A stretch of 64,000 nt of DNA. Origin: Plasmodiophora brassicae. Lineage: Eukaryota. Each line of letters begins with the position of its first letter. The stretch's first letter is position 1. The stretch is from the NCBI GenBank assembly GCA_036867785.1, contig CP145421.1, positions 124,001 through 188,000 on the forward strand. Direction: 5' to 3'. Shown here piece by piece: positions 1 through 64,000 of this stretch. The translations under genes and the position numbers were made by a program. Below the pieces are notes generated by a model. The model was not told the origin of the DNA, did not search any database, and was given only the letters and a program-made list of their open reading frames with translations.

Positions 1-735
1 TACGTCGAGCACTTCCGTCTCTGGGGACTAATTTGATACCGGTCTATTTGATGTGCAGTTGAAGATGATCACTTGTTCAACTTCTTGGCACAGATACGAA
101 ACGAGTTCGTCAATATGGCGGAACAGCCCATTTTCGCCAGTGATTCCTTTCGTTCGGTATTTTCAGAGGCCATCAAGAGGGCGCTGCGAGACGCGGTACG
201 TATTCGATGGTTCTGACGACCCCATTAGTCCCAGTATCAAGGGGCGCAGCAGCATGGCCAAAATCGTACGCAACGACAACGGTAACATCATATGTTGCCT
301 CATTGCTTTATGTATGAATTTAGGTGGAATTGCGGGCAGGCGCGTTGGAGGGTACGGCCGCTTTTGTTGGCGTCCAGTTGTATCATCTGATCAGAATTGC
401 AGATTATAGAACACGAGGATGTACGAGGGCGGCGGATATGCAACGTACGAAATTTGTTCCACTTGCCGATCCTGACGGCACGTCGACGTCGCGGTCGGGT
501 GGATCGGCGCCCATCAAGAAACAGTTACAATAAACCATTCGTTGATTCTATTCTGTTGTTAGCGAGAATATCAAATACGATAGTGTCTCAATGCCTGGGG
601 TACCATTCCATTCTATTACTATACCGGTAGGGAGAGCAAAAAACCATACGATGTTTTTTGGAAGGACGTCCGTTGAGCGCATTTTTTGCAAAATCGGGTC
701 CCGAAATCGGCACCAAATTGGCACTACCTACACTC

Positions 736-3700
736 TGTCAGACTTTCGCCCAGTAGCTCCAGCTTCGATCGGGATGCCCTCGGAACATTCCGAGAGGCAA
801 CTAACCTGCGGACTGCGCGATACATAAAAATCATTCTGGTGTTGTATTGCGTCGAGGCGGACCGTCCACTTCTGTCAGATTAACAGTCGTAAGAGGCGCT
901 GCGATGTCGGACGGGACGGTCGATCCGGTGGGCAAGAAGGGCATGGGGTCGCTTGCCCGGATCAGGGACGCGGCCGAAGACTTCAAGGAAGCGTTCGTCA
1001 CCGACACACTGGAATCACTGAGGCCCGAGCACGAGCTCGCGCGAGAGGCGGTCGTCAACAGCATCAATCGCATGGCTGCCTGCAAGCAAAATTGGACACG
1101 AGCGATGAGGGCACTGAAGCTCGAGGACGATGATAACGTTGATGTCGTCGCTGCCATGATGCTGACCATGCGAATGACGGACGACTGGATGGAACTTCTA
1201 GAGGACATGTACTGCGATCGCCTAGGGGTCAGGAGGAAGCGAACGCAAGCATCGGAGCGGGCGCAGGCATTGCGATCGAACCCTGAAACAGTTACGCGAT
1301 CGGCCACGACAAAGGAACTTGGGATCTCGACCAGAGTTGCGAAGTACTCAGGGACAGATGGTATCTGTGCGACGTGGTTCGTTGACTTTGAGGGAATCAT
1401 GAACATGCTCCAAGTGAACGAGGCGATGTGGCGCGTAATATCTGAACGGATGTTTCGTGGGCAAGGCAGGGAAGGCGTACACGACGTTCAAGCAGAGCCG
1501 GCCTGATGGATGGAATTATGATGAGCTGAAGGAATACATGGTCGACATGTTTGACACCAAGGAGATGAAGGACTTATCGAGGGACTTAGACTGGATTCGT
1601 CAACAACCGAAGGAGATGGCGAGTGACTTCAGACTACGCTGGGAGGAACTGATGTCCAAGATTACCCAGAAGGGGACGGTGATGACGGAGGAATTCCAGA
1701 TTTCGATTTTGAGGAACCGAATGTTGAGACGCTACGACTTGGATGTCAAGGACTTCGAGACTAAGGGTGAGCTGTTCAAGCACTGCATTGCCAAGGACCC
1801 TAAAGGCATGCGATCGAGCAAGAGGGACGGCAAGAAAGAGGATGACGAAGACACGGTGATGTTCACCCTGAGGAACGGGAAGAAGGTCAACCTGGCCACC
1901 GTTAAATGTCACCGATGCAACCAGATGGGACACTTTCAATGGATGAGAGACAAGTGCAATAAGGCCGGCAGTGACGACGGCAAAAGTGAGGACGGAGAGA
2001 TGTTCATGACGGTCAAGGACAAGGGCAAGTTCGACGAGGACATCTGGGTGAATGACGACGCAGCCCCGTGGCATGTTTGCAATTCGCGGGAGGCATTCGT
2101 GGACATGGACGAATGCCAAGGCAAGGTACTGGGAGGCGACAAAGAGTATGAGGGCGTCGACATCGCGGGGATCGGGACCGTGCGCATCACGACGGAGAGC
2201 GGCAATCAGATCACGCTCAATGAGACGCGCTACGTGCCGAGCTTCAAGACCAATCTCATATCCGGTCAAAGAGTGATTGACATGGGATGTACAGTGAGGG
2301 GAGACAAGACAAGATTGGAGTACATGCGCAAGGGCAAAGTGGTGCTAAGCATGTCGCGATACAAAGGGTACTGGGCGCTAAGGGCAACCCCGAAACCTCA
2401 GTCGGTTCTATTCGGACAACCTGGACCGGCGGTGTCGCTGAGCACGTGGCACGAACGCTTTGGACATGCATCGTATGACAAGCTGATGAAGTTGATCAAA
2501 GAAGAATCGTGCGAGGGCCTGAACGCGTCGGACGTCAAGGCACCTGAGGGGAAGTGTGTCGATTGCTATATCGGGAAAAGCAAACGGCAAGCATTCGTGA
2601 AAGAAGGCGACGAGGCGAAGGAAATCGGAGAGATGATACACGCGGACATCAGTGGCAAGTTCTCTGTCAGGGGACGGAGTGGGAACTGGTACTTCTCTGT
2701 ACTCCGAGACAAGAAGAGTCGACATGGGTGGGTCAAGCTGATCAAGCGGAAGAGCGAAGCGGGCCAGCACTTCATGGAGTTCAAGCCCTGGTTCGAGCGC
2801 CAGACGGGGAGGAAGATCAGAAGGTACGCCAACGACAAGGGAGGCGAATTCGTGTCAAAGGAACTGCGGGAGTATTTGAGCGCTGAGGGCATCGAGATTT
2901 GGGAGACCAACACTGCCACACCGAATGAGAACGAACTTGCCGAACGATACGTGGGGATGATCAAGGACATGGCGACTACGAATCACGAACGATCAGGCCT
3001 ACCGAGAATGTTCTGGGATGATGCCGTGGAACACGCTGGAGTCATCACACCACTGCTGCCGACGAACAAAGTAGAAGACGGGAAGACACCATTCGAGATC
3101 ATCCACAACCGGAAGCCGCGAGTTTCACAACTGAGACCATTCGGATGTCAGGCGATCGTGTACCAGTCGAAAGACACGCGAAGGAGTTCGAGATCAAAAG
3201 CGAAGGGCATCGAAGGAGTGATGATCGGGAATGCGCCCAGCCGCCCAGGGTACAAAATCTACATCACAACGTCCAAGAAGGTTATCGTTTCAAGAGATGT
3301 CGTGTTCAACGAGCACGTGTTCCCTTACAAGATCATGCAGGAAGAGGCAAAGGCGAAGTTGATCATGAACGAGATGGCAATGTTCGCTGACGCCGAACCC
3401 GACGTGGGAATGCAGGACGTAATGAACGAAGTCATGTTCCAACAGACCAAGGCGAGTGAGGTACCACTACCGACATCGTACGAAGAGGCGATCGCGAATG
3501 AGAATTGGAAAAGAGCAATCGAGGACGAGCAAGAGGCCATGAGAAACCGCGACGTGTTCCGACTGATGCCATTACCGACGGGTCGAAAGGCATTGAAATG
3601 CGACTACGTCTACAAGGCGAAAGCGAATCCTGATGGGTCCGTGAGCAAGTATAAGGCGCGACTTGTTGCGAAGGGGTACGACCAGGTGAAGGGGATTGAC

Positions 3701-5165
3701 TACGTGGACACCTTTGCACCGGTGGCAAAGCTAGCAACTCTGAGGCTGCTGATTGCGTTGAAGGTGATACGGCGGTATACCGCCTGGCAAAGGGACGTCA
3801 AAACGGCATTCCTGTACGCCGACTTGAAGGAGGACGTATACATCCAACAACCAAAAGGCATGGAAGACGATGACCACCCGGACTGGGTGTGGAAGTTGAA
3901 TAAGTCGATCTACGGCCTGAAACAAGCATCGCTCGAGTTCTACAAGCATCTAGTGACCGCGTTCTTGAAGGGCGGGTTTGAACAATGCAAGAGTGATCCG
4001 TGTCTGCTGAAGAAGGTCGACGGTGACGATGTCGTGTTCGTGGCGTTTCATGTCGACGACATTCCGATCGTGGGGAGCTCAACCCGGATTATGCTCGAGG
4101 CTGACCAAGTGTTGAAAGACAACTTCACGGTCGAGGAGAGCGAGTTCGAATGGATGCTGGGGATCAACATGAAGTGGTCGCCAGACGGAGGCGTGCATCT
4201 TAGCCAAGAATCGTTCGTCGAGATGCTCCTGACCAAGTTCCACATGACCAGCGCCAAGGGTGCAAACACACCAATGCAGAAGGGCGAGACGATATCGGCA
4301 CGGGGGAGCCCAAGGACCGACGATGAGCGGATAGAGTCCAAGCGGCTACCATATCGAGAGTTAGTCGGTTCCTTGTTGTATCTCACCGGTACGAGACCCG
4401 ACATCGCGTTTGTGGTGGGACGACTGTGCCGTTTCATGGGCTGCTACGGCGCGAACCACTACGAGGCAGCCAAGCGAGTGCTACGGTATTTGAAGACGAC
4501 GAAGGACATGGCGTTGAAATACCCTGGCTGTGAACAGAGCGAACAGCTGAAGCTCATCGTGGACTCCGATCACGCAGGATGTCCCGACACCGGAAGGTCC
4601 ACCACCGGGTATATGATCAAGTTTGGTGAATGCATGATCACGTGGAAATCCGTGCTGCAGAAGACTGTGGCGCTGTCGACCACCGAGGCCGAGTACATGG
4701 CCCTATGCAGTGGGGTGCGCGAGCTATTGTGGGTGAAGCAGGTGTGTGAGTTTCTTCAGGTCAAAATTGAAGGACCGATCGCGGTGTTCACGGACAACAC
4801 TGGAGCGATGGCCATTTCGAACCACCAAGGGGATGACCTGCGTGGGAGGACCAAGCATATGAACGTGCGCTACCACTTCACGAAAGAACAAGTACATGCA
4901 GGAACCATCAAGCTGCACCATGTACCGAGCACGAGGAACGTTGCGGACATCCTCACGAAGCCACTCACGAGGGATGCATTCGAGGGGCATCGTGCGAAGA
5001 TCCCGATCGATTCTGCGGGGGAGTGTCAGACTTTCGCCCAGTAACTCCAGCTTCGATCGGGATGCCCTCGGAACATTCCGAGAGGCAACTAACCTGCGGA
5101 CTGCGCGATACATAAAAATCATTCTGGTGTTGTATTGCGTCGAGGCGGACCGTCCACTTCTGTCA
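736..5165 (+). mobile_element. Full-length Ty1/Copia LTR retrotransposon (Copia-1)
   Basis: 142-bp LTRs 736-877 and 5024-5165 (TG..CA, 1 mismatch seen), 5-bp TSD CACTC, PBS 878-891, PPT GCGGGGGAG before the 3' LTR. Domain order gag-PR-IN-RT-RH. Confidence 0.97.
904..5044 (+). CDS. Copia gag-pol polyprotein with one frameshift near 1460
   Basis: Zn knuckle CHRCNQMGH, PR-like WVNDDAAPWHVC, WHERFGH..C..C, IN IHADISG/DKGGEF/NELAER, RT KARLVAKG/DVKTAFL/HVDD, RH DSDHAG/ADILTKPL. ORFs 847-1506 and 1457-5044 join if one G is removed from CGTGGGCAAG. Confidence 0.93.
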
Positions 5166-6772
5166 CACTCATTGGCGTAATTAGTGTGGAACACACTAAT
5201 TGGATACCACTTTTTTCGATAGGTCAGACCACATTCAGTGTGTGTCACAGTAATAGGGAACTAACACTAATCACACGCTAAAATAAATAGTGTGATTAAC
5301 ACTATTCAAATTTCACCCTATTTAGTGTGTGTCAGCAGGTACGCAAAATGGCAGAAGGAGGTCACATTTTGTCGCACTATGACCTATACATGGGACTGGC
5401 TCATCATCGAAATGGTTTCGATGTTTGGAGATAATGGCTTGGAGGTTAGGGTTGAGCTGCGCCGGGAGGCAGCGCCCACCCGTGCCTGACCGTCGTCCCC
5501 GTCTACAGACAATTCGTCTTATCCTGAGCGATATTCAATTGATGTCACGCGACACCCACCAACGGCTCGCCTTCATGTAGTTCGCATTCGATGTGCCTCG
5601 GAAGTGTTCAGGGAGTTCGCGAATTGTCCTGCCGAACAGGCGGGCTTTGCCATGAGAAGCGTCGTCGCTGACCATCCACGATACACCTTCATCCGCGTCT
5701 GCTGCGCCGACACTTGCTGCAGCTTACGCTTCCGGTCGTTACTTCTTTCTGGTCCCACATCAGTTTCGACCTCTTCTTCTGATTGTCGAACTTCCGGAGC
5801 ACCATCTGGTTGCTGTCTTGAGCCGCCAGATTCCTGCTCGTCCTCTGACGATGAGTCATTATCGTCGATCCCGGCCCGCTGTTGCTGTGCACGTGCAAAC
5901 GCGGCTGCAATCGTTGATGCGGAGAAGACAGATATTGCTGGCATCGCGTGGCCCTCGTCCTGAGAAACCTGGCAATCGCGTATGTGTAGTCTGTTCGGAC
6001 TCCGGAGATGTACAGGTACGCCGCGGAGGCAAGTCTGTTACAAGTCGAGCAGAGCATTCACTGAGTGTTGCTATATATAGAAATCATGGCCGGATGGAGG
6101 TGGTATCCCATTAGTGTTAGTAACACTAATGGGAAACTAACACTATTTAGTTTTACACACTAATTACGCCAATGAGTGTAGTGCCAATTTGGTGTCGTCA
6201 AGTGCCAATAAAGGGCTGATGGGCTAATCCACGGGATGGCACTAATTTGGCACTTCTGTTTTTCCATTGAATGTCACTCTGACGTCAGACATGTTGTATA
6301 TCTGATGCAGGCAATATAGCACGAATCAGGCTCTGCAGGCTGGTTCTGACAAATCGCGGAATGGCGCAATTTACCAAGGCGTCTTGAACTTCTTCCGCAG
6401 TCGGGGAATTGCAAACAGTGACGCCGTGCAATGGCCCTTCGACGAGACGAAGCGGAGTAAGTGCATGCACTGACTGTCAACGACGTGTACCTAATGTGGT
6501 ATTAAACCTGCAGTGATTAAAAACTTTCTGGCCAACGCCAAGGCTGCCGCTGGCCTCAGTCGGAAGGAACCCGGGACGAAGAAGCGCTTCAAGAAAGCGC
6601 CAACCGGGATGATAACAGGAGACGGGCCCAAATTCCGCTTCCTGGAGCGTTTATGGGCCCGGATGAAAGAAATCCCAGACGGCCATCCAGGCCTGGAAGG
6701 AGAGGAGATGCTGGAACGCGCTATGACGACGTTTCGAAACACGGCCGGCACCTGGAATTCACAATCTGATTA

Positions 6773-7672
6773 GAGCGTGTTTCAAGTAAAAATAGAGGTG
6801 AAATCAATAGAGGTCCGCGCACTTTCGTGTTTTAAGTAGAGGTCACCTCAATTGCACCTCTATTTTCCGAAAGTAGGCTCACGGAGTCCGTGGAGTCTGC
6901 AGCTCACTGCAAGTAGACCGGTAGACGCCATGGAGAAGTCGGACGAGACACCGAAGAGGAAACGTGGTCGGCCCGAGAAAGGAGAGGACACCAGCGAGAC
7001 CATATCGTGGCGGGCCAATATGGTGGAAGTGCTTCTGGCGTCCAAGGAGCAACTTCGCAGTTACTTCTTGGACGCCAAAAACAAGCAGCAACTGAGCAAG
7101 GGGTGGCAGCGACTGGCTGGCATGTTCAACAATCAGCTGGGCATGGATGTGCCGCTTGAGAAGATCAAGATCAAGTACCAGCAGGTGCTCGCCCAGTATC
7201 GCAAGTTGAAGGCTGCTGATCGCGAGAAGGGCGACAACTCTGACACCATCTTGACTATCTGGTCAAACGACGCTTTCGTGCAGCGCAAGTGCCGTTTGAA
7301 CCATCCTACATTAAACGTGCTGTCATTGCACGCGTCACGAAACTGGCCGGCGCGCATGGAGATGCGTTTCGAGGGAGCTGTCGAAATTCTCGACCATCGA
7401 GTAGGTTACGCGAGGCAATCACAGCACAAGCGGCCGCACAGATGGTCACCGCAGCACCCTGAGCGGCAGCAATGGTTGAAACACATTCAGTCGCTACACA
7501 GCACGTTTCTGGTTGACACCGATGCCTACCGTTCCGGACGCCGTCATCTCTATTGTTGAAATAAGAGGTCCCGGACCTCTTTTTAGAAAATAGAGGTAAC
7601 GTAACGTGTAACTTCGAACCTGTTGGTCAGGACCTCTATTGATTTTGCTCTATTTTCACTTGGAACACGCTC
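6773..7672. mobile_element. Internally deleted PIF/Harbinger transposon
   Basis: TIR GAGCGTGTT(T/C)CAAGT(A/G)AAAATAGAG, 3-bp TSD TTA (6770-6772, 7673-7675). Convergent remnants of a Myb/SANT ORF (+) and the transposase N-terminus (-; WFKRHLRCTKASFDQIV). Confidence 0.88.
6930..7240 (+). pseudogene. Harbinger Myb/SANT-like DNA-binding protein, 3'-truncated
   Basis: MEKSDETPKRKRGRP..W....VEVLL...W..LA..FN......EKIKIKYQQV, the typical pattern of Harbinger ORF1. Confidence 0.7.
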
Positions 7673-7714
7673 TTATGATCCCTAAATTAATACAGCTAGC
7701 CCACGCACGTTTCA

Positions 7715-7830
7715 ATGCACGGATGCATGCAACGGATGCAGCTGGTGATGCAGACGGATGCAGCAGGTGATGCAGACGGATGCAGGCGGTGCTGCAGACG
7801 GATGCAGGCGGTGCTGCATCCGTCTGCAAC
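7715..7830. repeat. Short degenerate tandem repeat (GATGCAGACG/GATGCAGGCG)
   Basis: Repeated GGATGCAG/TGCAGACG units, directly visible. Confidence 0.7.
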
Positions 7831-8849
7831 CCAACCTGCAGTCATTTTTGCATCCGATCTGACGCCAGTGGAATGCCTCGATATCGAGCGCGCAAACGTC
7901 GATGCATGCGGGGTCTTGCGGCACGGCTGCAGCACCAACCTCTTCGTCGTCGTCGGCGTCGGAATCCACCTCGGTCGCGGACGCAGGTTCGTCGAAAGGC
8001 GGCCAAGGTGTCCGGTCACAAGGTGAAGTGTCCAGCCAGGCCTCAAAGGCAGCGTCTCGCCTGGTTTCCCATGCGCGCAGTAGGGCTGCGAGGCGAGGAT
8101 CTGAGTAGCCGCTTGCCGTTCGGAAAGTTGCTGGCGAGCATCGCGAAGCAGACCCCATAAGACGACACCGCGCCGAACCCATAACGCATCGGGAGATGTA
8201 GTCGGGGTTGCGGCCTCCGTGGTAACGGTTGTCATGCTGCGCCGGCTAAGGGGTGGGCGGCGGCACCCACCACGCCATTCGGCTGGCCGGCGATGGCACG
8301 AATGACCGGATCGAACTGGAGATAGACTCGCGGCAGAAGTCGACGACGTGGCCACGTTTGCAGACGCGGGCCCTCGGTCGCGGCTGGGTTGACAGCCCCA
8401 TCGCGGACGGTGGGTCGGCAACCGTTCAGGGGTGCGGACAAGGAAATCCAGGCGAAACAAGCGCCGAAACCGCATCCCAGTAGCGCGAGCCGAAAGATCC
8501 AAGCGACAAGGGCGCCGGAGCAGAGACAGACAAGGAGAGCCACAGGCCCACAAAACATAATCGAATGCCAGATGTGACCCACGCTTCAGCCGCCACAGAG
8601 GCTGGGGTGTGGGACACGGCCGACAAGACGGGACCGCCATCAGTTCGCTGTTGACGCGGAGAGCAGGCATCGGAGCGCTGGTCCAAGGTGAACGCAGGAG
8701 GATCCGACGGGCGAGAAGCTCCCTCAGCGACTCGGCTCTCGCCTACCGGAATCATGGGGTCGACCTTGTCTAGCGTCGATACTGTAAGAGGTGAGCGACG
8801 TGGCGGAGCCGGTGTCGATGTTGGGGTCGCCGAGTCACGGCGGGCTGCA

Positions 8850-9060
8850 GATCGCTGACGCCAGTCGATCACCGGATTATGGTGTTCAAGCCACGGCATC
8901 CCGAGAATGATGGGATGGTTGGGAGCGCGGATCACATTCAAAATCAAGTTGCTGTCCTGGAACTGACCGTCGACCCTCACAGCCATGGGTAGCGTCTCCT
9001 GCGACACCGGCGGTAGGGCCCTGCCATCAACCACTTTGACAGCAATCGCCTGCTGCTTCG
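8850..9060 (-). pseudogene. Gypsy-type aspartic protease C-terminal remnant
   Basis: AVKVVDGRAL...LNVIRAPNHPIILGMPWLEHHNPVIDWRQRS matches the retroviral-like RVP_2 motif ILGMPWL..HNP.IDW. Confidence 0.75.
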
Positions 9061-9211
9061 CAACGCAGGGAGTGTCGTTCTGTGACATCTCTCAATCTAG
9101 CATTGAGACGTTGTCATCGAAACGCAGTTCGAACTCTGATTTATTCCTGGCCCGCTGGTCTGCCAACCTCCAGTGTGTCTCCGGAGTCCGCAACGGTCTC
9201 CGGAGTCCGCC

Positions 9212-12200
9212 TGTGCTAACGCCGCCGCTGCCCACTACGGGGGCGGTCGGTCGCAAGAGTCGGCGCCTGGTGATATAACGAACTGATGTATTTGGACAGG
9301 ATCGTCACAGCAAGGGCCGCTGCGGGGTCGAGTACGGTCATGATCATGTGACCGGGTGGCAGCAGCATCTGAGCAGCATCATCTGAGTACTGGTACTCTG
9401 GATGAACACTCCCCGTGTTAGAAATCTGCTAACAGTCGTGAGCAGAGCGAGTCTCCTTCGGCGTGTCGTTCGAGGAAGGCCCTGACGATATCAGGAACAT
9501 CGGCCGCCATGACCGAGTAAGGTTCCCATGAATTGTCGGTGGCATCGAATCCGATCCAGTTGATCAGTAGTTCAGTGTCACCTGACGTAGAATTGACTCG
9601 AATGTCCTCGACTGCGTTGACTTGGTAAGCCACGCCGGTGAGCGCGATGTTGTGTTTCAGGGAAGAGGTGACATTCAAGTGCGCATCTGCATAGAACATT
9701 AAGCGCTGGGCGTGTACATCTGAGATACGATCAGTCAAGAGATCTCGAACTCGATACACCCAGTCGTTGATGGTGTCGATAATCTGGGCAGGTCCAGTCC
9801 AGTTGTACTCGGACTTGGAGTGCTTGCCATGGTTGGCCACGAGGACATAGTCGCCCGTCGTGAAGTTGATCTCGCGAACATTGCGTCGGCGACGCCGGGC
9901 GCGTTGCTTGAGATCACGTAGATGGGTGCGTGTACGTGCCACTGCTTTGTGCATGTCCTCGAGAGAATCGATAAGTTCCGTCGTCATTTCCTTGAGACGG
10001 TCAGGGGTCAACGGTACGTCGATAACCGCGTCGATGCGTTTGTTGAAGATAATCGAGATAGGTGTCGAGGGTGGCAAACCCGTAAACATCGTGACAGGCG
10101 CGTAGCCCACACTTGATCGAACAGTGTGATTTACCGTCATGTTGATCAGCGGAAGGACATACGGCCAATCCTGGAATGGAAGATTTAGCTCGGAGAGGAG
10201 GGACTTCAGCAGAAAGAGAAGCCGCTTGTTGACAACCTCAACCGTGCCGTTCGCCCAAGGTGTGTAGGCAGTTGTGAAATGATGGTTGCAGTGTAACCGG
10301 CTATTAAGCTCGGCGATAACCGTGTTTTTGAAGTGTGTGCCGCGGTCAGAGACATGTTGGAAAACAATGCCGAAACGTTTGAACCAATCCAGAAGAGATT
10401 CGGCGACAACGCTGTGATCCGCGAATTGACAAGGAATTAACTCGACGAATGCCGTGGCGTCGTCCTTCAGAACCAGAACATAACGAAGTTGATGAGAATC
10501 GCCTGGACGAGGTTTGGATAAGAACAGAAAGTCATAGTGGATGACCTTATTGGGCTTGTCCGCATGCATAGCCGTGCCAAAAGGTCGGGGAATCATCGAA
10601 TCTTTGTTGCGTAGGCAGTGTAAGCATTTGTCCACAAATGCACGAACAAAGGAATCCAGATCAGGCCACCAGAAGAGTTGTGCGATGCTCGAAATAGTCG
10701 ATGCAGCAGGTTGATGACCAGACAGTCCCATATGTGAAATCACTGCGATGCGTAGCTGCAGTGCATGTGATGGTACCCAGAGTTGATTGTCTGGAGTACG
10801 CCAGCCAGATTCCGGGCTAAGGTGGAGAGACATGTCCCCTTCGAGTTGGAGAATATCGGAAACGACAGATAAGTCGTGTTGGCGAATGTAGTCGGTCTGA
10901 GCGTTACTAATCTCGTCGACAGACGGCCAGATAAACTCATCGGTCATCTTGTAATCGTCGAAGTCAAGATTAATTGCCATATGACGAATAGAACGGAACG
11001 ATGGAGGGGAAAATGAGGAGAGTGGTTGCAGGGCGACGCCCCACCGCGTGGCGAGGTCGGCCCAAACGTTGTCCTCCCCAGCAATGTGCTCAATGTGAAA
11101 ATCTAGGTCGATAATCTGAAGTCGCCAGCGCTCCAAGCGATCGCCGGTCGTCCGACTAATTCGTGCAACCGAGGCTGGGTTCAGAATGAAAACCAGATTA
11201 CGGTGGTCCGTGAAGATTCGAAGTGCCAACTTTGACATAGATATGAAGTGTCTGAGGCGATAGCAGCCTTCGATGATGGCGTAGGCCTCCTTCTCAATGG
11301 TCGCCCACTTCAATTGAGAACCACGGAATGTCCCCGAGATGAACGACAAAGGTTCGTGGTGTTGCTCACCGTACGGAAGATCAATATCTTCCGGAGGGAT
11401 CTGCGACAGGAAAACAGACCAGAAACGGTCACTCGCATCCGGAAAGAGACACATGATCCATTCGTCCTTGGGGTGCGCCAGCGTCATGGCCTCCGATAGA
11501 CGATGCTTCAGAGAATTGAAACTGGTGAGATGGTCAGTGGTCCAGCCGATGTCGGCTAAACGAACTCGACGTAGGTGTGATTTCTTCAGACTGCTGACAG
11601 AACGAGAAGCGGACAGAAGTAGATCCTGTAGCGGATGAACATGTGCCGCGAATTGAGGGATAACAGAACGGACCCAATTGAGGCCCGAGAGGAACTGTTG
11701 GAGATCAGCAGCCGTGATAGGAGTTGATAGATCGTGCAAGGCGTTGAGATACGAGCGATCGAACGACACTCCATCAGCGGATATAACGCGACCGCACCAT
11801 GTCACTGAAGTGAGATATAACTGGCAGCGATCAGGGTTGAGTTTAACTCCAAACTCGTCGAAAGCGTTGAGAAGAGATTCGAGTGTGTCCATGTAGGCTC
11901 CGAATCCAGATACGTAGCCGAGGATATCGTCGATCCAGAGTAGGGCGCAGATATATAGAAGTTTCCCCAACACCTGTTGCATTCCCGCCTGGAACGCAAA
12001 CACGCAATCAGCGATTCCCTGGATGATGCGCCTGGGTGTAAACGTGGCGATGTGCGTCATGAACGAGCAGGCCTCCTGCGACAGGGTGCAACGGAAATTG
12101 CCAATAGCCTTTAAAGGCATCGAACAGCATGAAGATGGTCGCGGAACGTAGGTAGGTCAGGATGATGTCGATGTGAGGCATCGGCCATGCAATGCGTTCG

Positions 12201-14545
12201 GTCTGTTTGTTGACGGCTTCATTGATGTCGACGGTCAGCCGATGGCCGCGAACCTCCGTGTCCTTCTTGTCGACGACCAGACACGGCGACGCGTACCTGC
12301 TGTGCGGATTGCGGTACACAAAATCGTTTTCCGCCAAGGTTCCTACGTGATCATCCATGAATTTTTGATGTTCGAGGGTATACCTTCGTGTTCGGCAACG
12401 AACAGGACGAGCATCTGCTTTGAAGTGTAGTTTCAGTGGACTTACTTTCGCAGGTGGATCACGGCCAAGCTTCGTTCGCCATATGTCTTTGTGTCGATTG
12501 ACAGTTGTGCGTAGACGCGGGACTTGATCGTTAGGGAAACCGGAGTCAGTTGCACGTTGTATCATCCGGTCTATTGCCCTGTCCACGTCTGTATCGGAGT
12601 GTTCTCCGATTTCGACATCATAGTCGTCACCCGGATCATTGGTGTCCAATTGGGGCTCATGATCGCGAGTTGTTCCACTTACCTCCGGGTGTCTTACCGC
12701 TCTCATCGTGATCCCTTGACCACCTGGGGCGTGACGTTCCGGGGTCGGATCCGCTTCGATGATGATAGGACCATTTGCCTCGATTAACATCTCCTTCAGT
12801 TGTGTAGCTGGATTGATACCCAACGCGTCCAGTTCCGGGGCTCCTAAAAGGACAATGTCATCAGATAGGTCTTCGCGACATACGTTGATTTCCCGCCCGC
12901 GTAGATGTGCAGGTTTGCCATGCGAAGGTGGGACAATGGTGATGTCCACGATCGCTGTGGCGACAATTGTTGTCGTAGCCCCGATCGTCGCAAGTTTCGC
13001 CTCCGTTGGATGGTCGAACACTTTGACTGGGACATGCTGGATGGCTTGAATCCGTAGCAGTTGCGACTGCGAAATGACGGTCTTCGTCGCACCACTATCG
13101 GCTTCGAATGGAAGGTCGAGCGAGTTCTGGAAGCGAAGTCTCATAGGGGACGGTGTTGACGGCGACGGCGGGCCCATGCGCTTTGCCGCGTCTGCGTTGC
13201 CCTTATTCTCCTCCTTCTCTTTGCGCTCTTTCTGGAACTTCTCAATGGCAGCTTTGCGTTCTCCTTGTGTTGCCTTCGGGCACACTTGGACCCAGTGCTG
13301 CTCCTTGCAGATTAGGCAACCTGCCTTTGGAGGATCCTTACCTTCGAAACGTTTTCGGATGTGCTCGGGGGTGTCCCTCGATTCGTCTTTCGTTTGCGAT
13401 GTGGACGATTGAGCTGTCTTCAGTCCGATCGGATTTGTCGGATGCTTGCCGCCATTCCTATTCGGAGCAACAACGTCCTTACCTTTCTTACCTGCAGGTG
13501 GGGACATGGTCTGCGCTGGAGACTTCTTCTTCTCAGCTTGCAGCCGGAAGTGTTTGTCCTGCTCTTTGGCAAGACGGTCGACGAGGTCGAAGAATTTGAG
13601 CTCGTCCTTCTCAGCGTCCCTGCACCCTCCGAACTCGATCGCGCGTTCGACTAGAACCGCAAGGTCAGTGGGACGGATACCTCCGCGTAATACCTTGATC
13701 TTGCGCTTGGTTCCTTTCGTTCCTTTGGCGTATGTGTCTTGTAGCCCATAGTCGTCGATTAGCTCATCGAACTTGGCGAAGAAAGACGTGACACGTTCCT
13801 CAATACTCTTGATTGACAGGTTCATGACCACTGTCTTCGTGAGAAGCGCCTTGATGTCTGTCGAACTCTCGACATCAGCCTCCCTGCGTTGGACTGACCT
13901 CAAGTAGCTCATGATGTCGCCATCCGTGATCGTGCTGGCGGGTTGACGTAGGCGATATTTCGACATCCCTTTGAGGACGTCCTCGGTAATGCATGACTTC
14001 ACCGTTGGCGGATGAATATCCTCCTTGTAGATCAGTCGGCGCTCGTTAACGATCTCGACGTGTTTCCTATATTTCTTGAGGAAATCGTTAATTCCGTCCT
14101 TGGCCGTAAGGCTCAGGGTACGTAGGATGGGCGGTTTCAAAGGCATAAAGATCGGGCTCTTACCGTGCAGGTTTGTTGACTGAAGCCCTCGATCGATTTC
14201 GTCATCTGTCGACGATTCATGCTCCTTGGCCTCGGCGTCGGAGTTGGTCCTGGCGTCGTCCTCCATCTGTAGACGAACGGGCGCTCTGCGGCCACCTCCT
14301 GCCATTAAGTGAGTTCGTTTGCTTGGGGCTCTTTGCGCAAGAAGCTTCTGTGCTAACGCCGCCGCTGCCCACTACGGGGGCGGTCGGTCGCAAGAGTCGG
14401 CGCCTGGTGATATAACGAACTGATGTATTTGGACAGGATCGTCACAGCAAGGGCCGCTGCGGGGTCGAGTACGGTCATGATCATGTGACCGGGTGGCAGC
14501 AGCATCTGAGCAGCATCATCTGAGTACTGGTACTCTGGATGAACA
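9212..14545 (-). mobile_element. Full-length chromodomain-bearing Ty3/Gypsy element (Gypsy-1)
   Basis: 197-bp LTRs 9212-9408 and 14349-14545, apparently identical. TSD CCGCC, PPT CGGGGAG. Inserted into a 19-bp tandem repeat (ACGGTCTCCGGAGTCCGC). Confidence 0.97.
9418..14305 (-). CDS. Gypsy-1 gag-PR-RT-RH-IN-chromodomain, frameshifted near 12082
   Basis: CLICKEQHWVQVC, ADSGA, DAFKGYWQ, WIDD, PDAS/EKEA/TDH, HYDF/DRGTHF/NGTVE, chromodomain LLINWIGFDATDNSWEP. Confidence 0.93.
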
Positions 14546-14997
14546 CCGCCACGGTCTCCGGAGTCCGCGGTCTATTCTGGGAACACACGACTGGACCTTG
14601 TGGGACTGTTGACTGTGCCTGCCCGGAGTTTCCGGTAGTTGTGGTCTAGCGGAGTTGCATGCCGGTTCAAGGTGTGACCGTGATCATCATAGGTGCAGCT
14701 AGGCTGTGCATATGATTCACTCCCCTCGTCAAGCTAAAGTCCCCCTGTTGCGCTTTGACCCTGTTGTTGGCGCTGTAGTGGGGTCTTGCAGGGTGGCGGC
14801 TCCGGGGCGAGTCTATGGGCTCATCGAGTCCTCCAAGGTTCGCAGGTGATTGGTCTTCCTCACTTCGGTTGACCAGCCTACACTACTGACGACATCCACC
14901 CCCCTGTGGGAGGTGGTCACCTTTTTACAGGCGCCCCTTCACCTTCCACCTGCTCAAATGACCCCCTATGATCAGTCCTAAACGACACTTACTGGGC

Positions 14998-15148
14998 TGT
15001 CGGGCACCCACAGGACAAAGGTGAAAAACGCGGGCGCCGCTGGGAATCGAACCCAGGGCCAACGGTTGAACGTACCGCTGCTGTACCACTCAGCTACGGC
15101 GCCTGAAGTCCGACTGGCGTGAGGATTGGATGTATGTAATTCCTGACA
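14998..15148 (-). mobile_element. 151-bp Copia-type 3' LTR containing a tRNA-like gene
   Basis: Termini TGTCAGG...CCCGACA, preceded on the - strand by PPT TTGAGGGGGCG (same style as the other Copia/TRIM PPTs here). Confidence 0.7.
15032..15103 (-). tRNA. tRNA-like gene with intact cloverleaf but non-canonical anticodon loop (ACGTTCA)
   Basis: GGCGCCG TA GCTG AGTGGTA CAGC A GCGGT ACGTTCA ACCGT TGGCC CTGGG TTCGATT CCCAG CGGCGCC C. A box TAGCTGAGTGG, B box GGTTCGATTCC, TTTTT terminator 3 nt downstream. Confidence 0.85.
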
Positions 15149-15162
15149 CGCCCCCTCAATCC

Positions 15163-15261
15163 TGAAACGACGAAATCAGAGTGAGATATATTGATGGATA
15201 TAGAGCGAAGATATTGGGTGTGACGGGCAACGTCGTAGACGTGAGACGCGGTGCACGTTAC
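15163..15261 (-). mobile_element. LTR end fragment related to Copia-2
   Basis: First 31 bp (TGAAACGACGAAATCAGAGTGAGATATATTG) are identical to the Copia-2 5' LTR end at 24166-24196. Confidence 0.65.
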
Positions 15262-16197
15262 TAAGAACGACAATAACGAAGTGATTTATTCCACCGACAT
15301 CGGCGCGAGACGATGGCGACGTAACGCAGTGTAACAGGGCTTGCCAAAGCCGTTACCGGCAACGGCGACGGTGGCGGAGCCTCTGTTGTGGACGTGACAC
15401 AGTCGCGCACCCACACAATGTCATCGTGTGCCGGTGGTAGGACATGGTCCTCGACACGCCCCCTCCAACGGCACGCGGTTGCATGCGGAAGGCGGTCGAA
15501 CGGACGTGTCCCGGCTGGATCTTCGACTCTGGATCATGTACAACACGACCTTGCTCGTGCTTGTATGTCTTGGCTTGTTGACGCGACACGAGACTGATCG
15601 TGGCGTAGCTAGAGCTGACATGTATGGCGCGATATGCTGGGGCGGAGTCGACAGTGACGACAGAGACTGAAGGACGTGGCTCGGGACGACACCGACGCCG
15701 AAGGCGCCGGCGGACAACGTTATATCGAGAAGAGGTTGAGGCAAGCGATTGAGGCCCGTACGACCGGCGTACGCCTGGCGCTTACGTCCCGGTACTGGTT
15801 CTGGATTCCCGTAATGACGGCCTGCCTTGCTTGCACGATCTGCCTCGGCTCTCTGGCGCGTGGCGCGACTGGAGTGGGCGTTCGTGGCGCGTTGTGCAGA
15901 AGCAGGGTCAGGGCAGAGACGCAGTGACGCGGGACTGGCTCTGGATGGCACCGGCGCGCCGGGCGCCGGCGGGCTCGCCGCCTCGAAGCGCGCGAACGCT
16001 ACGACTGTTAATCTAAGAACGACAATAACGAAGTGGATGTATTACGTACGGCGTGTGCGGCGGACGTTACAGTGGCGACGTAGTCGCCGACGGTGTAACG
16101 GTTGCCAACGCCGGCGGGCACGGAGTCGCGGAGTGCGTGACGGCGTTCACGTGCTGCAGGCATGTGCTGCTGGTCGTAGTGGATACGTTGTTCGACA
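15262..16197 (-). mobile_element. Non-autonomous TRIM-like element (TRIM-B) with discordant LTRs
   Basis: 3' LTR 15262-15456, PPT, internal region homologous to TRIM-A, PBS 16000-16013. The 5' LTR 16014-16197 shares only TGTCGA and the last ~22 bp. No TSD. Confidence 0.8.
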
Positions 16198-16636
16198 GCA
16201 TCGTCACGACGACGTCAGCCTCGCCACGTCATCGGGCTAAATCGGGGCACGCAGTTTGTCTAAATATAGTCCAGGACCGTCAGGTCAGGTGGCAGCACGT
16301 TGATGTAGGGAACGAGACGCTATAAATAGAGCCCCGCTCTACACTGCCTTTCTCCAAACTCGTGACCGGAATCATCGGTGAGCACGTAGTACGTAGATGG
16401 TGAAGTTGACAGAAGGTAGTGTGAGACTCGGAATCACCCAATACTCACTAAAAACCACCTTGTAACCCCATGGGAAAAATCGGTGGAAAATCCATTTACG
16501 GACACCCTTGCCACCAAACACCATCGGTGCAACGAAGACATAAGCGATGGTGCGCTCGACCCACATAGGTGGAGCCCGGTCCATATACATCTGGAAAGTA
16601 TCATTCACCTAACTCAGCGGCCGACCCACATAGGTG

Positions 16637-17586
16637 TGTCGAGGATCATGTCGTACCACCGGCACACGGTGACACCGTGACAGTGCGCGACTGCGTAACG
16701 TCCTCGGCAGAGGCTCCGCCACTGACGCCGTTGTCGGTAACGGCTTGGCAAGCCCCTGTTACACAGCGTTACATCGCCACCGTCTCGCGCCGATGTCGGT
16801 CGGAATAAATCACTTCGTTATCGTCTTCATCAGATTAACAGTCGTAGGCGTTCTGCGCGCTTCGAGGCGGTGAGCCCACCGGCGCCCCGCGCGCCGGTGC
16901 CATCCAGTGCCAGTCCCGCGTCACTGTGTCTCTGCCCTGACCCTGCTTCTGCACAACGCGCCACGAACGCCCACTCCAGTCGCGCCACGCGCAAGAGAGT
17001 CCAGGCAGATCGCGCCAGCAAGGCAGGCCGTCATTAAGGGGATCCAGAACCAGTACCGGGACGTAAGTGCCAGGCGTACGCCGGTCGTACGGGCCTCAAT
17101 CGCTTGCCTCAATCGCTTCGCAAGATAACGTTGTCCGTCGGCGCAATCTGCGTCGACGTCGTCCTGAGCCAGATCCAACACCCTGCGCGTCATCGTCGAA
17201 CCCGCCTCAGCAAATTGCGCCATTCATGTCACCTCAAGCTACGCCACGATCCGTCTCGTGCCGCGTCAACGAGCCAAGGCATATGAGCACGTGCAAGGCG
17301 GTGTTGTTCATGATTCAGAGTCAAAGGTCCAGCCGGGACACATCCGTTCGACCGTCTTCCGCATGCAACCGCGTGCCGTTGGAGGGGGCGTGTCGAGGAT
17401 CATGTCGTACCACCGGCACACGGTGACACCGTGACAGTGCGCGACTGCGTAACGTCCTCGGCAGAGGCTCCGCCACTGACGCCGTTGTCGGTAACGGCTT
17501 GGCAAGCCCCTGTTACACAGCGTTACATCGCCACCGTCTCGCGCCGATGTCGGTCGGAATAAATCACTTCGTTATCGTCTTCATCA
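16637..17586 (+). mobile_element. Young non-autonomous TRIM-like LTR element (TRIM-A, 950 bp)
   Basis: 196-bp apparently identical LTRs 16637-16832 and 17391-17586, TSD AGGTG, PBS GATTAACAGTCGTA, PPT GGAGGGGGCG, no pol. Confidence 0.95.
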
Positions 17587-18022
17587 AGGTGGACCCCCAG
17601 CGCAACAGAGTCTCGATAGCCAGTACGCCCTGACCAGAGTCAACTGCGGTGAAGAGGAACTTAACAGACGCTGCCGACTGCCTCGTGATCGTAACGTATC
17701 AATGAGGTCACCGTCATGACCCATCGAGGAACGTATTGGCCTCTCATAGGAGTGCCATAAACCATAGTCGCATGACGTCCATGACAACCAGGTTAACTGA
17801 TCCCATGACGTCCATGAAAATCAGTGAAGCGGGTCCCAACGTTTTGAGTACCCGGTCCTCAGCTATAGAAGACCATGATCCAGATCATCTTCGTAACGTT
17901 CACCATGAACCGATACGGTGGCGTCGTCCGTGATTAGGTCCCGACGCAACGTATGAAGCGTATACGATTGTTGATTCCTACGAACCCAACAACCGTAAAT
18001 CATGGATACCTTGCACCCATAC

Positions 18023-21000
18023 CTAATGTTTTGTTCGTTGCTTCCGTTGCGCTTGTCGCTTCCCCGTATTCGTACCCTTTTGCATCGGCGCCATTTCTCG
18101 TAACGCCTCCACTTGCGGATGATCATCTCCGAGACGTCGTATAAGCTTCTGGACTAGTTCGGGAACATCTTCGTAGATGATACGAGCAGGTTCCCACGTT
18201 GCTTCCGCCTCGTCGAATCCAGACCATAGAACCTTGATCTGAAGTTCTTGCGTTTCTCGATCCACTCGACAGTCCAGTAGATCGTCCACCAACAGCTGGT
18301 TATCAGCGTGCTGGAGATGACGCTTGAGATCGACGGTCATGTTCAGGTCGGCGTCAGCGTATCGTCGAATTCGTTGTGAGTGTGCGTTGAAGTGTCGTTC
18401 AGTGAGCGGGTCTTCCAGCTCGTACACTTGATCGTTGATCATCTTGACGACTCGATATGGGCCTCGCCACTGGGCTATCAACTTCTGAGCAGGACCCGGT
18501 ACCGGTTTTGCGTTGAGCACGTAGTCGCCAACGATGAACGATTCGTAGTGGCTCTTGTTCAGGCGTCGTCGCCGTTGTGCCTTTGCTTCATCAACGGCCT
18601 TGTGAATCTCGTCGAGGACCTCTTGTAACGTCGGCACATACTTGGCGAATCCTTCAGGTGGTATGCGTCGCCATTGTCTCTCCTTCGGATCCCAGATCTG
18701 GTCGAGCGGGCTTTCTGGCGAACGCCCCGTGACGACCGTGATCGGCGCGTAACCGTTGAGACGTCGACTTGGCGTGTGGTTAATGACGTGCTGAACGACT
18801 GGACACAAGTACGGCCAGTTGTGCGTCGTAATCTGGGCCTCGTTCAGGATCGAACGCATGACGTTGAGCACAGTGCGGTTTGCGCGCTCCACCGTGCCAT
18901 TGGCCCATGGACAGTATGCAGTCGTGATGTGATGCTGAACATCTCGTAACCTGGTAAGCTCCTCCATGATTTCCGCCGTGAAGTGTGAACCACCGTCCGT
19001 GACCAGGTACTCAGGCGTCGCGAAATCAGCAATCCACTGATTCAGAGCTTCCGTAGCAACACGACTTGTCGCCTCAGCTGATGGGATCAGGCGTACGTAG
19101 CCGCTGAAGTCGTCCTTCAGGAGCAGGATGTACTTGTACTGGTGGTCCGTGCCCCTGACTGGCTCCACGTAGAGGTAATCCATGGTGAGCACGTCGAACG
19201 GCTTGTGGCCATGCAACGCTTCACCAAGTGGTCTTGGAACTTTCTTACCACCGCGTGTCGTAATGCAATGCAGGCATTGCTGGCACATCGCTTGAATGTC
19301 CTGACTGATCTTCTTCCAGACGAAGCGCTCCATGATCATCTGCTTGGTTACGTCGTACGCACGATGACCAGCGCTCGCGCAATGACCAATAATCAGGATC
19401 CGTAGTCGTAGACTCTTGCAGTCCAGATGGCATGGGATGAGAACAGCTTTGTCCTCGTTCTTCCACAAACGATCAGCTTCGTCGAAGTAGACGCCATTGT
19501 CAATCTTCTCGTCCCGTGACAGTAGTCGCTGTGCATCGCGAATCTCCATCTCCGTCGGCCAGCTAAACTCAGGATGCTGCCGAGGAGTGACTTGCAAGTC
19601 GTCAAGCTCCATGATGCGTGCTGCTCGACATGACAAGGCGATACGACCGGCGCCCCATCTTGTCAGCAGGTCAGCCCAAACGTTGTCCTCTCCGGCGATG
19701 CTCTTCGTCTGGTAGCGGAACCCCTGCAGGTGCAACGCCCAACGTTCCAGCTTCTGGGCGGTGTGCTTCTTCATTTCGGAGTCCTGACTGAAAATGAACG
19801 TCAGATTGCGATGATCGGTATAGAGTAGGAACTCTCGTGATGTCTGAAGCAGGAAGTCCCCGCGTTCCGTAGCGTAGATGATCGCGGCCGCCTCCTTCTC
19901 GGGCGTAGACCATCGTAGTTCTGAACCAGCGAAGCGTTTGCCATAGAACGCGAGAGGTTCGTGACGTTGATCGCAAACAGGCAGGTCGATATCCTCCAAC
20001 GGGATCTGCGTGATGACAGCTGCCCATGCCGTTTCACTTGCGTCGGTGAACAGGCATGTCTGGTAGTTCGACTTCGGGTAGGCCAGCTGAACGTGTTGAA
20101 TCAGGGCGAACCGTATGTCCGTAAATGACTTGTTGTGCTGGTCACTCCAACCCAACGCGTCAAGCGTGATCGATGATGGCGTTGCGGATCGAATACGCTT
20201 CAACTCGTCATTGGCCCGATCGATAATGTCTTGTAGTGGACGGATGATACATGGATAGCCGGGTATGTGAGTACGCATCCAGTTGGCCGCCCATAGGAAC
20301 TGCTGCAACTCCTTGACAGTTCGCGGACGCGACATGGTCGTAAGCGCTTCAATACGTTCTGGGTCATGTCGTACACCATCACGTGAGTAGATTCGCCCGC
20401 ACCACTTCAGTTCACGAGCGAATAACGTGCACTTGCCCGGATTCAGTTTCACATTGCGTTCACGACATCTCTCAAGAACCCGCGTCAGCTGATGTAGCAG
20501 GTCATCCTCTGACTTTGCGAATCCAAGGAGGTCGTCGATCCATATCAGCAGATTGTCCTTCATGTCGTCGAAGATCGCTGCCATCCGAGCATGAAATTGA
20601 ATTGCCGAGTTCATGCCTCCTTGAATACTCCTCGTAGGCGTATAGACAGCGTCGTCCGTCATGAAGCTGAATTTTTCTTGGCATTCCTTTGCCAACGGCA
20701 TTAGCCAGAAGCCTTTGAACGCGTCGATCGTGAAGAAGCATGTCATGCCAGCAAGCTTGCGCGTGACCGCCTCCACGTTAGGCATCGGCCAGGCGGTGGG
20801 AACACACCGCGCGTTGACCTGGCGTAGGTCGACACATAGACGGTAGCCGTCGCCCTTCGGTTTCTTTACGACTAAGACGGGACTTGCCCAGCGAGAGTTC
20901 ATGTTCATGTAGATGAGACCGTTCTCCTTGAGCATTTTGACCATATCGTCAAGGAATTCCTTCTGCTTCGGGTTGTAGAACCGCGGCTTGCACCGGTAAG

Positions 21001-21720
21001 GCGTGATATCCGGCTTCAGCTGCGTTACCATCGGTTCGACATCGACAGGCTTATCTTGCCCCAGCCGCGTACGGAATTCGTTCAGGTGTCGTCGCAATAT
21101 CAGACGTAGTCGAGCAACTCCATGTCGGGACATTCCGTTGAGGCGTGCTTGATGCACCATTCGATTGCACGACGTTTCGATCTCGTGCACGTTGATTGGT
21201 CCCAGGTCGACTTCACTTGAAGATGGCTCAGCGGAGTCTGGTTCCTGAGGGGCTTGAAAGTAGTCGCTTCCAAGCGTTGTCATTCTAGCAGCAATGCGCC
21301 GCACAGTCTCGATTGAATCGACGTCGACTGCCGCACATCCTGACAGCGTGTCCATCTCGGTACATCCTGATGCGATGATGTTCTCCAGCTGCTTATGCGG
21401 GTTGATGCCAACGCAGATAGAAGATTGTCACCGAACAGGATCACTGGAATCGTGTCGCAGACGTAGTAGGTCACATGGTACAGCTTAAGGTTGCCAACCT
21501 CGGTCTCCAGAGTCGTGACTGGAACTTGTACCATTCTCGTGATCGTCCCGATGACCTTGCCATCTGCGGAAGTGATGTCTCGTGGCTGGGCGTCGCGAAA
21601 TGTGGCATCATTCAACTGGTCAGCGATATGGCCAGGTATGATATTTCCACCACGACAGCCCGAATCCAGTTCGTAGGGAACGCGTATGCCTTCCAGCACT
21701 ACCCGTTGCATTGATTCCTC
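18023..21720 (-). CDS. Gypsy-2 PR-RT-RH-IN-chromodomain (frameshift ~21410)
   Basis: LDSGC protease, DAFKGFW, WIDD, TDAS/EKEA/TDH, TMDY/DGGSHF/NGTVER, chromodomain IKVLWSGFDEAEATWEP. Confidence 0.92.
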
Positions 21721-22086
21721 AGTCCCAGTGTACCCGTCAGTCTTCTGGACCGTTTGCGCCTTGCGACTGAGATGCCATGACGTTGTAAACAGTTGCGACG
21801 CTCCGCCGCCCGTTAACGTGTAACGTGTACGTGTGGTTGGACGTATACGTAGGGGTGGGACGTAGTGCGCACTGTAGTCCCGTGTCTGCAGACTCTTGAC
21901 GGCACGTAATGACACAGAAACAGAATGACGTTTATCGATCGCATCGTCACGACGACGTCAGCCTCGCCACGTCATCGTGCTAAATCGGGGCACGCAGTTT
22001 GTCTAAATATAGTCCAGGACCGTCAGGTCAGGTGGCAGCACGTTGATGTAGGGAACGAGACGCTATAAATAGAGCCCCGCTCTACA

Positions 22087-24196
22087 CATTGGATGACACC
22101 GGAACGGGGGATGCTGATGGTAGCGGTGGGATAACGGCGTCGGCAGCAGCGGGTGATGATGTAAGAACGGCAACGGTGGACGGGGAACTGGCGGCGAGTA
22201 CGGGCGCGGCCTGTGAAGACTCGAGACCAGAGTTCGACCGCCCGAAGCCGAAGGTGAACGACGTTTCCAGGAATTCGGCCGTCGTGCTCTCGAATGTGTC
22301 ACCTCGTTCGACGTCATAGAAGCGCCATGCCTTCATCCCTGGCGTAAAGCCGATGAATACAGCGCGAACGCGACGATGATCCAGCTTGGTCGGCTTCTTC
22401 GAAGAGGGGTAAGGGCGCATGGCGTACGTGTCGCAGCCGTAGACGCGCAGGGAAGAGACATCAGGTTTAGCGAAGCGAGCCGCCTGGAACGATGAGCGAC
22501 GCCCCGGAAGGACGGATCGAGGATGGACATTGTAGAGGACGGCAGAATACGAGAGCGACCAGGGCCAGGTGAAATCGGGCATACGCGCGTGACACCGGAT
22601 AGCGCCTTCGATACAGCACAGGCTGTAGTTGACAATTTCGGCTCGGCCGCTCTGCTCGGGCGTATACGGAACCGACTTGCGATGAAGGATGCCGGACTCA
22701 TTGTAGAATGTAACGCATGCCTTGGAATTAAACTCGCCTCCGCCATCTGTTTGGAAGTCGGAAATGCCACGTCCCTCCTGGTTACGTAGACGTGCATCGT
22801 AGTGCTTGATGACATCGAGGGCGTCCGATTTTCGACGGAGCAGGTAGACGGCCAGGTAGCGCGTTGAATCATCCAGCATGGTCTGGTAATACTCGACGCC
22901 AATACCGACGACAGGCCACCGCCCGGAGAGGTCACTATGGACGAGATCGCCAACGCGACGTGCTCGCGACGTACTGGGAGGGAATGATGAGCGCTTGCCT
23001 TTGGTGAGAAGACAGGCCTCGCATGGACATCGATCCTGAAGCTTGGGAATGGGCTGATCGAAGGCCATTCCCCGACAGCGGCGCTGCAGGAGACGCAGAT
23101 AGACGTAGCCGAGATGTCCAACGCTGTAGACCGGACCGCCCAACTAGGCCACGGGAGCAGCTGCTCTCGTGGCCTAGTTGGGCGGTCCGGTCTACAACGC
23201 GCGCGTGCCAAAGGGCGGTCGATGCGGAGGCGACTGTGGCGGCGCGGCAGGACACGCTGGGCGCAGCCGATGAATAAATTTCAGTTGACGATGGGGCAGC
23301 GGGAGCACGGAGGGCGATCCTGTAGAGATTATCGGCTCCTCGCGTGCTGACCGCTAGCGGGGTCCCGACAGGGGACGTCCAGTTGTCCTTGGAATAGATG
23401 GTCGCGTTGGGCCCATCGAAGACGATCTTGTGTCCGGATCGGGTGATCTGTCCAACGGAGACGAGCGCTTGGCCGAGTCGTGGGACGTGCAGCGTGTCGT
23501 TCGGGACTGTTGTACGGAAACGTTGGGCAGCGGCTTGCAGACGAGCCGCGTACAAGGCGACCGATTCACCGGCTTGCTGTCGAACACTGAACAAATCTTT
23601 AGAAGCACGAATGACAGACGAAAACGTGCAGGGTCGCAGCATGCGGAAGAGAGCGCGCCAGCATTGCGCCGATGTACCGGCGTACAGCAAGTTGTAGCCG
23701 ATCAGAACGGTCTTGTCGACCATCTGAAACAAGAGTATCTCCCGAGCAGGTGCCTCCAGATCCGCGTCCACATTGTCGGGGATACTCGGAGTCGGCGATC
23801 CGTCCAGGTCGATGCCGACAATTCCCGCGAATCCACGGTTGGTAAACCAAGACGCGGCGGCGGGCGCCCAAGCGGCAAACATTTCGTGCTTGCCGTCGAA
23901 CCGAGGCGGAGGCACGCGATCTGTACCTGGACGCACTACGCCGTCCACAATGGTTGGGCGAGGCTGCGTCGCCGGCGTCGTGGCGATGCAGGAGTACGAT
24001 GCGGTTTGCTGTCGCAGGAATGCGATGCGCGCGATCTTCTCCTGTCGCTCGGCCTCAGCGAGCTGCGCGTCGAGATCTTGGACATCTGACTCCGCCGTTC
24101 GGCCGCGATCGGCCATGACGTTGGACGCGAGCGAAACGCCCAGAGCGCGGTTACGACTGTTAATCTGAAACGACGAAATCAGAGTGAGATATATTG
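22087..24196 (-). mobile_element. Truncated Copia (Copia-2): LTR end, PBS, gag, partial PR, integrase; RT/RH missing
   Basis: PBS 24152-24165, gag PRFDGK..FAAW, LHVPRLGQALVSV, WHAR|VGHL, VHSDLSG/TDGGGEF/EQSGRAE. Confidence 0.9.
23125..23196. mobile_element. 72-bp palindromic insertion with TGTAGA..TCTACA ends
   Basis: 36+36 inverted repeat with one mismatch, 4-bp TSD ACGC. Removing it restores WHARVGHL. Confidence 0.9.
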
Positions 24197-25887
24197 TGCC
24201 TTTATGGCGGAAGAAGGGCAGAGAAAGTCTCACAAAAATGCGCAGTCACAAAACCGCGCCGGTGATCTCCGCCAGAATACCTGTACATACCTACTTACCT
24301 ATCAACAAGGTTTAACAGCATCCAGCGCATTGGATTTGTTTATTCAACCCTGCCATCCGCACCCGTTCGAAGGATGCGAGCCCGGGCACCGACGTTTCTT
24401 AAAATCTGTGTGCGCGAACTGGTCCCCCCATCGTCTAGCGAATTCGTCGTCATGATCGTTACAATGTCGCCTCAAACAGTTCAAGACGGGGGTCAGGACA
24501 TTATAATAGAACGTTCTCATGGACGGCGTGAACGAATTCTTGGCCCTCCCTGCACACTGGATCTCAATACGCCGCATCGTTCGCAACTTCGCGTGCGTAT
24601 CAATGTTCGACATGTCCCGATTAGCGACGTCAAAATCGCCTGCTTCACGACGACGACGTTTCCCGGATCGAGGTTCGGGTTCAAGGTCATTACGTGGTTG
24701 CTCGTCAGAAATTCCACCTGCCTGTCGCCCATTGTCAGCAATGGGAACGTGGGCACGCGGTTGTGATTGAGGAAGTCCTCGTTCAGCGTCTGCGTTGAAG
24801 GCATCGTTATTGTTGGCGGGCGCATCTCCACTGGAATCCTTGTCGCTAGACACAGCAGGTCGTGCCCGGTTACGCCCACGAGCAGAGCGGCGCTGGTCGG
24901 CATTGTTATCGGCAGCATCAGGAGCATGACGATCTTGAACTCCTAGTCGCCGAACCCTTTCGCTTGCATCAGCGCAAGAATGTTGTCGATTTTCGTGTCG
25001 ATACTCTGATCCCTCGCCTGCAGGATAGCTTGTGAGAGTGCTATGATGTTTCTGGTCTTGTTCCGAGCCAGCACTCTTTGAGCAACCAAATTCTCGACGA
25101 AGATCCGTACATGCCTAAACAAATCCGGCAGGCCGCCGATGGGATTCTCGTTCAGAGCCACCAGTTCTCTATGGTCGGACATGTGGATCGCCTCCCATGT
25201 GTAATCGACGGTTAACAAAGCGCTTCGCCTGTTGACGAGTCAGTTCCGAAATTGCGTTAGGTTCACATGAATGCGAATTACTTCTGAAGCGATATCATCT
25301 TCAGGAAAGCTGCTGCCGATCCGTAGTACCGTTTAGCGCTTTCAACGGTTTTGTGCCGTGCTGACAGCATGATCTGCCCCAGTTCACCTTTCCCCCAAAT
25401 AGCTAACAAATAGCCAGTTTTTCGGAGGGTATGCGTTCCCCAAACTCGCCCGTCATCGCGTCCAACAACGTCCGAGAGCAGCTTCTTCAGTCTACGGCCA
25501 CGATTCGCCGTCAAATACACATTCGTAAGTGCACCATACGAGACCTACTGGTTGTTAAAGGTGGTGAAATCGAAGCAGTCACTAAAACCCTTCTTCTTGG
25601 GAAATAGGTAACCCGACGTTATGCCTGATACGCTGAGCCACAGTAGCAGGTGGCTAACCAAGCATAGTTCGGGAACATCTGTACAGCGCCATATCATTAA
25701 CGGGACAAACGATCCATCAGCCTTGCCCTTGATCTTGACGCCCATGCAGTTAACGTCGCCATTATCGGGATTGACAGATACCAGACTCGTCAGAATGTCT
25801 TCAATTCGGAATGGACACCCTTCGGCGGATCGGAGGAAGAGCTGGCAGTGGAAAAGGATCATCGTATAGAGACGAAGTCCCTCATAT

Positions 25888-26072
25888 TGTAGACGGTGGA
25901 GCAGTGCAGCATGCCCTGTCGCAGCCAGAGATACCAAGAACAGCATCTAGGAGAGGCAGCCCTAAGACCAGGAGAGTCCGTACGGCATGCGGGAAGGCCG
26001 GACGGCGTAGAGGGGGAAGGATTGGAGAGATCTGGGAACGAGGACGCTGAGGCTCTCGATACACGATCTACA
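25888..26072. mobile_element. Solo LTR (185 bp)
   Basis: TGTAGA...TCTACA termini, 4-bp TSD ATAT. Removal restores the YR reading frame. Confidence 0.85.
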
Positions 26073-26859
26073 ATATCGATCTGCGCTGAGTAGCGCTTTG
26101 CGAATGGCGATCAGTTCATGTGGCATCAGAGGCGAATCACCTTGCGCAGTGTAATCAACGAGGTCGATTTGCGTCACGCGACGGTACCGGTTCTTCACGT
26201 TCTGATGCGATCGCGGGCAGCCCGATCTCCACAAGCGCGGGACTCCAGCGTGAAAATTACACGAGACATTATTGTCCCGGTACGCGACAATACACGCAGG
26301 ACATGGTTCTGAGTACTGTCCGCTCTGGTGCCTCGCAACATGCAAATCACTGACAGCTGACAACAGCTGGTTGCATGAGTTCGGATCGTTCCAGGCACCC
26401 GTTGCGAGGATAGGCTGTCTCGAGAAGTAATCCAGAACGGGACCAACGCGATGAGAACTGACGGCATCGTCACGATGCACAACAACGGGAGTGCCAGGTG
26501 GCAGGACCTTGAAATCGATGAACGCCATGAGTGTGTCTGCACTCATCGATGGACAGAATTCGGTGGGAGCTCGCTCGTCGAGAATGATCAATGACTCAAA
26601 ATCACCAATTCGTTTGCAGAACAGAGCCAGCTGACGGTAGAGCTGCTTGTACTGCTTGTGCGAGTTCTGCTTCAGGACGCGATTGCCAGTCAGTTGCCTG
26701 TCACGATCAGGCAAGCTGATGCAACGAACGCTTTGACGGACTGGCGAAGTCCGTCGCGGGGTTCTCGGTTTATTCCGGACAGTCCTCACATAATAGTCCC
26801 CTTCTAGCGATGGGCCTCTGACGGGTCCGGGATAGAAGGGCAGACGGATGGCCTCTGAT

Positions 26860-27142
26860 GGGTCGCAGACGAACGGACAGGCGGATGAGCAGGCAGACGG
26901 ACGGGCAGACGGACGGACAGACGAACGGACAGGCGGATGAGCAGGCAGACGGGCGGGCAGACGGACGGACAGACGAACGATGAGCAGGCAGACGGGCGGG
27001 CAGACGGACGGACAGACGGACGAACGGGCAGACGGACGGACAGACGGACGAACGGGCAGACGGACGGACAGACGGACGAACGGGCAGACGGACGGATTAG
27101 CAGACGGACGGAGAGACGGGCGGGCGGGCAGACGGACGAACA
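26860..27142. repeat. (GACG/GGCA/GACA)n tetranucleotide-based microsatellite inside TRIM-C
   Basis: Visible GGAC/AGAC/GGGC iterations. Confidence 0.9.
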
Positions 27143-27166
27143 GGTTTGGTTAGTGACAGCACGTCG

Positions 27167-27965
27167 CAACCGAGGCCTTGACGTTGTGCAGGAGATGCCG
27201 AGGCGGGATCGACACTGGCGGACGGACGGACGGGTAGAGACAGCAAGCGGTCAGGGAAACACCGGCGGCCTGGGAGGCAAACAGCACGGCGGGACACGCG
27301 CACTCTGGAACTTGGACCAGCTGCGACCGAGGCCTTGACGTTGTGCAGGAGATGCCGAGGCGGGATCGGCACGGACGGACGGGAAGAGACAGCAAGTGGT
27401 CAGGGGAACACCGGTGGCCTGAGAGGCATACAGCACGGCGGGACACGTACTCTGGGACTTGGGCCAGGTACGACCAAGGCCTTGACGTTCTGCGGGGGAT
27501 GCCGAGGCGAGATCGGCACGGACGGACGGACGGGCGGGAAGAGACAGCAAGCGGTCAGGGGAACACCGGTGGCCTGAGAGGCATACAGCACGGCGGGACA
27601 CGCACTCTGGGACTTGGACCAGGTACGACCGAGGCCTTGACGTTCTGCGGGGGATGCCGAGGCGAGATCGGCACGGACGGACGGGAAGAGACAGCAAGCG
27701 GTCAGGGGAACACCGGTGGCCTGAGAGGCATACAGCACGGCGGGACACGCACTCTGGGACTTGGACCAGGTACGACCGAGGCCTTGACGTTCTGCGGGGG
27801 ATGCCGAGGCGAGATCGGCACGGACGGACGGGAAGAGACAGCAAGCGGTCAGGGGAACACCGGTGGCCTGAGAGGCATACAGCACGGCGGGACACGCACT
27901 CTGGGACTTGGACCAGGTACGACCGAGGCCTTGACGTTCTGCAGGAGATGCCGAGGCGGGATCGA
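27167..27965. repeat. ~147-bp tandem repeat, ~5.3 copies, inside TRIM-C
   Basis: GACC(G/A)AGGCCTTGACG recurs at 27325, 27472, 27627, 27774, 27921. Confidence 0.95.
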
Positions 27966-28614
27966 CAGGAGGGTGGTGGGATAGGTAGTCCGTCAAAATG
28001 TCACGATCAGGCAAGCTGATGCAACGAACGCTTTGACGGACTGGCGAAGTCCGTCGCGGGGTTCTCGGTTTATTCCGGACAGTCCTCACATTGCCCGCCG
28101 TGAGCTGAGAAGCGCAGGCCCATGCGGGCCAATGCCTCGCCGACTCTCTGCCGAACCACATCTTCTTGCGACGTTGTGAGCGGACGCATTCGCTGTTGCA
28201 CACCGTTGTCGACCAACTCGTCAACTGCAGACGCCCCGAAAGACCGCCTCTCTTGCCGAAGATTGCGCCGACGGGGTCGCAGTGCCCCCGACCCCGTAGG
28301 GGGAAGGGTACGGGGAAGGAGAGGGGAAGGTGCGGGGAAGGTGGCCATTTTGCAACCGGATAACGTCTTTCCTATAGATTATTTGTCAGGATAATATGTC
28401 ATATGGACCCAAAATAGAAGCATGGGAGAGCCTGATTTCGTGAGAGCACTGGAATGAACCACAATGTCGACAGGAGTCCGAACCTTCGGGACGAGGTGGA
28501 GGCTGGAATGGACTATCCAGGATGAAAGCTACCGTTTGCCTCCAAGGTCCTCATTTTTCGCTACATCCTGTCAAACATGCATGTCATATTATACGACACA
28601 ATCCACGGAGTTTG

Positions 28615-28726
28615 GGGCTAAATCGGGGCACGCAGTTTGTCTAAATATAGTCCAGGACCGTCAGGTGGGCGGTGGCAGCACGTTGATGTAGGGAACGAGA
28701 CGCTATAAATAGAGCCCCGCTCTACA
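28615..28726 (-). mobile_element. Truncated Gypsy-2 family LTR fragment
   Basis: Near-identical to 16235-16343 and 21978-22086. Confidence 0.85.
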
Positions 28727-28857
28727 ATGGTTCGCCAGACGCTAGAAAAGTTCATTTTCAAGAAATGTCATTTACTGACAAAATGTCATTAGGGCCAAAA
28801 ATGACGATTGTTCCGGTTGCCAGACGCACCCTTAAGTCCTAGGGAGTCCTATCAGGG

Positions 28858-29758
28858 CTAAGCCACTGGTGTGACAAAAATGTCGTGTTCCATTGCGCTA
28901 CATACACGCGACACAGTGCCATGGACGAAATCGTGTCGATAGAAGACGGAGTGGCACCGGCCAGGGACACTTGAGGATTCTAGGCGAAACGATCCCTCGA
29001 TTTCCGATATACCAATTTGCCGGCAGTATTGGCAGGTGCCATGCCGTTGTAGGAAGTAATCGGCACATTCCTGGTGCACCAAGTGGCCACACCCGGGATG
29101 CTGGAGCAAACGAAGATCATTCGGGAACCCACGTCGACATTTAAGGCATCTGCAGATGGTTTAGGTCATAGACAAACATTTGAACGCGTCGTACGTTACC
29201 GGATGTGTGGATGCTGGGTAGGATGCATAAAAACCAATGCCTCCGCATCCAAGGTTGGACGTGGGGTTATTTGCTGGCCCAACAGGAACGTGGACGATTT
29301 CGAGACACTCCACGAGCGTTGTTCTAATGCGTCGAAAGAAATTATGAACAGCTCGATACGTAGTACACAGGCAGCAGACAGAAGCAATACACGCTCGTCA
29401 TGTGAGAGAGCAGAGACGTGATCCCATACCCATTGGAGAATGTCTTCGATGATCTGCCATTAACCGGCACACCACATCAGCATTGACAACCGGCATACGG
29501 GCGAAAACGTAACCTAACCTGACCGTTGTCATTCATAAAATCCACGAGGACTTTCAACATCGATACATTGGCAATAGGCCACACGGACGCAGATAGCCTG
29601 CCTTGTTTCATCTCGTCTCGCATATGACCGGAGTGAATTATAGCCTGGACGTCGGTTACCTTAAACGCAGATTGGCAATCGTTTGGATATAGCCGAAACG
29701 CTTCGCCGAGGCCAATGAGTAGGGGCATCATCACATGAATAAGCGAACCGAGCGGCAT
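28858..29758 (-). CDS. Putative secreted SKP1/BTB-like + RING-H2 protein (261 aa, 3 exons)
   Basis: Exons 29758-29519, 29453-29200, 29149-28858 splice in frame via GT-AG introns. Hydrophobic N-terminus, SKP1-like pattern (IANVSMLKVLVDFM..W.WD..LLLSAACVLRIELF), RING-H2 CLKC..CGHLVHQEC..CQYC. Confidence 0.8.
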
Positions 29759-30723
29759 GGTCTGGCGCGGGTATGAGTAGGTAGGGGAGTCGAAGATATT
29801 GGTTGGCACCCAGCAGCCGTCGAACTTTTCAGCTGAACGCGATCGGTAGTCGATATCAGACTGGCCGGCGACCAGGCCGCAATCCGCACTCCTCACGGCA
29901 TCACTCTCTAGTGCGCGGCAGTCCGCGTGCACACTGCGCACTGCGCAGTGCCTCCTGCGGTCCTGCCTACCCTTCCCCGGCCTCCGGCCGCAGCCCGCAG
30001 CCCCCAGTCCCCAGTGGACCCTGAAGATGTAAGCTGCTCCTCGGGCCCAGTTGGCAGGCCGGTCTGCAAAACGATAAGACCCGCCGGCGCGCTGTTGAGC
30101 AGCCTCGTCTGGGGCATCCGTGAATTGGCAATATCGCCCGCGCCAGACTACTGAGTACTGACTTTCGCGACCGACAGCGCACAGAATGGGGCGGTCGGCG
30201 AGTGTCGCCCAACGGTGCGCCGCTGGGCGCAGGCGACAATGCGCCGCTGGGAATGCCCGACATCCCGAGCCGTGACCATCTGGCGAGGGCCGACGCTCGG
30301 GGCCCGCACGCGCTTGCGCGCACCAATCGAAGCTCGCGGCAACATGACGACCGAGAGACAGACGCCGCCGCCTGGGTGCCGGCCCGTCCCAGTGCACTGT
30401 GTCGCTGCCGTGTCGCTGCCGTCGCTCGGGGGAGGGATCCAGCACCACATGCAGCGAGCACTTTGCCTGATGCTGCGTCGGTCCCAAGACGCGTCGTCGA
30501 TTGGCGACAGCAGACAGGCGTGTCCCGTTCGTCCAATCGTACGGCTCGACGTCGGTCTAGTGCCGGCCGGACTGCTGGGTCATCTGCCGCGCGAGAGATT
30601 TTGTCCGGACTGAAGCAGTTTGGCCTAGACCATGTCATCCCGACCTGCTGGAAGCGGCCATATCGGACCTCGACGATCGGCATCCGGGACCAAGACCGGA
30701 GCCCACCACACGTCCAGCTTAGG

Positions 30724-30918
30724 TGTGAGGACTGTCCGGAATAAACCGAGAACCCCGCGACGGACTTCGCCAGTCCGTCAAAGCGTTCGTTGCATCAGCT
30801 TGCCTGGTCGTGACATTTTGACGGACTACCTATCCCACCACCCTCCTGTCGATCCCGCCTCGGCATCTCCTGCACAACGTCAAGGCCTCGGTCGCAGCTG
30901 GTCCAAGTTCCAGAGTGC
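30724..30918 (+). mobile_element. Truncated TRIM-C copy (5' LTR + PBS + start of body)
   Basis: LTR 30724-30815 nearly identical to the TRIM-C LTR, followed by TTTTGACGGACT. Confidence 0.9.
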
Positions 30919-31706
30919 GTCGCGCCGGCATGAACGCGCCGATGAACCGTGATCATCATAGGTGCAGCTAGGCTGTGCATATGATACACACTGCCATGCT
31001 GCCGACGTCGCTGCGCGAGGGCGGCATCGGCCTCTTGGCTTTCATCGACGTGCGCGCCGTGCAACGAGCGCCGACTGGAGGCGACCCGGTCGCCGTTCGA
31101 CGCTGGCGCGACGTTCGAGACGTCGGCCTCGGTCGCGTTCCAGGCAAATTGCCGGCCGGAGGCGGCCGGCGACCTGCTCACCGACCGCCGGTTGGGTACG
31201 CCGACGTCCTGACACGACATGGCCATGGATGAGGCCGACGCGGTCGTTCACCGGGCCCCTGATCCTGGATTCGCCACGCTGTGCACGCCACCGACGACGA
31301 CGACCGGGGCCTGGGCCAGCCGGTCGCTGTCGTCGTCGACTACGCCCTCCTGGGCATTGGGTGTTAGCGATCAGGAATGTCCCTCGATCGGCAATACCGT
31401 AAAAAGCAATGTGCCGAACCCGATCCTCGAGTGCACCGAGGTACCTGAGGTCATCTACTGTGAACCTGCACCAAAACGGGCATGAATTGCATTGCACAGC
31501 TTCTCCATTACATCTGCGCGCCTGGACGGAACGGTCTCGATGCAAACTCTATTAGTTTCCACGACCTGGGCTGCAGCTACTAAAAGCTTAACACATTCAA
31601 CGCGCCTACTGCTAGGTTAGATACTAATGGTACGGGGTTTGTTGATCGATACTTGTACCTATTCGCGCCGGGTGGACTCGTAAGCTGGTCTGCGCAGTGC
31701 TTCGCG

Positions 31707-33143
31707 ATGGTGGCGCTAAAACCGATGGTTTGCGCACTTGGGCTTGTGCTGACGGTCGCGCTACAAGGTGCTTGGGCCTCAATAACGATCTCGAGGGAGA
31801 ATGGAGGCATGGCGGAACTTCCCAGCACCCCGTTTTTGCTTGGCAACACGTCGTTTGCTGCCATTACCGCTCGGGCTGTTTTACGAATACCCGCTGACAT
31901 CGCCCAGCTAAACACGGACGCCGACGAAATTGCAAGACGCCTTGTTGACATTTCGCCTGTACCATTATCTCAAGCGTTTTTGATGATAGAGTACCAAGAT
32001 TCGTTCAATGTGGCATTGTTCTCTTCTGTATGTGCACAATGCCACTGCCCAGGACTGCTGGTTGGCAACTGCGATGGGCAGACCAAGACGTATTTCACTT
32101 GGATATCGACGCCTAATCGTCAGGTTCCGTCTGTTGCTATCACGTCACAAATCACGGCAACGATACTGGATTCGGTCTCAAGCTCTAACACGTCCTACGT
32201 GATGACGTCTGTCGGCATCGATCTTGGTTGGGAAGCACTTCAAGAGACGGCTTGGCTGATGTCGACTGCTGTTGCGTTGTATCTCGTACTTGCAATCCTC
32301 GCCGTCTTCAAAGGCATCGCGTTCGTTCTTGACGGCAACGGGGACCGTCTGTCGTTCTCACATGTGCCTAAGCCTCAGATCATAATTGTGAGTCTGCATT
32401 TCGCAGCTGCGATGGGCGACCTTCTCACGTTTTTGAACTTTGCTGCTTTAAACACGCGAGGCTTCTCCTACATCGCACAAACAGTTTTATCTCAAGTCAG
32501 CAACCCATTCTACACGTCGGCGACCATGGCAATGGCGCTTCTGCTTCGCGAAGCATCCCAGTTTGGAGTCCAAACTGTAGGTGAGCGTCTCTTCAAAGTC
32601 GTAGTGTATCTTTTGGCAGTGACGTTACTGGCTGGATCTTTCGCCGCGTATCTTCACCAGATCATTTCGTGGCGTCAATTTGCCAACATCGATCTGGAGA
32701 CGTTACTGGTGGTTATCAACTATTTCTGTGCATCCATCTACTTTATTTACTTTGGATACGCAACGACCAAGCGCCTGCTTGTTGTGAAAGGGTCGCTGTC
32801 GGACGAAGAGATTCGACGCCGCCGCCGTTTCGCTCTGCGGTTGGCGCGTAGCGGAGTATGTGGTCTCATTGCTTTTGTCAATTTGCTGGGGATCGCGGCG
32901 AGCGTTGCGACCAAAGGGTCCTTCTCGACGTTTTTCACACTGTATGGCCTGCTTGCCATCACAAGTGCGATCACCCGCATCATGGAGCTGTCGGCGTTCA
33001 CTCCAGTCGGTCAGAAACATCTGCTTGGTCGTCTCAAGGCATTACCCATTGTTCGCAACATGGCATCAGCACTGCTGGCCAGCAACAGCAGTACGGCCCG
33101 TGTTCATCCTGCATCTTCCACCCCGTTGCGTCTGCTGCCCTAA
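31707..33143 (+). CDS. Signal peptide + extracellular domain + ~7 TM membrane protein (receptor-like), intronless
   Basis: Long ORF; hydrophobic N-terminus MVALKPMVCALGLVLTVALQGAWA; about seven hydrophobic helices in the C-terminal half. Confidence 0.8.
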   Translation: MVALKPMVCALGLVLTVALQGAWASITISRENGGMAELPSTPFLLGNTSFAAITARAVLRIPADIAQLNTDADEIARRLVDISPVPLSQAFLMIEYQDSFNVALFSSVCAQCHCPGLLVGNCDGQTKTYFTWISTPNRQVPSVAITSQITATILDSVSSSNTSYVMTSVGIDLGWEALQETAWLMSTAVALYLVLAILAVFKGIAFVLDGNGDRLSFSHVPKPQIIIVSLHFAAAMGDLLTFLNFAALNTRGFSYIAQTVLSQVSNPFYTSATMAMALLLREASQFGVQTVGERLFKVVVYLLAVTLLAGSFAAYLHQIISWRQFANIDLETLLVVINYFCASIYFIYFGYATTKRLLVVKGSLSDEEIRRRRRFALRLARSGVCGLIAFVNLLGIAASVATKGSFSTFFTLYGLLAITSAITRIMELSAFTPVGQKHLLGRLKALPIVRNMASALLASNSSTARVHPASSTPLRLLP

Positions 33144-33499
33144 ACAGAGCCTTTGACGTTCAGACTCTCGCAAACTGACTGATCCCCCAACCATCACAAT
33201 AAACGTTTCCCCACTGTGGCCACCTGTCATACCGCCTTCGGGAGTGCCAAGTTGCTGAAGAGAGAACGTTTTCAAATGCTCGGACGGGTCCACTGACTTT
33301 AGACCCGAAAGGTACGACGTCGGCGCCACATGTCACTACCTATATGTGCTCGTGACAGTTTGACCGATGGACGGCCGATGGACGGCCCCCACGCCACGAC
33401 CTGCCGGCGTTAACGCGCACCATCGCAGCGCCCTACATGGGTAGCGGCTACCGGGATCACTCCACGCCGTGTGATGGTGGTGTCGCCAAACTGCCCACG

Positions 33500-34217
33500 T
33501 ACCATTGCCGTCGCAGTCGCTGCTCTCGTGCGCGCAATCGTTATGCGCCGATCTGGCCAGCGATCATGGCCTGAGCAATGACGTCGACAACTTGGTAGAC
33601 GGTCGCGAACCCGTGGTGCATTTCCTCAAGGATCTCGTCGTCGAGGGAGGCCAGATCAGGATCGGCGGCCATGTTCCTCAGGAAAGTCCCGTTCCTGTCC
33701 ATTTCCGAGGAGTCACTCGCCAGTCGCGTCACTGCATCGACAATGTCAACTGGACGGCAATACCCGAGACGAATTCCTGCCACACTGCTGTACCTGGGAC
33801 AAAATGGCCAGGGGCCTGTCGTTGTGGTCCTTGCGGTTGCCGGTTGACCGTGTTGGCCACTTGCTGCAGGCACCAGGTCGCTGCATCCTGGAATGTACCT
33901 TGTCCATGCCGTCGACCGTTTCCGTACAGCCCTGCGATGCTGTCGCCTGGGTCATCTCTTCGAGATCTCGCTGCAGCGTCAACCAGCTCTTCCGATCCAG
34001 CGCGCCTAGGACGACGTGCACGTTGGGCGTTGCCGGCGGCGTTGTTGGCTGTCCTGGCTGCATTGATGGAGGGGCTGGCGATATTGCTGGTGCTGACGGC
34101 ATTAATGTTGCTGGTGCTGGCCTCGGTCAGGGACGCTGCAGCGTCCTTGTTGCTGATAGACATCCCGCCACCCTCCGCAGTACTGCTTTCGGGTGCCTCA
34201 TCTACAGTATTGCACAT
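33500..34217 (-). pseudogene. Frameshifted hypothetical gene remnant
   Basis: Overlapping protein-like ORFs 33729-34217 and 33541-33873; no family recognised. Confidence 0.3.
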
Positions 34218-35519
34218 GCAATGAGGTTACATTCGTTCGTGGCGGTTGACGATGTGCTACCGCGTTACCGGTTAGCGTGTTTGTGCTGCTGATGGCGACC
34301 GCATACGTCTTGGCCTTATGTCGCTGGATCGCACTGACGATGCGATTGTATAGGATCGCAGTGAACGCCCTTGTCATCGTATTGGGACAGGTCCACGCTC
34401 ACGCCATCGTCCATGACCGGCCTGGTATCGTCCCCAACGGGTCGGCGCCCTTCAAATCGCCCGCCGTTGACGTAACGTGCCGCCCCGGTCCAGGCCGGTA
34501 CTTCTCCTGCTTCCTCACTTAACCAATCTGACAGCTCCGGCCTGAACTTGTCGAACGGCGCCGGCTTGATATATGACGTGTTCGGCCGTGACGTCGAGGA
34601 TGTTCACGCCTGCTCACCGCACCGTTAGCTCGTGCGGCAGCCTGCTCGCGATTTCACACATTCGCAAACGAATCTGGCTGTTGCCGTGGAGACAGAGGGT
34701 CCCAGACACCCTCGTGCAGAACAGGCCGGACGGTCGGCGATCCGAATGTCGGGTCTATTGGGACGCCCGCTGCCTTCGGGGGTCGCAGAAGCGTGTTGAG
34801 CGGGTCGAGCGCCAGGTTTGTGGCCAGCGCCGACGGGATCTTGTGAGGCAGGTGTTTCCAAGTCGGTATCAGAGGACCGGTTCCCAACGCGGTCGACTAG
34901 AACGTTGACGAGGTCAGAAGGCACGGCCGGACGTACAAACCGTCATACGGAGGATACAACCTGTCCAAGACGCATGTTCGATCGTGAACGTCGATGCCCC
35001 CATCTGGGTACTGGTCCACACCATGCTTGCTCATCTGGCCACCTGCCGCGCCGCCGTGCTCGCGTCGCGGCAGGTCGTGGTCCAGCACGTGGATGTTGGA
35101 CCGGCCGGGCTTCTGGCGTTTGAACCGATTCGGCCCGGCGCTCGATGCGGTCGACGACAACGTCTTCGGCGCCTTGCCACCTGCAACGGCACGACCGAGT
35201 CAGCGAGCTGGCAGAACCTGCAGACGACGTCGTCGTCGTCGTATGAGATCATTACGCGGCACGGCCGGGTCGTTCGGGATCAATGGGCTCCAGCACGCGA
35301 CCCGATTTCCTTGGGTGGCACCCCCTTGCCCGTCGACGACGTGTGCGGGGAACCACTGTTAGGTTTCAGGATGGACTGAGACGGCCGTGTGCCCCGCGTT
35401 GTTGGGAGCGGCTTGCCTGTTCGCGACGGTGCATCGGCCCGGTCGAACGTGGGTCTCCGGGGCGCCTGCCGCTGCCGCCGCTGCTGCTGCGCTTCGTCTT
35501 GGTACGATCGCGGACGCCT

Positions 35520-36931
35520 TAGAGGCCGGCGACCACTTTCCGATCCGGCTTTCGGAGAAAGGCCTGCTTGATACGACCTGTACGTACGGGCGGTGTGTCA
35601 GCTAGGGCGACAGCGCCCCAGCGGGATTGGCACAACGGCGTCGTACCTGCGACTGGTGCCCCGGCCCGCTTGCATACCGTTCTTCCTACTGTGCCAACAA
35701 CGACCGACGTGGGATTGCAAACGGCGTTCGCCAGGTGGTACATGTACAGTACGTGGCCCAACGACGAGCGGTTCGCCCGGCCGCGCCTTTAACGCCGAAC
35801 AGCGAATCGCGCGGATGGCGTGGGCGCGCCTGTGCTCGACGATCTGGTGGGCGCCTGCAGCGTAACGGTCTGGTACGGTCCATGGAACGCGCTGACGATC
35901 AAGTAACGATTCTTACGCCATTTACGCAGGGCAACCTGGGCTGGGCGCGCATTGTCGTCGACGGTGACCAGGTCGGTCTGGAAGCGGAACATGCGGTCGG
36001 CGAACCGGTGCTTGTCGTTGTCGACGTTTCGGTCCTCGCCGGGCAGGGCGACTTCGCCGGGCAACAGCCCGCCGGGCTTGACGCGGCTCTCGTACGCGGC
36101 GATCACCTTGGTCATCGTGGTACAGAATCGGCCACTTGGGCGACGCCCCGCCGCTTCCACCATGATGTCGGACTCGACGACTTTGAACTTATCGTCGTCG
36201 TTCAGGTCGAGGACGTCGCGCTCCAGGTGCGGATCCTCCTTCATGTCAAGGCGCGGCCGGGTGAACCGCTCGTCGTCGGGCCACGTACTGTACATGTAGT
36301 CGAGCTCGTCCTGGTGGTCGGCGCGGGCGGTCTCCTGGCCCGGTTTCTTTCCAAAGCACGTGCGCACGTGCTCGCGATGCGCAACCTCGTCGGGCAGTCC
36401 ATGGGCGCGCGCCTCCAGGTTCCACAGCAATTCCTCGTACCGGCCGCGCATGGCCATCGCGACATTGGCTGGACCAGTCCTCGGAACCGGTCGAACACGT
36501 TCTTGTTGATCGGGCCGGGAACCTTGTAGCGCGCCTCGACGATCGCATCGTGGCCCTCCTGCTCCGTCGCCAGCTTCTTGAACTTGTCCGACGCCCTTAG
36601 CTGGGCCTCGACCGCCTCCTGCTGCAGGGTCATCGTCCAGGAGGCGGACGGCCCGTGAACCGTCTCGCCGACGCGCTGCCCGACGCCTTGCACACCGGCC
36701 GGCCACGTTCGCCGGACATCGTCGGTCGCCTTGGCGGCTGCGCAGCAGCAGGCGGACGGGCGCCTCGACCGCATCGTCGTTCTGATCTGGCGCAGCACGT
36801 TCAGGACGCCCAGGCTCCAGAAGATCATGCTCCCGTGCTTGATATTGCGGCGCTACCTCGCCGTCAGGCGGGCGTCGTCGTCGCCCATCTGCAGACGTGT
36901 GGAGGTCGCAGCGTAAATGCCTGTTAACCAC
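35520..36931 (-). pseudogene. Degraded DUF4246-like gene with an inverted paralogous fragment
   Basis: Frameshifted ORFs 36241-36828 and 35789-36931. The + strand fragment reads DWHNGVV and YMYSTWPNDERF; the - strand reads YMYSTWPDDERF and FRFQTDLVTVDD. Family call is from motif memory only. Confidence 0.35.
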
Positions 36932-37064
36932 CGTCAGTAGCTCGAATCCTGAGGTGGAGGCATACCGGATGTTCCTGGGAGGGCGTTCGCTCGCCTTTCT
37001 GCAGCTTCACAGGCTGTTCGTCACCAGCACGGTTGCGTCTCGATGAACCGGCGTCTGACGCGAG

Positions 37065-37558
37065 ACCTGTCAAGAGGCAGAAAGCGTGCCTGATCGGTCA
37101 TCCGAGCTTGATGATGGCCTTTCTAGGAAAGTTCAAGCAGCCAACCACCGACAACGGCATCGATGTCAACGCGGACGTCTTCCGCGACGTTGGAATTGTT
37201 GATCGCTGTGTCGGTCTGTTGCTGCAACAGGGGCTTCCGCAGGACTGGTTTTGCTTTCTGGACGTTCTATGAAATGAAATAGCACTCCAGTGCACCTTGG
37301 TGAACAGCGTTAAGTTCTTGAACATCGGGCACTGGAGTTCTATCTCATTTCGCAGTACGTCCAGGAAGCAAAACCAGTCGTGCGGAAGCCCCTGTTGCAG
37401 CTGCAGACCGACACAGCGGTCAACAATTCCAACGTCGCGGAAGACGTCCGCGTTGACATCGATGCCGTTGTCGGTGGTTGGCTGCTTGAACTTTCCTAGA
37501 AACGCCATCATCAAGGTCGGATGATCGATCAAGCATGCTCATGCCTCTTGACAGGTCC
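37065..37558. repeat. Long inverted repeat (arms ~230 bp, ~30-nt spacer)
   Basis: 37065-37296 is the reverse complement of 37327-37558 with scattered mismatches; mirrored ORFs on both strands. Confidence 0.93.
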
Positions 37559-38656
37559 CTTGTTGCTTGTGAAGATGCCTGAGGCAAGCGGTGGATGCCT
37601 CCACAAGCCATTGCTGTGCCCGTCTTAGCAACCCTGTTGGTGGACAAGACCACAATATTCGCCAGCTTGTGGTCCGGGACCAACCTGCCAACGGAACATG
37701 TCAAATTTGTTGCAAACGGGATACAGGTTATGCGTACTGCTTCAACGTTTCCTTACAAAAGTGGAGGGTTGAACGCGCGTCGAGTCGTTTCTTTGGCGGA
37801 CACCTTTGCCGATAAATGACTGCAGGTGAGCGTGGATCAACAGATCCCGCGAGGTCTTGAACATCTCCTTAATTCGCGTTGACGTCGCCTCATAGGAGGC
37901 CTTCGGCGACTTCCCGGTCGCCAGCCCATTGCCGTTGCCCGTTGCACATCTCAAGGGGTGGCCGAGAACGTCCAAAGGAACCGCCAGGCGAGCTAATGGA
38001 CGTCCGAATTTCATCGAACGTTGACGCGTGCCAACTGCGAAGGCGTCCCCGTGTCCGCTTCGATCGCTGAAAGGCGACCACCGCAATGAGTGACACGACA
38101 CCACTACCGGACGAAAGGCACCGTCGCTGTTTACCGTTTTCGTTTGCGTTCGTCTACGGGTCGCCTTCTGACAGCGTCGTGTTGTGGGTCACCCCTGGTC
38201 GGATCTGGGGTACGGCGCACGAACAGGAGCCGCCACGTGACACGACGTCGCAGCGCGACAACTGGGCCGTGTTCCTTGACCGCAGCCGGTGTCACGAGGA
38301 GCGAAACGCGAAGCGACGAGTAGTTGCGCAATCGGGGTCACGAGGAGCGAAACGCGAAGCGAGCGCTTCGTGCCGACGAAGCGTAGATGATGCGCAGTCC
38401 GCGGCACTGCGGTTGCAACGTGGCGAGCGCGTCCGCGGTCGGTTGCCAAAAATCGCACTTTTCGGGAAGTGCGCCCGGCAGGCACGTGTGCACCTGAGTG
38501 ACGTGCGTGGCCAGTGGACGCAGTCCGACGCGCACTTTCAAGAAGTGCGCAAGGCAGTCCGGACAGGACCGCAATCTGGACGTGTGGCGTTGCCAAACGC
38601 AGAAGTAGGAGATTTCCAAGCAGCTGCATCGGCATCTCATCAGCGACATGGTCAGC

Positions 38657-39941
38657 ATGTCCATCAGCAATCGCGTTCGACCCAGCGGTACGACAGCCAC
38701 GTCCCTGATCCTGGTCGCCGGCCTCTTCGCTGGGATCCTGGATGTCGCCATGGGGCTCCCTCCACACGGCACCGGTGACGACATTGCCGCCACACGTCCG
38801 GGCGACACGGATGGCGACATTGCTTCCGCTGCTTCAAACATGAACGACTGGGGCACGATCGCTGCTATGCGCTGGCGCCAGCGCTCAATGCCGGATCAGT
38901 TCCAACAGGCCGTCGGTCGCGTTCCAGGCATGGTACGGCTCATGCAAGTTATGACTACCCGGCACCGACGTCGCGATATAGTTAAGAACATTCGCCGCCA
39001 CCTCGTTACCGGTTCCGGTCCACACACCATCGCGTACCTGACGTGCGAGGCGGAATGGAACGAACGTCAATCGTTGTTGCATTGGGCCGCGTTTTACGGA
39101 GAGAAAGAGGTTGCCGAGTTCGTGCTAAGTGCCCCGGGAGTTGTCGTCAATGCGGTCGGGGCGAACCGATTGCGGAGTAGGCCTCTGCATCTGGCCTATT
39201 GTCAAGTTGATGCTGGCTGCACCGGGAATCGACGTTAATGCACGCGATGATGATCTGAGATCGCCACTGCACTTGGCCGTGATAAGTGACAAGCCAAAGG
39301 TGGTCAGAATCCTGGCGAGTACCACTGGGGTGGACATCAACGGCCTCGACTCGAACGGGAAAACCCCTCTGGAGTGCGCGATAGACGGTTGGGATGCGCA
39401 TCCCACCCATCGACGTCTCTACTCCATCGTGGCCCTGCTCAAGGCCGGCGGCCGTCTTGGTACAAATGACTACACGGTGCTGTACTGGGCCGTGAAGAAC
39501 AACAGTACACACGTTGCTAAGATGTTGCTCAAGCAGCCATGGATCGATGTCAACGCTGGAGGTCGACGCGTGCCGACACCACTGTACCAGGCCGTGGAGA
39601 CGCAAAACTCTTACATGGTCAAGATGTTGCTCAAGCACCCGAAGATTGATGCAAACCGTGGCAATCCTTTATTGCTGGCCGTCAAGGACGGCACCCTTCA
39701 GATCGCTGTCATGCTCGTCAAGTGCCCGACGCTCGACGTCACATGCCAAGCGTTCCGCAAGGCGCTGGACATGGCCAGGAAACGCCAATATACAGACCTC
39801 GTCTCGTTGATGAATGAGCTCTGGAGCGACGTCGACATTGACGGTCCCATCTCCATGCCTGCGGCTCTGAAGACCTTCTTCAAGAACCCGTGTATCACGA
39901 GCTTGAACTGTGTGCCAAATGTGCACCTTCGTACGCGCTGA
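38657..39941 (+). pseudogene. Secreted ankyrin-repeat protein ANK1, frameshifting deletion near 39197
   Basis: Signal peptide SLILVAGLFAGILDVAMG, ankyrin motifs LLHWAA, PLHLA, GIDVNARD; split across two frames. Confidence 0.85.
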
Positions 39942-40531
39942 CCGCTGTCGCATCCGGAACGTATGGCCACTTTTGCATTACAGACTTTGGTGATTTGCTT
40001 GTGCGCTGCCCGTCAATTATTGACCCGCTGTACCATCGTAGTTCATATTTAGGATCAGGTATGTCCAGAACCTCAAAAGGCTATGTAGATCTGTAGTACT
40101 GTTGCCTAGTGGGCGTTGTACATCCGGTGTGTTTCCAACGACATCGTTTGGGGGAAGGAGCGCGAAGCAGATCATGGGGAATCGGACTCGGAGGTTGTGC
40201 AAGGCGGTAATATGAGCACGATCATCTGCCACGAGAGAACAGGAGGTGGGGTGGGTGGGGTGGGGGGGGGTAGCAGCGCGCATATACATGTCGCGTTTCG
40301 TAGCGATAGCGGCATGAGAGCCGTATAGACAGACGGCGGCCTGGACGCCTGGATGTCACCAGCGCTGCGGAGTCCGCCGCGCATCCGCAATCCCGGCCGG
40401 TCAAGACGCGCAGTTTTGAAGACCGAGCGGGATTCCGTCCCCGGTGCAGTGAGTGCGGATTGCGGGTTCTGCCGTTCTGGCCAGACTGCTTTTTGTCATC
40501 GGTGTCGTCGATCTCCCAGCGTTCGGCATCA

Positions 40532-41237
40532 ATGTCCATCAACAATCGCAACCGGCCAAGCGGAATGCCAGCGTTTTCCCTGATCCTGGTCGCCGGCGTC
40601 ATTCTCGCTGGTATCATTGACTGTGTCATGGCCGATGGTGACGACTTCGCGACCTCGAAGATCAAAGAGTTAAACCAGGCCGTGCGCGGTCACAAGCTCA
40701 ACAAGGTCAAAACTCTGGTGCAATCCAATGGTATGGACGTCGTCAACGGCGTCGACAGGGACGGGAAAACACCTTTGCAGAATGCGCTGGAGGTTTGGAA
40801 TGTGTGCCAGACTTCTGTAACTCGTTCCATCGTCAGGGCTCTGATCAACGCTGGCGCCGGTGTTGGGGCGGAAGGACGAACGCCGGCACTGTACTGGGCC
40901 GTGGATAACGACTTTCGAGACATGATCGATATGCTGCTACACGTCCGGCCTGGAGTCGACGTCAATATCGGCGCATCGACACGAAGTCGTTAAGCTGCTG
41001 GTGGAGGCGCACGGGATCAATGTCAATTCGGACAACCCGTTACTGTCGGCAATCCGGAATGGCGACCTGGAGATCGCTGCGACTCTCGCCAATTCCCCGA
41101 GGCTCGACGTCACTTCCAAAGGGTTCCAGGAGGCGTTGCGGTTTGCTCAATGGCGAGCTGTGAATAGCGACGAGGGCCGTGGCTATTCACAGCTCGGGTC
41201 CATGATGGTTGACAGAGCCGAACGTGCCGCGACGTGA
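40532..41237 (+). pseudogene. Secreted ankyrin-repeat protein ANK2, shortened and frameshifted near 40980
   Basis: Signal peptide, GKTPLQNA, LYWAV, NPLLSAI. ORFs 40460-40993 and 41001-41237. Confidence 0.8.
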
Positions 41238-41690
41238 TGTTTCTGCTTTTGATCGGCGGACTGTACCAGACCGCAAATCGACCTTCATTGATCATTTCGC
41301 TACACATGTGTAACGAACAATCGTCCCTGCGGTGCTTCTCGTAGTACTATGAGCTAGGCTTTCTTTGTTTTTCCGCCGCCTTCCGACTAGGAAAGCGTCG
41401 CCGTACGTCGAAACCACGCCGCACTGTCAGTGGATCACATAGGATACATATTGCGATAGGTCACAAGCAGCAGACCGGCGACAAGTTGGATGCAGAAAGA
41501 CGTTGTATCCCAGTATTTCTATATCCGGTTGGTATGTACGTACCTTACCTGTGCCAGCAAGTCCGAGAGGAATCCACTGCGGGCGCCGTGCGAGCGCGCA
41601 GCTAGGGCAGCAGACCAGTTCCCCAGTATATTCCGAGCGAGATCGACATCTTCGGCTCAGCTGCTCATCAACGTACCGAGGTCGGATACA

Positions 41691-42914
41691 ATGTCCATCA
41701 GCAATCGCCTTGGATCCCATCGTATGCCGGTGGTTGCGCTGCTGATCCTGACAGCCACCCTTCTCGCCGGTCGCATCCTGCAGGCTGCTGACGTGGCGAT
41801 CGTTCCGGGCGACACCCGCGGCATACCACGCAACCAATGGCCTGCGATCGCAGCCTTGCGTGGCCAGCCCGCATTCATGTCGGCTGTCGACAGCGCTCCC
41901 GGCCTGGCACGCCTCAAGTGGATCGCCCACGACAAGATGAGGAAGGAGATCGTCACTCAACTTCATGAACACCTCTTTACCGGAAAAGCACAGGACAGCG
42001 AAGTCGCCCACCTGATCGGCAAAGAACAATGGGACACACGTCAGACGCTGCTGCACTGGGCCGCAAGCGAAGGCGAGACCGAGATTGTCCAGTTCCTGCT
42101 GAGTGCTCCGGGTGTCACTGCCAATGTGGTTGATGGCACCCATGGGCGGGCGCCATTGCACTGTGCCTCTCGTCAGGGGCAGCGTCCCACTATGGAGTTG
42201 CTGTTGGCGGCTCGGGGCATCCAAGTCAATGCACGCGACTGGAAGCAGAGGACGCCACTGCATTTAGCCGTGATCTCCGGGCAGGACGACGCCGTCATGG
42301 CCTTGGTGAACGCCGACAGCATTGACGTCACAGCCGTCGACGAGGACGGGAAGAGCCCTCTGCAGCACGCGATGGAAGGCTGGCGCCGTGCGAAACCGTC
42401 TTCTGCGCGCCAGCACATCATCAAGGTCCTGATCCGTTTCGGCGCCGGGTTCGGCCCGATGTCAGACGTCACGCCGTTGTACTGGGCCGTGCATCACGAC
42501 CATTCTGACATCGTCGAGCTGCTGCTCAAGATGGAAGGAGTCGATGTCAACGAGGGCGGCGGCAATCAGCCCCTGTGCGAGGCCGTGATGCAAGACCGAC
42601 CTCACCTGGTTACGATGCTGCTGGAGCACGAGAACATTGATGTCAATGCTGGCCACCCGTTGCTGCTTGCCGTCCAGATACGCCACCTTCGAATCGCTAG
42701 GATGCTCGCCCAGCACCCGAGGCTGGATGTCACTTCGCAAGGTTTCCAGCAGGCACTGCAGATGGCCGAGAGGTACGGTTATACGCAACTCGTGTCCTTG
42801 ATGAATGACCGCTGCAGCCGCCGTAAACTGTCGCGTTCCCTGACGTCGGGACTCTTCAAGAACCCATGTTTCTCGATGGACAGCGTCCACGATGTTCATC
42901 GCCCTGCGCAGTAA
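41691..42914 (+). CDS. Secreted ankyrin-repeat protein ANK3
   Basis: Intact intronless ORF, signal peptide, ~7 ankyrin repeats. Confidence 0.92.
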   Translation: MSISNRLGSHRMPVVALLILTATLLAGRILQAADVAIVPGDTRGIPRNQWPAIAALRGQPAFMSAVDSAPGLARLKWIAHDKMRKEIVTQLHEHLFTGKAQDSEVAHLIGKEQWDTRQTLLHWAASEGETEIVQFLLSAPGVTANVVDGTHGRAPLHCASRQGQRPTMELLLAARGIQVNARDWKQRTPLHLAVISGQDDAVMALVNADSIDVTAVDEDGKSPLQHAMEGWRRAKPSSARQHIIKVLIRFGAGFGPMSDVTPLYWAVHHDHSDIVELLLKMEGVDVNEGGGNQPLCEAVMQDRPHLVTMLLEHENIDVNAGHPLLLAVQIRHLRIARMLAQHPRLDVTSQGFQQALQMAERYGYTQLVSLMNDRCSRRKLSRSLTSGLFKNPCFSMDSVHDVHRPAQ

Positions 42915-43545
42915 AGTCGCATATGCCTTTCAGGAGTGACCTTGCCGCCGTAGTATGGTCAGGGAGATGAGAAACACGGGTGCTGGTGTAGAGACAGCGG
43001 CTGGAGCTGCGCACGTAACCGTCGATCAGCGTCTCTGCTGTTACCGACGCTAACAAAATGGGACGCCACCTGACAACGCGTTGACGTCGGACGTGCCGCC
43101 AGCACCGGTACCAATTCCGAATCGTCCGGTTCACATCGAGGCGATTCTACTTTTTAATTGCGTTCAGCACAGGGTGCGGCAGCAATCAATTACCCATTTA
43201 TGCATGCTGAAAGCGAGGTTGATTACGTCAACTCGTTTGCGGCATTCCGAAATCGGCAAATACCGTCACCGACTGATCAATCGACCTGGCGAGGCCATGA
43301 TCAATGTTTGTGCAACCCACTGTATCTGACGGTGTCCTGCAGTGCTGGATGGTACAACGAGCGCGCCCCGGGGAAAGTCCGGGGCGGCATCCGCAAGACG
43401 CAGCCCGCAAGACCACGGGTCAAGGCGCGCAGTTCCGAGAAAGCGCGGAGCCCCTGCCGGGCTGCATGCAGCTGGTCCGTCTCGCAGCGTCCGCACCAGA
43501 CCGGAAAACGTGTCGGAACAACTCAGCCGTTCGTCATCAACATTA

Positions 43546-44796
43546 ATGCGGCTTATGAGCACCCGGAAGGGAACACATGTCATGCCGCTAGCCGCGTCGC
43601 TGCTGATCCTGACCGTCGTTCTCCCTGGCATCCTGGATGTCGTCAGGGCGCACCCATCGGACGAAGATATCGCTGGTGGCAGTATCGAAGCCACAACCAT
43701 CAACAACTGGGACGACATCGCTTCCTATCGTACTGTGCTACCGGAGCAGTCCTTTCTGCGCCTCGTCTACAGCGCTCCTGGCCTGGTCAGACTCGCGCAA
43801 CTGGCGACTACCAACGAAAGGCAGGTCATCTTGGAGGGACTTCGTGAGAGCCTGCTCTATGGATATCACAGTATCGGGAGCTGGGCCTGTGAGAAGCAGT
43901 GGGACAAAGGTCAGACGCTTCTGCAGTGGGCCTCTTTTCATGGAGAGACGGCTATTGTGGAGCTCCTGCTGAGTGCCCCAGGAATTAACGTCCATGTGGC
44001 GGATTGGACACTGCATCGGACGCCGTTGCACTGGGCATCGTACCGAGGACAGCCTGCCATTGTCAAGATGCTGTTGGCGGCTAGCGGTATGGACGTCAAC
44101 GCACGCGACTACGAGCACAAGACGCCGCTGCATTTGGGAGTGGAGAACACTGACGCCAAAGTCGTCAATTTGCTCGTGCAAGACGCTCGCACGGACATCA
44201 ACACCGTCGACCAGGACGGGAAGACACCTTTGCAGTACGCCATTGAGAGTTGGCGGTCTGCAGACGCGTATTCCGGGAGTACACGTCAACTTCGTCGCGT
44301 CATCAAGGCGCTGATCGGTGCCGGTGCCATCGACGTCGGAACGGCACGGTACACGGCATTGTACTGGGCCGTGGACAATGGCCTGCAGGATATCGTCAAG
44401 CTGCTGCTCCAAAAGGGAGTCGACGCCAACCACGGTGGACCTTCTCGTTCAACGCCGTTATGCAAGGCTGTCAAGAAAGACCTCCATCACATTGTCAAGA
44501 CGCTGCTGCGGCACCAGGGAACCGATGTCAACGTTGGGAACCCGTTGCTACTGGCCGTCCAGAAGGGTCACTGGGCAATTGCTGAGATGCTGGTCAAGCG
44601 CGTCGATATCGATGTCACTTCGCAAGGGGTCCGCGACGCGATGCAGTTAGCCAAACTATGTGGCCATTCACAGCTGAAGTCGTTGCTAGAGACCGGGCGG
44701 AGCGCTGGTCGTCGCCCGAGGAAGGGACTCTTTGGGAACCCATGCCTCTCGATGGACTGCTTCGATCCCGATGCTCACATTCGCCCTTCGCACTAA
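43546..44796 (+). CDS. Secreted ankyrin-repeat protein ANK4
   Basis: Intact ORF, MPLAASLLILTVVLPGILDVVRA, ~7 ankyrin repeats. Start codon uncertain among three Met. Confidence 0.92.
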   Translation: MRLMSTRKGTHVMPLAASLLILTVVLPGILDVVRAHPSDEDIAGGSIEATTINNWDDIASYRTVLPEQSFLRLVYSAPGLVRLAQLATTNERQVILEGLRESLLYGYHSIGSWACEKQWDKGQTLLQWASFHGETAIVELLLSAPGINVHVADWTLHRTPLHWASYRGQPAIVKMLLAASGMDVNARDYEHKTPLHLGVENTDAKVVNLLVQDARTDINTVDQDGKTPLQYAIESWRSADAYSGSTRQLRRVIKALIGAGAIDVGTARYTALYWAVDNGLQDIVKLLLQKGVDANHGGPSRSTPLCKAVKKDLHHIVKTLLRHQGTDVNVGNPLLLAVQKGHWAIAEMLVKRVDIDVTSQGVRDAMQLAKLCGHSQLKSLLETGRSAGRRPRKGLFGNPCLSMDCFDPDAHIRPSH

Positions 44797-45605
44797 ACAT
44801 CGATGCCCTTTGACTGCTTGACAGCCTGCATTAGAAACCTCCAGCCTTACTGTTGACATGCGCAGATAGCAACCTGCATATGATCAGGCATGTACTGGAC
44901 AAGCGACATGGAGAGACCGGTCGAGACGTCGGGGCTGCAGTGACAAACTACATGCGAGCAATAACGTGTCTCACGATTTGTGATCCAGCTATAACTGTTC
45001 TCCAGGGCAGCCAGCAACAAACCCTTCCGAAACGCCAGAGAAGCCGACGCCAACGAAGGGAGGGCATGCAAGCCCATCACACCACGACCGCGCGCGGTAT
45101 CATGTAGCCGGCTCGTCACCGTTCACCCTCGTTCTGCGGAATCTGACATCGCAGTATCGGCGTTAAAACGGCATTGCGCAGGGGGTTCGTCATTTCGTGC
45201 TATCGGTCTGTCCCTCGTTTGTGTACGCGACCGTACGGATGGAGCCACGACCAGTGTGGCCGGGGTTCTGATCACGCGCCTTCCCGATTCACAATATTGG
45301 TCGCTTCGACGATGCCTGCAAGTGTTGTTCGTTCCGTACGTATCCGGCGCTGGTGGAGATGGGCGGATAACGCGTCGTACGCCTCTGCCCCGATATACGG
45401 GGGCGCCTTAAGGTAACACTTAAGAGGTCCGTGGCGGCGTCCACGTCGGAGCAGTTCAGGAACGTGCGGCGCACATCCCCGCGACGAGGTGCCACCTCAG
45501 AGGAACCATTACAGTTATCTGTCGGCGTTGGGCATATCGGCAACGCCACCTGAAGCGCGCGTGACTGGACCGCACTCATCTGGAACGGGCACAACGTGCG
45601 CCAAT

Positions 45606-46685
45606 ATGTTCATCGGCAATCGCGAGCGATCCAGTGGTATGCCCCAGCTAGCGTCGACGTCGCTGATCCTGATCGCCGGCGTGCTCGCCGTGGTCCATCT
45701 GCCTGCCGTCAGGGCGTATCCTTCTGACGATGATGGCGACGGGAATTCGTACCAGCCTGGGCAGCAATCGTCGCAGGCGATCGTCGACGGCATGGCGCGC
45801 CTCAAAGAGGTTGCAAGTCATAGCCAGGAAAGGCTGGAAACCTTCCAGACACTCCATCGCCGGCTGCGCTCAAACAACGTCGCCTTCATCAACTTGGAGT
45901 CATGGGGCAATGGTCAACCGCTGCTGCACTGGGCCGCATACCATGGAGAGGCACAGATTGTCACGTTTCTGCTGAGCCTCCCCAGTATTAACGTCAATGC
46001 GGTGGCGGGAACTTCGGCACATACGCCGCTGCATTGGGCCGCGCTTCGAGGGCAGCCTGCCATCGTCCGGTTGCTGCTGGCCGCTCCTGACATCAACGTC
46101 AATGCACGCGACGCGACGCAGAAGACGCCGCTGCATCTGGCCGTGAACAACGTACAGGTCGAGGTCGTCTCCGTGATGGTTGGAGCCCCTGGTATTAAAG
46201 TCAATGCCATCGACGGGAAGGGGTGGACGCCGCTGCAGTACGCGATCGGCGGTTGGCGCAGGTACGCGTCGGATGAGCTGCGCGTTATCATCGAGACGCT
46301 GGTCGGCACGCGCGGCGACGTCAGCAAGAATGTCGACTACACGCCACTGCTATGGGCCGTGTTTTACAACCTTCCGGCCATGGTCCACCTGATGCTCGAC
46401 ATGGGCCACATCGATGTCAACGCTGGCAACCCATTGCTGCTCGCCGTCAGCGCAGACCGTTTCGATATCGCGAAGATGCTCGTCGAGTCGCCCGGGCTCA
46501 AGGTCGACACGTCCGCGTTCGACAAGGCGCTTAAGGTGGTCACGACGCGGCCGGACTGCTCAGAGGTCGCGGATCTGATGCGGAGCAAGGCCGGGCGCGC
46601 CAGGCGCTCCACGTCGAGGCGTTTCAAAGGCTCGTCGTGCATCGGCATGGACTGCATCCCCGATGCTCACCGCTCGTCGCGCTGA
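45606..46685 (+). CDS. Secreted ankyrin-repeat protein ANK5
   Basis: Intact ORF, signal peptide ending AVRA, ~6 ankyrin repeats. Confidence 0.92.
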   Translation: MFIGNRERSSGMPQLASTSLILIAGVLAVVHLPAVRAYPSDDDGDGNSYQPGQQSSQAIVDGMARLKEVASHSQERLETFQTLHRRLRSNNVAFINLESWGNGQPLLHWAAYHGEAQIVTFLLSLPSINVNAVAGTSAHTPLHWAALRGQPAIVRLLLAAPDINVNARDATQKTPLHLAVNNVQVEVVSVMVGAPGIKVNAIDGKGWTPLQYAIGGWRRYASDELRVIIETLVGTRGDVSKNVDYTPLLWAVFYNLPAMVHLMLDMGHIDVNAGNPLLLAVSADRFDIAKMLVESPGLKVDTSAFDKALKVVTTRPDCSEVADLMRSKAGRARRSTSRRFKGSSCIGMDCIPDAHRSSR

Positions 46686-46882
46686 ACCCCGTTCTGGGTC
46701 TGCACACGAATGTCCGCGACTGCAGCGCCGGACGTCGTGCGCGAATTATAAACGGTAACTGGGGAACTACCTATCCCACTTCGGCAAGTCCGCGCCGCCG
46801 GCCACACCACCATGTGAGTGTGCCCCGGGCCCGGGGGCCTCCCCAACGCTCCAATTAGGAGTCGGTCCGTCGCGCGACCGTC

Positions 46883-48032
46883 ATGTCGGCGCTGCGCCGG
46901 CATCTGTACCCGGCCATTGAGCCGTACGCGACGTACCGGCTGCCGGTCTCGCCCGTGCACACGCTGTACGTCGAGGAATGCGGTCGACGCGACGGGCAGC
47001 CCGTCGTCGTCCTGCACGGCGGCCCCGGTGGCGGCCTGCAGCCGTACTACCGGCAGTTCTTCGACCCGTCCCACTACCGGATCGTCCTGTTCGACCAACG
47101 GTACACCCGCGGGTCCCTCCCTCTCTGCTGCAACGGCGCGCTCGTTGAACAATGCGGCGCAGCGGAAGTGGGAAAAGCACGCCGCACGCCGACCTGCGGG
47201 ACAACACGACCTGGGCCTGCGTCGACGATATCGAGCGCATCCGGGCGCATCTGCAGATCGACAAGTGGATGGTGTTCGGCGGCAGCTGGGGGTCCACCCT
47301 CGCCCTGGCCTATGCCGAATCGCACCCTGGTCGCGTCACCGCCATGGTCCTCCGGGGCATCTTCACGTTGCGACGCTCGGAGCTCCTCTGGTTCTACCGT
47401 ACGCCGCGACACGTCCAACCGTCACGTTGCGTCCTGAATCGTCGTTGCGCAGAGGAGGGCGCCAGCCACATGTTCCCGGAGGCGTTCGACGCGTTCGCCA
47501 GCGAGATCCCCGCTGTGGAGCGCTGCGACCTGATCGGCGCCTATCATCGGCGGCTGACGGGCGACGACGAACACGTTCGCCAGCGAGCCGCCCGCGCGTG
47601 GACCACTTACGAGATGGCGACGAGTCGCCTCCTGCCCGACCCCGACTATGTCCAACGCGGCAGCAACGATGCGTTCGCCCTGCAATTCGCGGTACGCCGC
47701 GCCTGGCCCATCCGTTCTTGTGTTCGCGCCCGCTTACGATCGTTGTCCAGCGCATCGAAAGCCATTTCTTCGTGCACGGCGGGTGGTTCGAATCGGACGG
47801 GCAGCTGATCGACCGGGCGGGCCTGCTGAAGGACGTCCCCGGCATTATCGTGCAAGGGCGCTACGACGTCGTCTGCCCTGCACGATCCGCCTGGCAGCTA
47901 TCGCGCGCCTGGCCCGCCTCCCGACTCGTCATCGTCCCCGATGCGGGGCACACCGCCAAGGAGCCCGGCATCATCCACGAGCTCGTCGAGGCCACCGACC
48001 ATTTCCGGCACCATCGCAGCGCCTGCCCTTGA
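46883..48032 (+). CDS. pip: Proline iminopeptidase (S33), 4 exons
   Basis: LHGGPGGG, FDQRGSGKS, FGGSWGS, QGRYDVVC, AGH; three short GT-AG introns. Confidence 0.95.
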
Positions 48033-48112
48033 CGGCGAACGCGCTACCGACGCTTCCATAAAGACGCTGTGGCGGGGGGTGGTGGCCCGGGACGACCCGC
48101 AGGCATCACGGT

Positions 48113-50920
48113 TTACAGAGACGAGTCACACGCCGGACGGTCCAGGGCGCGCTGCTGGCCATCGCCTGGGACCAGGTCGGTGACCGAGCTGCGAGGCGAC
48201 CTCTGGTCCAGGTCGGACAGGTCGCCGGAATCGCTGGGCGCCCGCGGGCCGTCCTCCGTCACCGTGCTGGCCGTATCGTCGTCGTCCGTGTCCGGCGCGG
48301 CGCCTGCCGCCAGCACCGACGCCGACTTGCTGACCGACATCAGGCGCGACGACCCGCGACGCTTCGTCAGGCCTTGATGGGACGCGCTCTTGACAACGCT
48401 GTACGCCCAACGGGTCAGTCGTCAGACGGTGTGCGACGACGACCGTTGCGCCACCGACCCTCTATCTGGCATGACCGACGAATCGCCCTCGGTCATCGAT
48501 GCATCCAGCGCGACGAACAGGCCCGACGGCACCGCCAGGTACATCCTGTTCAGCGTGTGCAGGAACGAGTGCGATGGCAGGCGATCCGTCATGGCGATCG
48601 TGTCGGGCGCGTGAGGCAGAACGCGCGACGCCGCCAACGACAGGTCGCTGACCGGCAGCGTGCAACCGACCTGGGCCATCACCTCGACAACGCCAGCGAA
48701 CGACACCTGCGATCGTCGCGTCAGCGTTGCGCGCCTCGAGCCGGGGGCCACCACCCTAAGCACCATGCCGTCCGGATCGCGACGCTCCTGCAGGCCCCGT
48801 CGAATCCCGTGCTGGAAGTCCAGGATCTCCTCGACGAACTGGTTGCGGATCATCTCCAGGAACTATATAACGGGGCGGGTGAGCGCGTCGGCGCCCAGCA
48901 ACACGGTGACCTACGTCTGTGCGGGGGGCCGCCCGATTCAGCACGCTCCGGTAGTCGACGAGGAAGCCGGCCTCGCCGCTCTTCTGCAGCGCCTTCACGT
49001 ACATGGCCCGCGCCTCCTCCGACTTGTTCGGGAAGACGCGCGCGCATTGCTCCAGGAAGACGCCTGCGCACGTGTTCACCGCCGCGCCGGTCGGCCACTG
49101 CCCAGACGAACAACAACGCGTACCCTTGGGCACCTTGCCCGACGGTCTCCCTCGGACGCGCCTGTCGACCTGCACCATGGCGGCCAGCAGCGCGTCCTCG
49201 ATCGTCGCGATCACCCGCAAGGCGTCCCAGTGGATGCGCACGCGAATGATCTGACATCGGCGGCGGGGAGGGTCACAACGGCGGGCGCACGCAGCACGAG
49301 GGTGCGGACGCACCTCGAGGAGCAGGGCGCAATCCGAGTTCCACCGGTACCGGTCGAGCGCATCGGCCAGGTTGTAGGCGAGGTCCAGGCCGTCGACGGC
49401 TGACCCATCGTCGACCTTGCTGCGGATCCAGTCGGTCAGGACCAGCGACGGGTCCGTCGACGCGGGCGCCTGGCTCTCCCGGAACGCGAACACGTCCCTC
49501 GCCATCTTCAGCGTCTGCTTCAGCGTCCAGTTCCGGTTGCGAACGCGCACGGCGCCCAGCTCGACGGGCACGCCCAGCCACGACGGCACCTGTAACCGCG
49601 ACCGTCGTCAGCGACACGATCCGTCACGACGACACGCCGGCCTACCATTGGCGTATCGGTGGGGTGCGCGTACAGGAACCGGTGATTGGACAGAGGCGAG
49701 ACGTGGAGGTCGACCGCTTGCCCTTCCGTCCGGTCCCGCTGCCCGTGCAACGTGACGTTCAGGTCGTCCATCGTCCTGACGCGACCCTGGAGCGTGTCGA
49801 GGATACGCGCGACCTTGTCGCGGGACGGCGCCGGCCCGGCCACGTAGTCGGCGCCGCCACAAACGCGGTACACGAGGTCGTACCTGTCGTCACGCCTGCT
49901 CCAGTCGGGCCGGGGCGTCCGACAGCGCATGGCGTCGGACAGCTGGTCGGCCGTGGCGCCCAGCTCGTCCTTGACCTGGGCGAGGCGCAGCAGCCCCATG
50001 TTCTTCGCCTGGTTCTCCTTCTTGTACCGGGCCAGGTACGCGTCCCGCTCCCGTACCGCGTCGTCCAGCTGCGCGATCAGGCGGTCGCGTTGCCGGTACG
50101 CCGTCTCCAGCTCGTTCCGCATCGTGTCCTCGGTGGCAATCTCAGAGATGGCCGCACTGCCGACCGCAACCGTGAGCGGGTCCGCTGCCGAGGAGGAGCG
50201 CACGGCGACGACGTACCTTTGCTGGGCAGCGGGTGTCAGACGACTCGGGTCGAAGTCCACCTGCGACAGGAGCTTCTGCTGCTGGCTGTGCGCCACCGTC
50301 ACCCGCTGGCATTCGGCCAGGGCTGCAGAGCAGAACGCAGGCATCAGAGCACGGTCCGGTTCGTGGCGGGACCCTGACCGTCGTCGGCGACGCGTCGCTG
50401 CTCGATGGCCTCGAGTTCCGCCTCGAACACGGCGCGCTCCAGGGCGGTTTTCTCCTGCGCCAGCCTGTTGTTCTCGTCCTGGTACCGATGCAGGTCCAAT
50501 TGCAACTGGCGAACACGGGATTGCAGGCCCGATACCAGCTGCCCCTGCTCGGCGTGCGACGTCGTCAGGGCCGCCCACTCTGCCCTGCGGGAACAACACC
50601 AGCAGCCCGGTGATCAGAACGCGCGCATTCCTCACCATACCGAACGGGCCCAACCGCTGTCGCTGGAGGTCAGTCTCCAGATCGCGTAGGCGGCCCTGCA
50701 ACTCGGCGTTCCGCCCGCTCAGGCAGGCAGCCCGTTGTCGGGAATCGTCTCTGAGGCAAGGCAGCGCTCAGCACGGATTGTCGGGGACGCGCGTGCGGGC
50801 CCAGGCGCACGCTATCGTCTGCGCGTCGGCGGCACGAGACGCGTATGTGTGACGACGTTGCCCGTCAGCAGGTTCGTCGGTGTAGACAGCGGCGTCCAGG
50901 ATCGTGATGACGGTGCCCAT
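48113..50920 (-). CDS. TSNAXIP1-like coiled-coil protein (multi-exon; start approximate)
   Basis: Coiled coils, TPRPDW motif, VRNRNWT.KQT, AYNL.DAL.RY..NSDC.L; many short introns. Confidence 0.6.
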
Positions 50921-51490
50921 GACGTCACCGATCCCGTACAGCGACCCGACCTGATCTGCAACGCCAATCAGGACGAAACCCCTCCCCCGCGCTTCGTAGC
51001 GATGCCTTCGGCGACTAACGTAGGGTCTCGAACGCTAGCCGGACGGACAGACCCGATTGCAGGACCGCGCGTGGGAAATCGCCACGAGATTCGTCGGCGC
51101 CGACCCGCCCTGACTGATGGCACAGCGCCTCCCGCAGCCGCGTTAGCAATTGCAACGCTGGACGCCGGTTGTCATCATCGTGCCATCACAGCAGCGCACG
51201 CGCACTGACATGATGATCGCCACCGCGCGCTGTGCCGGCTGATCGACATGCTTCAGTACGGCGGTCGGCGTCGTCGCCCTCTATACGTGAGAGTACCTTG
51301 TCGGTGGTCCATGGGCAGACGGAGACCCACGGGCCGACGTCATGTGCCACCTGACGACACCCACTACCAGGCAGACGATCGCCGCATGTACCGTTAAGTA
51401 AAACGGCCAACGGCGCCCCGCGCTGAACCTCTACCTGGAGCGGTCGCCAGACCAGCCTTACCCTACATTAACACAGCGAAACGTACGCCG

Positions 51491-54400
51491 CTATCGGCGC
51501 CTGCTGCCTCGCCCGGTGTCCTTTGGTTTGCGGTCGCCTTGGCGGGACTCGCTCATCTCCTTCAACTACGTTGCCAGGTGACGAACCGCTCGACAAGGGG
51601 AGCACTGCGGCTGACCTTTTTCTCCAACGACGACGCGACGTAGGTGCGTTTGGTGCCAGACAGAGGCGGTTGGCCGGTGGGGCGCGCGTTCTGCTGGGTC
51701 CACTGCGACCGAGCGCCCGCCTGGGCCGCTCGACCACAGCCATGCACTTCGGCGAGGGCGTGCTCCATGCAGAACGCCAGATGGCAGAACCGGCAGATGG
51801 AGCGAACCGTCAGCGTGCTCCTCGGGCATCGCTCGTGGCCGCAGCGCCCAGGGCGAATATTCAGATCGGCTAGCTGCTGTTCGACCTCATCGACACCTGC
51901 TGCAGGAGCATCGGCGTCTTGCGCGGCACTCGCCTGCGCCTTCTTCTTCTTCTTGCGCACCCGCTTGTTCTTGGACGGCTTAACGGCGGCAGCGGGGGTG
52001 CGCGTCTCATTCTCAGCAACACCGTCTTCCTCATCGTCGCCGTTGCCGTCCTCATCTTCGACGACCAGTACGTCGGCAATCTGGATGCGGTCCTGTGCAG
52101 AAGGCGCCGCCGCTGCTGGTGCCCGATTGGCAACCGGTGGGTCACGACGGGGCCGCCGTACCCAGCAGTACCGGTCGCGGTCGGCCCCCGAGCTGCCATG
52201 CTGCAGGCCACATTCCTCAGCGAACTGGTGGACCTCCATGCGCTCGTAGGACGACAGCGACGCCGGGAACGATACCTCCTGCCCGGGACGCAGACCCCGG
52301 ATCGTCGCTCTCGCGGATTCCATGTCGAACGTCGACGCGGGTGGCCGGTCAGCGATCTTGGGCGCCCCCGTCTCCGCAACCGCCTTCCTCTGCAACTGCC
52401 GCCTCTGCTTGGCCGACAGCCTCGCCTTGCCACCCTGACCGGCACCATCGCGTGCCGACGGTTCAACAGCAGGCACGTCAGCACCTTGGTCACACTCGTC
52501 GCACTCCTCGTCGTCGTCGTCGTGGTCGTACTCAGCAGCCGACCGGCAGTCGGCGACCGAGCGCAGGTGTTGCACGAATCGTTGCAGGAACGGCAACCGT
52601 GAGACGGTCGTCGTGTCGCAGACGACGGCGAGGTGTCGGCGCGCCCGCGTGACCGCGACGTTCGTGCGTCGCTGGTCGTCCAGGAACCCACAGCGCCCGT
52701 CCGGGTTCGATCGCACCATCGTGATGATGACGGCGTCCTTCTCGCGGCCTTGGAATCCGTCGACCGTGCCAATCTCGATACGGTCCCGAACAGGGCCGCC
52801 ACAGGCGTCTGCAACGGCGTCCCGGCACGATCCAACCTGCCGGTTGTACGGCGACAGAACGCCAATCTGTTCGGGTTGTACGCCGGCCGCCAGCAACGAT
52901 CGGACATGTCGCGCAACCAGACGAGCCTCGTTCTTGTTGCCTTTGGATTCGTCCGCATCGTCGTCGTCCTCCTCGAACCCACAATCCGCCGTGTCGATCA
53001 GGACGAGGGCCCGACTCGTGTCACGAGTCTTCTTGACGTCAGGCAGGTCCGACAGCAGGTGATGACGGACGGCGTCGGAAGGTACCAGGCGGCCGTCGTA
53101 GAACTCATCCGACGACCACTTCTGTATGCTTTCGTGCATGCGGTACTGCTCCTCGAGCATGACGACAGCGGGTTCGGGCGCAATCGCATGGATGCGCTCG
53201 AACATGGTCGGCAGGACGACTTGCGACTTGACGGTGGGCGCCAGCTGTTTGTGGTCGCCTGCCAGGACCAGTCGCTTGCAGAGCAGCGCAGGGATCCAGC
53301 AGTGCGGCTCTAGGGCCTGCGCCGCCTCGTCGATAATACACAGATCGAACTGTCGCCCACGAAGGTCGCTAGCGCCCGCGCCGACACAGGTCGACAGGAC
53401 GACTTGCGCCTTGCCGACGACCGACTCGACTGCACGTGTCTCCATGGCACGGAGGTCGGCCCGTAATTGCCGATACTCGAGGCGACCGGGATTCTGTCGC
53501 ATCTCGGCGCGAATATCATTGGCCAACTTGGAACCTTCCGATCGCGCAACCTGCGTCGAAACACGAACCGCAATCAGGTCTCACGCGCCTGCACAACGAC
53601 GACGATAGACCACGACGTACCAGTTCGTCCAGGGAGTGATCCAGCACCGATGGAAGAAGCCTTGCCGGGTGCCCCGTGCGAACCAAACGGATTCTAGGGA
53701 CCACAGCGGCCAGACGTTCCGTGATCGTGTCAACGGCGACGTTCGACGGGGCGCAGACCAGGACGCTCATTCCCGTGCGGACGGCTGCTTCGATGATGGC
53801 GACAACGACGGTCGTCTTGCCACACCCGGGCGGCCCGTGGATCAATGCGACATCGGTTGACGCCATTGCACAGCGAACGGCATCGCGCTGCCGCTCGTTA
53901 AGCGATGACAAGATGCTGCCGGATATCTGATCGAACGTCGGCAGCGCATGCGGAACCGCGATTGGGCGTTCAGCGAGCAGGACGCAGCGCACGTTGTAGG
54001 CCGGCGATGACGATGGAAGCCTTTCGGCATCCTGCAGAGCCTGTCGACTGCGGCGGAACGTGACCTCGTTGCCAACTCTACAGAGCGGTGAACATCCGGT
54101 ACGAGAGATTACAGGGGCGCAGGCAGCGCGCGCTTACTTGACAATGACGATGGTGAATCCCGTGCTCATGTTTTCCTCCTTCAGTTCATCGCAGGAAACG
54201 GTGATGACCTTATAACGAGGATTAGATGCTGGCAGTGCTTCTGGTCGGACCAGAGTATGCAAACGTACCTTCTTGCTGATTCGCTGGACGATGGCCTGCT
54301 CGACGATAATACTGGAAGCGGTCCGTACTTGTACAATGTCCCCCGAGGAGATGCGCGTGGCAGGCAGGTCGGCGTCGTACTGCAACGCCAGGTCCAGCAG

Positions 54401-54577
54401 CGTCCTCGCCCGCAACCCGCAGCGCGGCGTCCCGGACACGTGCAGGCGCCGAATGGCCTGCCCCGCGCGCTCCAGTGCCCTATACGACTGGCGCTGCAGC
54501 AGCGCGCCCACGCTCGCATTCGTCTCCGCGTCCTGCTCCGCCGTCACCAGCTCGCGCAACGACGACAGCAACGACAT
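51491..54577 (-). CDS. IGHMBP2: SF1 helicase SMUBP-2 with R3H and AN1 zinc finger
   Basis: HGPPGCGKT, APSNVAVD, DEAAQ, GDHKQL, QYRM, TVDGFQGREK, NVAVTRA; R3H (ERMEVHQFAE); AN1 (CRFCHLAFCMEHALAEVHGC). Confidence 0.93.
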
Positions 54578-54974
54578 GTCCGCCGCGTCACGGCCGCGTT
54601 GCAGTTCGCCAGTCCCGAGGGCGCACTTTCGACTTTGCCCTGGACTGCGAGCTGCACGACGATTTCGACCCCTGGACTGCGAGCTGCATGACGCGTACTC
54701 GGTAGCTGCAATCGCCACTGTGCAACGGGCCGGCTGCTCGGGGACGGGTTTCGGCCATGTGGGGCAGGGCGGCGGCGGGCGGCGCGGCCGTTATCTGTCC
54801 AGTGACTGCCGAGCGGGGCGGGGTCCGCCGGATCACGCCAAAACCGAACCCTGGTCAGTCGTGGCGCACCCCGATCGGCAGGATCGGGTGGCCGCAACCA
54901 TTGCCGGCGTCAAGCGCAGCCGACCGAGGCGGAAGTCATCGGCCGAGGCGCCCGCCGCGGCCGACGACGCCGGC

Positions 54975-57517
54975 ATGCAGGGCGCAGGTGACGGCGAGGA
55001 AGTGATCGACCTGGAACAGGGCTGGGCGCACTGTCGCGACACGGGCATCAACCCGCTCCTGCAGCGCATCGAGACGGCGTTCGACGACGGCGAGTTCGAA
55101 CGATGCACGATCAAGGCGGAGACGTACATGGACGTGTATGACAAGGTCTTCAAGATGTGCATTCAGCGCGATCCGAACAACCACAGCGAGCAGCTGTACG
55201 TGCGGTACACGGAGGCCATCCGCATGTACCTGCAGGGGACTGTCGTCCCCGAACTGGCGCGCGCCCGCTCCCAGAACGAGGTCCTGTTCCTGCGCGAATG
55301 GAACAAACGGTGGAAGTACCAGAAGATTCTGGTGCAGGGCCTCTCCGGCATGTTCACGTACATCGTAGGGGCAGCAGCATACTCTCGCTGTGTGTACGAT
55401 TCTGCATTGCTGACGTGACGCGCGACCCACCAGGATCGATTCTACGTCCCCAATGCCGATGACAAATTGCCGCTGGCCAGCCAGGGCTTCGACCTGTATT
55501 CGCGCGAGGTCTACGAGCAGTACAAGGCGAACGCCAAAGATGCGATCCTGTCGGCAGTGGCGAAGGAGCGCGAAGGCGAGCAGCAGGATGCCAACCGTCT
55601 ACAGACGGCCGTGAACGTGTTCGTCGAGCTGGGCGCCAGGGTCGGCACCGTCGCCCTCGACTATTACCGCGGCGACCTGGAGACACCGCTCATCGAAGCG
55701 ACCAAGTCGTACTACTTCGCGCACGGCCGGGCGTGGCTGGACGAAGACACCTGCCCGGCCTATATGGTCAAGGTCCGGTGCCCTTTGGCCGCCCATTGCT
55801 GCCGTCGTCGAATGTGACACTGGATAGGCGGAAGCCGTCATCCGCTGCGAATCCGGGCGTGTCGACGCGTACCTGCACCCGTCGACGAAGCCGAAACTGA
55901 TCCTCGCCGTGCAGCACGAGCTCCTCCAGCAGCATCAGATCGAGCTGATGGAGAAACCGACGGGCATCAATGCGCTGCTGGAGCAGGGCGCGCAGGACGA
56001 CCTGTCCAGAATGTATCGTCTGTTCAAGGAGGTGGAGGACGGCGTCAAGCACATTGCCAAGGCGCTCAGGGACCATGTCAAGCAGATCGGCGTCGGGTAC
56101 ATTGAGGCGTCGAAGGAGGAACCCGCGACGCCCGCTGCGCCTGGCCAGTCCGATGACCACGACCTTGTCAAGAAACTCATTGCCCTGCATGACACGTACC
56201 TGAACATCGTGAAGACGTGCATGGCGTCGGACACGATCGTCGAGAAGGCGCTGCGGGAGGCGTTCGAGGATGCCATCAATCGCGAGCATTATACGTCGAA
56301 CCTTCTTGCAAAGTTCGTCAATGCTCTTCTCACGAAGGGCAGCAAGGTACGTGTGCGCCCCCCCCCCCCCCCCCCCCCAATCCGAATCGTCGCCCCGTGT
56401 CCTGATTCGTGTCGTACGCACCAGGTGTCCGTTGCCACGTTCGAGCAGACGCTGGACCATGTCGTTATGCTGTACGGGTACATCCGCGACAAGGACATCT
56501 TCGAGGAGGAGTACCAGATGTACCTGGCCAATCGGCTGCTGGCGTCCAAGTCGGAGTCGCACCAGGCGGAGAAGACCATGATTGCCAAGCTGAAGTCGGA
56601 GTGCGGGTACCACTGGACGTCGAAGCTCGAGTCGATGTTCAAGGACGTCCAGCTGTCCGACGAGCTCATGCAGCAGTTCGTCGCCACGTGCGGCAGGGAG
56701 TTCCAGACGGAACTGCACGTCAACGTCTGCACGATGGGTCGCTGGCCGTCGGCGGTCCTGCCGACGTGCAACATGCCGGCGCAGCTCAAGCGCCTGACGG
56801 ACCGGTTCAAGTTGTTCTACGTGAACAAGCACAGCGGGAAGAAGATCGAGTACCAGATGGACAAGGGCGAGGCGGACGTGTCGGTCCGGTTCGCCGACGC
56901 CGACCCGTCGTCTGGCGTGCGCGCCAACGCCAAGCTGCTCGTCGTGTCCACGTTCCAGATGGTCATCCTCCTCATGTACAACCAGAGGACGGAGTTCACG
57001 TTCCAGGTAGGGACGCACCGTTGTGTCTGTCTGTCGCGTGCGCTGACGAGGCGCGCCGCCTTGCCTGTTTCAGGAAATTGCCGACGGCACGGGCATCCCG
57101 CGCGCCGACCTGGAGACCCATTTGCTGTCGCTGGCGCACCCCAAGGTCAAGGTGCTGAGCAAGACGCCGAACACGAAGGACATCCGGCCGGACCATGTGT
57201 TCGCGCTCAACACGTCGTACGCGTCCAAGTTGTTCCGCGTCAAGGTCCCGCTGATGAAGGCGCCGACGAAGAAGAGCGTCGGCGTCGACCCCAAGCTGCA
57301 GACGCAGAGGAGGCATCAGATCGATGCGGCCATCGTCCGCATCATGAAGACGCGCCAGCGCCTGCACCACAACCAGCTGGTCAGCGAGGTCATCAAGCAG
57401 CTGCAGCGGTTCAAGCCGGCGGCCGCCGACATCAAGAAGCGGGTCGAGAACCTCATCGAGCAGGAGTACCTCGAGCGGGACGACGCCGACAGACGATACT
57501 ACAACTACCTGGCGTGA
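54975..57517 (+). CDS. Cullin (CUL1-like), 5 exons
   Basis: VFKMCIQRDPNNHSEQLY, DKDIFEEEY..YLANRLL, KLESMFKD, DAAIVRIMKTR (Nedd8 site), LIEQEYLERD. Confidence 0.95.
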
Positions 57518-57598
57518 AGGCGCGCGCGATCTCACCACCTTGCCTGTGTCGACGTTTGCAGGGGTGCGAACGGGGGCCGCTTCGTCTTTATTCGACCG

Positions 57599-60340
57599 TC
57601 AGTCGTCCTGGGCGACGCTTCGTAGCGATGGGTCGATGTCGACCATGGTGGCCTGGCGTTTCTTTCGCGAGCCACGTCGAATCAGGGGGGCGGCGGGCCG
57701 GCTCCCGTTCGCCGGGTCCGCGTCGTCGCCCGGCGCCTCGCTGTCGCCGGCCTGGTCGTCGTGCTCGTCGACCTGGTGCGCGCTCGGCCCCTGGTCCACG
57801 AGCGCCGCCGTCTCCTGCACGGAAACCGTGGCCAGGATCGCCATGTGCCTGTACCCGGCCACGACGCCCGACAGGTTCATCCCCTTCAGCGTCGTCAGAC
57901 GCCCCGGCCGGGTCGCCGACGCGTCCCCATGGTCCTCCTCAGCGGGAGAAGCGCCGCCGCCGCCAACCTGCCACGAGTAGATCATGCCCGACTGCGTCAC
58001 ACCTGGCACGACGAACAGCGTTCAGCACCCGCCATGGGACGCAGACACACATGCGAGCGCGGACGCCCCCACCGATCGTGTTCGTCAGCGTGGCCGCCAC
58101 GCCCGTGAAGCAGTGGGCGGGCGGGATGCGCTGGAACCCCTGGCCATGCTGGCCGATGCGCGTCGAGTAGATGGTGCCGTCGTCGGTCAGCGCCACCGTG
58201 TGGTGCGGCCCGCACGACACGCTCGTGACGCCCTTGCGTTGCAGGGAGCGGACCGGGGTGGGCGCCGCCACCGACGTCGTCGTCGGGGACGCCAGACCGC
58301 ACTGCCCGAACGTGTTGTCGCCCCAGGCGTAGACGGCGCCGTCGAACCCGATGGCGCAGCAGTGGTCCGGCCCGCATTGCACCGACGCCCAGAACTCGCC
58401 GTGCGACGTCATGGGCGTCGGCGGCACCCAGGCGCCCGCCCGCATCACGTCGGCGCCGAGGCCCAGCTGGCCCTCGTCGGCGCGCCCCCAGACCCACAGG
58501 TCGCCGGACGACGTCACCGCCAGCGAGTGCTGCCGTCCTGTGTGTGTGGGTCGCAGCACGTGTCAGCGAACGTTGAACAGACGACGACGATCGCTGACCG
58601 CAGGCGACGGCGTCGACGTCGACGTCGGCGAGGGGCTTGACGGCGGCCGGGAACGTCAGCAGGTCGTCCTGGGCGGGCGTCTGCCCCCGGCCCATGACGA
58701 GGACGCGGCGGGCGCCGGTGACGATGGCGCTGTGGGCGGCGCCGGCCGCCACCCGCTGCACGGTCGTGTTGCAGATCGGGCTGCGGCTGACGTGCAACGT
58801 CTCGGGCGACTTGACCAGGGCGAGGTCGGGGCCCAGGCCCAGCTGCCCGTGCTGGTTGCTGCCCCAGCCGTACGCCAGGCCGTCGCTCGTGACGCACAGC
58901 GAGTGCTGGGCGCCCAGAGCGACCTGCGCCACCCGTACGCCCAGCAACGACCGGACCAGCTGCGGGAACGGCTGCGATCGCGTGTTGTCCAGGCCCAGCT
59001 GGCCGTGGTGGCCCTGCCCCCAGAGGAACACGACGCACGTCGTGTCCGGCGCCGGCAGCGTCGACGCCGCCGCCGCCGGCAGGATCAGGTCCGGCGTGAT
59101 GTTCAACGGCGACAGGACGAAGGGCGCCGTCGCCTCCTCCTCGGCGATCTTGTCGTCGTCCTCGGCGATGATGCCGAACTGGCGGAGCGACTCGCGCGAC
59201 GGCCGCGTCCCCAGCAGCTGCTCGAGCGACGACGTCTTGGCGTGGCGCTCCAGGCGCTTGCGGTGCGCGTGCATCGTCGGCGACGCCGCCTGCTGCAGGA
59301 TGTTCCGCTGCACCAGCGTCGCCGGCGACGGCCGCGACGCCAGCATCCGCTCCAGGCGCTGTTGCGGCGAATCCGGTGGCGCCTTGCCTGCCGTCGCCGC
59401 CGCCGCTGCCCCCGCCGCCGTCGTCGTCGTCGTGTCCTCGTCCGGTGGCGCGTCGGACGTCACGACCGCCGAGAACCTGCGTGCGCCCGACGTCGTCAGC
59501 GCTGGCAGGCGGGTGTGCCCATCCCGACGCGCGCGTTACCTGGCCAGGCCGGCGGCCGGCGCCGAACGGAGGATGTTCCGTTTCAGGAGCTCCTCCTGGG
59601 TGGGGCGCTTCGCCAGCAGGCGGGACAGGTGCTGGGCGGCGGCGGCCCCGTTGCCGTCGAGGGCGTCCTCCGAGTCGTCCGCCCTGCCGCGCTGCTGCCC
59701 GTCCACCAGGATGTGCTGGCTGACCAGCAGGTGCCGTTCCGGCCGGTTCATCAGCATCGCGTTCAGCGACTCGATCCGCGTGTGCAACGACGGGCGCTGC
59801 TGGGCGCCCACGTAGATGTTCCGCTGCTCCAGCTGCTCGGGCGTCGATCGCCCCAGGAGCAGCGCGCTGCGATCGTCCACGATTTACCGAGGTGGAGGGG
59901 GCGCGCCGCGCGAACGTTCAACGCCCCTACCTGAGCCTGTCCTGCTGCTTCCGGACGAGCGTGGGCACGCGCGGCGCCTGCGCCTGGCGCTGCTCGGCGA
60001 GGAACTTGGCGAGCGCCGAGTCGCTGTCGTCGGCCGACAGCCGCCGGGTGTCGGTCGCCAGCGACATTTCCGCATCGACCCGCGTCTGCGACAGGTACCG
60101 GACGGTGCGCGGCCGGGTCGTCTTGCTCCGTTTGTCGTCATCGTCGTCGTCGCGGCGATCGTCGCCCTTGTCGGCGGGGGCGGCCGCCGGCTGCGACGAG
60201 CGCTTCGGTTTCGACGACCGGGGGGCGCCGGACGCGCCTCGGTGCGTAACGCACATCGGGGACGTGACCGCGCGCGTCGCCAGGCATCCGGCCACGACGC
60301 AGGGGATGCTCCCGGCGCTGACTCCCGATACATACGACAT
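57599..60340 (-). CDS. RPEL-repeat + RCC1-repeat protein
   Basis: Five RPEL-like motifs (e.g. LAKRPTQEELLKRNIL, LASRPSPATLVQRNIL) followed by RCC1 repeats (WGQGHHGQLG, GAQHSL, WGDNTFGQCG); several introns. Confidence 0.85.
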
Positions 60341-60479
60341 CGCGTGACGATCGTCAACAGGGTGGGCCCTGCGAATCTCGCGAGGCACGTGCCACGCCCC
60401 ACGAGGAGGTGGCGTCACGTCCGGTGCGTACGCTTGCGCGCGCAGACGTTTAGTATATCGAACGGGCCATAAACACCGC

Positions 60480-62268
60480 CTACTGGCCGTTGACGATAGG
60501 GGCGGGTTCAACAAGGCCTTTGACGGTGGCGCCAGACACGGGCAGGACGAAGGCGGGCCATAGTTGACGATAGGGAGGGCCGCCGGGAGCGACAATCTCG
60601 AACATGGCCGCGTCGCCGACGTCGGCCGTGTACTGCGCCATCTTGAACCCGTTGATGGCCATCAGCAGCATGCGGAAGGCCAACGAGCACGCGCAGTAGT
60701 CGACGATTCGCAGCGTGCCGTTCGCCTTGTCGTCCTGGACGCCGTCGAACATGTCGTGGCAGGCGTCGCCGTGACGGAACCCGAGCCCATGCGCTCGCAG
60801 TTCGTCATAGAGCACAACGATGCCACTGATCGTTCGACGCTGGCGCCGTCCCGCCGGCATGCACAGCTGGGCGCGGGCAAGGCTCTTCGCCGTCCGCATC
60901 ACCTCGCTGATGTAGACGGCGTGGACCTTCTTGACGGTGCGTTGGAAGTCGCGGGCGCACCGGGAGAAGATCTGCGTTGCAAGGTTGCATACGGCCATGT
61001 CGCAGTCGAATTGGGTCGAGCATTCGGCGAGGGCGTTGCGCAACGGCATGGCCATGTCGCAGTGGAGAGTCGGGGCGGCGTGTTCCAGGGCGCGGGCGTT
61101 GAGCGCGATGGGCATTAGGCCTGCATCGGCACTCACCAGCGTCATGTTCTGCTCCAGTGCGTTGTGCAGGTCGGCCATCTGCTTGTCGCAATCCCGGTTG
61201 CGCTGGCCGATGTCGGCGCGTGCCGCCTGGAGAGCGTCTCGGGTTGTGGACAAATCACGATTCAGGTCAGCGACTTGACGTTGCGATTGCTGAAGGGCCT
61301 CGTCCAACGACATTTTCACCGCTTTACACTGGTCCCGCTCCGCTTGCAGCTGGCTCGTCGCGTTTGTATATGCCCTGGCAAGATGAGCCGCCTCCGCCTT
61401 GTGTCTCTCCGTGCCCGTTCGCTGTGCGGCCATGCGAGTCTGCCAGTCGCGCTCGACCTGGGCGCATCGGCTCTTCTGCTGGACGACCTCCTTCTGCAGC
61501 GATTCCACGTCGCGCTTCAACTGCTGAGCCTCCCTGTGCATCGACTCGGCATCGGTCTTCAACTGCCGGATATGCTCTATGGCACAGTCAGAAGACAGTG
61601 TACAGGGCGTCACGGGCAACCTGGCTCATACCGACGGGGCGCGGGACCTGGTCCCGAAGAGCGCAGCGAATGTTTGGGACGAGGACGGTGGCAAAGTAGT
61701 GCCTGTTCTCGTCAAAGATCAGTGCGGAATTCGAGCCCGATTCTTTGATGAACCACTGGAGCGTTTTCCAAGCGACGTTGGCCACGTCGTCAAACTTCTT
61801 CGTCGTATGCTGCCTGGCTCTACTACGGGTATAGAGGGCAGCGCCGTTGCTGCGAGCCATCAGACTTGCGAGAACGGCGAGAATCACCCATAACGAAAAC
61901 GTGGTGTGGCAGGAATCCAGTACGTTCGCCGATCGCGACAGGTCCATGACCCGCGCCTGTTGTAGCCGAATCAGTGCGTCAAGCAGCATGGAGTCCAGGA
62001 CCTTGAGATCCCGGTCTGCGTCCGTCGTTTCCAGCTGCCTGGCATCGAGGTGCGGGGCGCCCCAGATGATCTTGCCGAACATGGTCTGCCGCTCCACCGT
62101 ACGATACCACGATTCGGCAACGGCGAACGCGTCAATCAGGTGCAAGGGCCACGCGTCCGTCAGCAGCTCATGGGCGGCATCCTGATCGGGATCGTGCCCT
62201 GGCTGGACATACGTCGACACGGCGTGCACAATGTGCCCGACGAACGTCGACAGCGACATTGCCATCAT
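60480..62268 (-). CDS. Hypothetical coiled-coil protein, 2 exons
   Basis: ORFs 61588-62349 and 60480-61619 join in frame via a GTATGA...CATAG intron. Confidence 0.75.
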
Positions 62269-62655
62269 CCCGCCGTTTGATTGCGTGCAATCGACGGCCG
62301 GCGGACGTCCGATGGACCGATGGACCGACGCTGGGAGGCGCAGGAACACCGGTCAACGCTGCCGGGCTGCATCCCGCCGGTCGCGTGACGCTTCGCCGCG
62401 GCTGTTGTACGGCGGCACCTGAGCAACTGCAGCAGATGCGCGGGGCAGTCGCGCACAGCCGTGTCTGCACACATGAGCTGCACTCGCGGCCAGTCGGAGC
62501 TGCACGTGAGCTGTAGGTAGTCGCAGTGGGCCGGAGCTGCACATGAGCGGCGGTGGGCTGCAATCGCGGCACGTGGGAGCCCGGCCCGGTGCACCACTGC
62601 ACGTCTGCACCCGACGTCACGGACGCCGTACCGTCGCGTCATTGCGCCGAACGTG

Positions 62656-63939
62656 ATGAGCGATGAGGACATCGAGGACGTGTTGCGCCTGAGGCCGCCG
62701 ATCGACCGGTTCCGATCGTCGCGAACGCTGTCGGTGACGGATGTCGCCAGCCAGGCCTGGTGCGAGATGCAGACAGGTGCGAACAGCTGCGGCTACCTGG
62801 GCGGCAGCCCGTTTTCAACATCGCGACAGCGTTCGGTTTGGAGCATCGGCGCGTACGAACGGCCGCGATGAGAGCCGGGGCGCGACGTCATAACGAACTG
62901 GAGCTCGAACTCCACAAGGTTCACAGGATCAATGTTGTAACTGCTGCCGACGTGTGGGCCGTTCGGCTTCTGGTACGTTGCCCCACGACACGCTATCGCT
63001 GCGCTAATCCATTCCCTGCAGAACGTCATGTTTGGCCTGGGTGCGCTCACTGCTCTATCGCGCCGTTATCTTGGCCGTTTCTGATTGAACCCGTAGAGGA
63101 GCTCGTTCAGCAAGGTCGTACGCGAGAGTTGCCTGTGTTCGGCTCGTTGCAGTCGTTAAGGAACCTGCCGAGGGAGTCGCCTAGCGACCCGCTCTGGGCG
63201 ATCGGTGTCATCGACCTGGTCGAATTCGGCGGTACGCCGCCCAGACCGGCAATCGTCGACACGAAAACGAGAACGGTGCCGTCGATGCCCGGATTCGCCC
63301 AGAAACGCTCGTCCCGCCTCCAAGTCGCCATCTACAAGGTCCTCTTCGATGGCCTGGCCAGCCATGATGCCGTGGCCTGGGCGCCGTCCATGCTGGCGTG
63401 GCACGATGTCGACCCGTTCACGCGACAGTTCAGCCACGACGTTGCCGATCAGTTACAACGACGCGATCTGCAAGGTTGCTCCTTGCTGGAGGTCGTGCAT
63501 GTCGCTCTGCAAATGTTCCGGGCGCTCGGGCCGAGCGGTGAGGAACTCAAGGTCGGTCGACTGTATTCTGCTCGTTCAGCTACCTAATTGACTTGTTTAG
63601 GTCGTGTATGAACACCAGAGCGATCGCCGCCTGCTTGGCGAAGATAATTGGCGGTTCAATAAGAACCATGTCGTATGTCGCACGAGAAACGTGAATCGTT
63701 TGCTCACCGTTGGACACGACTGTGTCGTAGGTTGGCGACACGTCATATTTCCTCGAGTTCTGGGAGGGGCTGCGACCCCCTGATGTTGTCCTGTGGGTCA
63801 CTCACAGAGCGGATTCGCTGTTGACGGTCTTGTGATGGCGCTGTTCAGGTCGGGAGAATCGTGGAAGTGCCGGATGTGTCAGTTCAGAGAAATGTGCCCG
63901 CACAGCCCGCTGGAAGACATGCGGCAGGACACTCCCTGA
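62656..63939 (+). CDS. EXO5: Exonuclease V (Fe-S RecB-like), multi-exon; may start further upstream
   Basis: LSVTD..SQAWCEMQ, MRAGARRH..LE, RELPVFG, GVID, VDTKTR, LQVAIYK, WKCRMCQFREMC. Confidence 0.9.
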
Positions 63940-64000
63940 CGCGGGAACTTGCGCTCTGCGAGTTCACACACACCGATCGCGCTGCACGACGCCCCTGTCG

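Follow-up and report, generated by a model that had tools for sequence, protein, structure and literature searches.

A putative tRNA-Asn anticodon-arm primer binding site in Copia and TRIM retrotransposons of Plasmodiophora brassicae

Introduction

The choice of primer is a lineage-defining trait of LTR retrotransposons. Priming by half a tRNA is, to our knowledge, its least understood variant, and we know of no one who has identified the nuclease that cuts the tRNA. In a 64-kb window of the P. brassicae genome, the whole stretch of DNA that was analyzed here, four LTR elements carry the same 14-mer, GATTAACAGTCGTA, at the place where a primer would be expected to anneal. The question raised by this locus is which RNA, if any, pairs with it. 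Repeats make up ~12% of the genome of this clubroot pathogen, according to the accessible text of bioRxiv 10.1101/2024.04.03.587992. In the literature on Plasmodiophora retrotransposons, LTRs, Copia, and Gypsy, nothing was found on the primer binding sites (PBSs) of retroelements.

Results

A search of both strands of the window that allowed up to 2 mismatches returned four matches to GATTAACAGTCGTA, all of them exact: 878-891 (+) in Copia-1, 16833-16846 (+) in TRIM-A, 16000-16013 (-) in TRIM-B, and 24152-24165 (-) in Copia-2. The number expected by chance was 0.16 (mean of 100 shuffles of the window), and none of the shuffles reached four matches. The end of a 5' LTR adjoins each copy, the boundary being inferred for TRIM-B and Copia-2. 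For Copia-1 and TRIM-A, the LTR bounds were set independently by the repeats and by 5-bp target duplications, and the 14-mer begins immediately downstream of the LTR, with no base in between. The first-pass annotation, which had placed this motif directly after the 5' LTR of four elements, was thus borne out, and judged from its position, the 14-mer lies where a primer binding site lies. Comparison of the flanks showed that sequence identity among the four copies ends exactly at both edges of the 14-mer. The base preceding it is A in all four, and GCGCT occurs 3 to 10 nt downstream of it in every copy, which agrees with an earlier remark on motifs of this type just downstream of the site.

Copia-1 is an intact element. 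Its 5' LTR (736..877, +; 142 nt, TG..CA) forms a direct repeat of 99.3% identity with the 3' LTR (5024..5165, +), and the element is flanked by the 5-bp target duplication CACTC (731-735 and 5166-5170). Between the LTRs, the predicted PBS is followed by gag-pol (904..5044, +), with gag extending to 1506 and pol occupying 1457-5044 in the +1 frame, and the polypurine tract GCGGGGGAG (5015..5023, +) stands directly before the 3' LTR. Pfam matches to RVT_2 (7e-58), SH3_retrovirus, Pol_BBD, gag_pre-integrs, and Retrotrans_gag are arranged in Copia order; by its predicted domains, Copia-1 is of the Ty1/copia type, with integrase upstream of reverse transcriptase (RT). Its gag-pol product is 100% identical to P. 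brassicae protein P0001, and named relatives of its pol include Puccinia coronata protein P0008 (36% identity over 37% of the query).

The second protein-coding carrier, Copia-2, is truncated. Its predicted PBS follows ..CGTCGTTTCA, the end of a 5' LTR at 24166..24340 (-) the start of which is not defined since the 3' LTR is not in the window; the probable LTR boundary was drawn from the terminal ..TTTCA together with a 31-nt copy of this terminus found at 15163-15193. The internal remnant (22088..24151, -) comprises gag, a weak protease-barrel match, and integrase and is truncated at 22087 by the chromovirus Gypsy-B. Matches to rve (7.8e-08) and SH3_retrovirus (1.5e-16), accompanied by a weak one to Pol_BBD (E 0.15), directly follow the gag and protease-barrel remnant, the RT having been lost to truncation. 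Copia-2, too, is classed on these predictions as the Ty1/copia type, and its integrase region shares 26% amino acid identity with that of Copia-1 over 296 amino acids. Gypsy-B itself (16185..22087, -; LTR pair of 160 nt, 96.9%; RVT_1, RNase H, rve, and chromo domains) separates Copia-2 from TRIM-B, and TRIM-A sits inside it. The 14-mer search of the window found no Asn-type PBS in Gypsy-B.

TRIM-A is a 950-bp element with a 5' LTR of 196 nt (16637..16832, +) that is repeated at its 3' end (17391..17586, +), the polypurine tract GGAGGGGGCG (17381..17390, +) directly before the 3' LTR, and the 5-bp target duplication AGGTG (16632-16636 and 17587-17591) on its flanks. No recognizable coding capacity was found in it: the only ATG-initiated open reading frames of at least 50 amino acids encode 100 and 66 amino acids, both without a Pfam match. 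It therefore has the features by which TRIMs are defined, namely, a length below 1 kb, two LTRs, a PBS, a polypurine tract, a target duplication, and noncoding content. The two LTRs show no differences, as the single mismatch of the 200-nt repeat falls in the 4 nt before the LTRs. From this identity and from the 99.3% identity of the Copia-1 LTRs, TRIM-A and Copia-1 are judged to have been recently active.

TRIM-B (15265..16013, -) consists of a 3' LTR (15265-15460), an internal region, and the predicted PBS; it aligns in inverted orientation with TRIM-A for 787 nt at 88.3% identity and carries the polypurine tract sequence of TRIM-A before its 3' LTR. The 5' LTR-like stretch (16014..16184, -) is cut by the Gypsy-B insertion and closely matches the TRIM-A LTR in its last 33 nt only, and the LTR/PBS boundary of TRIM-B was inferred from its likeness to TRIM-A. 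Over their final ~30 nt, the TRIM LTRs are similar to the end of the Copia-2 LTR, so part of the sharing reflects common descent. The carriers of the 14-mer are consequently three lineages, the intact Copia-1, the truncated Copia-2, and two related TRIMs. The earlier description of four elements with mostly unrelated LTRs holds for Copia-1 and Copia-2, the LTRs of which do not align, but not for TRIM-A and TRIM-B, which form one family, and four independent carriers cannot be counted.

The complement of the 14-mer is the canonical anticodon arm of tRNA-Asn(GUU), positions 27 to 40. A pattern made of this complement and the T-loop matched at least 119 loci in a metagenome scan. Of the 119 listed, 78 were called as tRNAs by ARAGORN, and another three were truncated at the end of a contig. 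All 78 were Asn(gtt) with the complement at positions 27 to 40, which upholds the first reading of the complement as a tRNA-Asn(GUU) anticodon arm ending at position 40 for the tRNAs of the metagenome. Of the stem pairs, the two that the 14-mer allows to be tested (30-40 and 31-39) are Watson-Crick, and U33 and A37 are present as well. Position 41 is G in the 78 called arms; with A as the base that precedes the 14-mer, pairing would stop at position 40. When the site was compared with 315 tRNAs from the metagenome loci, complementarity reached its maximum, all 14 nt, in 79 tRNAs; the three listed as examples were Asn(gtt). A conventional PBS directed at a tRNA 3' end was rejected, as the site lacks TGG and its complement does not end in CCA. 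The first-pass annotation had named a better match to such an end, or to the element's own 5' end, as grounds for abandoning its reading; neither was found, the complement in the elements' own LTRs being shorter than 8 nt.

For the host tRNA-Asn, contigs of 4 runs holding the P. brassicae genome were aligned to a metagenome tRNA-Asn (L087:75-148) at 80% likeness. Two tRNA-sized, high-depth pieces (73 to 75 nt) aligned with 6 and 7 differences, which are known as counts and not as letters. Judged from the loose ends of the alignments, the D and T stems would account for most of these differences. At most 3 differences are then left for position 26, the anticodon arm, and the variable loop, a figure that assumes perfect stems. 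As a control, 1 of 234 non-Asn tRNAs (Arg-tct) also came within 3 differences of the tRNA-Asn core. Neither piece can thus be assigned with certainty to an Asn gene, or to the parasite as opposed to a contaminant. They are compatible with a host tRNA-Asn that has this arm. Two shorter aligned pieces, one of 42 nt with 6 differences that was absent from run X15 and one of 45 nt with 4 indels, are probably tRNAs of other organisms, although this is a guess.

Discussion

We consider it probable that the 14-mer is the minus-strand PBS of two deeply diverged Ty1/copia lineages of P. brassicae and of a TRIM family riding on them, and that the primer is a tRNA-Asn fragment ending at C40. The site would pair with nucleotides 27 to 40 of cytoplasmic tRNA-Asn(GUU), a stretch that begins with the 5' side of the anticodon stem, takes in the whole CUGUUAA loop, and reaches two bases into the 3' side of the stem. 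The arm of the host tRNA-Asn, which we infer to be present in P. brassicae, would contain TACGACTGTTAATC. Because a free 3'-OH is needed, the primer must end at C40, and cleavage of the tRNA would fall within the 3' side of its anticodon stem, presumably between positions 40 and 41. RT would extend this fragment into U5-R to yield strong-stop DNA. Plus-strand strong-stop synthesis would later start from the G-rich polypurine tract and copy the primer back to position 26, where it may stop; eukaryotic tRNAs habitually carry a blocking modification at G26. The PBS would in this way be rewritten from the primer in each cycle, which would explain the identity of exactly these 14 letters in otherwise dissimilar lineages.

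A different RNA with the same 14 letters, such as an organellar tRNA-Asn, an internal tRNA fragment in place of the complete 5' half, or the transcript of a tRNA-derived repeat, would leave the site a PBS but replace the 5' half of cytoplasmic tRNA-Asn as primer, and we regard such a primer as unlikely. AT richness and short D loops do give some of these 78 tRNA-Asn genes an organellar or viral look, and DNA sequence does not reveal where the primer begins. The same transposon cluster also contains a tRNA-like gene of the Pol III type whose "anticodon" is GTT (15032..15103, -), called Asn(gtt) by ARAGORN and scoring 57.6 bits with the Rfam tRNA model. However, its anticodon loop is aberrant, and its anticodon arm differs from the PBS complement, with C at positions 33 and 37; as it does not contain the 14-mer complement, it was rejected as the primer source. 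It is the only tRNA-like gene in the window by ARAGORN and Rfam, and it lies outside TRIM-A and TRIM-B. Against an organellar primer, it counts that reverse transcription of LTR elements occurs in cytoplasmic particles and that the known half-tRNA primers are cytoplasmic.

We think it very improbable that the 14-mer is a conserved cis element, maintained by common descent or by a role in packaging or dimerization, with a merely coincidental match to tRNA-Asn. Such an element would be in keeping with the membership of TRIM-A and TRIM-B in one family, with the likeness of the TRIM and Copia-2 LTR ends over ~30 nt, and with the GCGCT motif, by which some neighboring sequence is also common to the four copies. 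The two Copia elements, however, are as distant as their integrases and nonaligning LTRs indicate, yet these 14 nt are identical and sharply bounded, and the site occupies precisely the position required of a PBS. A match of 14 of 14 letters to tRNA positions 27 to 40 by chance, with the right stem pairs and loop, is itself very unlikely, and every called tRNA with the complement was Asn. Even more remote is self-priming as in Tf1, in which the 5' end of the transcript folds back on the site and is then cut. This mode is known in LTR elements and is predicted for 12% of plant elements in a plant survey (PMC6317226), and a recognizable tRNA-type PBS is missing from the window's two Gypsy elements, with only chance matches of 7 to 8 nt to the 315 tRNAs of the metagenome loci. 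In the four elements studied here, it was rejected: the longest exact complement of the PBS in the elements' own 5' LTRs was 0, 6, 6, and 7 nt, and beyond the four exact copies, neither strand of the window held a further match to the motif when up to 2 mismatches were allowed.

A more specific version of tRNA-Asn fragment priming is also conceivable, but we hold it to be doubtful. P. brassicae might make a defined 40-nt 5' tRNA-Asn fragment, cut between positions 40 and 41, that was adopted by several Copia lineages of ancient divergence together with the TRIMs that parasitize them. The site would then have two parts, the 14-mer and, 3 to 10 nt downstream of it, a GCGCU box in contact with the D stem on its 3' strand. 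If this were true, half-tRNA priming with a footprint at positions 27 to 40 would be an ancestral Copia trait beyond plants, fungi, and animals, and a conserved host nuclease would be indicated as the supplier of the primer.

What P. brassicae contributes is a predicted tRNA-Asn footprint of 14 nt that is identical in two very distant Copia lineages and in a TRIM with recent activity. Half-tRNA priming in a rhizarian would mean that the mechanism reaches beyond opisthokonts and plants and that the primer could change (iMet, Ile, Arg, Tyr, or Asn) without a shift of its footprint. The general picture is unchanged, with one more case added to a known class. In addition, the 14-mer is a simple tag by which copies of Copia and TRIM elements could be located and classified in assemblies of the clubroot pathogen.

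Drosophila copia and yeast Ty5 belong to the Ty1/copia superfamily, like the coding carriers described here, and are primed by a fragment of initiator tRNA-Met, whereas the predicted primer here is tRNA-Asn(GUU) and the host is a rhizarian parasite. The copia site is said to cover tRNA positions 27 to 40 as well, which would make the P. brassicae site positionally equivalent to those of copia and Ty5. The primer was reportedly mapped by experiment for copia and supported by mutation for Ty5, whereas the primer in P. brassicae is predicted from sequence.

Half-tRNA primers derived from tRNA-Ile, -Arg, -Tyr, and -Asn-GTT have already been published, as far as the accessible parts of the sources go (PMC6317226, PMC4139406, and PMC10886601). 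The supposition in the first-pass annotation that a tRNA-Asn half primer had not been described did not survive this comparison, since the available text on rust fungi names tRNA-Asn-GTT among the anticodon-loop primers of Copia and TRIM families (Kojima 2024, PMC10886601). The P. brassicae case is apparently the first noted in Rhizaria. In rust fungi (Pucciniales), autonomous Copia elements and the short nonautonomous Helenus TRIMs share an anticodon-loop PBS, and tRNA-Asn-GTT as one primer type occurs together with 5-bp target duplications, in both respects resembling the elements described here (PMC10886601). That text gives tRNA-Asp in two places and tRNA-Asn-GTT in one, seemingly for the same group, and its sites were compared with ours by description only. 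Helenus LTRs hold a tRNA-like sequence in the same account (PMC10886601), whereas ARAGORN and Rfam found none of this tRNA-like Pol III promoter sequence, the Helenus hallmark, in the LTRs of TRIM-A and TRIM-B.

Plant Bianca (1/2 tRNA-Ile) and Osser, Bryco, and Gymco-II (1/2 tRNA-Met) are Ty1/copia elements that use a half-tRNA cut in the anticodon stem, as is predicted for those described here, and primer type is a lineage trait in plant Ty1/copia, as stated in the available sections of PMC6317226. In these sections, the half primers listed are restricted to Met and Ile, and tRNA-Asn, which primes 2% of elements, does so solely through its 3' end, which differs from the site reported here. 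An internal region of a noninitiator tRNA is described as a PBS partner common to several LTR families of one genome in the accessible text of a review (PMC4139406), with another tRNA and another host than in P. brassicae. Both protein-coding carriers of the 14-mer fall in the superfamily, Ty1/copia, for which half-tRNA priming is known, and we count this as support for reading the 14-mer as the binding site of a tRNA half.

Occurrence and carriers of the motif

The 14-nt motif GATTAACAGTCGTA, a putative primer binding site (PBS), is present in four exact copies in the window, starting at 878 (+), 16833 (+), 16000 (-), and 24152 (-), versus a mean of 0.16 in shuffled sequences, none of which reached four. 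The first-pass annotation had placed it directly after the 5' LTR of four elements, and this placement was confirmed. In Copia-1 and TRIM-A, whose LTR ends were set independently by direct repeat and target duplication, the motif begins at the first base past the 5' LTR. The preceding base is A in all four copies. Sequence identity among the carrier lineages is confined to the 14-mer at both edges, and the carriers represent three independent lineages, not four. The motif is absent from both Gypsy elements of the window.

Copia-1 (736-5165, +) is flanked by 142-nt LTRs that are 99.3% identical and by a 5-bp target duplication, CACTC, with the polypurine tract GCGGGGGAG preceding the 3' LTR. 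It encodes the full Ty1/copia domain set (RVT_2, SH3_retrovirus, Pol_BBD, and gag_pre-integrs), and its polyprotein is 100% identical to a Plasmodiophora brassicae protein (NCBI, UniRef). Within its coding region (847-5044, +), gag ends at 1506 and pol, in a different frame (+1), starts at 1457, with a 50-nt overlap. A public 1,362-aa protein model spans both, presumably through an intron introduced in the model; alternatively, the two frames could be joined by programmed frameshifting, as in Ty1.

TRIM-A (16637-17586, +; 950 bp), without recognisable coding capacity, is a young insertion. Its 196-nt LTRs do not differ at all, the sole mismatch of the 200-nt repeat falling in the 4 nt that precede them, and it carries the target duplication AGGTG and the polypurine tract GGAGGGGGCG. 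TRIM-B (15265 to ~16184, -), of the same short LTR-element family, is 88% identical to TRIM-A across 787 nt; in its 5' LTR-like stretch, the close match is limited to the last 33 nt. Copia-2 is a remnant in which the motif is followed by a gag-like ORF (weak protease-barrel match) and an ORF with rve and a Copia-type SH3 domain, sharing 26% identity with Copia-1 in the integrase region. Copia-2 ends at 22087, where a Gypsy chromovirus (16185-22087) cuts it off; TRIM-A sits inside that chromovirus.

Several neighbouring repeats were also recorded. A stretch at 15148-15193 (-) holds 31 nt that repeat the Copia-2 LTR end. Next come G/GATT, which would be no more than the initial letters of a PBS, the polypurine tract-like GAGGGGGCG, and TGTCAGG.., which resembles an LTR start; a tRNA-like gene starts 47 nt beyond. 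An element that has lost internal sequence, or an LTR that includes a tRNA-like segment in the manner of Helenus, may account for this stretch. Two tandem copies of the 16-nt motif ACGGTCTCCGGAGTCC (9193-9211 and 14546-14566) flank Gypsy-A, a chromodomain element whose insertion produced a 5-bp duplication, CCGCC. Tandem arrays with periods of ~12 and ~147-155 nt, together with a 93-197-nt segment present in inverted copies (26800-28100 and 30720-30990), are unrelated to the PBS finding.

Match of the motif to tRNA-Asn

The complement of the motif, TACGACTGTTAATC, comprises five stem bases, a 7-base loop (U33, anticodon GUU, and A37), and two bases that pair with positions 31 and 30. Metagenome contigs were scanned for this complement followed by GTTCRA at T-loop distance, which yielded at least 119 loci. 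Among the matches listed, ARAGORN called a tRNA in 78 of 119 loci, and each of these was a tRNA-Asn(gtt) that carries the motif at positions 27-40; on these matches, the earlier assignment of the complement to a tRNA-Asn(GUU) anticodon arm ending at position 40 stands. Three further loci were cut by a contig end, two look like chance, and in ~36 unrelated DNA is followed by no more than the 3' portion of tRNA-Asn. In loci of this last kind (L013, L014, L018, L021, and about 30 more), tRNA-Asn is present from the anticodon arm onward, which is the pattern left behind by integrative elements whose attachment sites are tRNA-Asn genes. The full 14-nt complement was found in 79 of the 315 tRNAs of the loci listed. 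Position 41 is G in the 78 arms among the matches listed and is unable to pair with the last A of the LTR, so that pairing would end at C40.

The sole tRNA-like gene of the window (15032-15103, -) was called Asn(gtt) by ARAGORN and scored 57.6 bits with Rfam. It has an intact cloverleaf, a T-run 3 nt downstream, and sequences resembling A and B boxes; the anticodon loop reads A-C-G-U-U-C-A, with C at 33 and 37. As a primer it was rejected, since its arm lacks the PBS complement. It is unlikely to be a functional tRNA-Asn and is probably a pseudogene or the head of a tRNA-derived repeat, rather than a tRNA that decodes.

Contigs of four sequencing runs containing the P. brassicae genome were aligned to a tRNA-Asn with the right arm. 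Two tRNA-sized pieces aligned with 6 and 7 differences (counts only, without letters), at a depth that was high and similar in all four runs. The D and T stems take three differences in each piece, from loose ends, leaving at most three for position 26, the arm, and the variable loop if perfect stems are assumed. As a control, 1 of 234 non-Asn tRNAs was equally close to the tRNA-Asn core. The alignment is compatible with a host tRNA-Asn holding this arm, and nothing stronger.

Candidate priming mechanism

Two other origins of the primer had been named as better matches to look for, and neither matched the motif better. A site for a tRNA 3' end was rejected because the motif has no TGG and is thus unable to pair with a CCA end. 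Self-priming is unlikely, since pieces of the complement in the element's own LTR do not exceed 7 nt. At the two Gypsy elements (9212-14545, -, and 16185-22087, -), the sequence after the 5' LTR matched no 3' end and no anticodon arm of a small tRNA set, in which the longest tRNA complement was 7-8 nt.

The best reading of the sequence, and in our judgment a likely one, is that a fragment of tRNA-Asn acts as the primer, much as a tRNA fragment does in copia and Ty5. The 3' end of the primer would lie at C40, and each cycle would rewrite the PBS from the primer, which we propose as the cause of the sharp edges of the 14-mer. Plus-strand synthesis stopping at position 26 would give the 14-nt length of the site; G26 of tRNA frequently carries a blocking modification.

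The GCGCT-type motif noted just downstream in the first-pass annotation lies 3-10 nt past the PBS in all four copies. When 20-mers were drawn at random from the window in threes, a 5-mer of any kind was common to the three in 1,515 of 200,000 trials. Since GCGC forms the 5' strand of the D stem in one of the two tRNA-sized host pieces, a second contact of GCGCT with the tRNA D stem is possible.

Relation to known half-tRNA primers

The motif observation is real, and its mechanistic reading as tRNA-Asn fragment priming appears sound. A literature search found no report on Plasmodiophora primer sites. Half-tRNA priming is a Copia trait: copia and Ty5 are described with a half-tRNA primer from iMet, plant Copia lineages with Met and Ile tRNA halves (PMC6317226), and Candida with internal regions of tRNA-Arg(UCU) and iMet as primer partners (PMC4139406). 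The first-pass annotation had considered an Asn half primer undescribed, which cannot be upheld, since tRNA-Asn-GTT is named for rust fungi by Kojima 2024 (PMC10886601). There, Copia families and TRIMs have common anticodon-loop sites, and tRNA-Asn-GTT was adopted once, with tRNA-Asp named elsewhere in the text.

Follow-up and report, generated by a model that had tools for sequence, protein, structure and literature searches.

Palindromes at the LTR-leader junction of chromodomain Ty3/Gypsy elements from Plasmodiophora brassicae and uncultured soil organisms: a candidate substitute for the PBS

For several groups of LTR retroelements that lack a tRNA-type PBS, there is no settled account of how DNA synthesis starts. 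The GalEa elements, which are Copia elements of Pezizomycotina, are described as having neither a tRNA-type PBS nor an LTR complement. In these elements, the 9 bp directly past the 5′ LTR together with the final A of the LTR form a 10-nt palindrome, of which there are family variants; 12-41 bp downstream lies another conserved arm of 9 bp (CHSeq2), which is inversely complementary to the first and forms a hairpin (Donnart 2017, BMC Genomics 18:410, PMC5445492). The Skipper chromoviruses of dictyostelids are described as having lost the TGG-type PBS and as having no LTR complement, and a novel form of self-priming was suggested for them (Spaller et al. 2016, PMC5006619). In the accounts given in both papers, the start of DNA synthesis is left unexplained. 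Elements of the Tf1/sushi type (the clade of Tf1, Tj1 and Tcn1) are primed by their own RNA, a short RNA-RNA duplex at the PBS being cut into the primer (PMC4600332, PMC6317226); the PBS of Tf1 is described as non-palindromic (PMC5445492).

Two elements of P. brassicae, G1 and G2, can be compared with these systems. Both lie on the minus strand of the window, i.e., the whole stretch of 64,000 nt that was analysed (GCA_036867785.1 CP145421.1:124001-188000), and their features are collected in Table 1. G1 and G2 are Ty3/Gypsy chromoviruses (Metaviridae), as seen from the domain order, the chromodomain at the C-terminal end of the integrase and the structure of the LTRs. The order of Pfam domains in both is RVT_1, RT_RNaseH, Integrase_H2C2 and rve, i.e., the Gypsy-type order of RT, RNase H and integrase, and a search of solved structures gave Ty3 Gag-Pol as the best match (E 2.5e-52). 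The chromodomain (PF00385) is at residues 844-897 in G1, with 24.4 bits (just below the cutoff of 25.1), and at residues 1047-1094 in G2, with 30.8 bits. In G1, the LTRs have TG..CA ends and are accompanied by a polypurine tract and by a short duplication of the target, as expected of a chromovirus; its first open reading frame matched no Pfam family. G2 is without gag and has an LTR and a polypurine tract, and its target duplication is unreadable with the 3′ LTR truncated. G1 looks recently active, judging from its 100% identical LTRs and from a 4.6-kb contig from presumed-RNA sequencing runs that covers its interior. The G1 contig from these runs stops at 14315, away from the edge of the palindrome. 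Among the rows listed for four sequencing runs in contig form, a minority of the total, no difference, joint or loose end falls at either palindrome, which carries no weight for or against the model. A contig from such runs departs from the window sequence at 9212, the outer edge of the G1 3′ LTR, which is consistent with another copy of G1 ending there, and contig loose ends lie at 16197, within the G2 3′ LTR.

Table 1. Features of G1 and G2, with positions counted from the first letter of the window
Feature	Position	Strand	Description
G1 palindrome	14340-14349	-	AGAAGCTTCT; perfect, 10 nt; first base is last base of 5′ LTR; PBS position
G1 5′ LTR	14349-14545	-	197 bp, TGT..ACA; 100% identical to 3′ LTR
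G1 3′ LTR	9212-9408	-	197 bp; polypurine tract ..GGGGAG just before, about 9409-9414
G1 target-site duplication, 5′ side	14546-14550	-	GGCGG
G1 target-site duplication, 3′ side	9207-9211	-	GGCGG
G1 first ORF	12008-14305	-	gag and upstream part of pol; ATG 43 nt past LTR end
G1 pol ORF	9418-12156	-	RT, RNase H, integrase, chromodomain
G2 palindrome	21864-21873	-	AGTGCGCACT; perfect, 10 nt; starts at inferred last LTR base
G2 second palindrome	21884-21893	-	GTCTGCAGAC; 10 nt; inside U5, 10 nt ahead of main palindrome
G2 third palindrome	21841-21850	-	ACGTATACGT; 10 nt; in leader
G2 5′ LTR	21873-22086	-	214 bp, TGTAG..CTACA; inner end inferred
G2 3′ LTR, truncated	16185-16344	-	about 160 nt, 97%; polypurine tract GGAGAAAGGCAG before it
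G2 pol ORF	18023-21427	-	RT, RNase H, integrase, chromodomain

A preliminary description of the window had reported that each of the two elements has a perfect 10-nt palindrome where a PBS would be expected, beginning at the last base of the LTR. Both palindromes are indeed present on the element strand, and their geometry is as described, for G1 on the evidence of the LTR pair and for G2 on an inferred LTR end. In G1, the LTRs of the form TGT..ACA with GGCGG on both flanks place the LTR end at the A at 14349, with which the palindrome opens. This end is certain to within 1 nt, because each copy has a G after the CA and the element lies in a tandem repeat (of 19 nt; contig joint 9204>14562), which also makes the length of the target duplication uncertain. 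In G2, the LTR end is taken to lie at 21873, from the TGTAG/CTACA termini and from the verified ..GCTACA ends of relatives, which the CTACA terminus fits. The caution expressed earlier about this end was warranted: the inner end is unreadable from the window, since the similarity of the 3′ LTR to the 5′ LTR extends for about 160 nt before the two diverge, and a third LTR fragment (28617-28726) spans LTR positions 2-109 only. The earlier statements that there is neither a TGG nor an LTR complement also hold. TGG is absent from the 43 nt that separate the G1 LTR end from the first ATG and, in G2, from the initial 95 nt of the leader. For the 35 nt starting at the last LTR base, G1 has no complement of at least 7 nt in its LTR, and G2 has two of 7 nt with 1-2 G-U pairs.

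Relatives comprise 42 metagenome contigs or loci from uncultured soil and rhizosphere organisms; a search of viral contigs and genome contigs with a profile of the pol alignment found no relative. Judged by sequence, the clade carrying the palindromes is a chromodomain Ty3/Gypsy clade consisting of G1, G2 and the elements of these uncultured organisms. The junction between LTR and leader is visible in 15 of the 42 loci, of which 13 have a perfect palindrome of at least 10 nt, one (L037) has an interrupted palindrome and one (L023) has none, the last being an internally deleted copy. L022, in which the LTR junction is unrecognisable, was scored as uninformative rather than as a miss. A palindrome in L034 (140-149) was discarded, as it is within the gag coding region, beside a zinc-knuckle motif.

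Clustering at a nucleotide identity of at least 85%, with G1 and G2 added, gave 11 families with a junction. Relatives had been proposed as a test of the palindromes, which should recur past the LTR with compensatory changes, and the outcome is positive. A perfect palindrome of 10-14 nt starting between -2 and 0 of the LTR end (0 being the last LTR base) is present in 10 of the 11 families, and an interrupted version is present in the remaining one (L037); two-sided changes that keep the palindrome are described below. The palindrome starts at 0 in G1, G2 and families A, D, E and I, and 1-2 nt earlier in families B, C, F and G. Identity in pol between families is only 35-50%. Five of the families are not independent as to the site, since they share the same core, AAAGAATTCTTT. 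The LTR end is fixed independently in three families: in G1 by the LTR pair; in family A, where L004 and L011 track L005 as far as ..GCTACA and then diverge; and in family G, where L020 and L040 match up to the LTR end and then diverge. For G2, L039 and families B-F and H, homology, polypurine tract and terminal repeats, rather than LTR pairs, were used to place the LTR end, and the terminus so placed is TA rather than CA in families B, C and F. The leaders, from LTR end to ATG, are 18-62 nt long with nothing conserved past the palindrome, and thus leave little room for another PBS. The second palindrome of G2, in U5, has a parallel in relatives, in which TCTACGTAGA is present at a similar place; the third, in the leader, has no counterpart among the relatives.

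The sequence of the site has changed between families, there being six different perfect palindromes, and the changes have been two-sided. Formal pair counting was limited to a group of four families (alignment A6), in which all 20 cells of the five core pairs are paired, with four pairs showing a two-sided change and none a one-sided change. The covariation score of this alignment is 0.714 versus 0.214 for shuffles, none of 500 of which reached 0.714, and is at most 0.214 with the partner slid. The L037 site could not be aligned with those of families A-F by MAFFT, and the families outside the group of four were compared by eye and by script. The changes extend to the middle of the site: L003 differs from L002 and L004 by a central double change of AT to TA, and the central 4 nt are palindromic in six of the seven distinct versions of the site. 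As these 4 nt would be free in a hairpin, their being kept palindromic favours the pairing of two molecules. With a sequence that varies and a self-complementarity that is kept, including at the centre, the partner of the site is most likely the same site in a second RNA copy of the element.

No binding site for a tRNA 3′ end or for a Tf1-type self-primer was recognised. In the 11 families there is no TGG within 10 nt of the LTR end (the nearest is at +12, in family A), so none has the TGG at 0-5 nt that marks pairing with a tRNA 3′ end. Skipper elements resemble the present clade in being chromodomain Gypsy elements that, as described, have no TGG-type PBS and no LTR complement, but they have a polypyrimidine stretch rather than a palindrome. 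For the Tf1/sushi type, the definition used is that of Neumann 2019 (PMC6317226), namely at least 10 nt in the 5′ LTR that are complementary to sequence 0-5 nt past the LTR. No such complement was found in the 12 LTRs tested (one per representative), the longest matches being of 7-8 nt with 1-3 G-U pairs. Thus, the present elements resemble the Tf1/sushi type in being chromodomain Gypsy elements and, if the proposal below is correct, in tRNA-independent priming by their own RNA, but differ in that the Tf1-type PBS, as described, is complementary to the very start of the transcript, which lies within the 5′ LTR.

With moderate confidence, the palindromes can be regarded as family-specific forms of one conserved, self-complementary substitute for the PBS, 10-14 nt long, through which two element RNAs would pair and of which one strand, once cut, would probably act as the primer. 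The last base of U5 is also the first of the site, so that the minus strand has to be initiated at the left edge of the site. Two genomic RNAs would pair via the palindromic site; one of them would be cleaved at the duplex's 3′ edge, in the way that the RNase H of Tf1 cuts its RNA-RNA duplex; and the new 3′-OH would prime the copying of U5 and R on the other RNA. The A that the palindromes share with the LTR as its last base could then be explained as the last base of the primer. For Tf1, priming in trans between two RNAs was reportedly observed by Haag in 2000.

The same pairing of two RNAs could have a more limited purpose, in which the site only links or packages the RNA dimer and the primer of the minus strand is a different one, annealing to this place or across it. 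This is unlikely, but self-complementarity, a palindromic centre and a gain from dimer formation in silico, which count for the preferred reading as well, are just what a dimer site needs. In the 10 families whose palindrome is perfect, homodimer formation by a segment of 45 nt is predicted to gain -10.6 to -19.9 kcal/mol, versus about -7 kcal/mol for shuffles. Measured against shuffles, only four of these 10 families have a gain that at most 7 of 200 shuffles reach; the AT-rich palindromes are modestly past their shuffles (11-32 of 200 reach the gain), and the gain for L037, -9.2 kcal/mol, is no better than that of shuffles (85 of 200). Retroviral literature ties palindromes of the PBS region to dimerisation (MMTV, HIV-1), a short palindrome in the 5′ leader there allowing two genomic RNAs to pair, as proposed here, and the dimer initiation site is discussed as an analogy for GalEa by Donnart et al. 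(PMC5445492). However, a site for dimers alone could just as well lie away from U5, but the left edge of the palindrome is at most 2 nt from the LTR end in all families with a perfect palindrome, despite the divergence of their pol sequences, and their short leaders contain no other conserved element and no TGG. In addition, the retroviral site is described as lying in a hairpin loop and as being additional to a tRNA PBS (PMC5445492), whereas here the palindrome is at the position of the PBS, without a stable hairpin and without another PBS.

A hairpin within one RNA, spanning the LTR boundary and either recognised by RT or nucleocapsid or nicked into a primer for the same molecule, is quite improbable as a general explanation. 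A hairpin is described for GalEa elements, and use within the same molecule is loosely proposed for their Conserved Hairpin Site (PMC5445492), but a GalEa-type second arm, looked for 3-92 nt downstream with at most 2 mismatches, is present in none of the 11 families. As monomer hairpins the palindromes alone have predicted energies of 0 to -3.6 kcal/mol, and their flanks give no gain past shuffles in seven of the 11 families (143-478 of 500), although there is some flanking complementarity in G2, B and F (45, 59 and 34 of 500 shuffles, respectively). An extended stem around the palindrome, attractive on inspection (GGGAC..GTCCC in G2, GCA..TGC in G1), was accordingly dropped as a general feature. 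Nor would a loop be required to have a palindromic centre. The family that fits a hairpin is that of L037, with a non-palindromic centre (TGAG) and an interrupted repeat of 6+4+6 within a long monomer hairpin, whose energy of -20.1 kcal/mol is reached by 2 of 500 flank shuffles; for this site, the folding predictions suggest that a hairpin in cis fits better than pairing between two RNAs.

It is very improbable that the site binds a fragment from inside a tRNA, or some other host RNA, with the palindrome as a mere coincidence. Half-tRNA and internal-tRNA primers exist (Neumann 2019, PMC6317226; the PBS of FunCo1, PMC5445492), and the elements using them resemble the present ones in having no TGG and a PBS directly past the LTR; as described, such sites match a host tRNA and are kept from one family to the next. 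The Copia-type elements of the window seem to use a site of this kind: one fixed, non-palindromic 14-mer follows the LTR end at four sites, behind dissimilar LTRs, as would be expected if a host RNA were the primer. The Gypsy palindromes behave differently, as six sequences occur at the same position and all are perfect palindromes of even length, whereas a host primer predicts one conserved sequence. A scan of 9000-22300 with Rfam, at E up to 1, gave only a tRNA (15032-15103) and an overlapping sub-threshold match to mascRNA-menRNA. This tRNA gene, the only one in the window, has no match at the palindrome site, its best match being 8 nt at leader position +32. The arms of tRNAs have 7-nt loops, so gapless palindromes of 10-14 nt would not be expected in them. 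Chance, or a symmetric protein-binding site in the DNA without a role in reverse transcription, is scarcely credible: 10-nt palindromes are about twice as frequent in the window as expected under uniformity (122 versus 62.5 per 64,000 positions) and three lie within 53 nt at G2, but the background rate of a maximal palindrome of at least 10 nt starting at -2 to 0 of randomly chosen positions is p = 913/186,352 = 0.0049, versus 10 of 11 families (binomial about 1e-22, or about 1e-13 counting only the six distinct perfect palindromes among seven site versions), and the lack of conservation of the site sequence argues against a sequence-specific protein site.

The preferred reading remains pairing of two RNAs followed by priming. 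The tRNA-independent priming suggested in the preliminary description, in which co-packaged genomes would pair through the palindrome and a cut strand would act as primer, is partly supported by the palindrome at the boundary, the two-sided changes, the palindromic centre and the lack of a Tf1-type complement; it is less unprecedented than was implied, because GalEa elements have the same geometry. GalEa and the present elements, according to the published description of the former, share the register of the palindrome including the final A of the LTR (as in G1 and G2), the lack of a tRNA PBS and the lack of an LTR complement. They differ in superfamily and hosts (Copia in Pezizomycotina versus chromodomain Gypsy in P. 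brassicae and soil eukaryotes), in the CHSeq2 arm, which is absent here, and in the palindromes, which here are 10-14 nt long and more varied. In the literature collection searched, there was no report of Gypsy elements or chromoviruses whose PBS is palindromic, and none on the LTR elements of P. brassicae.

The clade adds a second, unrelated superfamily in which a palindrome shares the last LTR base. It also adds compensatory variation, which indicates that self-pairing rather than sequence has been selected, and a central palindromy that points to the pairing of two molecules. The model is testable: among its predictions, two mutants that are complementary to each other should rescue one another, and there should be snap-back intermediates of RNA and DNA with the palindrome at their centre. 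In practical terms, such elements of Rhizaria and of soil eukaryote metagenomes will be mis-scored wherever LTR annotation tools demand a tRNA PBS. Tentatively, the palindromic PBS may represent a fourth general way of starting reverse transcription in retroelements, beside the whole tRNA, the half tRNA and the Tf1-type self-primer from the 5′ end: co-packaged genomes would be paired through it and one would be cut and sacrificed as the primer, a solution that would have originated independently in Copia (the fungal GalEa elements) and in Gypsy. If this is true, dimerisation and priming would be one event.

The minus strand of the window carries two LTR retrotransposons, G1 and G2, each encoding reverse transcriptase, RNase H, integrase and a C-terminal chromodomain, in the order of Gypsy elements. 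Yeast Ty3 Gag-Pol is the top solved-structure match for the G2 pol protein, and the two pol proteins are 36% identical. The nearest database proteins are from Plasmodiophora brassicae (95% identity over 57% of the query, 70% over 99%), followed by unnamed metagenome proteins (40-50%) and then Phytophthora (~33-35% identity), which makes P. brassicae the probable source of the window. G2 is a defective copy, in which gag is absent and a protease-like D-S-G motif lies ~65 codons past the LTR end; the closest P. brassicae protein likewise begins within the protease. Elsewhere in the window are three tandem ankyrin-repeat ORFs (~70% repeat identity) and a repeat block with tandem units of 12 and 147 nt, both unrelated to the palindromes.

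In the PBS position of both elements, the preliminary description had placed perfect palindromes, and both read back exactly (see table). It had also put the start of the G1 palindrome at the last LTR base. The LTR pair, the polypurine tract ending GGGGAG ahead of the 3' LTR and the GGCGG that flanks the element on both sides do place the LTR end at the A which opens the palindrome. Because G follows CA in both LTR copies and a 19-nt tandem repeat forms the target, this end carries an uncertainty of 1 nt, and some doubt attaches to the duplication length. In the DNA sequencing runs X1 and X7, 2 contigs each join the G1 flanks (9204/14562) without the element and minus one 19-nt unit; this joint, whose short side is just 22 nt, may stem from an empty allele or from variation in repeat number. 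Antisense to G1, three short joints of 53, 59 and 57 nt, bounded by GT..AG, occur in contigs of the presumed RNA runs X15 and X17 and cover the 3' LTR, polypurine tract and chromodomain region; none occurs in the DNA runs, and the spliced product has no long ORF.

For G2, the 5' LTR begins TGTAG at 22086. The inner LTR end at 21873, which the preliminary description had given as inferred, keeps that status, since the 3' LTR matches for ~160 nt and diverges beyond, and a third LTR fragment (LTR positions 2-109) stops at 109; its CTACA terminus matches the pattern of the relatives, as far as the data allow. Between G1 and G2 lies an inverted-repeat block with arms 87-92% complementary, which looks like a small LTR element present as two inverted copies, one of which seemingly interrupts the G2 3' LTR at ~16185-16197, where several sequencing contigs depart from the window sequence. 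A second 10-nt palindrome lies in U5, 10-17 nt ahead of the main one, in G2 and, with another sequence, in families A and B of the relatives; it is missing from G1 and several other families.

Relatives were sought with an alignment (A2) of the G1 and G2 pol proteins and nine database relatives. A scan of metagenome contigs gave 42 loci from soil and rhizosphere, with 33-61% identity to G2 over the best segment, and a scan of viral and prokaryote-genome collections gave none. The LTR-to-leader (pre-gag) junction was recognised in 15 of the 42, and 13 of these have a perfect palindrome of 10-14 nt there. The other two are L037, with a 6+4+6 interrupted inverted repeat, and L023, with U5-like sequence and no palindrome after it; L023 has lost internal sequence, and its pol match begins at residue 266, ~60 nt further on. 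The remaining 27 loci comprise coding sequence, or a 3' LTR plus flank (L040), absence of the junction not being proven for each; their palindromes of at least 10 nt lie mostly within long reading frames. At a clustering threshold of 85% nucleotide identity, and counting G1 and G2, there are 11 families. Three families share a motif just past the pol stop codon.

Sites of the element families and coordinates of features (window positions unless a locus is named)
Feature	Source	Position (strand)	Sequence or remark
Site, family G1	window	14340-14349 (element strand, -)	AGAAGCTTCT, perfect
Site, family G2	window	21864-21873 (element strand, -)	AGTGCGCACT, perfect
Site, family A	L004, L011		AAAGAATTCTTT
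Site, family D	L002		AAAGAATTCTTT
Site, family B	L012, L014, L016, L035, 3' part of L005		TAAAGAATTCTTTA
Site, family C	L015		TAAAGAATTCTTTA
Site, family F	L006		TAAAGAATTCTTTA
Site, family E	L003		AAAGATATCTTT
Site, family G	L020		ACAGAACGTTCTGT
Site, family I	L039		ACCGCGCGGT
Site, family H	L037		ACATTC-TGAG-GAATGT (interrupted)
G1 LTR pair	window	14349-14545 and 9212-9408 (-)	100% identical, TGT..ACA
G2, gag-less 5' region	window	21100-21873 (-)	
Third G2 LTR fragment	window	28617-28726	
Second U5 palindrome, G2	window	21884-21893	GTCTGCAGAC
Second U5 palindrome, families A and B	L004; L011; L014; L035; L005	505-514; 3645-3654; 4125-4134; 2458-2467; 5436-5445	TCTACGTAGA
Motif past pol stop	L018; L037; L039	~2812-2830; ~2572-2592; ~2018-2038	TTTTCCCACTGGGTTTTT
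Family A element in family B pol	L005	5243-5462	nested
Shared 14-mer	window	876-889 (+), 24154-24167 (-), 16831-16844 (+), 16002-16015 (-)	
tRNA gene	window	15032-15103 (-)	Asn(GTT) by ARAGORN; Rfam tRNA 57.6 bits
Inverted-repeat block	window	15265-17586	
Antisense joints	window	9391-9694 (+)	
Ankyrin-repeat ORFs	window	41460-46685 (+)	
Tandem-repeat block	window	26813-27978	

In three families (G1, A and G) the LTR end is fixed independently of the palindrome, by the G1 LTR pair and by comparisons with L005 and L040. On the L005 contig, a family A element sits within family B pol, and its 3' LTR is identical to the 5' LTR of L004 and L011 up to ..TTGCTACA, past which L005 continues into family B pol, and L004 and L011 into the palindrome. 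L040 is a family G 3' LTR, which agrees with L020 up to ..CGACACAG and then diverges. In all three, a palindrome core of 10 or 12 nt opens at the last LTR base, and the family G palindrome extends 2 nt further into the LTR. The LTR ends of the other families were placed by terminal inverted repeats, the polypurine tract GGGGA(G/A)+TGT, and a terminus reading ..GCTACA or a variant of it, that of L039 solely by the CA ahead of the palindrome. Polypurine-tract placement gives LTR lengths of 207-228 bp (L002, 384 bp), and the inferred end in families B, C and F is TA, not CA.

Ten-nt palindromes number 122 per 64,000 bases of the window, and the chance that a maximal palindrome of at least 10 nt starts at -2 to 0 of a random position is 913/186,352 = 0.0049 (window plus all fetched loci). 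Relative to the LTR end, one starts there in 10 of the 11 families (binomial against p = 0.0049, ~1e-22); the post-LTR palindrome of the preliminary description thus recurs in the relatives, with two-sided changes. Reduced to the seven site versions, of which six are distinct perfect palindromes, the binomial is ~1e-13. The families with AAAGAATTCTTT are not independent, and therefore the base changes weigh more than the family counts. When G1, G2, L020 and L039 are aligned (A6), the five core pairs are intact in 20/20 cells, with two-sided change in four pairs and one-sided change in none; the covariation score is 0.714 versus 0.214 for shuffles (0/500 reach 0.714), and slid partners score at most 0.214. 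L003 differs from L002 and L004 by a central double change, AT to TA, and L037 keeps six outer pairs with other bases around a broken centre. In a hairpin, the central four bases are the loop and are free to vary; here they are AATT, ATAT, AGCT, ACGT, GCGC, GCGC and TGAG, palindromic in 6/7. Selection for self-pairing at a site that replaces the PBS is held with far more confidence than the full mechanism set out below.

Neumann (2019) describes primers of three types: a whole tRNA, a half tRNA, and a self-primer that is released by cutting the 5' LTR transcript. For the self-primer, no LTR complement of the Tf1 type (at least 10 nt) was found in 12 representatives. The preliminary description had found neither TGG nor a leader complement in the LTRs, and this agrees with the present search: no TGG precedes the first ATG in the G1 or G2 leader, G1 has no complement of at least 7 nt, and G2 has two of 7 nt, with G-U pairs. 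As for tRNA, TGG is absent within 10 nt of the LTR end in all 11 families, and the sole tRNA gene of the window does not match the sites; read by eye, its anticodon loop lacks the usual U at position 33, and the gene may thus be a repeat derived from tRNA. A host primer would not lead one to expect six distinct perfect palindromes at a single position. The window offers its own control, one non-palindromic 14-mer lacking TGG that follows four Copia-type or small LTR-element ends with unlike LTR sequences, as expected of a primer encoded by the host. It is a putative PBS for some internal segment of a host tRNA, a candidate, by eye, being an Asn-type anticodon arm, and it resembles the internal-tRNA PBS of FunCo1 in the accessible text of PMC5445492.

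Folding in silico appears to support self-pairing in part. The palindromes folded alone give 0 to -3.6 kcal/mol, and the predicted homodimer gain of a 45-nt segment is -10.6 to -19.9 kcal/mol in the 10 perfect-palindrome families versus about -7 for shuffles, a gain matched by at most 7/200 shuffles in just 4 of the 10 and only modestly above shuffles at AT-rich sites. The gain in L037 (-9.2 kcal/mol) is no better than shuffles (85/200). Conserved flanking complementarity was rejected as a general feature, exceeding flank shuffles in L037 alone (2/500) and being weak in F, G2 and B (34-59/500).

The start point of minus-strand synthesis determines the 3' boundary of U5, and thus the primer 3' end must lie on the left edge of the site. 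Since the site is variable yet self-complementary, centre included, and leaders are short (18-62 nt, with no other conserved feature), the simplest partner is its counterpart on another copy of the element RNA. Trans priming in Tf1, a self-primed Gypsy element, was reportedly found by Haag in 2000. In the proposed mechanism, two genomic RNAs would pair through the palindrome, and a cut in one, at the duplex 3' edge, would leave a 3' end that primes U5-R copying on the other; retention of the primer's terminal base on the minus strand would then account for the inclusion of the last LTR base in the palindrome. The proposed cut would parallel RNase H cleavage of the Tf1 duplex, as the accessible text of PMC4600332 presents it. 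The preliminary description had read the palindrome as a site of pairing between element RNAs, and good support exists for self-pairing where synthesis begins; its further proposal, that a cut partner RNA serves as primer, is plausible, and the full course of pairing, cut and priming by the partner RNA stands in our judgement at an even balance.

Skipper chromoviruses, in the part of the literature accessible, have a polypyrimidine run in place of the PBS. The literature searched, to which subscription journals and supplements may add, holds no report of Gypsy elements or chromoviruses with a palindromic PBS, nor of P. brassicae LTR elements. The closest parallel is GalEa, a group of fungal Copia elements. 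According to the accessible text of Donnart et al. (2017; PMC5445492), these have no PBS; the 9 bp after the 5' LTR are palindromic with the final A of the LTR, mostly CTGATCAGT or CTAATTAGT; a second arm lies 12-41 bp downstream, which gives a “Conserved Hairpin Site”; and Donnart et al. found neither an LTR complement nor a fitting model. Elsewhere in the literature searched, that term is used for bivalve TRIMs only. As far as that text shows, the palindrome geometry of GalEa is identical to that of the Gypsy clade of G1 and G2, whereas superfamily and hosts differ, and the second arm has a counterpart in 0/11 families. The geometry is already known, though obscure; its variant without the second arm, in Gypsy elements, appears new in the literature searched.

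Follow-up and report, generated by a model that had tools for sequence, protein, structure and literature searches.

The window, by which we mean the whole 64-kb stretch of Plasmodiophora brassicae DNA analysed here, carries a nest of LTR retrotransposons at 1-31000, and an ankyrin-repeat gene cluster (38600-46700, plus strand) adjoins this 30-kb block. A helicase ORF at 51562-53526 shares 98% identity with a protein assigned by NCBI to P. brassicae, in keeping with this species or a very close relative as the source. A 2026 preprint (10.64898/2026.10.14.759018), in its available text, describes for P. brassicae a locus of ankyrin effectors whose large LTR block varies among isolates. The nest comprises at least six LTR elements, some of whose junctions are devoid of TSDs. 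Copia1 (736-5165, plus strand) has LTRs of 142 bp reading TGTCAGAC..TCTGTCA and a TSD of CACTC. The Gypsy chromovirus at 9212-14545 (minus strand), whose LTRs are 100% identical and whose TSD is CCGCC, is probably a very recent insertion; it sits in a short tandem repeat with an 18-nt unit (9177-9211 and 14546-14568). Element A (16637-17586, plus strand) is a non-coding element of 950 bp harboring LTRs of 196 bp (contained in a 200-nt repeat of 99.5% identity), a Copia-type PBS and PPT, and a TSD of AGGTG; it is nested within a Gypsy element. Element B (about 15262-16197, minus strand) is an 87% relative of element A and has no TSD. In other isolates, LTRs of this A/B family have a contig depth that far exceeds both the depth of long contigs and that of the tRNA-bearing unit described below, and the two elements probably represent an abundant non-autonomous family. 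The nest further includes a second Gypsy element (about 16198-22087) and CopiaC, a truncated Copia element on the minus strand (22088 to about 24500).

Between the first Gypsy element and element B, at 15032-15103 on the minus strand, lies a tRNA-like sequence of 72 nt, consisting of a cloverleaf plus base 73. This was the sole tRNA call made by ARAGORN in the 64-kb window, with GTT as the anticodon, and it matched the Rfam tRNA family RF00005 with a score of 57.6 bits (gathering score 29; E 8e-10), all four stems being paired in the alignment. At E values up to 5, the Rfam scan of the window returned no tRNA-like match besides this one and no tRNA-like remnant in the other LTRs. Read on the same strand, the sequence contains the motifs TAGCTGAGTGG (15086-15096) and GGTTCGATTCC (15043-15053), which agree with the A- and B-box consensus. 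Base 73 is followed by GCG, five T's and then CA, such that the T5 run (15024-15028) lies 3 nt past base 73 and 1 nt before the LTR end proposed below. The anticodon loop, ACGTTCA (15067-15073), has a C at position 33 and another at position 37. Since tRNAs carry U33 and a purine at position 37 in this loop, decoding by the tRNA-like sequence is unlikely. The original prediction was thus right in describing a sense-oriented 72-nt cloverleaf with four paired stems, A and B boxes and a T5 run, and equally so in describing a loop, at 15073-15067, that lacks both U33 and the purine at 37. The acceptor stem and T arm may resemble those of threonine tRNAs. It is the covariance model that supports a tRNA shape; folding by energy adds little, since the minimum-energy structure is something other than a cloverleaf and has a z-score of only -2.13. 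Metagenome scans conducted with the odd anticodon arm, and with the same arm and a free loop, yielded 0 matches each, and direct reading revealed neither an A-rich tail nor a flanking direct repeat around the tRNA-like part.

Upstream of the tRNA-like part on the minus strand, a polypurine tract (PPT), GATTGAGGGGGCG (15149-15161; 10 purines out of 13), stands immediately 5′ of TGTC. The 13-mer GAGGGGGCGTGTC, which spans the PPT and TGTC, occurs three times in the window, a count reached by 0 of 100 shuffles, and the remaining two occurrences are the PPT/3′-LTR junctions of elements A and B. The junction of Copia1 is similar, GATTCTGCGGGGGAG being followed there by TGTCAG where GATTGAGGGGGCG is followed by TGTCAGG. 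Given a junction common to A and B and its likeness in Copia1, there is good support for a Copia-type LTR beginning at 15148, and the Copia-style PPT that had been proposed to precede TGTC (15148-15145) is real. The 45 nt that separate this start from the tRNA-like part form a leader (15104-15148, minus strand) with no similarity, past TGTCAG, to the other LTRs of the window.

To locate the other end of the unit, we relied on contigs of four public sequencing runs from other isolates (X2, X4, X8 and X15), which were compared with positions 14300-15500. Statements on contigs apply to the pieces listed, with 958 more lying outside the listing; roughly half of the query words are absent from these runs, as variability among isolates would explain. 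Record 32 of X8 (278 nt) starts exactly at 15022 and follows the window up to 15162 with 0 differences, its other 137 nt being unlike the window. Record 24 of X4 (247 nt) covers 15052-15162, also with 0 differences, and continues for 136 nt beyond. Record 22 of X4 and record 4 of X15 cover 14819-15021 and 14779-15021, respectively, and then continue in a manner unlike the window. Because the listed contigs change partner at 15021/15022, the end of the unit is placed there and not at 14998, and an LTR end at 15022 is more likely than one at 14998. The 151-bp LTR ending in GACA (15001-14998) of the original prediction would accordingly be shortened: its letters are present, but the listed contigs do not switch at 14997/14998. 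Nor did we find a 151-bp unit bounded at both of its TG..CA ends, in that record 15 of X2, 71 nt long and with 3 differences, stops precisely at 15148 and X8 record 32 and X4 record 24 pass through this position. The X2 record hints weakly at a variant copy that has a different upstream neighbour. No variant was listed for 15022-15162 in any of the four runs, and the flanks show many. X15, which we guess to be an RNA run, has no cover on 15038-15160, a fact without bearing on expression. The flanking segment, 14779-15021, is a separate low-copy repeat, as indicated by the contigs that cover it and then diverge; it has loose ends at 14779 and 15010, and the loose-end motifs GGCCACGTGGCC and ATCATCGCGGGCGG gave, within the window, 0 matches and a chance-level match with 2 mismatches only, respectively.

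The LTR proposed from the contig breaks and the TG..CA ends would thus be 127 bp in length (15022-15148, minus strand; TGTCAGGA ... GCGTTTTTCA) and would have the 72-nt tRNA-like part flanked by the 45-nt leader on one side and by a tail of 10 nt on the other. In size it is near the 142-bp LTR of Copia1, which likewise starts with TGTCAG. Its end, GCGTTTTTCA, resembles the ..CGTCGTTTCA of the CopiaC-type LTR end, and neighbouring Copia LTRs have similar ends (..CGTTTCA). The flank past the proposed end predicts a TSD of CCTTT (15021-15017, minus strand), one element end only being present in the window.

At 15162/15163, 14 nt ahead of its LTR, the tRNA-bearing copy is truncated by the end of another LTR. 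As 14 nt of interior remain, the PBS, 5′ LTR and TSD are unreadable in this copy, which, its interior having been cut away, is dead. No second LTR, PBS or TSD attributable to the tRNA-bearing LTR is visible in the window, and, apart from the PPT/TGTC motif, no portion of the 151 bp recurs in the 64 kb. The abutting sequence (15163-15261, minus strand) represents the terminal 99 nt of a different Copia-type LTR, as indicated by a match at 15162-15193 and by the divergence of contigs at 15162/15163. The match is exact over 32 nt (31 nt up to the LTR terminus and one base past it) with 24165-24196, where it forms the 5′-LTR end of CopiaC and is followed by the PBS. Farther in, the two LTR sequences are unrelated, which suggests that LTRs in the Copia group of 15162-15193 and 24165-24196 may be mosaic or recombinant. 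At its far end, the element abutting 15163 should show GGATT beside TGTC; a single close candidate, at 25126, has TGTTT instead of TGTC and was rejected.

In X8 record 32 and X4 record 24, the LTR continues unbroken across 15148/15149 into the PPT and a further 136-137 nt, which suggests that one and the same interior lies ahead of all the identical copies listed. An unbroken PPT/LTR junction is unlike a simple LTR-interior-LTR element, of which scattered 5′ or solo LTRs would be expected to give a branch; the unbranched junction could stem from a tandem arrangement of LTR and interior or from simplification of the assembly graph. The depth of the unit's contigs was 388.6 in X4, compared to 62.4 for a 72.6-kb contig, and 1329.4 in X8, compared to 269.8 for a 6.2-kb contig. 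These values give a rough hint of some 5-6 identical copies, depth not being equivalent to a copy count.

The Copia-type elements of the window share more than the PPT/LTR junction. Directly past the LTR, all four of them have the same PBS, GATTAACAGTCGTA (878-891 and 16833-16846 on the plus strand; 16000-16013 and 24152-24165 on the minus strand), and these four matches are the only ones in the window, a number reached by 0 of 100 shuffles. GATTAACAGTCGTA is complementary to ..UACGACUGUUAAUC, which is an anticodon arm whose loop, CUGUUAA, is of the canonical Asn type. This complementarity suggests that the Copia-type elements of the window may be primed by a 3′-truncated tRNA-Asn(GUU), as in Ty5 and copia. 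Priming by 3′-truncated tRNAs, including one fungal case involving tRNA-Asn-GTT, is discussed in the accessible part of PMC10886601. Compared to the local tRNA-like sequence, the complement of the PBS showed no meaningful match (best local score 4), and the PBS predicted earlier for an element that would use its own tRNA-like RNA as a private reverse transcriptase primer has no other occurrence in the window. Since none of the four Copia-type PBSs matches the tRNA-like sequence, the private-primer idea fails in the window. The sole other 14-mer in common with the tRNA-like sequence, at 30241-30254, has neither an LTR end nor TGG before it and, with a BLAST E of 0.46, was dismissed as chance.

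Elements with tRNA-like sequences in their LTRs have been published under the name Helenus, so that the "tRNA analogue of Cassandra" put forward by the original prediction is not a new kind, being already known from the literature (PMC10886601, in the part accessible). According to the available text of Kojima 2024 (PMC10886601), Helenus elements are TRIMs of fungi, animals and Selaginella, TRIMp3 is the collective name put forward, LTRs are as short as 120 bp (in Selaginella), whole elements measure 311-1263 bp, and most of the tRNA-like parts were judged to be non-functional. The same text reports that fungal Helenus elements are Copia-dependent, with mostly anticodon-loop PBSs, that TSDs are of 5 bp in the fungal and plant elements, that a SINE inserted in the LTR of a TRIM is the proposed origin, and that Cassandra TRIMs carry 5S rRNA in their LTRs; its Table 1 does not include any rhizarian (PMC10886601). 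As in Helenus, a tRNA-derived sequence with A and B boxes that is unlikely to decode lies here inside a short LTR (15022-15148, given its putative boundaries), the LTR size is within range, and a PPT, GATTGAGGGGGCG, directly precedes the TGTC of the putative 3′ LTR. The 5-bp TSDs and anticodon-loop PBSs of fungal Helenus elements are, in addition, traits of the Copia elements of the window. The locus differs from Helenus as described in that one LTR and 14 nt of interior are visible, the host is a rhizarian, the full cloverleaf has been kept and a T-run stands at the very end of the LTR. Cassandra TRIMs, reportedly described by Kalendar et al. in 2008 as having 5S rRNA in their LTRs, are similar in that the LTR of a non-autonomous element harbors the gene of a small RNA together with its Pol III promoter and terminator; their embedded gene, however, is 5S and not tRNA, and their hosts are plants. 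Rfam gave no 5S rRNA match in the 64-kb window at E values up to 5. We found no published report of a tRNA-in-LTR element in P. brassicae: the accessible texts of two genome papers on the species do not contain "tRNA", and that of the pangenome preprint, one of the two, does not contain "Helenus".

The tRNA-like unit, the Copia-type PPT/TGTC junction, the boundary at 15021/15022 and the identity across isolates are established here. Our leading explanation, to which we assign about an even chance, is that the feature is the truncated 3′ end, comprising the PPT and one LTR, of a Helenus-type, Copia-mobilised non-autonomous element in P. brassicae. The tRNA-bearing Copia-type LTR of the original prediction stays plausible as far as the PPT/TGTC junction and a unit boundary on a TG..CA end are concerned, whereas its end at 14998 is not supported and no paired LTR is visible in the window. 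In such an element, the A and B boxes in the LTR would recruit Pol III, the tRNA-like part would serve as the repeated (R) region, and the T-run, also a part of the LTR end, would stop transcription in the 3′ LTR but would have to be passed in the 5′ LTR, with Copia proteins supplying reverse transcription and integration. The T5 run, located 3 nt past the tRNA-like part (8 nt including the run), should halt most Pol III transcripts inside the 5′ LTR and is thus an argument against efficient Pol III-driven replication. Next to this run, the single copy in 64 kb, the unbroken junction contigs and the low copy number are points against the Helenus-type reading.

Several of these observations could also be accounted for by the main rival explanation, a low-copy tRNA pseudogene or decayed cellular tRNA gene located downstream of Copia 3′-end debris (the PPT and the first 45 nt of an LTR), the block having been segmentally duplicated a few times within a TE-rich, rearranging region and serving no LTR function. 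Such debris would call for no paired LTRs, PBS or TSD, none of which are visible for the unit in the window, and it is compatible with contigs that cross the PPT/LTR junction unbroken with 136-137 nt more upstream in common, with a depth merely about 5-6 times that of long contigs, and with a setting in which at least six LTR elements are nested and junctions without TSDs, such as that of element B, occur. What this explanation needs, on the other hand, is a deletion fusing the LTR start to a tRNA gene at -45, as well as a block that ends by chance exactly on a local Copia-type TG..CA terminus, 10 nt past the tRNA. An intact insertion does not supply the arrangement, as it would put a whole LTR (at least 142 bp here) between the PPT and the gene, not 45 nt. 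Ty1, Ty3 and Dictyostelium DGLT-A are LTR elements that target tRNA genes, and after their insertion the interior and the gene are separated by a complete LTR and a TSD; LTR debris lies beside a Pol III gene in their case as in ours, but the distance from the PPT/LTR start to the 5′ end of the tRNA-like part is only 45 nt here. On these grounds we hold the decayed-gene explanation to be unlikely on the whole, although still to be reckoned with; if it were true, the feature would be an ordinary decayed tRNA gene amid transposon debris.

A one-off tRNA-derived SINE or tRNA retrocopy that inserted in an ordinary Copia-type LTR, the homologues of which would be tRNA-less, is in our view quite improbable. 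The LTR would in this case continue past the T-run, perhaps to the GACA at 14998, which does yield TG..CA ends, and a SINE inserted into a TRIM LTR is precisely the origin proposed by Kojima for Helenus (PMC10886601, available text). Yet the contigs switch at 15021/15022 and not at 14997/14998, the adjoining 14779-15021 being a separate repeat that has other neighbours elsewhere, the tRNA-like part has no A-rich tail or flanking direct repeat, and no tRNA-less homologue of the LTR exists within the window. The likeness to tRNA-derived SINEs (SINE2) lies in a Pol III head of tRNA origin that has lost its decoding function; in a SINE, however, the tRNA part is at the 5′ end and is followed by a body and tail, whereas the present unit stops 10 nt past the tRNA-like part and its conserved sequence is upstream, so that a 5′ head with body, tail and TSDs was not what we found. 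A functional tRNA-Asn(GUU) gene, finally, would agree with the Asn GTT label given by ARAGORN, the complete cloverleaf, the box-like motifs and the T5 run, but is hardly credible in view of a loop, ACGUUCA, that is not canonical, lacking U33 and purine 37. The Copia PBS moreover implies that the Asn-type anticodon arm of the cell reads ..ACGACUGUUAAUC, unlike the tRNA-like sequence.

Within the Helenus-type reading, a more specific and bolder version can be formulated, namely that of a young, possibly still mobile element of independent protist origin, residing in a rhizarian plant parasite within a TE block beside ankyrin-repeat genes. A complete cloverleaf mimic would here make up the repeated region of the 127-bp LTR, whose integrase-recognised end would at once be the Pol III terminator. 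We put this version forward tentatively, as a possibility that we lean against. Were the Helenus-type reading confirmed, LTR elements with Pol III promoters (Cassandra, Helenus, Ajax) would extend to Rhizaria, and their repeated independent origin would be supported. Confirmation would further flag tRNA-like calls in P. brassicae annotations as parts of transposons and not genes, and provide a compact case for reconciling a Pol III terminator inside an LTR with full-length transcription.

Other repeated and self-complementary sequences were observed in the window. The regions 26800-28100 and 30724-30920 contain tandem repeats, their periods being 147-155 nt and 8-16 nt, that have an inverted partner 2.6-3.9 kb away. 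Within the truncated Copia element, a 78-nt self-complementary segment (23122-23199) has a sub-threshold match to mir-3937 (36.3 bits against a gathering score of 84) and is probably merely a hairpin. A near-perfect palindrome at 37083-37539 consists of 222-nt arms that are 91% complementary and separated by a 13-nt spacer.

Follow-up and report, generated by a model that had tools for sequence, protein, structure and literature searches.

A 72-bp palindrome at positions 23125-23196 of the window (the whole 64,000-nucleotide stretch of Plasmodiophora brassicae DNA that was analysed) is a real multi-copy, non-autonomous mobile family with its own 4-bp target duplication (TSD). We infer that it is a MITE of two 36-bp terminal inverted repeats (TIRs), that it moves as DNA, and that it is mobilized in trans by a DDE enzyme of the retroviral-integrase class, most likely a Ginger/IS481EU-like DNA transposase; we give this reading a probability of roughly 0.55. 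The combination of 5′-TGTAG...CTACA-3′ ends with a 4-bp staggered cut is the signature of retroviral-integrase-class DDE enzymes. The element, two 36-bp TIRs that adjoin directly and enclose no further sequence, inserted into the zinc-finger codons of the integrase of a Copia element (Copia-2) with duplication of 4 target bases, and the 76 added bases shifted the reading frame by one. In the proposed mechanism, the enzyme supplied in trans would bind both arms and join the 3′-CA ends to the target; most likely it would be a Ginger/IS481EU-like DNA transposase that works on the copies in the chromosomes.

Structure of the 72-bp palindrome

The left arm (23125..23160, starting TGTAGACCGG) and the right arm (23161..23196, ending CCGGTCTACA), to which no strand was assigned, are reverse complements that adjoin with a spacer of 0 and pair at 35 of 36 positions. 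The single non-pairing position is G23154 versus T23167; an earlier annotation made from the window alone (the initial annotation) had described the same loopless 36+36 palindrome with a G/A mismatch, which is the difference seen when one arm is set against the reverse complement of the other. The tips of the element read TGTAGA...TCTACA. The strandless ACGC copies of the TSD lie at 23121..23124 and 23197..23200, again as first described, and both are supported by the flanks and by contigs of the empty site, which skip 76 bases (72 + 4). Beyond the TSD, 2 more bases (CA) repeat, in agreement with a 6-base ambiguity at the 76-base joint in those contigs. An inverted-repeat search extended the arms to 39 nt at 95%, since some of the flanking bases can pair as well. 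The predicted fold is exceptionally stable both as DNA (−47.2 kcal/mol, z = −14.1) and as RNA (−80 kcal/mol, z = −15.5), with 0 of 200 shuffled sequences equally good in either case.

The element thus described has the features by which a MITE is recognized: it is short and non-coding, has no internal sequence, is bounded by TIRs and a TSD with a matching empty site, and occurs in many copies at different sites. We searched the window for TGTAG...CTACA pairs that are separated by 40-8000 bases and bordered by a 4-base repeat; exactly two of the 149 candidate pairs qualified (0.58 matches expected by chance), the 72-bp palindrome and a 185-bp LTR described below. Among the short TIR elements bordered by repeats that a generic scan of the window returned, the 72-bp element alone has a non-palindromic duplication at the edge of its inverted repeat.

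Interruption of the Copia-2 integrase

The insertion splits the WHxRxGH zinc-finger codons of the Copia-2 integrase, which is encoded on the minus strand. Upstream of the insertion, one part (23197..24245, minus strand) runs from gag to the integrase N-terminus, gives weak gag and Pol_BBD hints only, and ends ...STALWHARV; the downstream part (22088..23124, minus strand) starts VGHLGYVYL...CPCEAC and carries rve and SH3_retrovirus domains. At the aligned place the intact Copia-1 element of the window reads ...STWHERFGHASYDKL, and the downstream Copia-2 piece matches Copia-1 with E = 3e-27. Exact interruption of the WHARVGHL codons, as proposed in the initial annotation, is borne out, since both pieces abut at WHxRxGH and are offset by one reading frame, which is the shift that 76 inserted bases must cause. 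The downstream part is cut off at 22087 by the LTR of a Gypsy element (Gypsy-2). The remainder of Copia-2 lies outside the window.

Recurrence of the element in public contigs

We compared the window with public contigs from four runs (X5, X2, X15 and X16) that derive from four studies. A Copia site shorter by 76 bases, that is, an empty site, was found in all four: the joint 23118>23195, with 76 bases skipped, occurs in X5, X2 and X15, and in X16 the equivalent evidence is a 10-letter loose end equal to 23109-23118. The empty sites that the initial annotation had suggested looking for in other Copia-2 copies are therefore present in three runs as a 76-base skip and in the fourth as an equivalent loose end.

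Contigs that bear an arm and match two places of the window number 72 in X5, 42 in X16, 25 in X2 and 22 in X15. Summed depth at position 23178 exceeded that of the Copia flank bins in every run (38354 versus ~900 in X5, 7992 versus 294 in X2, 834 versus 18 in X15 and 13608 versus 1308-7180 in X16), where summed contig depths are not to be equated with copy numbers. In each run, the loose ends of 7-9 contigs start exactly behind 23196/23197, with an agreement of 0.42-0.51, and those of other copies start precisely at 23125; therefore the unit 23125-23196 recurs with unlike flanks. The consensus strings of these flanks are mixtures of unlike contigs (agreement 0.42-0.68) and were used neither for a target logo nor for a claim of a larger repeat. 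Duplications were seen at two sites only, ACGC at the window copy and AACC in one X2 contig. One-base-deletion variants of the palindrome (23139 with its mirror 23180; 23178) make up 14-21% of the depth in X5 and X2 and look like sub-families.

These data bear on the explanation that nothing mobile is involved and that the palindrome is either a local scar of fold-back repair or a fold-back error of the assembly at this place. Its filled junction in the Copia-2 copy of the window was seen in 0 of 4 runs, which speaks for such an explanation and against our preferred reading, and each of the four runs carries a Copia-2 paralogue or allele with a divergence of about 1-2%. A scar or artefact fits poorly with identical 72-bp boundaries beside many unlike flanks in four studies, with the clean 4-bp duplication, and with paralogous copies whose empty site is shorter by exactly 76 bases. 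We consider it very improbable, together with the assembly artefact that the initial annotation had kept in view.

LTR retrotransposons with the same termini

The second element that shares the termini is a true solo LTR of 185 bp (25888..26072, plus strand) with TGTAGA...TCTACA ends and the TSD ATAT at 25884-25887 and 26073-26076. It sits in an unnamed minus-strand ORF, whose frame is kept (189 = 63 codons) and which is without a Pfam family even at E = 1, and a 189-base skip marks its empty site in all four runs. Loose ends of contigs on the upstream side of 25888 terminate in GGAAAAGGGCAG and GAAAAAGGGCAG, which are polypurine tracts of other copies. Gypsy-2, whose internal ORF has Gypsy domains, has its 5′ LTR at 21928..22087 and its 3′ LTR at 16185..16344, both on the minus strand; on that strand the 5′ LTR starts TGTAGAGCGG and the 3′ LTR lies directly after the purine run GGAGAAAGGCAG. 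The far end of Gypsy-2 is in rearranged DNA. The window's Copia-1 and Gypsy-1 differ from these in their termini and have duplications of 5 bp. The terminal hexamers and the 4-bp duplication are thus common to the 72-bp element and the 185-bp LTR, and TGTAGA also starts the Gypsy-2 LTR, so that the resemblances noted in the initial annotation stand. The match between the 72-bp element and the LTRs of the window is confined to the terminal 6-7 bases. Like an LTR, the element has TG...CA ends and a duplication within the range of 4-6 bp; it lacks direct repeats, a primer-binding site, a polypurine tract and identity to a known LTR.

One explanation for the shared ends is that the palindrome is a snap-back cDNA of the TGTAGA-ended Gypsy clade, inserted by that clade's own integrase as a parasite or by-product. 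Strong-stop DNA would fold back and self-prime to give a 72-nt self-complementary strand; two such strands would anneal, or one would be copied, to give a blunt-ended duplex of 72 bp that carries an LTR end on either side, which the integrase of the element would insert with its usual 4-bp stagger; every copy would then arise anew, with no descent from earlier copies. The only enzyme with matching ends and duplication length that is shown to exist in this genome is a retrotransposon integrase, which favours this explanation over a DNA transposase. It is also consistent with the resident full-length LTR family that has TGTAGA...TCTACA ends and a 4-bp duplication, represented by the solo LTR at 25888-26072 and by other copies directly after a polypurine tract, and with Gypsy-2, in which the LTR start is identical and the tract similar. 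By eye and post hoc, the first 7 bases of the arm (TGTAGAC) and its last 7 (GGAGCAG) equal bases 1-7 and 11-17 of the 185-bp LTR. A strand copied back on itself would be expected to form a palindrome without a spacer, and the available text of PMC4668388 describes self-priming of minus strong-stop DNA as a side reaction known from reverse transcription in retroviruses.

Against a snap-back origin, no LTR in the window begins or ends with the 36-bp arm, and tens of copies would demand a very frequent side reaction. The one-base variants at 14-21% of depth, with their look of sub-families, also speak against it, although variant parent LTRs could give the same pattern, and a literature search found no integrated snap-back products forming a repeat family. 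On balance we regard this origin as unlikely. Because TGTNR ends and a 4-bp duplication also define Ginger/IS481EU elements, the palindrome may be the collapsed TIR pair of a DNA transposon, and we consider this more likely than an origin by retrotransposon integrase and cDNA. The initial annotation had offered a snap-back cDNA or a MITE-like parasite of a retrotransposon integrase; a multi-copy, non-autonomous insertion with LTR-matching ends is what survives of that proposal, with the retrotransposon integrase as the enzyme and a part for cDNA as further assumptions.

Assignment to a transposon class

A further alternative is that the element is a MITE of an unrelated cut-and-paste superfamily with 4-bp duplications, in which case the TG...CA ends and the LTR hexamer would be a coincidence; the sharing of only 6-7 bases with the LTRs is compatible with that. 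Kolobok and piggyBac duplicate TTAA, Tc1/mariner elements (including Made1) use a TA target, and hAT makes longer duplications. The duplication here is 4 bp long and reads ACGC, not TTAA, and the empty site GATGTCCAACGCGCGCG lacks TA at the joint. Several superfamilies with short duplications are listed in the available part of PMC10045372, which gives piggyBac 4-bp TSDs with 5′-CC..GG-3′ termini, as against TG...CA here, and MULE longer duplications. A TGTNR end with a 4-bp duplication is a specific mark of the integrase clade in what PMC2836005 and PMC10045372 report in the parts available, and a coincidental resemblance therefore seems improbable, more so than a snap-back origin. Repbase classifies non-autonomous DNA elements by their termini and duplication length (PMC4455052, in the part available), which agrees with our preferred assignment to a Ginger/IS481EU-like MITE.

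Searches for an autonomous partner and for relatives were negative within their scope. None of the 37 window ORFs scanned has an rve domain without reverse transcriptase. The initial annotation had suggested searching for an LTR or TIR element that begins with the arm; at up to 3 mismatches, the window holds neither such an element nor a second copy. A possible diverged solitary arm lies at 30034..30068 (plus strand); it resembles the right arm and ends TCTGCA, with a local alignment score of 33 that was reached by 1 of 300 shuffled arms, and it has no partner arm, no flanking duplication and no TSD-supported start upstream. The other DNA stretches compared contain no look-alike of the 80 bases at 23121-23200.

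Metagenome contigs gave 0 matches to an exact 25-mer of the arm. In twelve metagenome loci, the two 10-base ends recur with a gap of 40-64 free bases. Their interiors (40-54 identical positions of 72-84) agree no better than the shared ends alone would give, and in six of them (L003-L007 and L010) the inverted repeat continues into the flanks, so that the motif is no terminus; we treated all 12 as chance matches.

Published P. brassicae data were similarly silent. The available part of the protein table of PMC11191646 contains none of four peptide words that the palindrome encodes, nor the words integrase, transposase or retrotransposon, so that this table gave no lead to a partner enzyme. As for small RNAs, two 16-base arm words are absent from 2 supplementary files of PMC13547706, a search of low sensitivity in that only 21-mers covering these words would match. 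The 17-base start of the arm does not occur in the published texts searched, and neither a MITE nor a Ginger element is described in the P. brassicae literature searched. In its published repeat table, the Pb3A assembly has only 190 DNA-transposon pieces (Tc1/Pogo 92, MULE 25) versus 2355 unclassified, and the word Ginger is absent from the available part of the Pb3A repeat supplement.

Implications

The 72-bp element is a very small eukaryotic mobile element that would consist of two enzyme-binding ends and nothing else, and it offers a clean substrate on which the requirements of an integrase-class enzyme could be defined. Since the hexamer and the 4-bp footprint are common to the element and a Gypsy LTR family, the long-discussed link between LTR ends and Ginger TIRs becomes testable in one genome. 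The P. brassicae genome is small (about 25 Mb), and many complete assemblies of it exist. Such insertions may serve as presence/absence markers among isolates, and a unit of this kind is easily overlooked, or left as 'unclassified', in automatic repeat annotation. If the snap-back explanation were true, the repeat family would spread through integration and no other step, and it would be a living intermediate of the route by which LTR ends are proposed to have become the inverted repeats of Ginger-type elements. In P. brassicae, 21-nt small RNAs are reported to arise from palindromic regions via a Drosha-like enzyme (PMC13547706, in the part available); each transcribed copy of the element would form a 36-bp hairpin, and the family could seed small RNAs.

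Comparison with known mobile elements

In the available text of PMC2836005, Ginger1 and Ginger2 have TGTNR ends like those of Gypsy LTRs, 4-bp duplications (4-5 bp in Ginger2), TIRs of 40-270 bp (Ginger1) or 50-180 bp (Ginger2), non-autonomous copies and an enzyme homologous to integrases, which in Ginger1 carries Gypsy-integrase motifs without a reverse transcriptase. The 72-bp element resembles both in its TIRs, in its TGTAG end, which fits TGTNR, and in its 4-bp duplication, and is likewise non-autonomous. It differs in target, because Ginger1 uses CCGG or CCGT/ACGG in 99% of 112 elements and Ginger2/TDD the AT-rich RTATAY (PMC2836005), whereas the sites here are ACGC, within the GC-rich CAACGCGC, and AACC in one X2 contig. 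The 185-bp LTR, unlike the 72-bp element, sits in ATAT. The 36-bp arms are also shorter than the TIRs of Ginger1 and Ginger2, and the host here is a rhizarian, whereas the Ginger hosts reported in the same text are mainly animals, plus Dictyostelium (TDD-4/5) and a fungal vestige.

As far as the available part of PMC10045372 describes them, IS481EU elements have an IS481-like DDE transposase, TGT..ACA ends, TIRs mostly <50 bp, 4-bp duplications in several families (some families also give 15 or 25 bp) and non-autonomous derivatives, and the 72-bp element agrees with them in ends, TIR length and duplication length. They are known there only from parabasalids (Trichomonas and relatives), and P. 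brassicae lies outside this reported range.

Solo LTRs of Gypsy elements, such as that at 25888-26072, have the same terminal hexamers and 4-bp duplication. An LTR of this kind is non-palindromic, with 6 terminal bases inverted, and arises by recombination of two direct LTRs, unlike the 72-bp element. Self-primed minus strong-stop DNA would be similar in that a fold-back copy of an LTR end is expected to be a loopless palindrome with an integrase-competent tip, and different in that it is known as an in-vitro or abortive product (PMC4668388, in the part available).

A likeness in overall form is shown by Made1, a human MITE derived from the mariner element Hsmar1, which is 80 bp long and comprises two 37-bp TIRs and 6 internal bases (PMC1784062, in the part available). 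Both are near-perfect palindromes of about equal size that consist of two TIRs, are non-autonomous and multi-copy, and would form a very stable hairpin if transcribed. The 72-bp element differs in having 0 internal bases, TG...CA ends and a 4-base duplication at a joint without the TA of Tc1/mariner targets; Made1 provides the precedent for a MITE of only two TIRs (PMC1784062).

A loopless palindrome interrupts a Copia gene

At 23125-23196, a 72-bp palindrome of two 36-base arms with zero spacer interrupts the minus-strand polyprotein gene of a Copia retrotransposon (Copia-2). The arms are complementary at 35 of 36 positions (the sole mismatch is G23154 versus T23167), and the element starts with TGTAGA, ends with TCTACA and is flanked on either side by ACGC, all as the initial annotation had described. 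Folded as a single strand, it reached −47.2 kcal/mol as DNA (z = −14.1) and −80 kcal/mol as RNA (z = −15.5), with 0 of 200 shuffles as good in either case. The upstream piece of Copia-2 terminates in ...STALWHARV, and the downstream piece, which contains rve and SH3_retrovirus domains, opens with VGHLGYVYL...CPCEAC; the window's intact Copia-1 has STWHERFGHASYDKL at the aligned position. The two pieces are offset by one frame, as the 76 added bases require, and the WHARVGHL codons are interrupted exactly, as first annotated.

When the whole window was scanned for TGTAG...CTACA pairs with a 4-base flanking repeat (149 candidate pairs; 0.58 matches expected), only the 72-bp element and a 185-bp element were recovered. 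A lone stretch at 30034-30068 resembles the palindrome's right arm over its full length (∼78% identity; score reached by 1 of 300 shuffles) and ends in TCTGCA. Neither a partner arm nor a duplication was found at this stretch, which may be an old half-copy of the 72-bp element or a chance resemblance.

The palindrome belongs to a multi-copy mobile family

The public sequencing runs that contain this stretch are labeled as one coded organism and as plant and soil metagenomes. Logan contigs from four runs of four studies (X5, X16, X2 and X15) were aligned to 22000-26400 at 90% likeness. One contig each in X5, X2 and X15 joins 23118 to 23195, skipping 76 bases, and an X16 contig begins at 23195 with 10 loose letters equal to 23109-23118; the empty site of the Copia-2 insertion is therefore present in all four runs. 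Contigs fitting two places of the aligned stretch, in which the arm pair is the only strong internal repeat, numbered 72 in X5, 42 in X16, 25 in X2 and 22 in X15. Because summed depths (38354, 13608, 7992 and 834 at 23178 in the same order of runs; about 900, 1308-7180, 294 and 18 in the Copia flank bins) are not copy numbers, we state the copy number of the element no more finely than tens or more. Loose contig ends start exactly before 23125 at the left edge and exactly behind 23196/23197 in 7-9 contigs per run, with low agreement (0.42-0.51), indicating that one 72-bp unit adjoins many different sequences. One-base-missing forms account for 14-21% of the depth in X5 and X2. Together, the empty site, copies, depth, boundaries and variants place the element, by the usual criteria, among transposable-element families. 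An assembly fold-back artefact, one of the cautions attached to the original observation, is very unlikely given the recurring unit boundaries, many flanks and empty sites, as is a one-off repair scar.

The window's own filled Copia-2 site was seen in none of these four runs. Their Copia-2 copy differs by ∼1-2% from the window copy and the highest share of sampled words in any run was 0.61, so this filled site went unseen in the independent data. At many positions within 22000-24200 (e.g., 22411, 22429 and 22709), no contig of any of the four runs agrees with the window; these runs therefore do not represent its Copia-2 copy or the isolate that carries it.

A neighboring solo LTR and other features of the window

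The 185-bp element (25888-26072; ATAT duplications on both sides, span 25884-26076) is a solo LTR; the full-length family from which it derives is Gypsy-like, makes 4-bp duplications and is related to the window's Gypsy-2 retrotransposon. A joint from 25883 to 26073, skipping 189 bases (185 + 4), occurs in all four runs, and X2 and X15 contigs that cross its left boundary carry flanking sequence terminating in ...GGAAAAGGGCAG and ...GAAAAAGGGCAG. Purine runs of this kind are found ahead of a 3′ LTR, and Gypsy-2 has GGAGAAAGGCAG at the equivalent place; the skip and the purine runs thus bear out the earlier solo LTR assignment. Because other copies of this LTR directly follow a polypurine tract, the full-length family exists elsewhere. 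The TGTAGA start ascribed to the Gypsy-2 LTR was also found (TGTAGAG on the minus strand). Copia-1 has TGTCAG ends and a 5-bp duplication, CACTC, and Gypsy-1, another Gypsy of the window, has the 5-bp duplication CCGCC (boundaries by eye).

The solo LTR is inserted in frame (189 = 63 codons) within a long minus-strand ORF (25545-27149) that had no Pfam match at a threshold as loose as E = 1. At 26699-28091, perfect 93-nt direct repeats (TGTCACG start) 1300 bases apart flank tandem arrays of 147-bp and 12-bp units, and an inverted copy lies at 30724-30920. Large inverted duplications (367- and 322-nt arms) and a 200-nt perfect direct repeat at 15293-17586 overlap the Gypsy-2 3′ LTR region. By tblastn, the sequence beyond the far end of Gypsy-2 does not belong to Copia-2; therefore the nesting is rearranged.

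A fold-back at 37083-37539 (222-nt arms, 91% complementary, 13-nt spacer), which lacks TGTAGA ends, lies just upstream of ankyrin-repeat genes. A 51-nt inverted repeat pair at 35739-36298 (96% complementary, 458 bases between, starting TACATGTACAG) lies in overlapping ORFs with no Pfam match. The ∼38-kb nested-LTR block adjoins four ankyrin-repeat ORFs, beyond which lie genes for a helicase, a cullin and Exo5 (1-38000 and 39129-46682), a layout that recalls, perhaps only by analogy, the chromosome 17 TE block beside ankyrin effector genes in the available portion of a 2026 pangenome preprint. A 17-residue word of the cullin ORF and its surrounding residues match protein PBTT_08348 of the Plasmodiophora brassicae Pb3A assembly (supplement excerpt, PMC11191646), which identifies the host as P. 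brassicae.

Source of the 72-bp element

The 72-bp element, a real mini-element with integrase-type ends, is best read as a minimal MITE. DDE enzymes of the retroviral-integrase class are marked by TG...CA ends, or more exactly TGTNR, together with a 4-bp stagger (PMC2836005, PMC10045372), and termini and duplication length are the two features by which Repbase classifies non-autonomous DNA elements (PMC4455052). Our reading follows from these ends, the stagger and the precedent of a TIR-only MITE: the two arms would be bound by an enzyme of the integrase class that is provided in trans, and a DNA transposase resembling those of Ginger or IS481EU is the likeliest candidate. We assign a probability of 0.55 to this enzyme class and movement as DNA jointly.

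The mini-element and its integrase-type ends stand as first annotated, which supports the initial interpretation in part, but the suggested snap-back cDNA or retrotransposon-integrase route is rated lower. By this route, short strong-stop DNA would fold back, prime itself and be inserted by the TGTAGA-ended Gypsy integrase. Integrase requires free DNA ends, which such a copy would provide; made double-stranded, the copy would form a palindrome that lacks a loop and has LTR tips at both ends. Among enzymes whose ends and stagger fit, only this Gypsy-clade integrase is shown to exist in the genome, the arm has TGTAGAC and GGAGCAG in common with bases 1-17 of the 185-bp LTR (a post hoc observation), and minus strong-stop DNA is known to prime itself as a side reaction (PMC4668388). 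However, no window LTR carries the arm, and tens of copies with apparent sub-families favor descent over repeated accidents; we consider this route unlikely.

A source in an unrelated superfamily appears less probable again. Tc1/mariner was excluded, the empty site being without TA. The target of piggyBac is TTAA, which counts against it for the 72-bp element. It was excluded by its CC..GG termini, as given in the excerpt of PMC10045372.

Within the window, the advised search for an LTR or TIR element beginning with the arm found none. The arm had no match in an index of other scanned DNA windows and, as an exact 25-mer, was absent from JGI metagenome contigs, where a looser two-ended pattern gave 12 matches, all unrelated. 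Arm words were absent from the available portions of the supplements of a P. brassicae RNAi paper (PMC13547706) and of the Pb3A protein table (PMC11191646), and the arm start sequence did not occur in the literature text searched. Published P. brassicae repeat summaries, in excerpt, list Gypsy, Copia, LINE and SINE elements and a few DNA transposons, leave a large part unclassified, and mention neither MITE nor Ginger.

Comparison with known systems

As described in the available sections of the source papers, Ginger1 has TGTNR ends, 4-bp duplications, TIRs of 40-270 bp and CCGG/CCGT targets, and Ginger2/TDD has TGTNR ends, 4-5-bp duplications, AT-rich targets and TIRs of 50-180 bp (PMC2836005). 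IS481EU has TGT..ACA ends, TIRs mostly <50 bp and duplications of 4 bp, some of 15 or 25 bp, and is described from parabasalids only (PMC10045372); GingerRoot/IS3EU has 6-bp duplications and TA..TA ends (PMC6839031). Against these descriptions, the two readable sites of the 72-bp element (ACGC and AACC) depart from the Ginger1 and Ginger2 target rules, its 36-bp arms are below the published Ginger TIR ranges, and its host is not among the organisms from which IS481EU is known; it therefore cannot be assigned to any of these families. The precedent for a TIR-only MITE is human Made1, in which 6 internal bases separate two 37-bp TIRs (PMC1784062).
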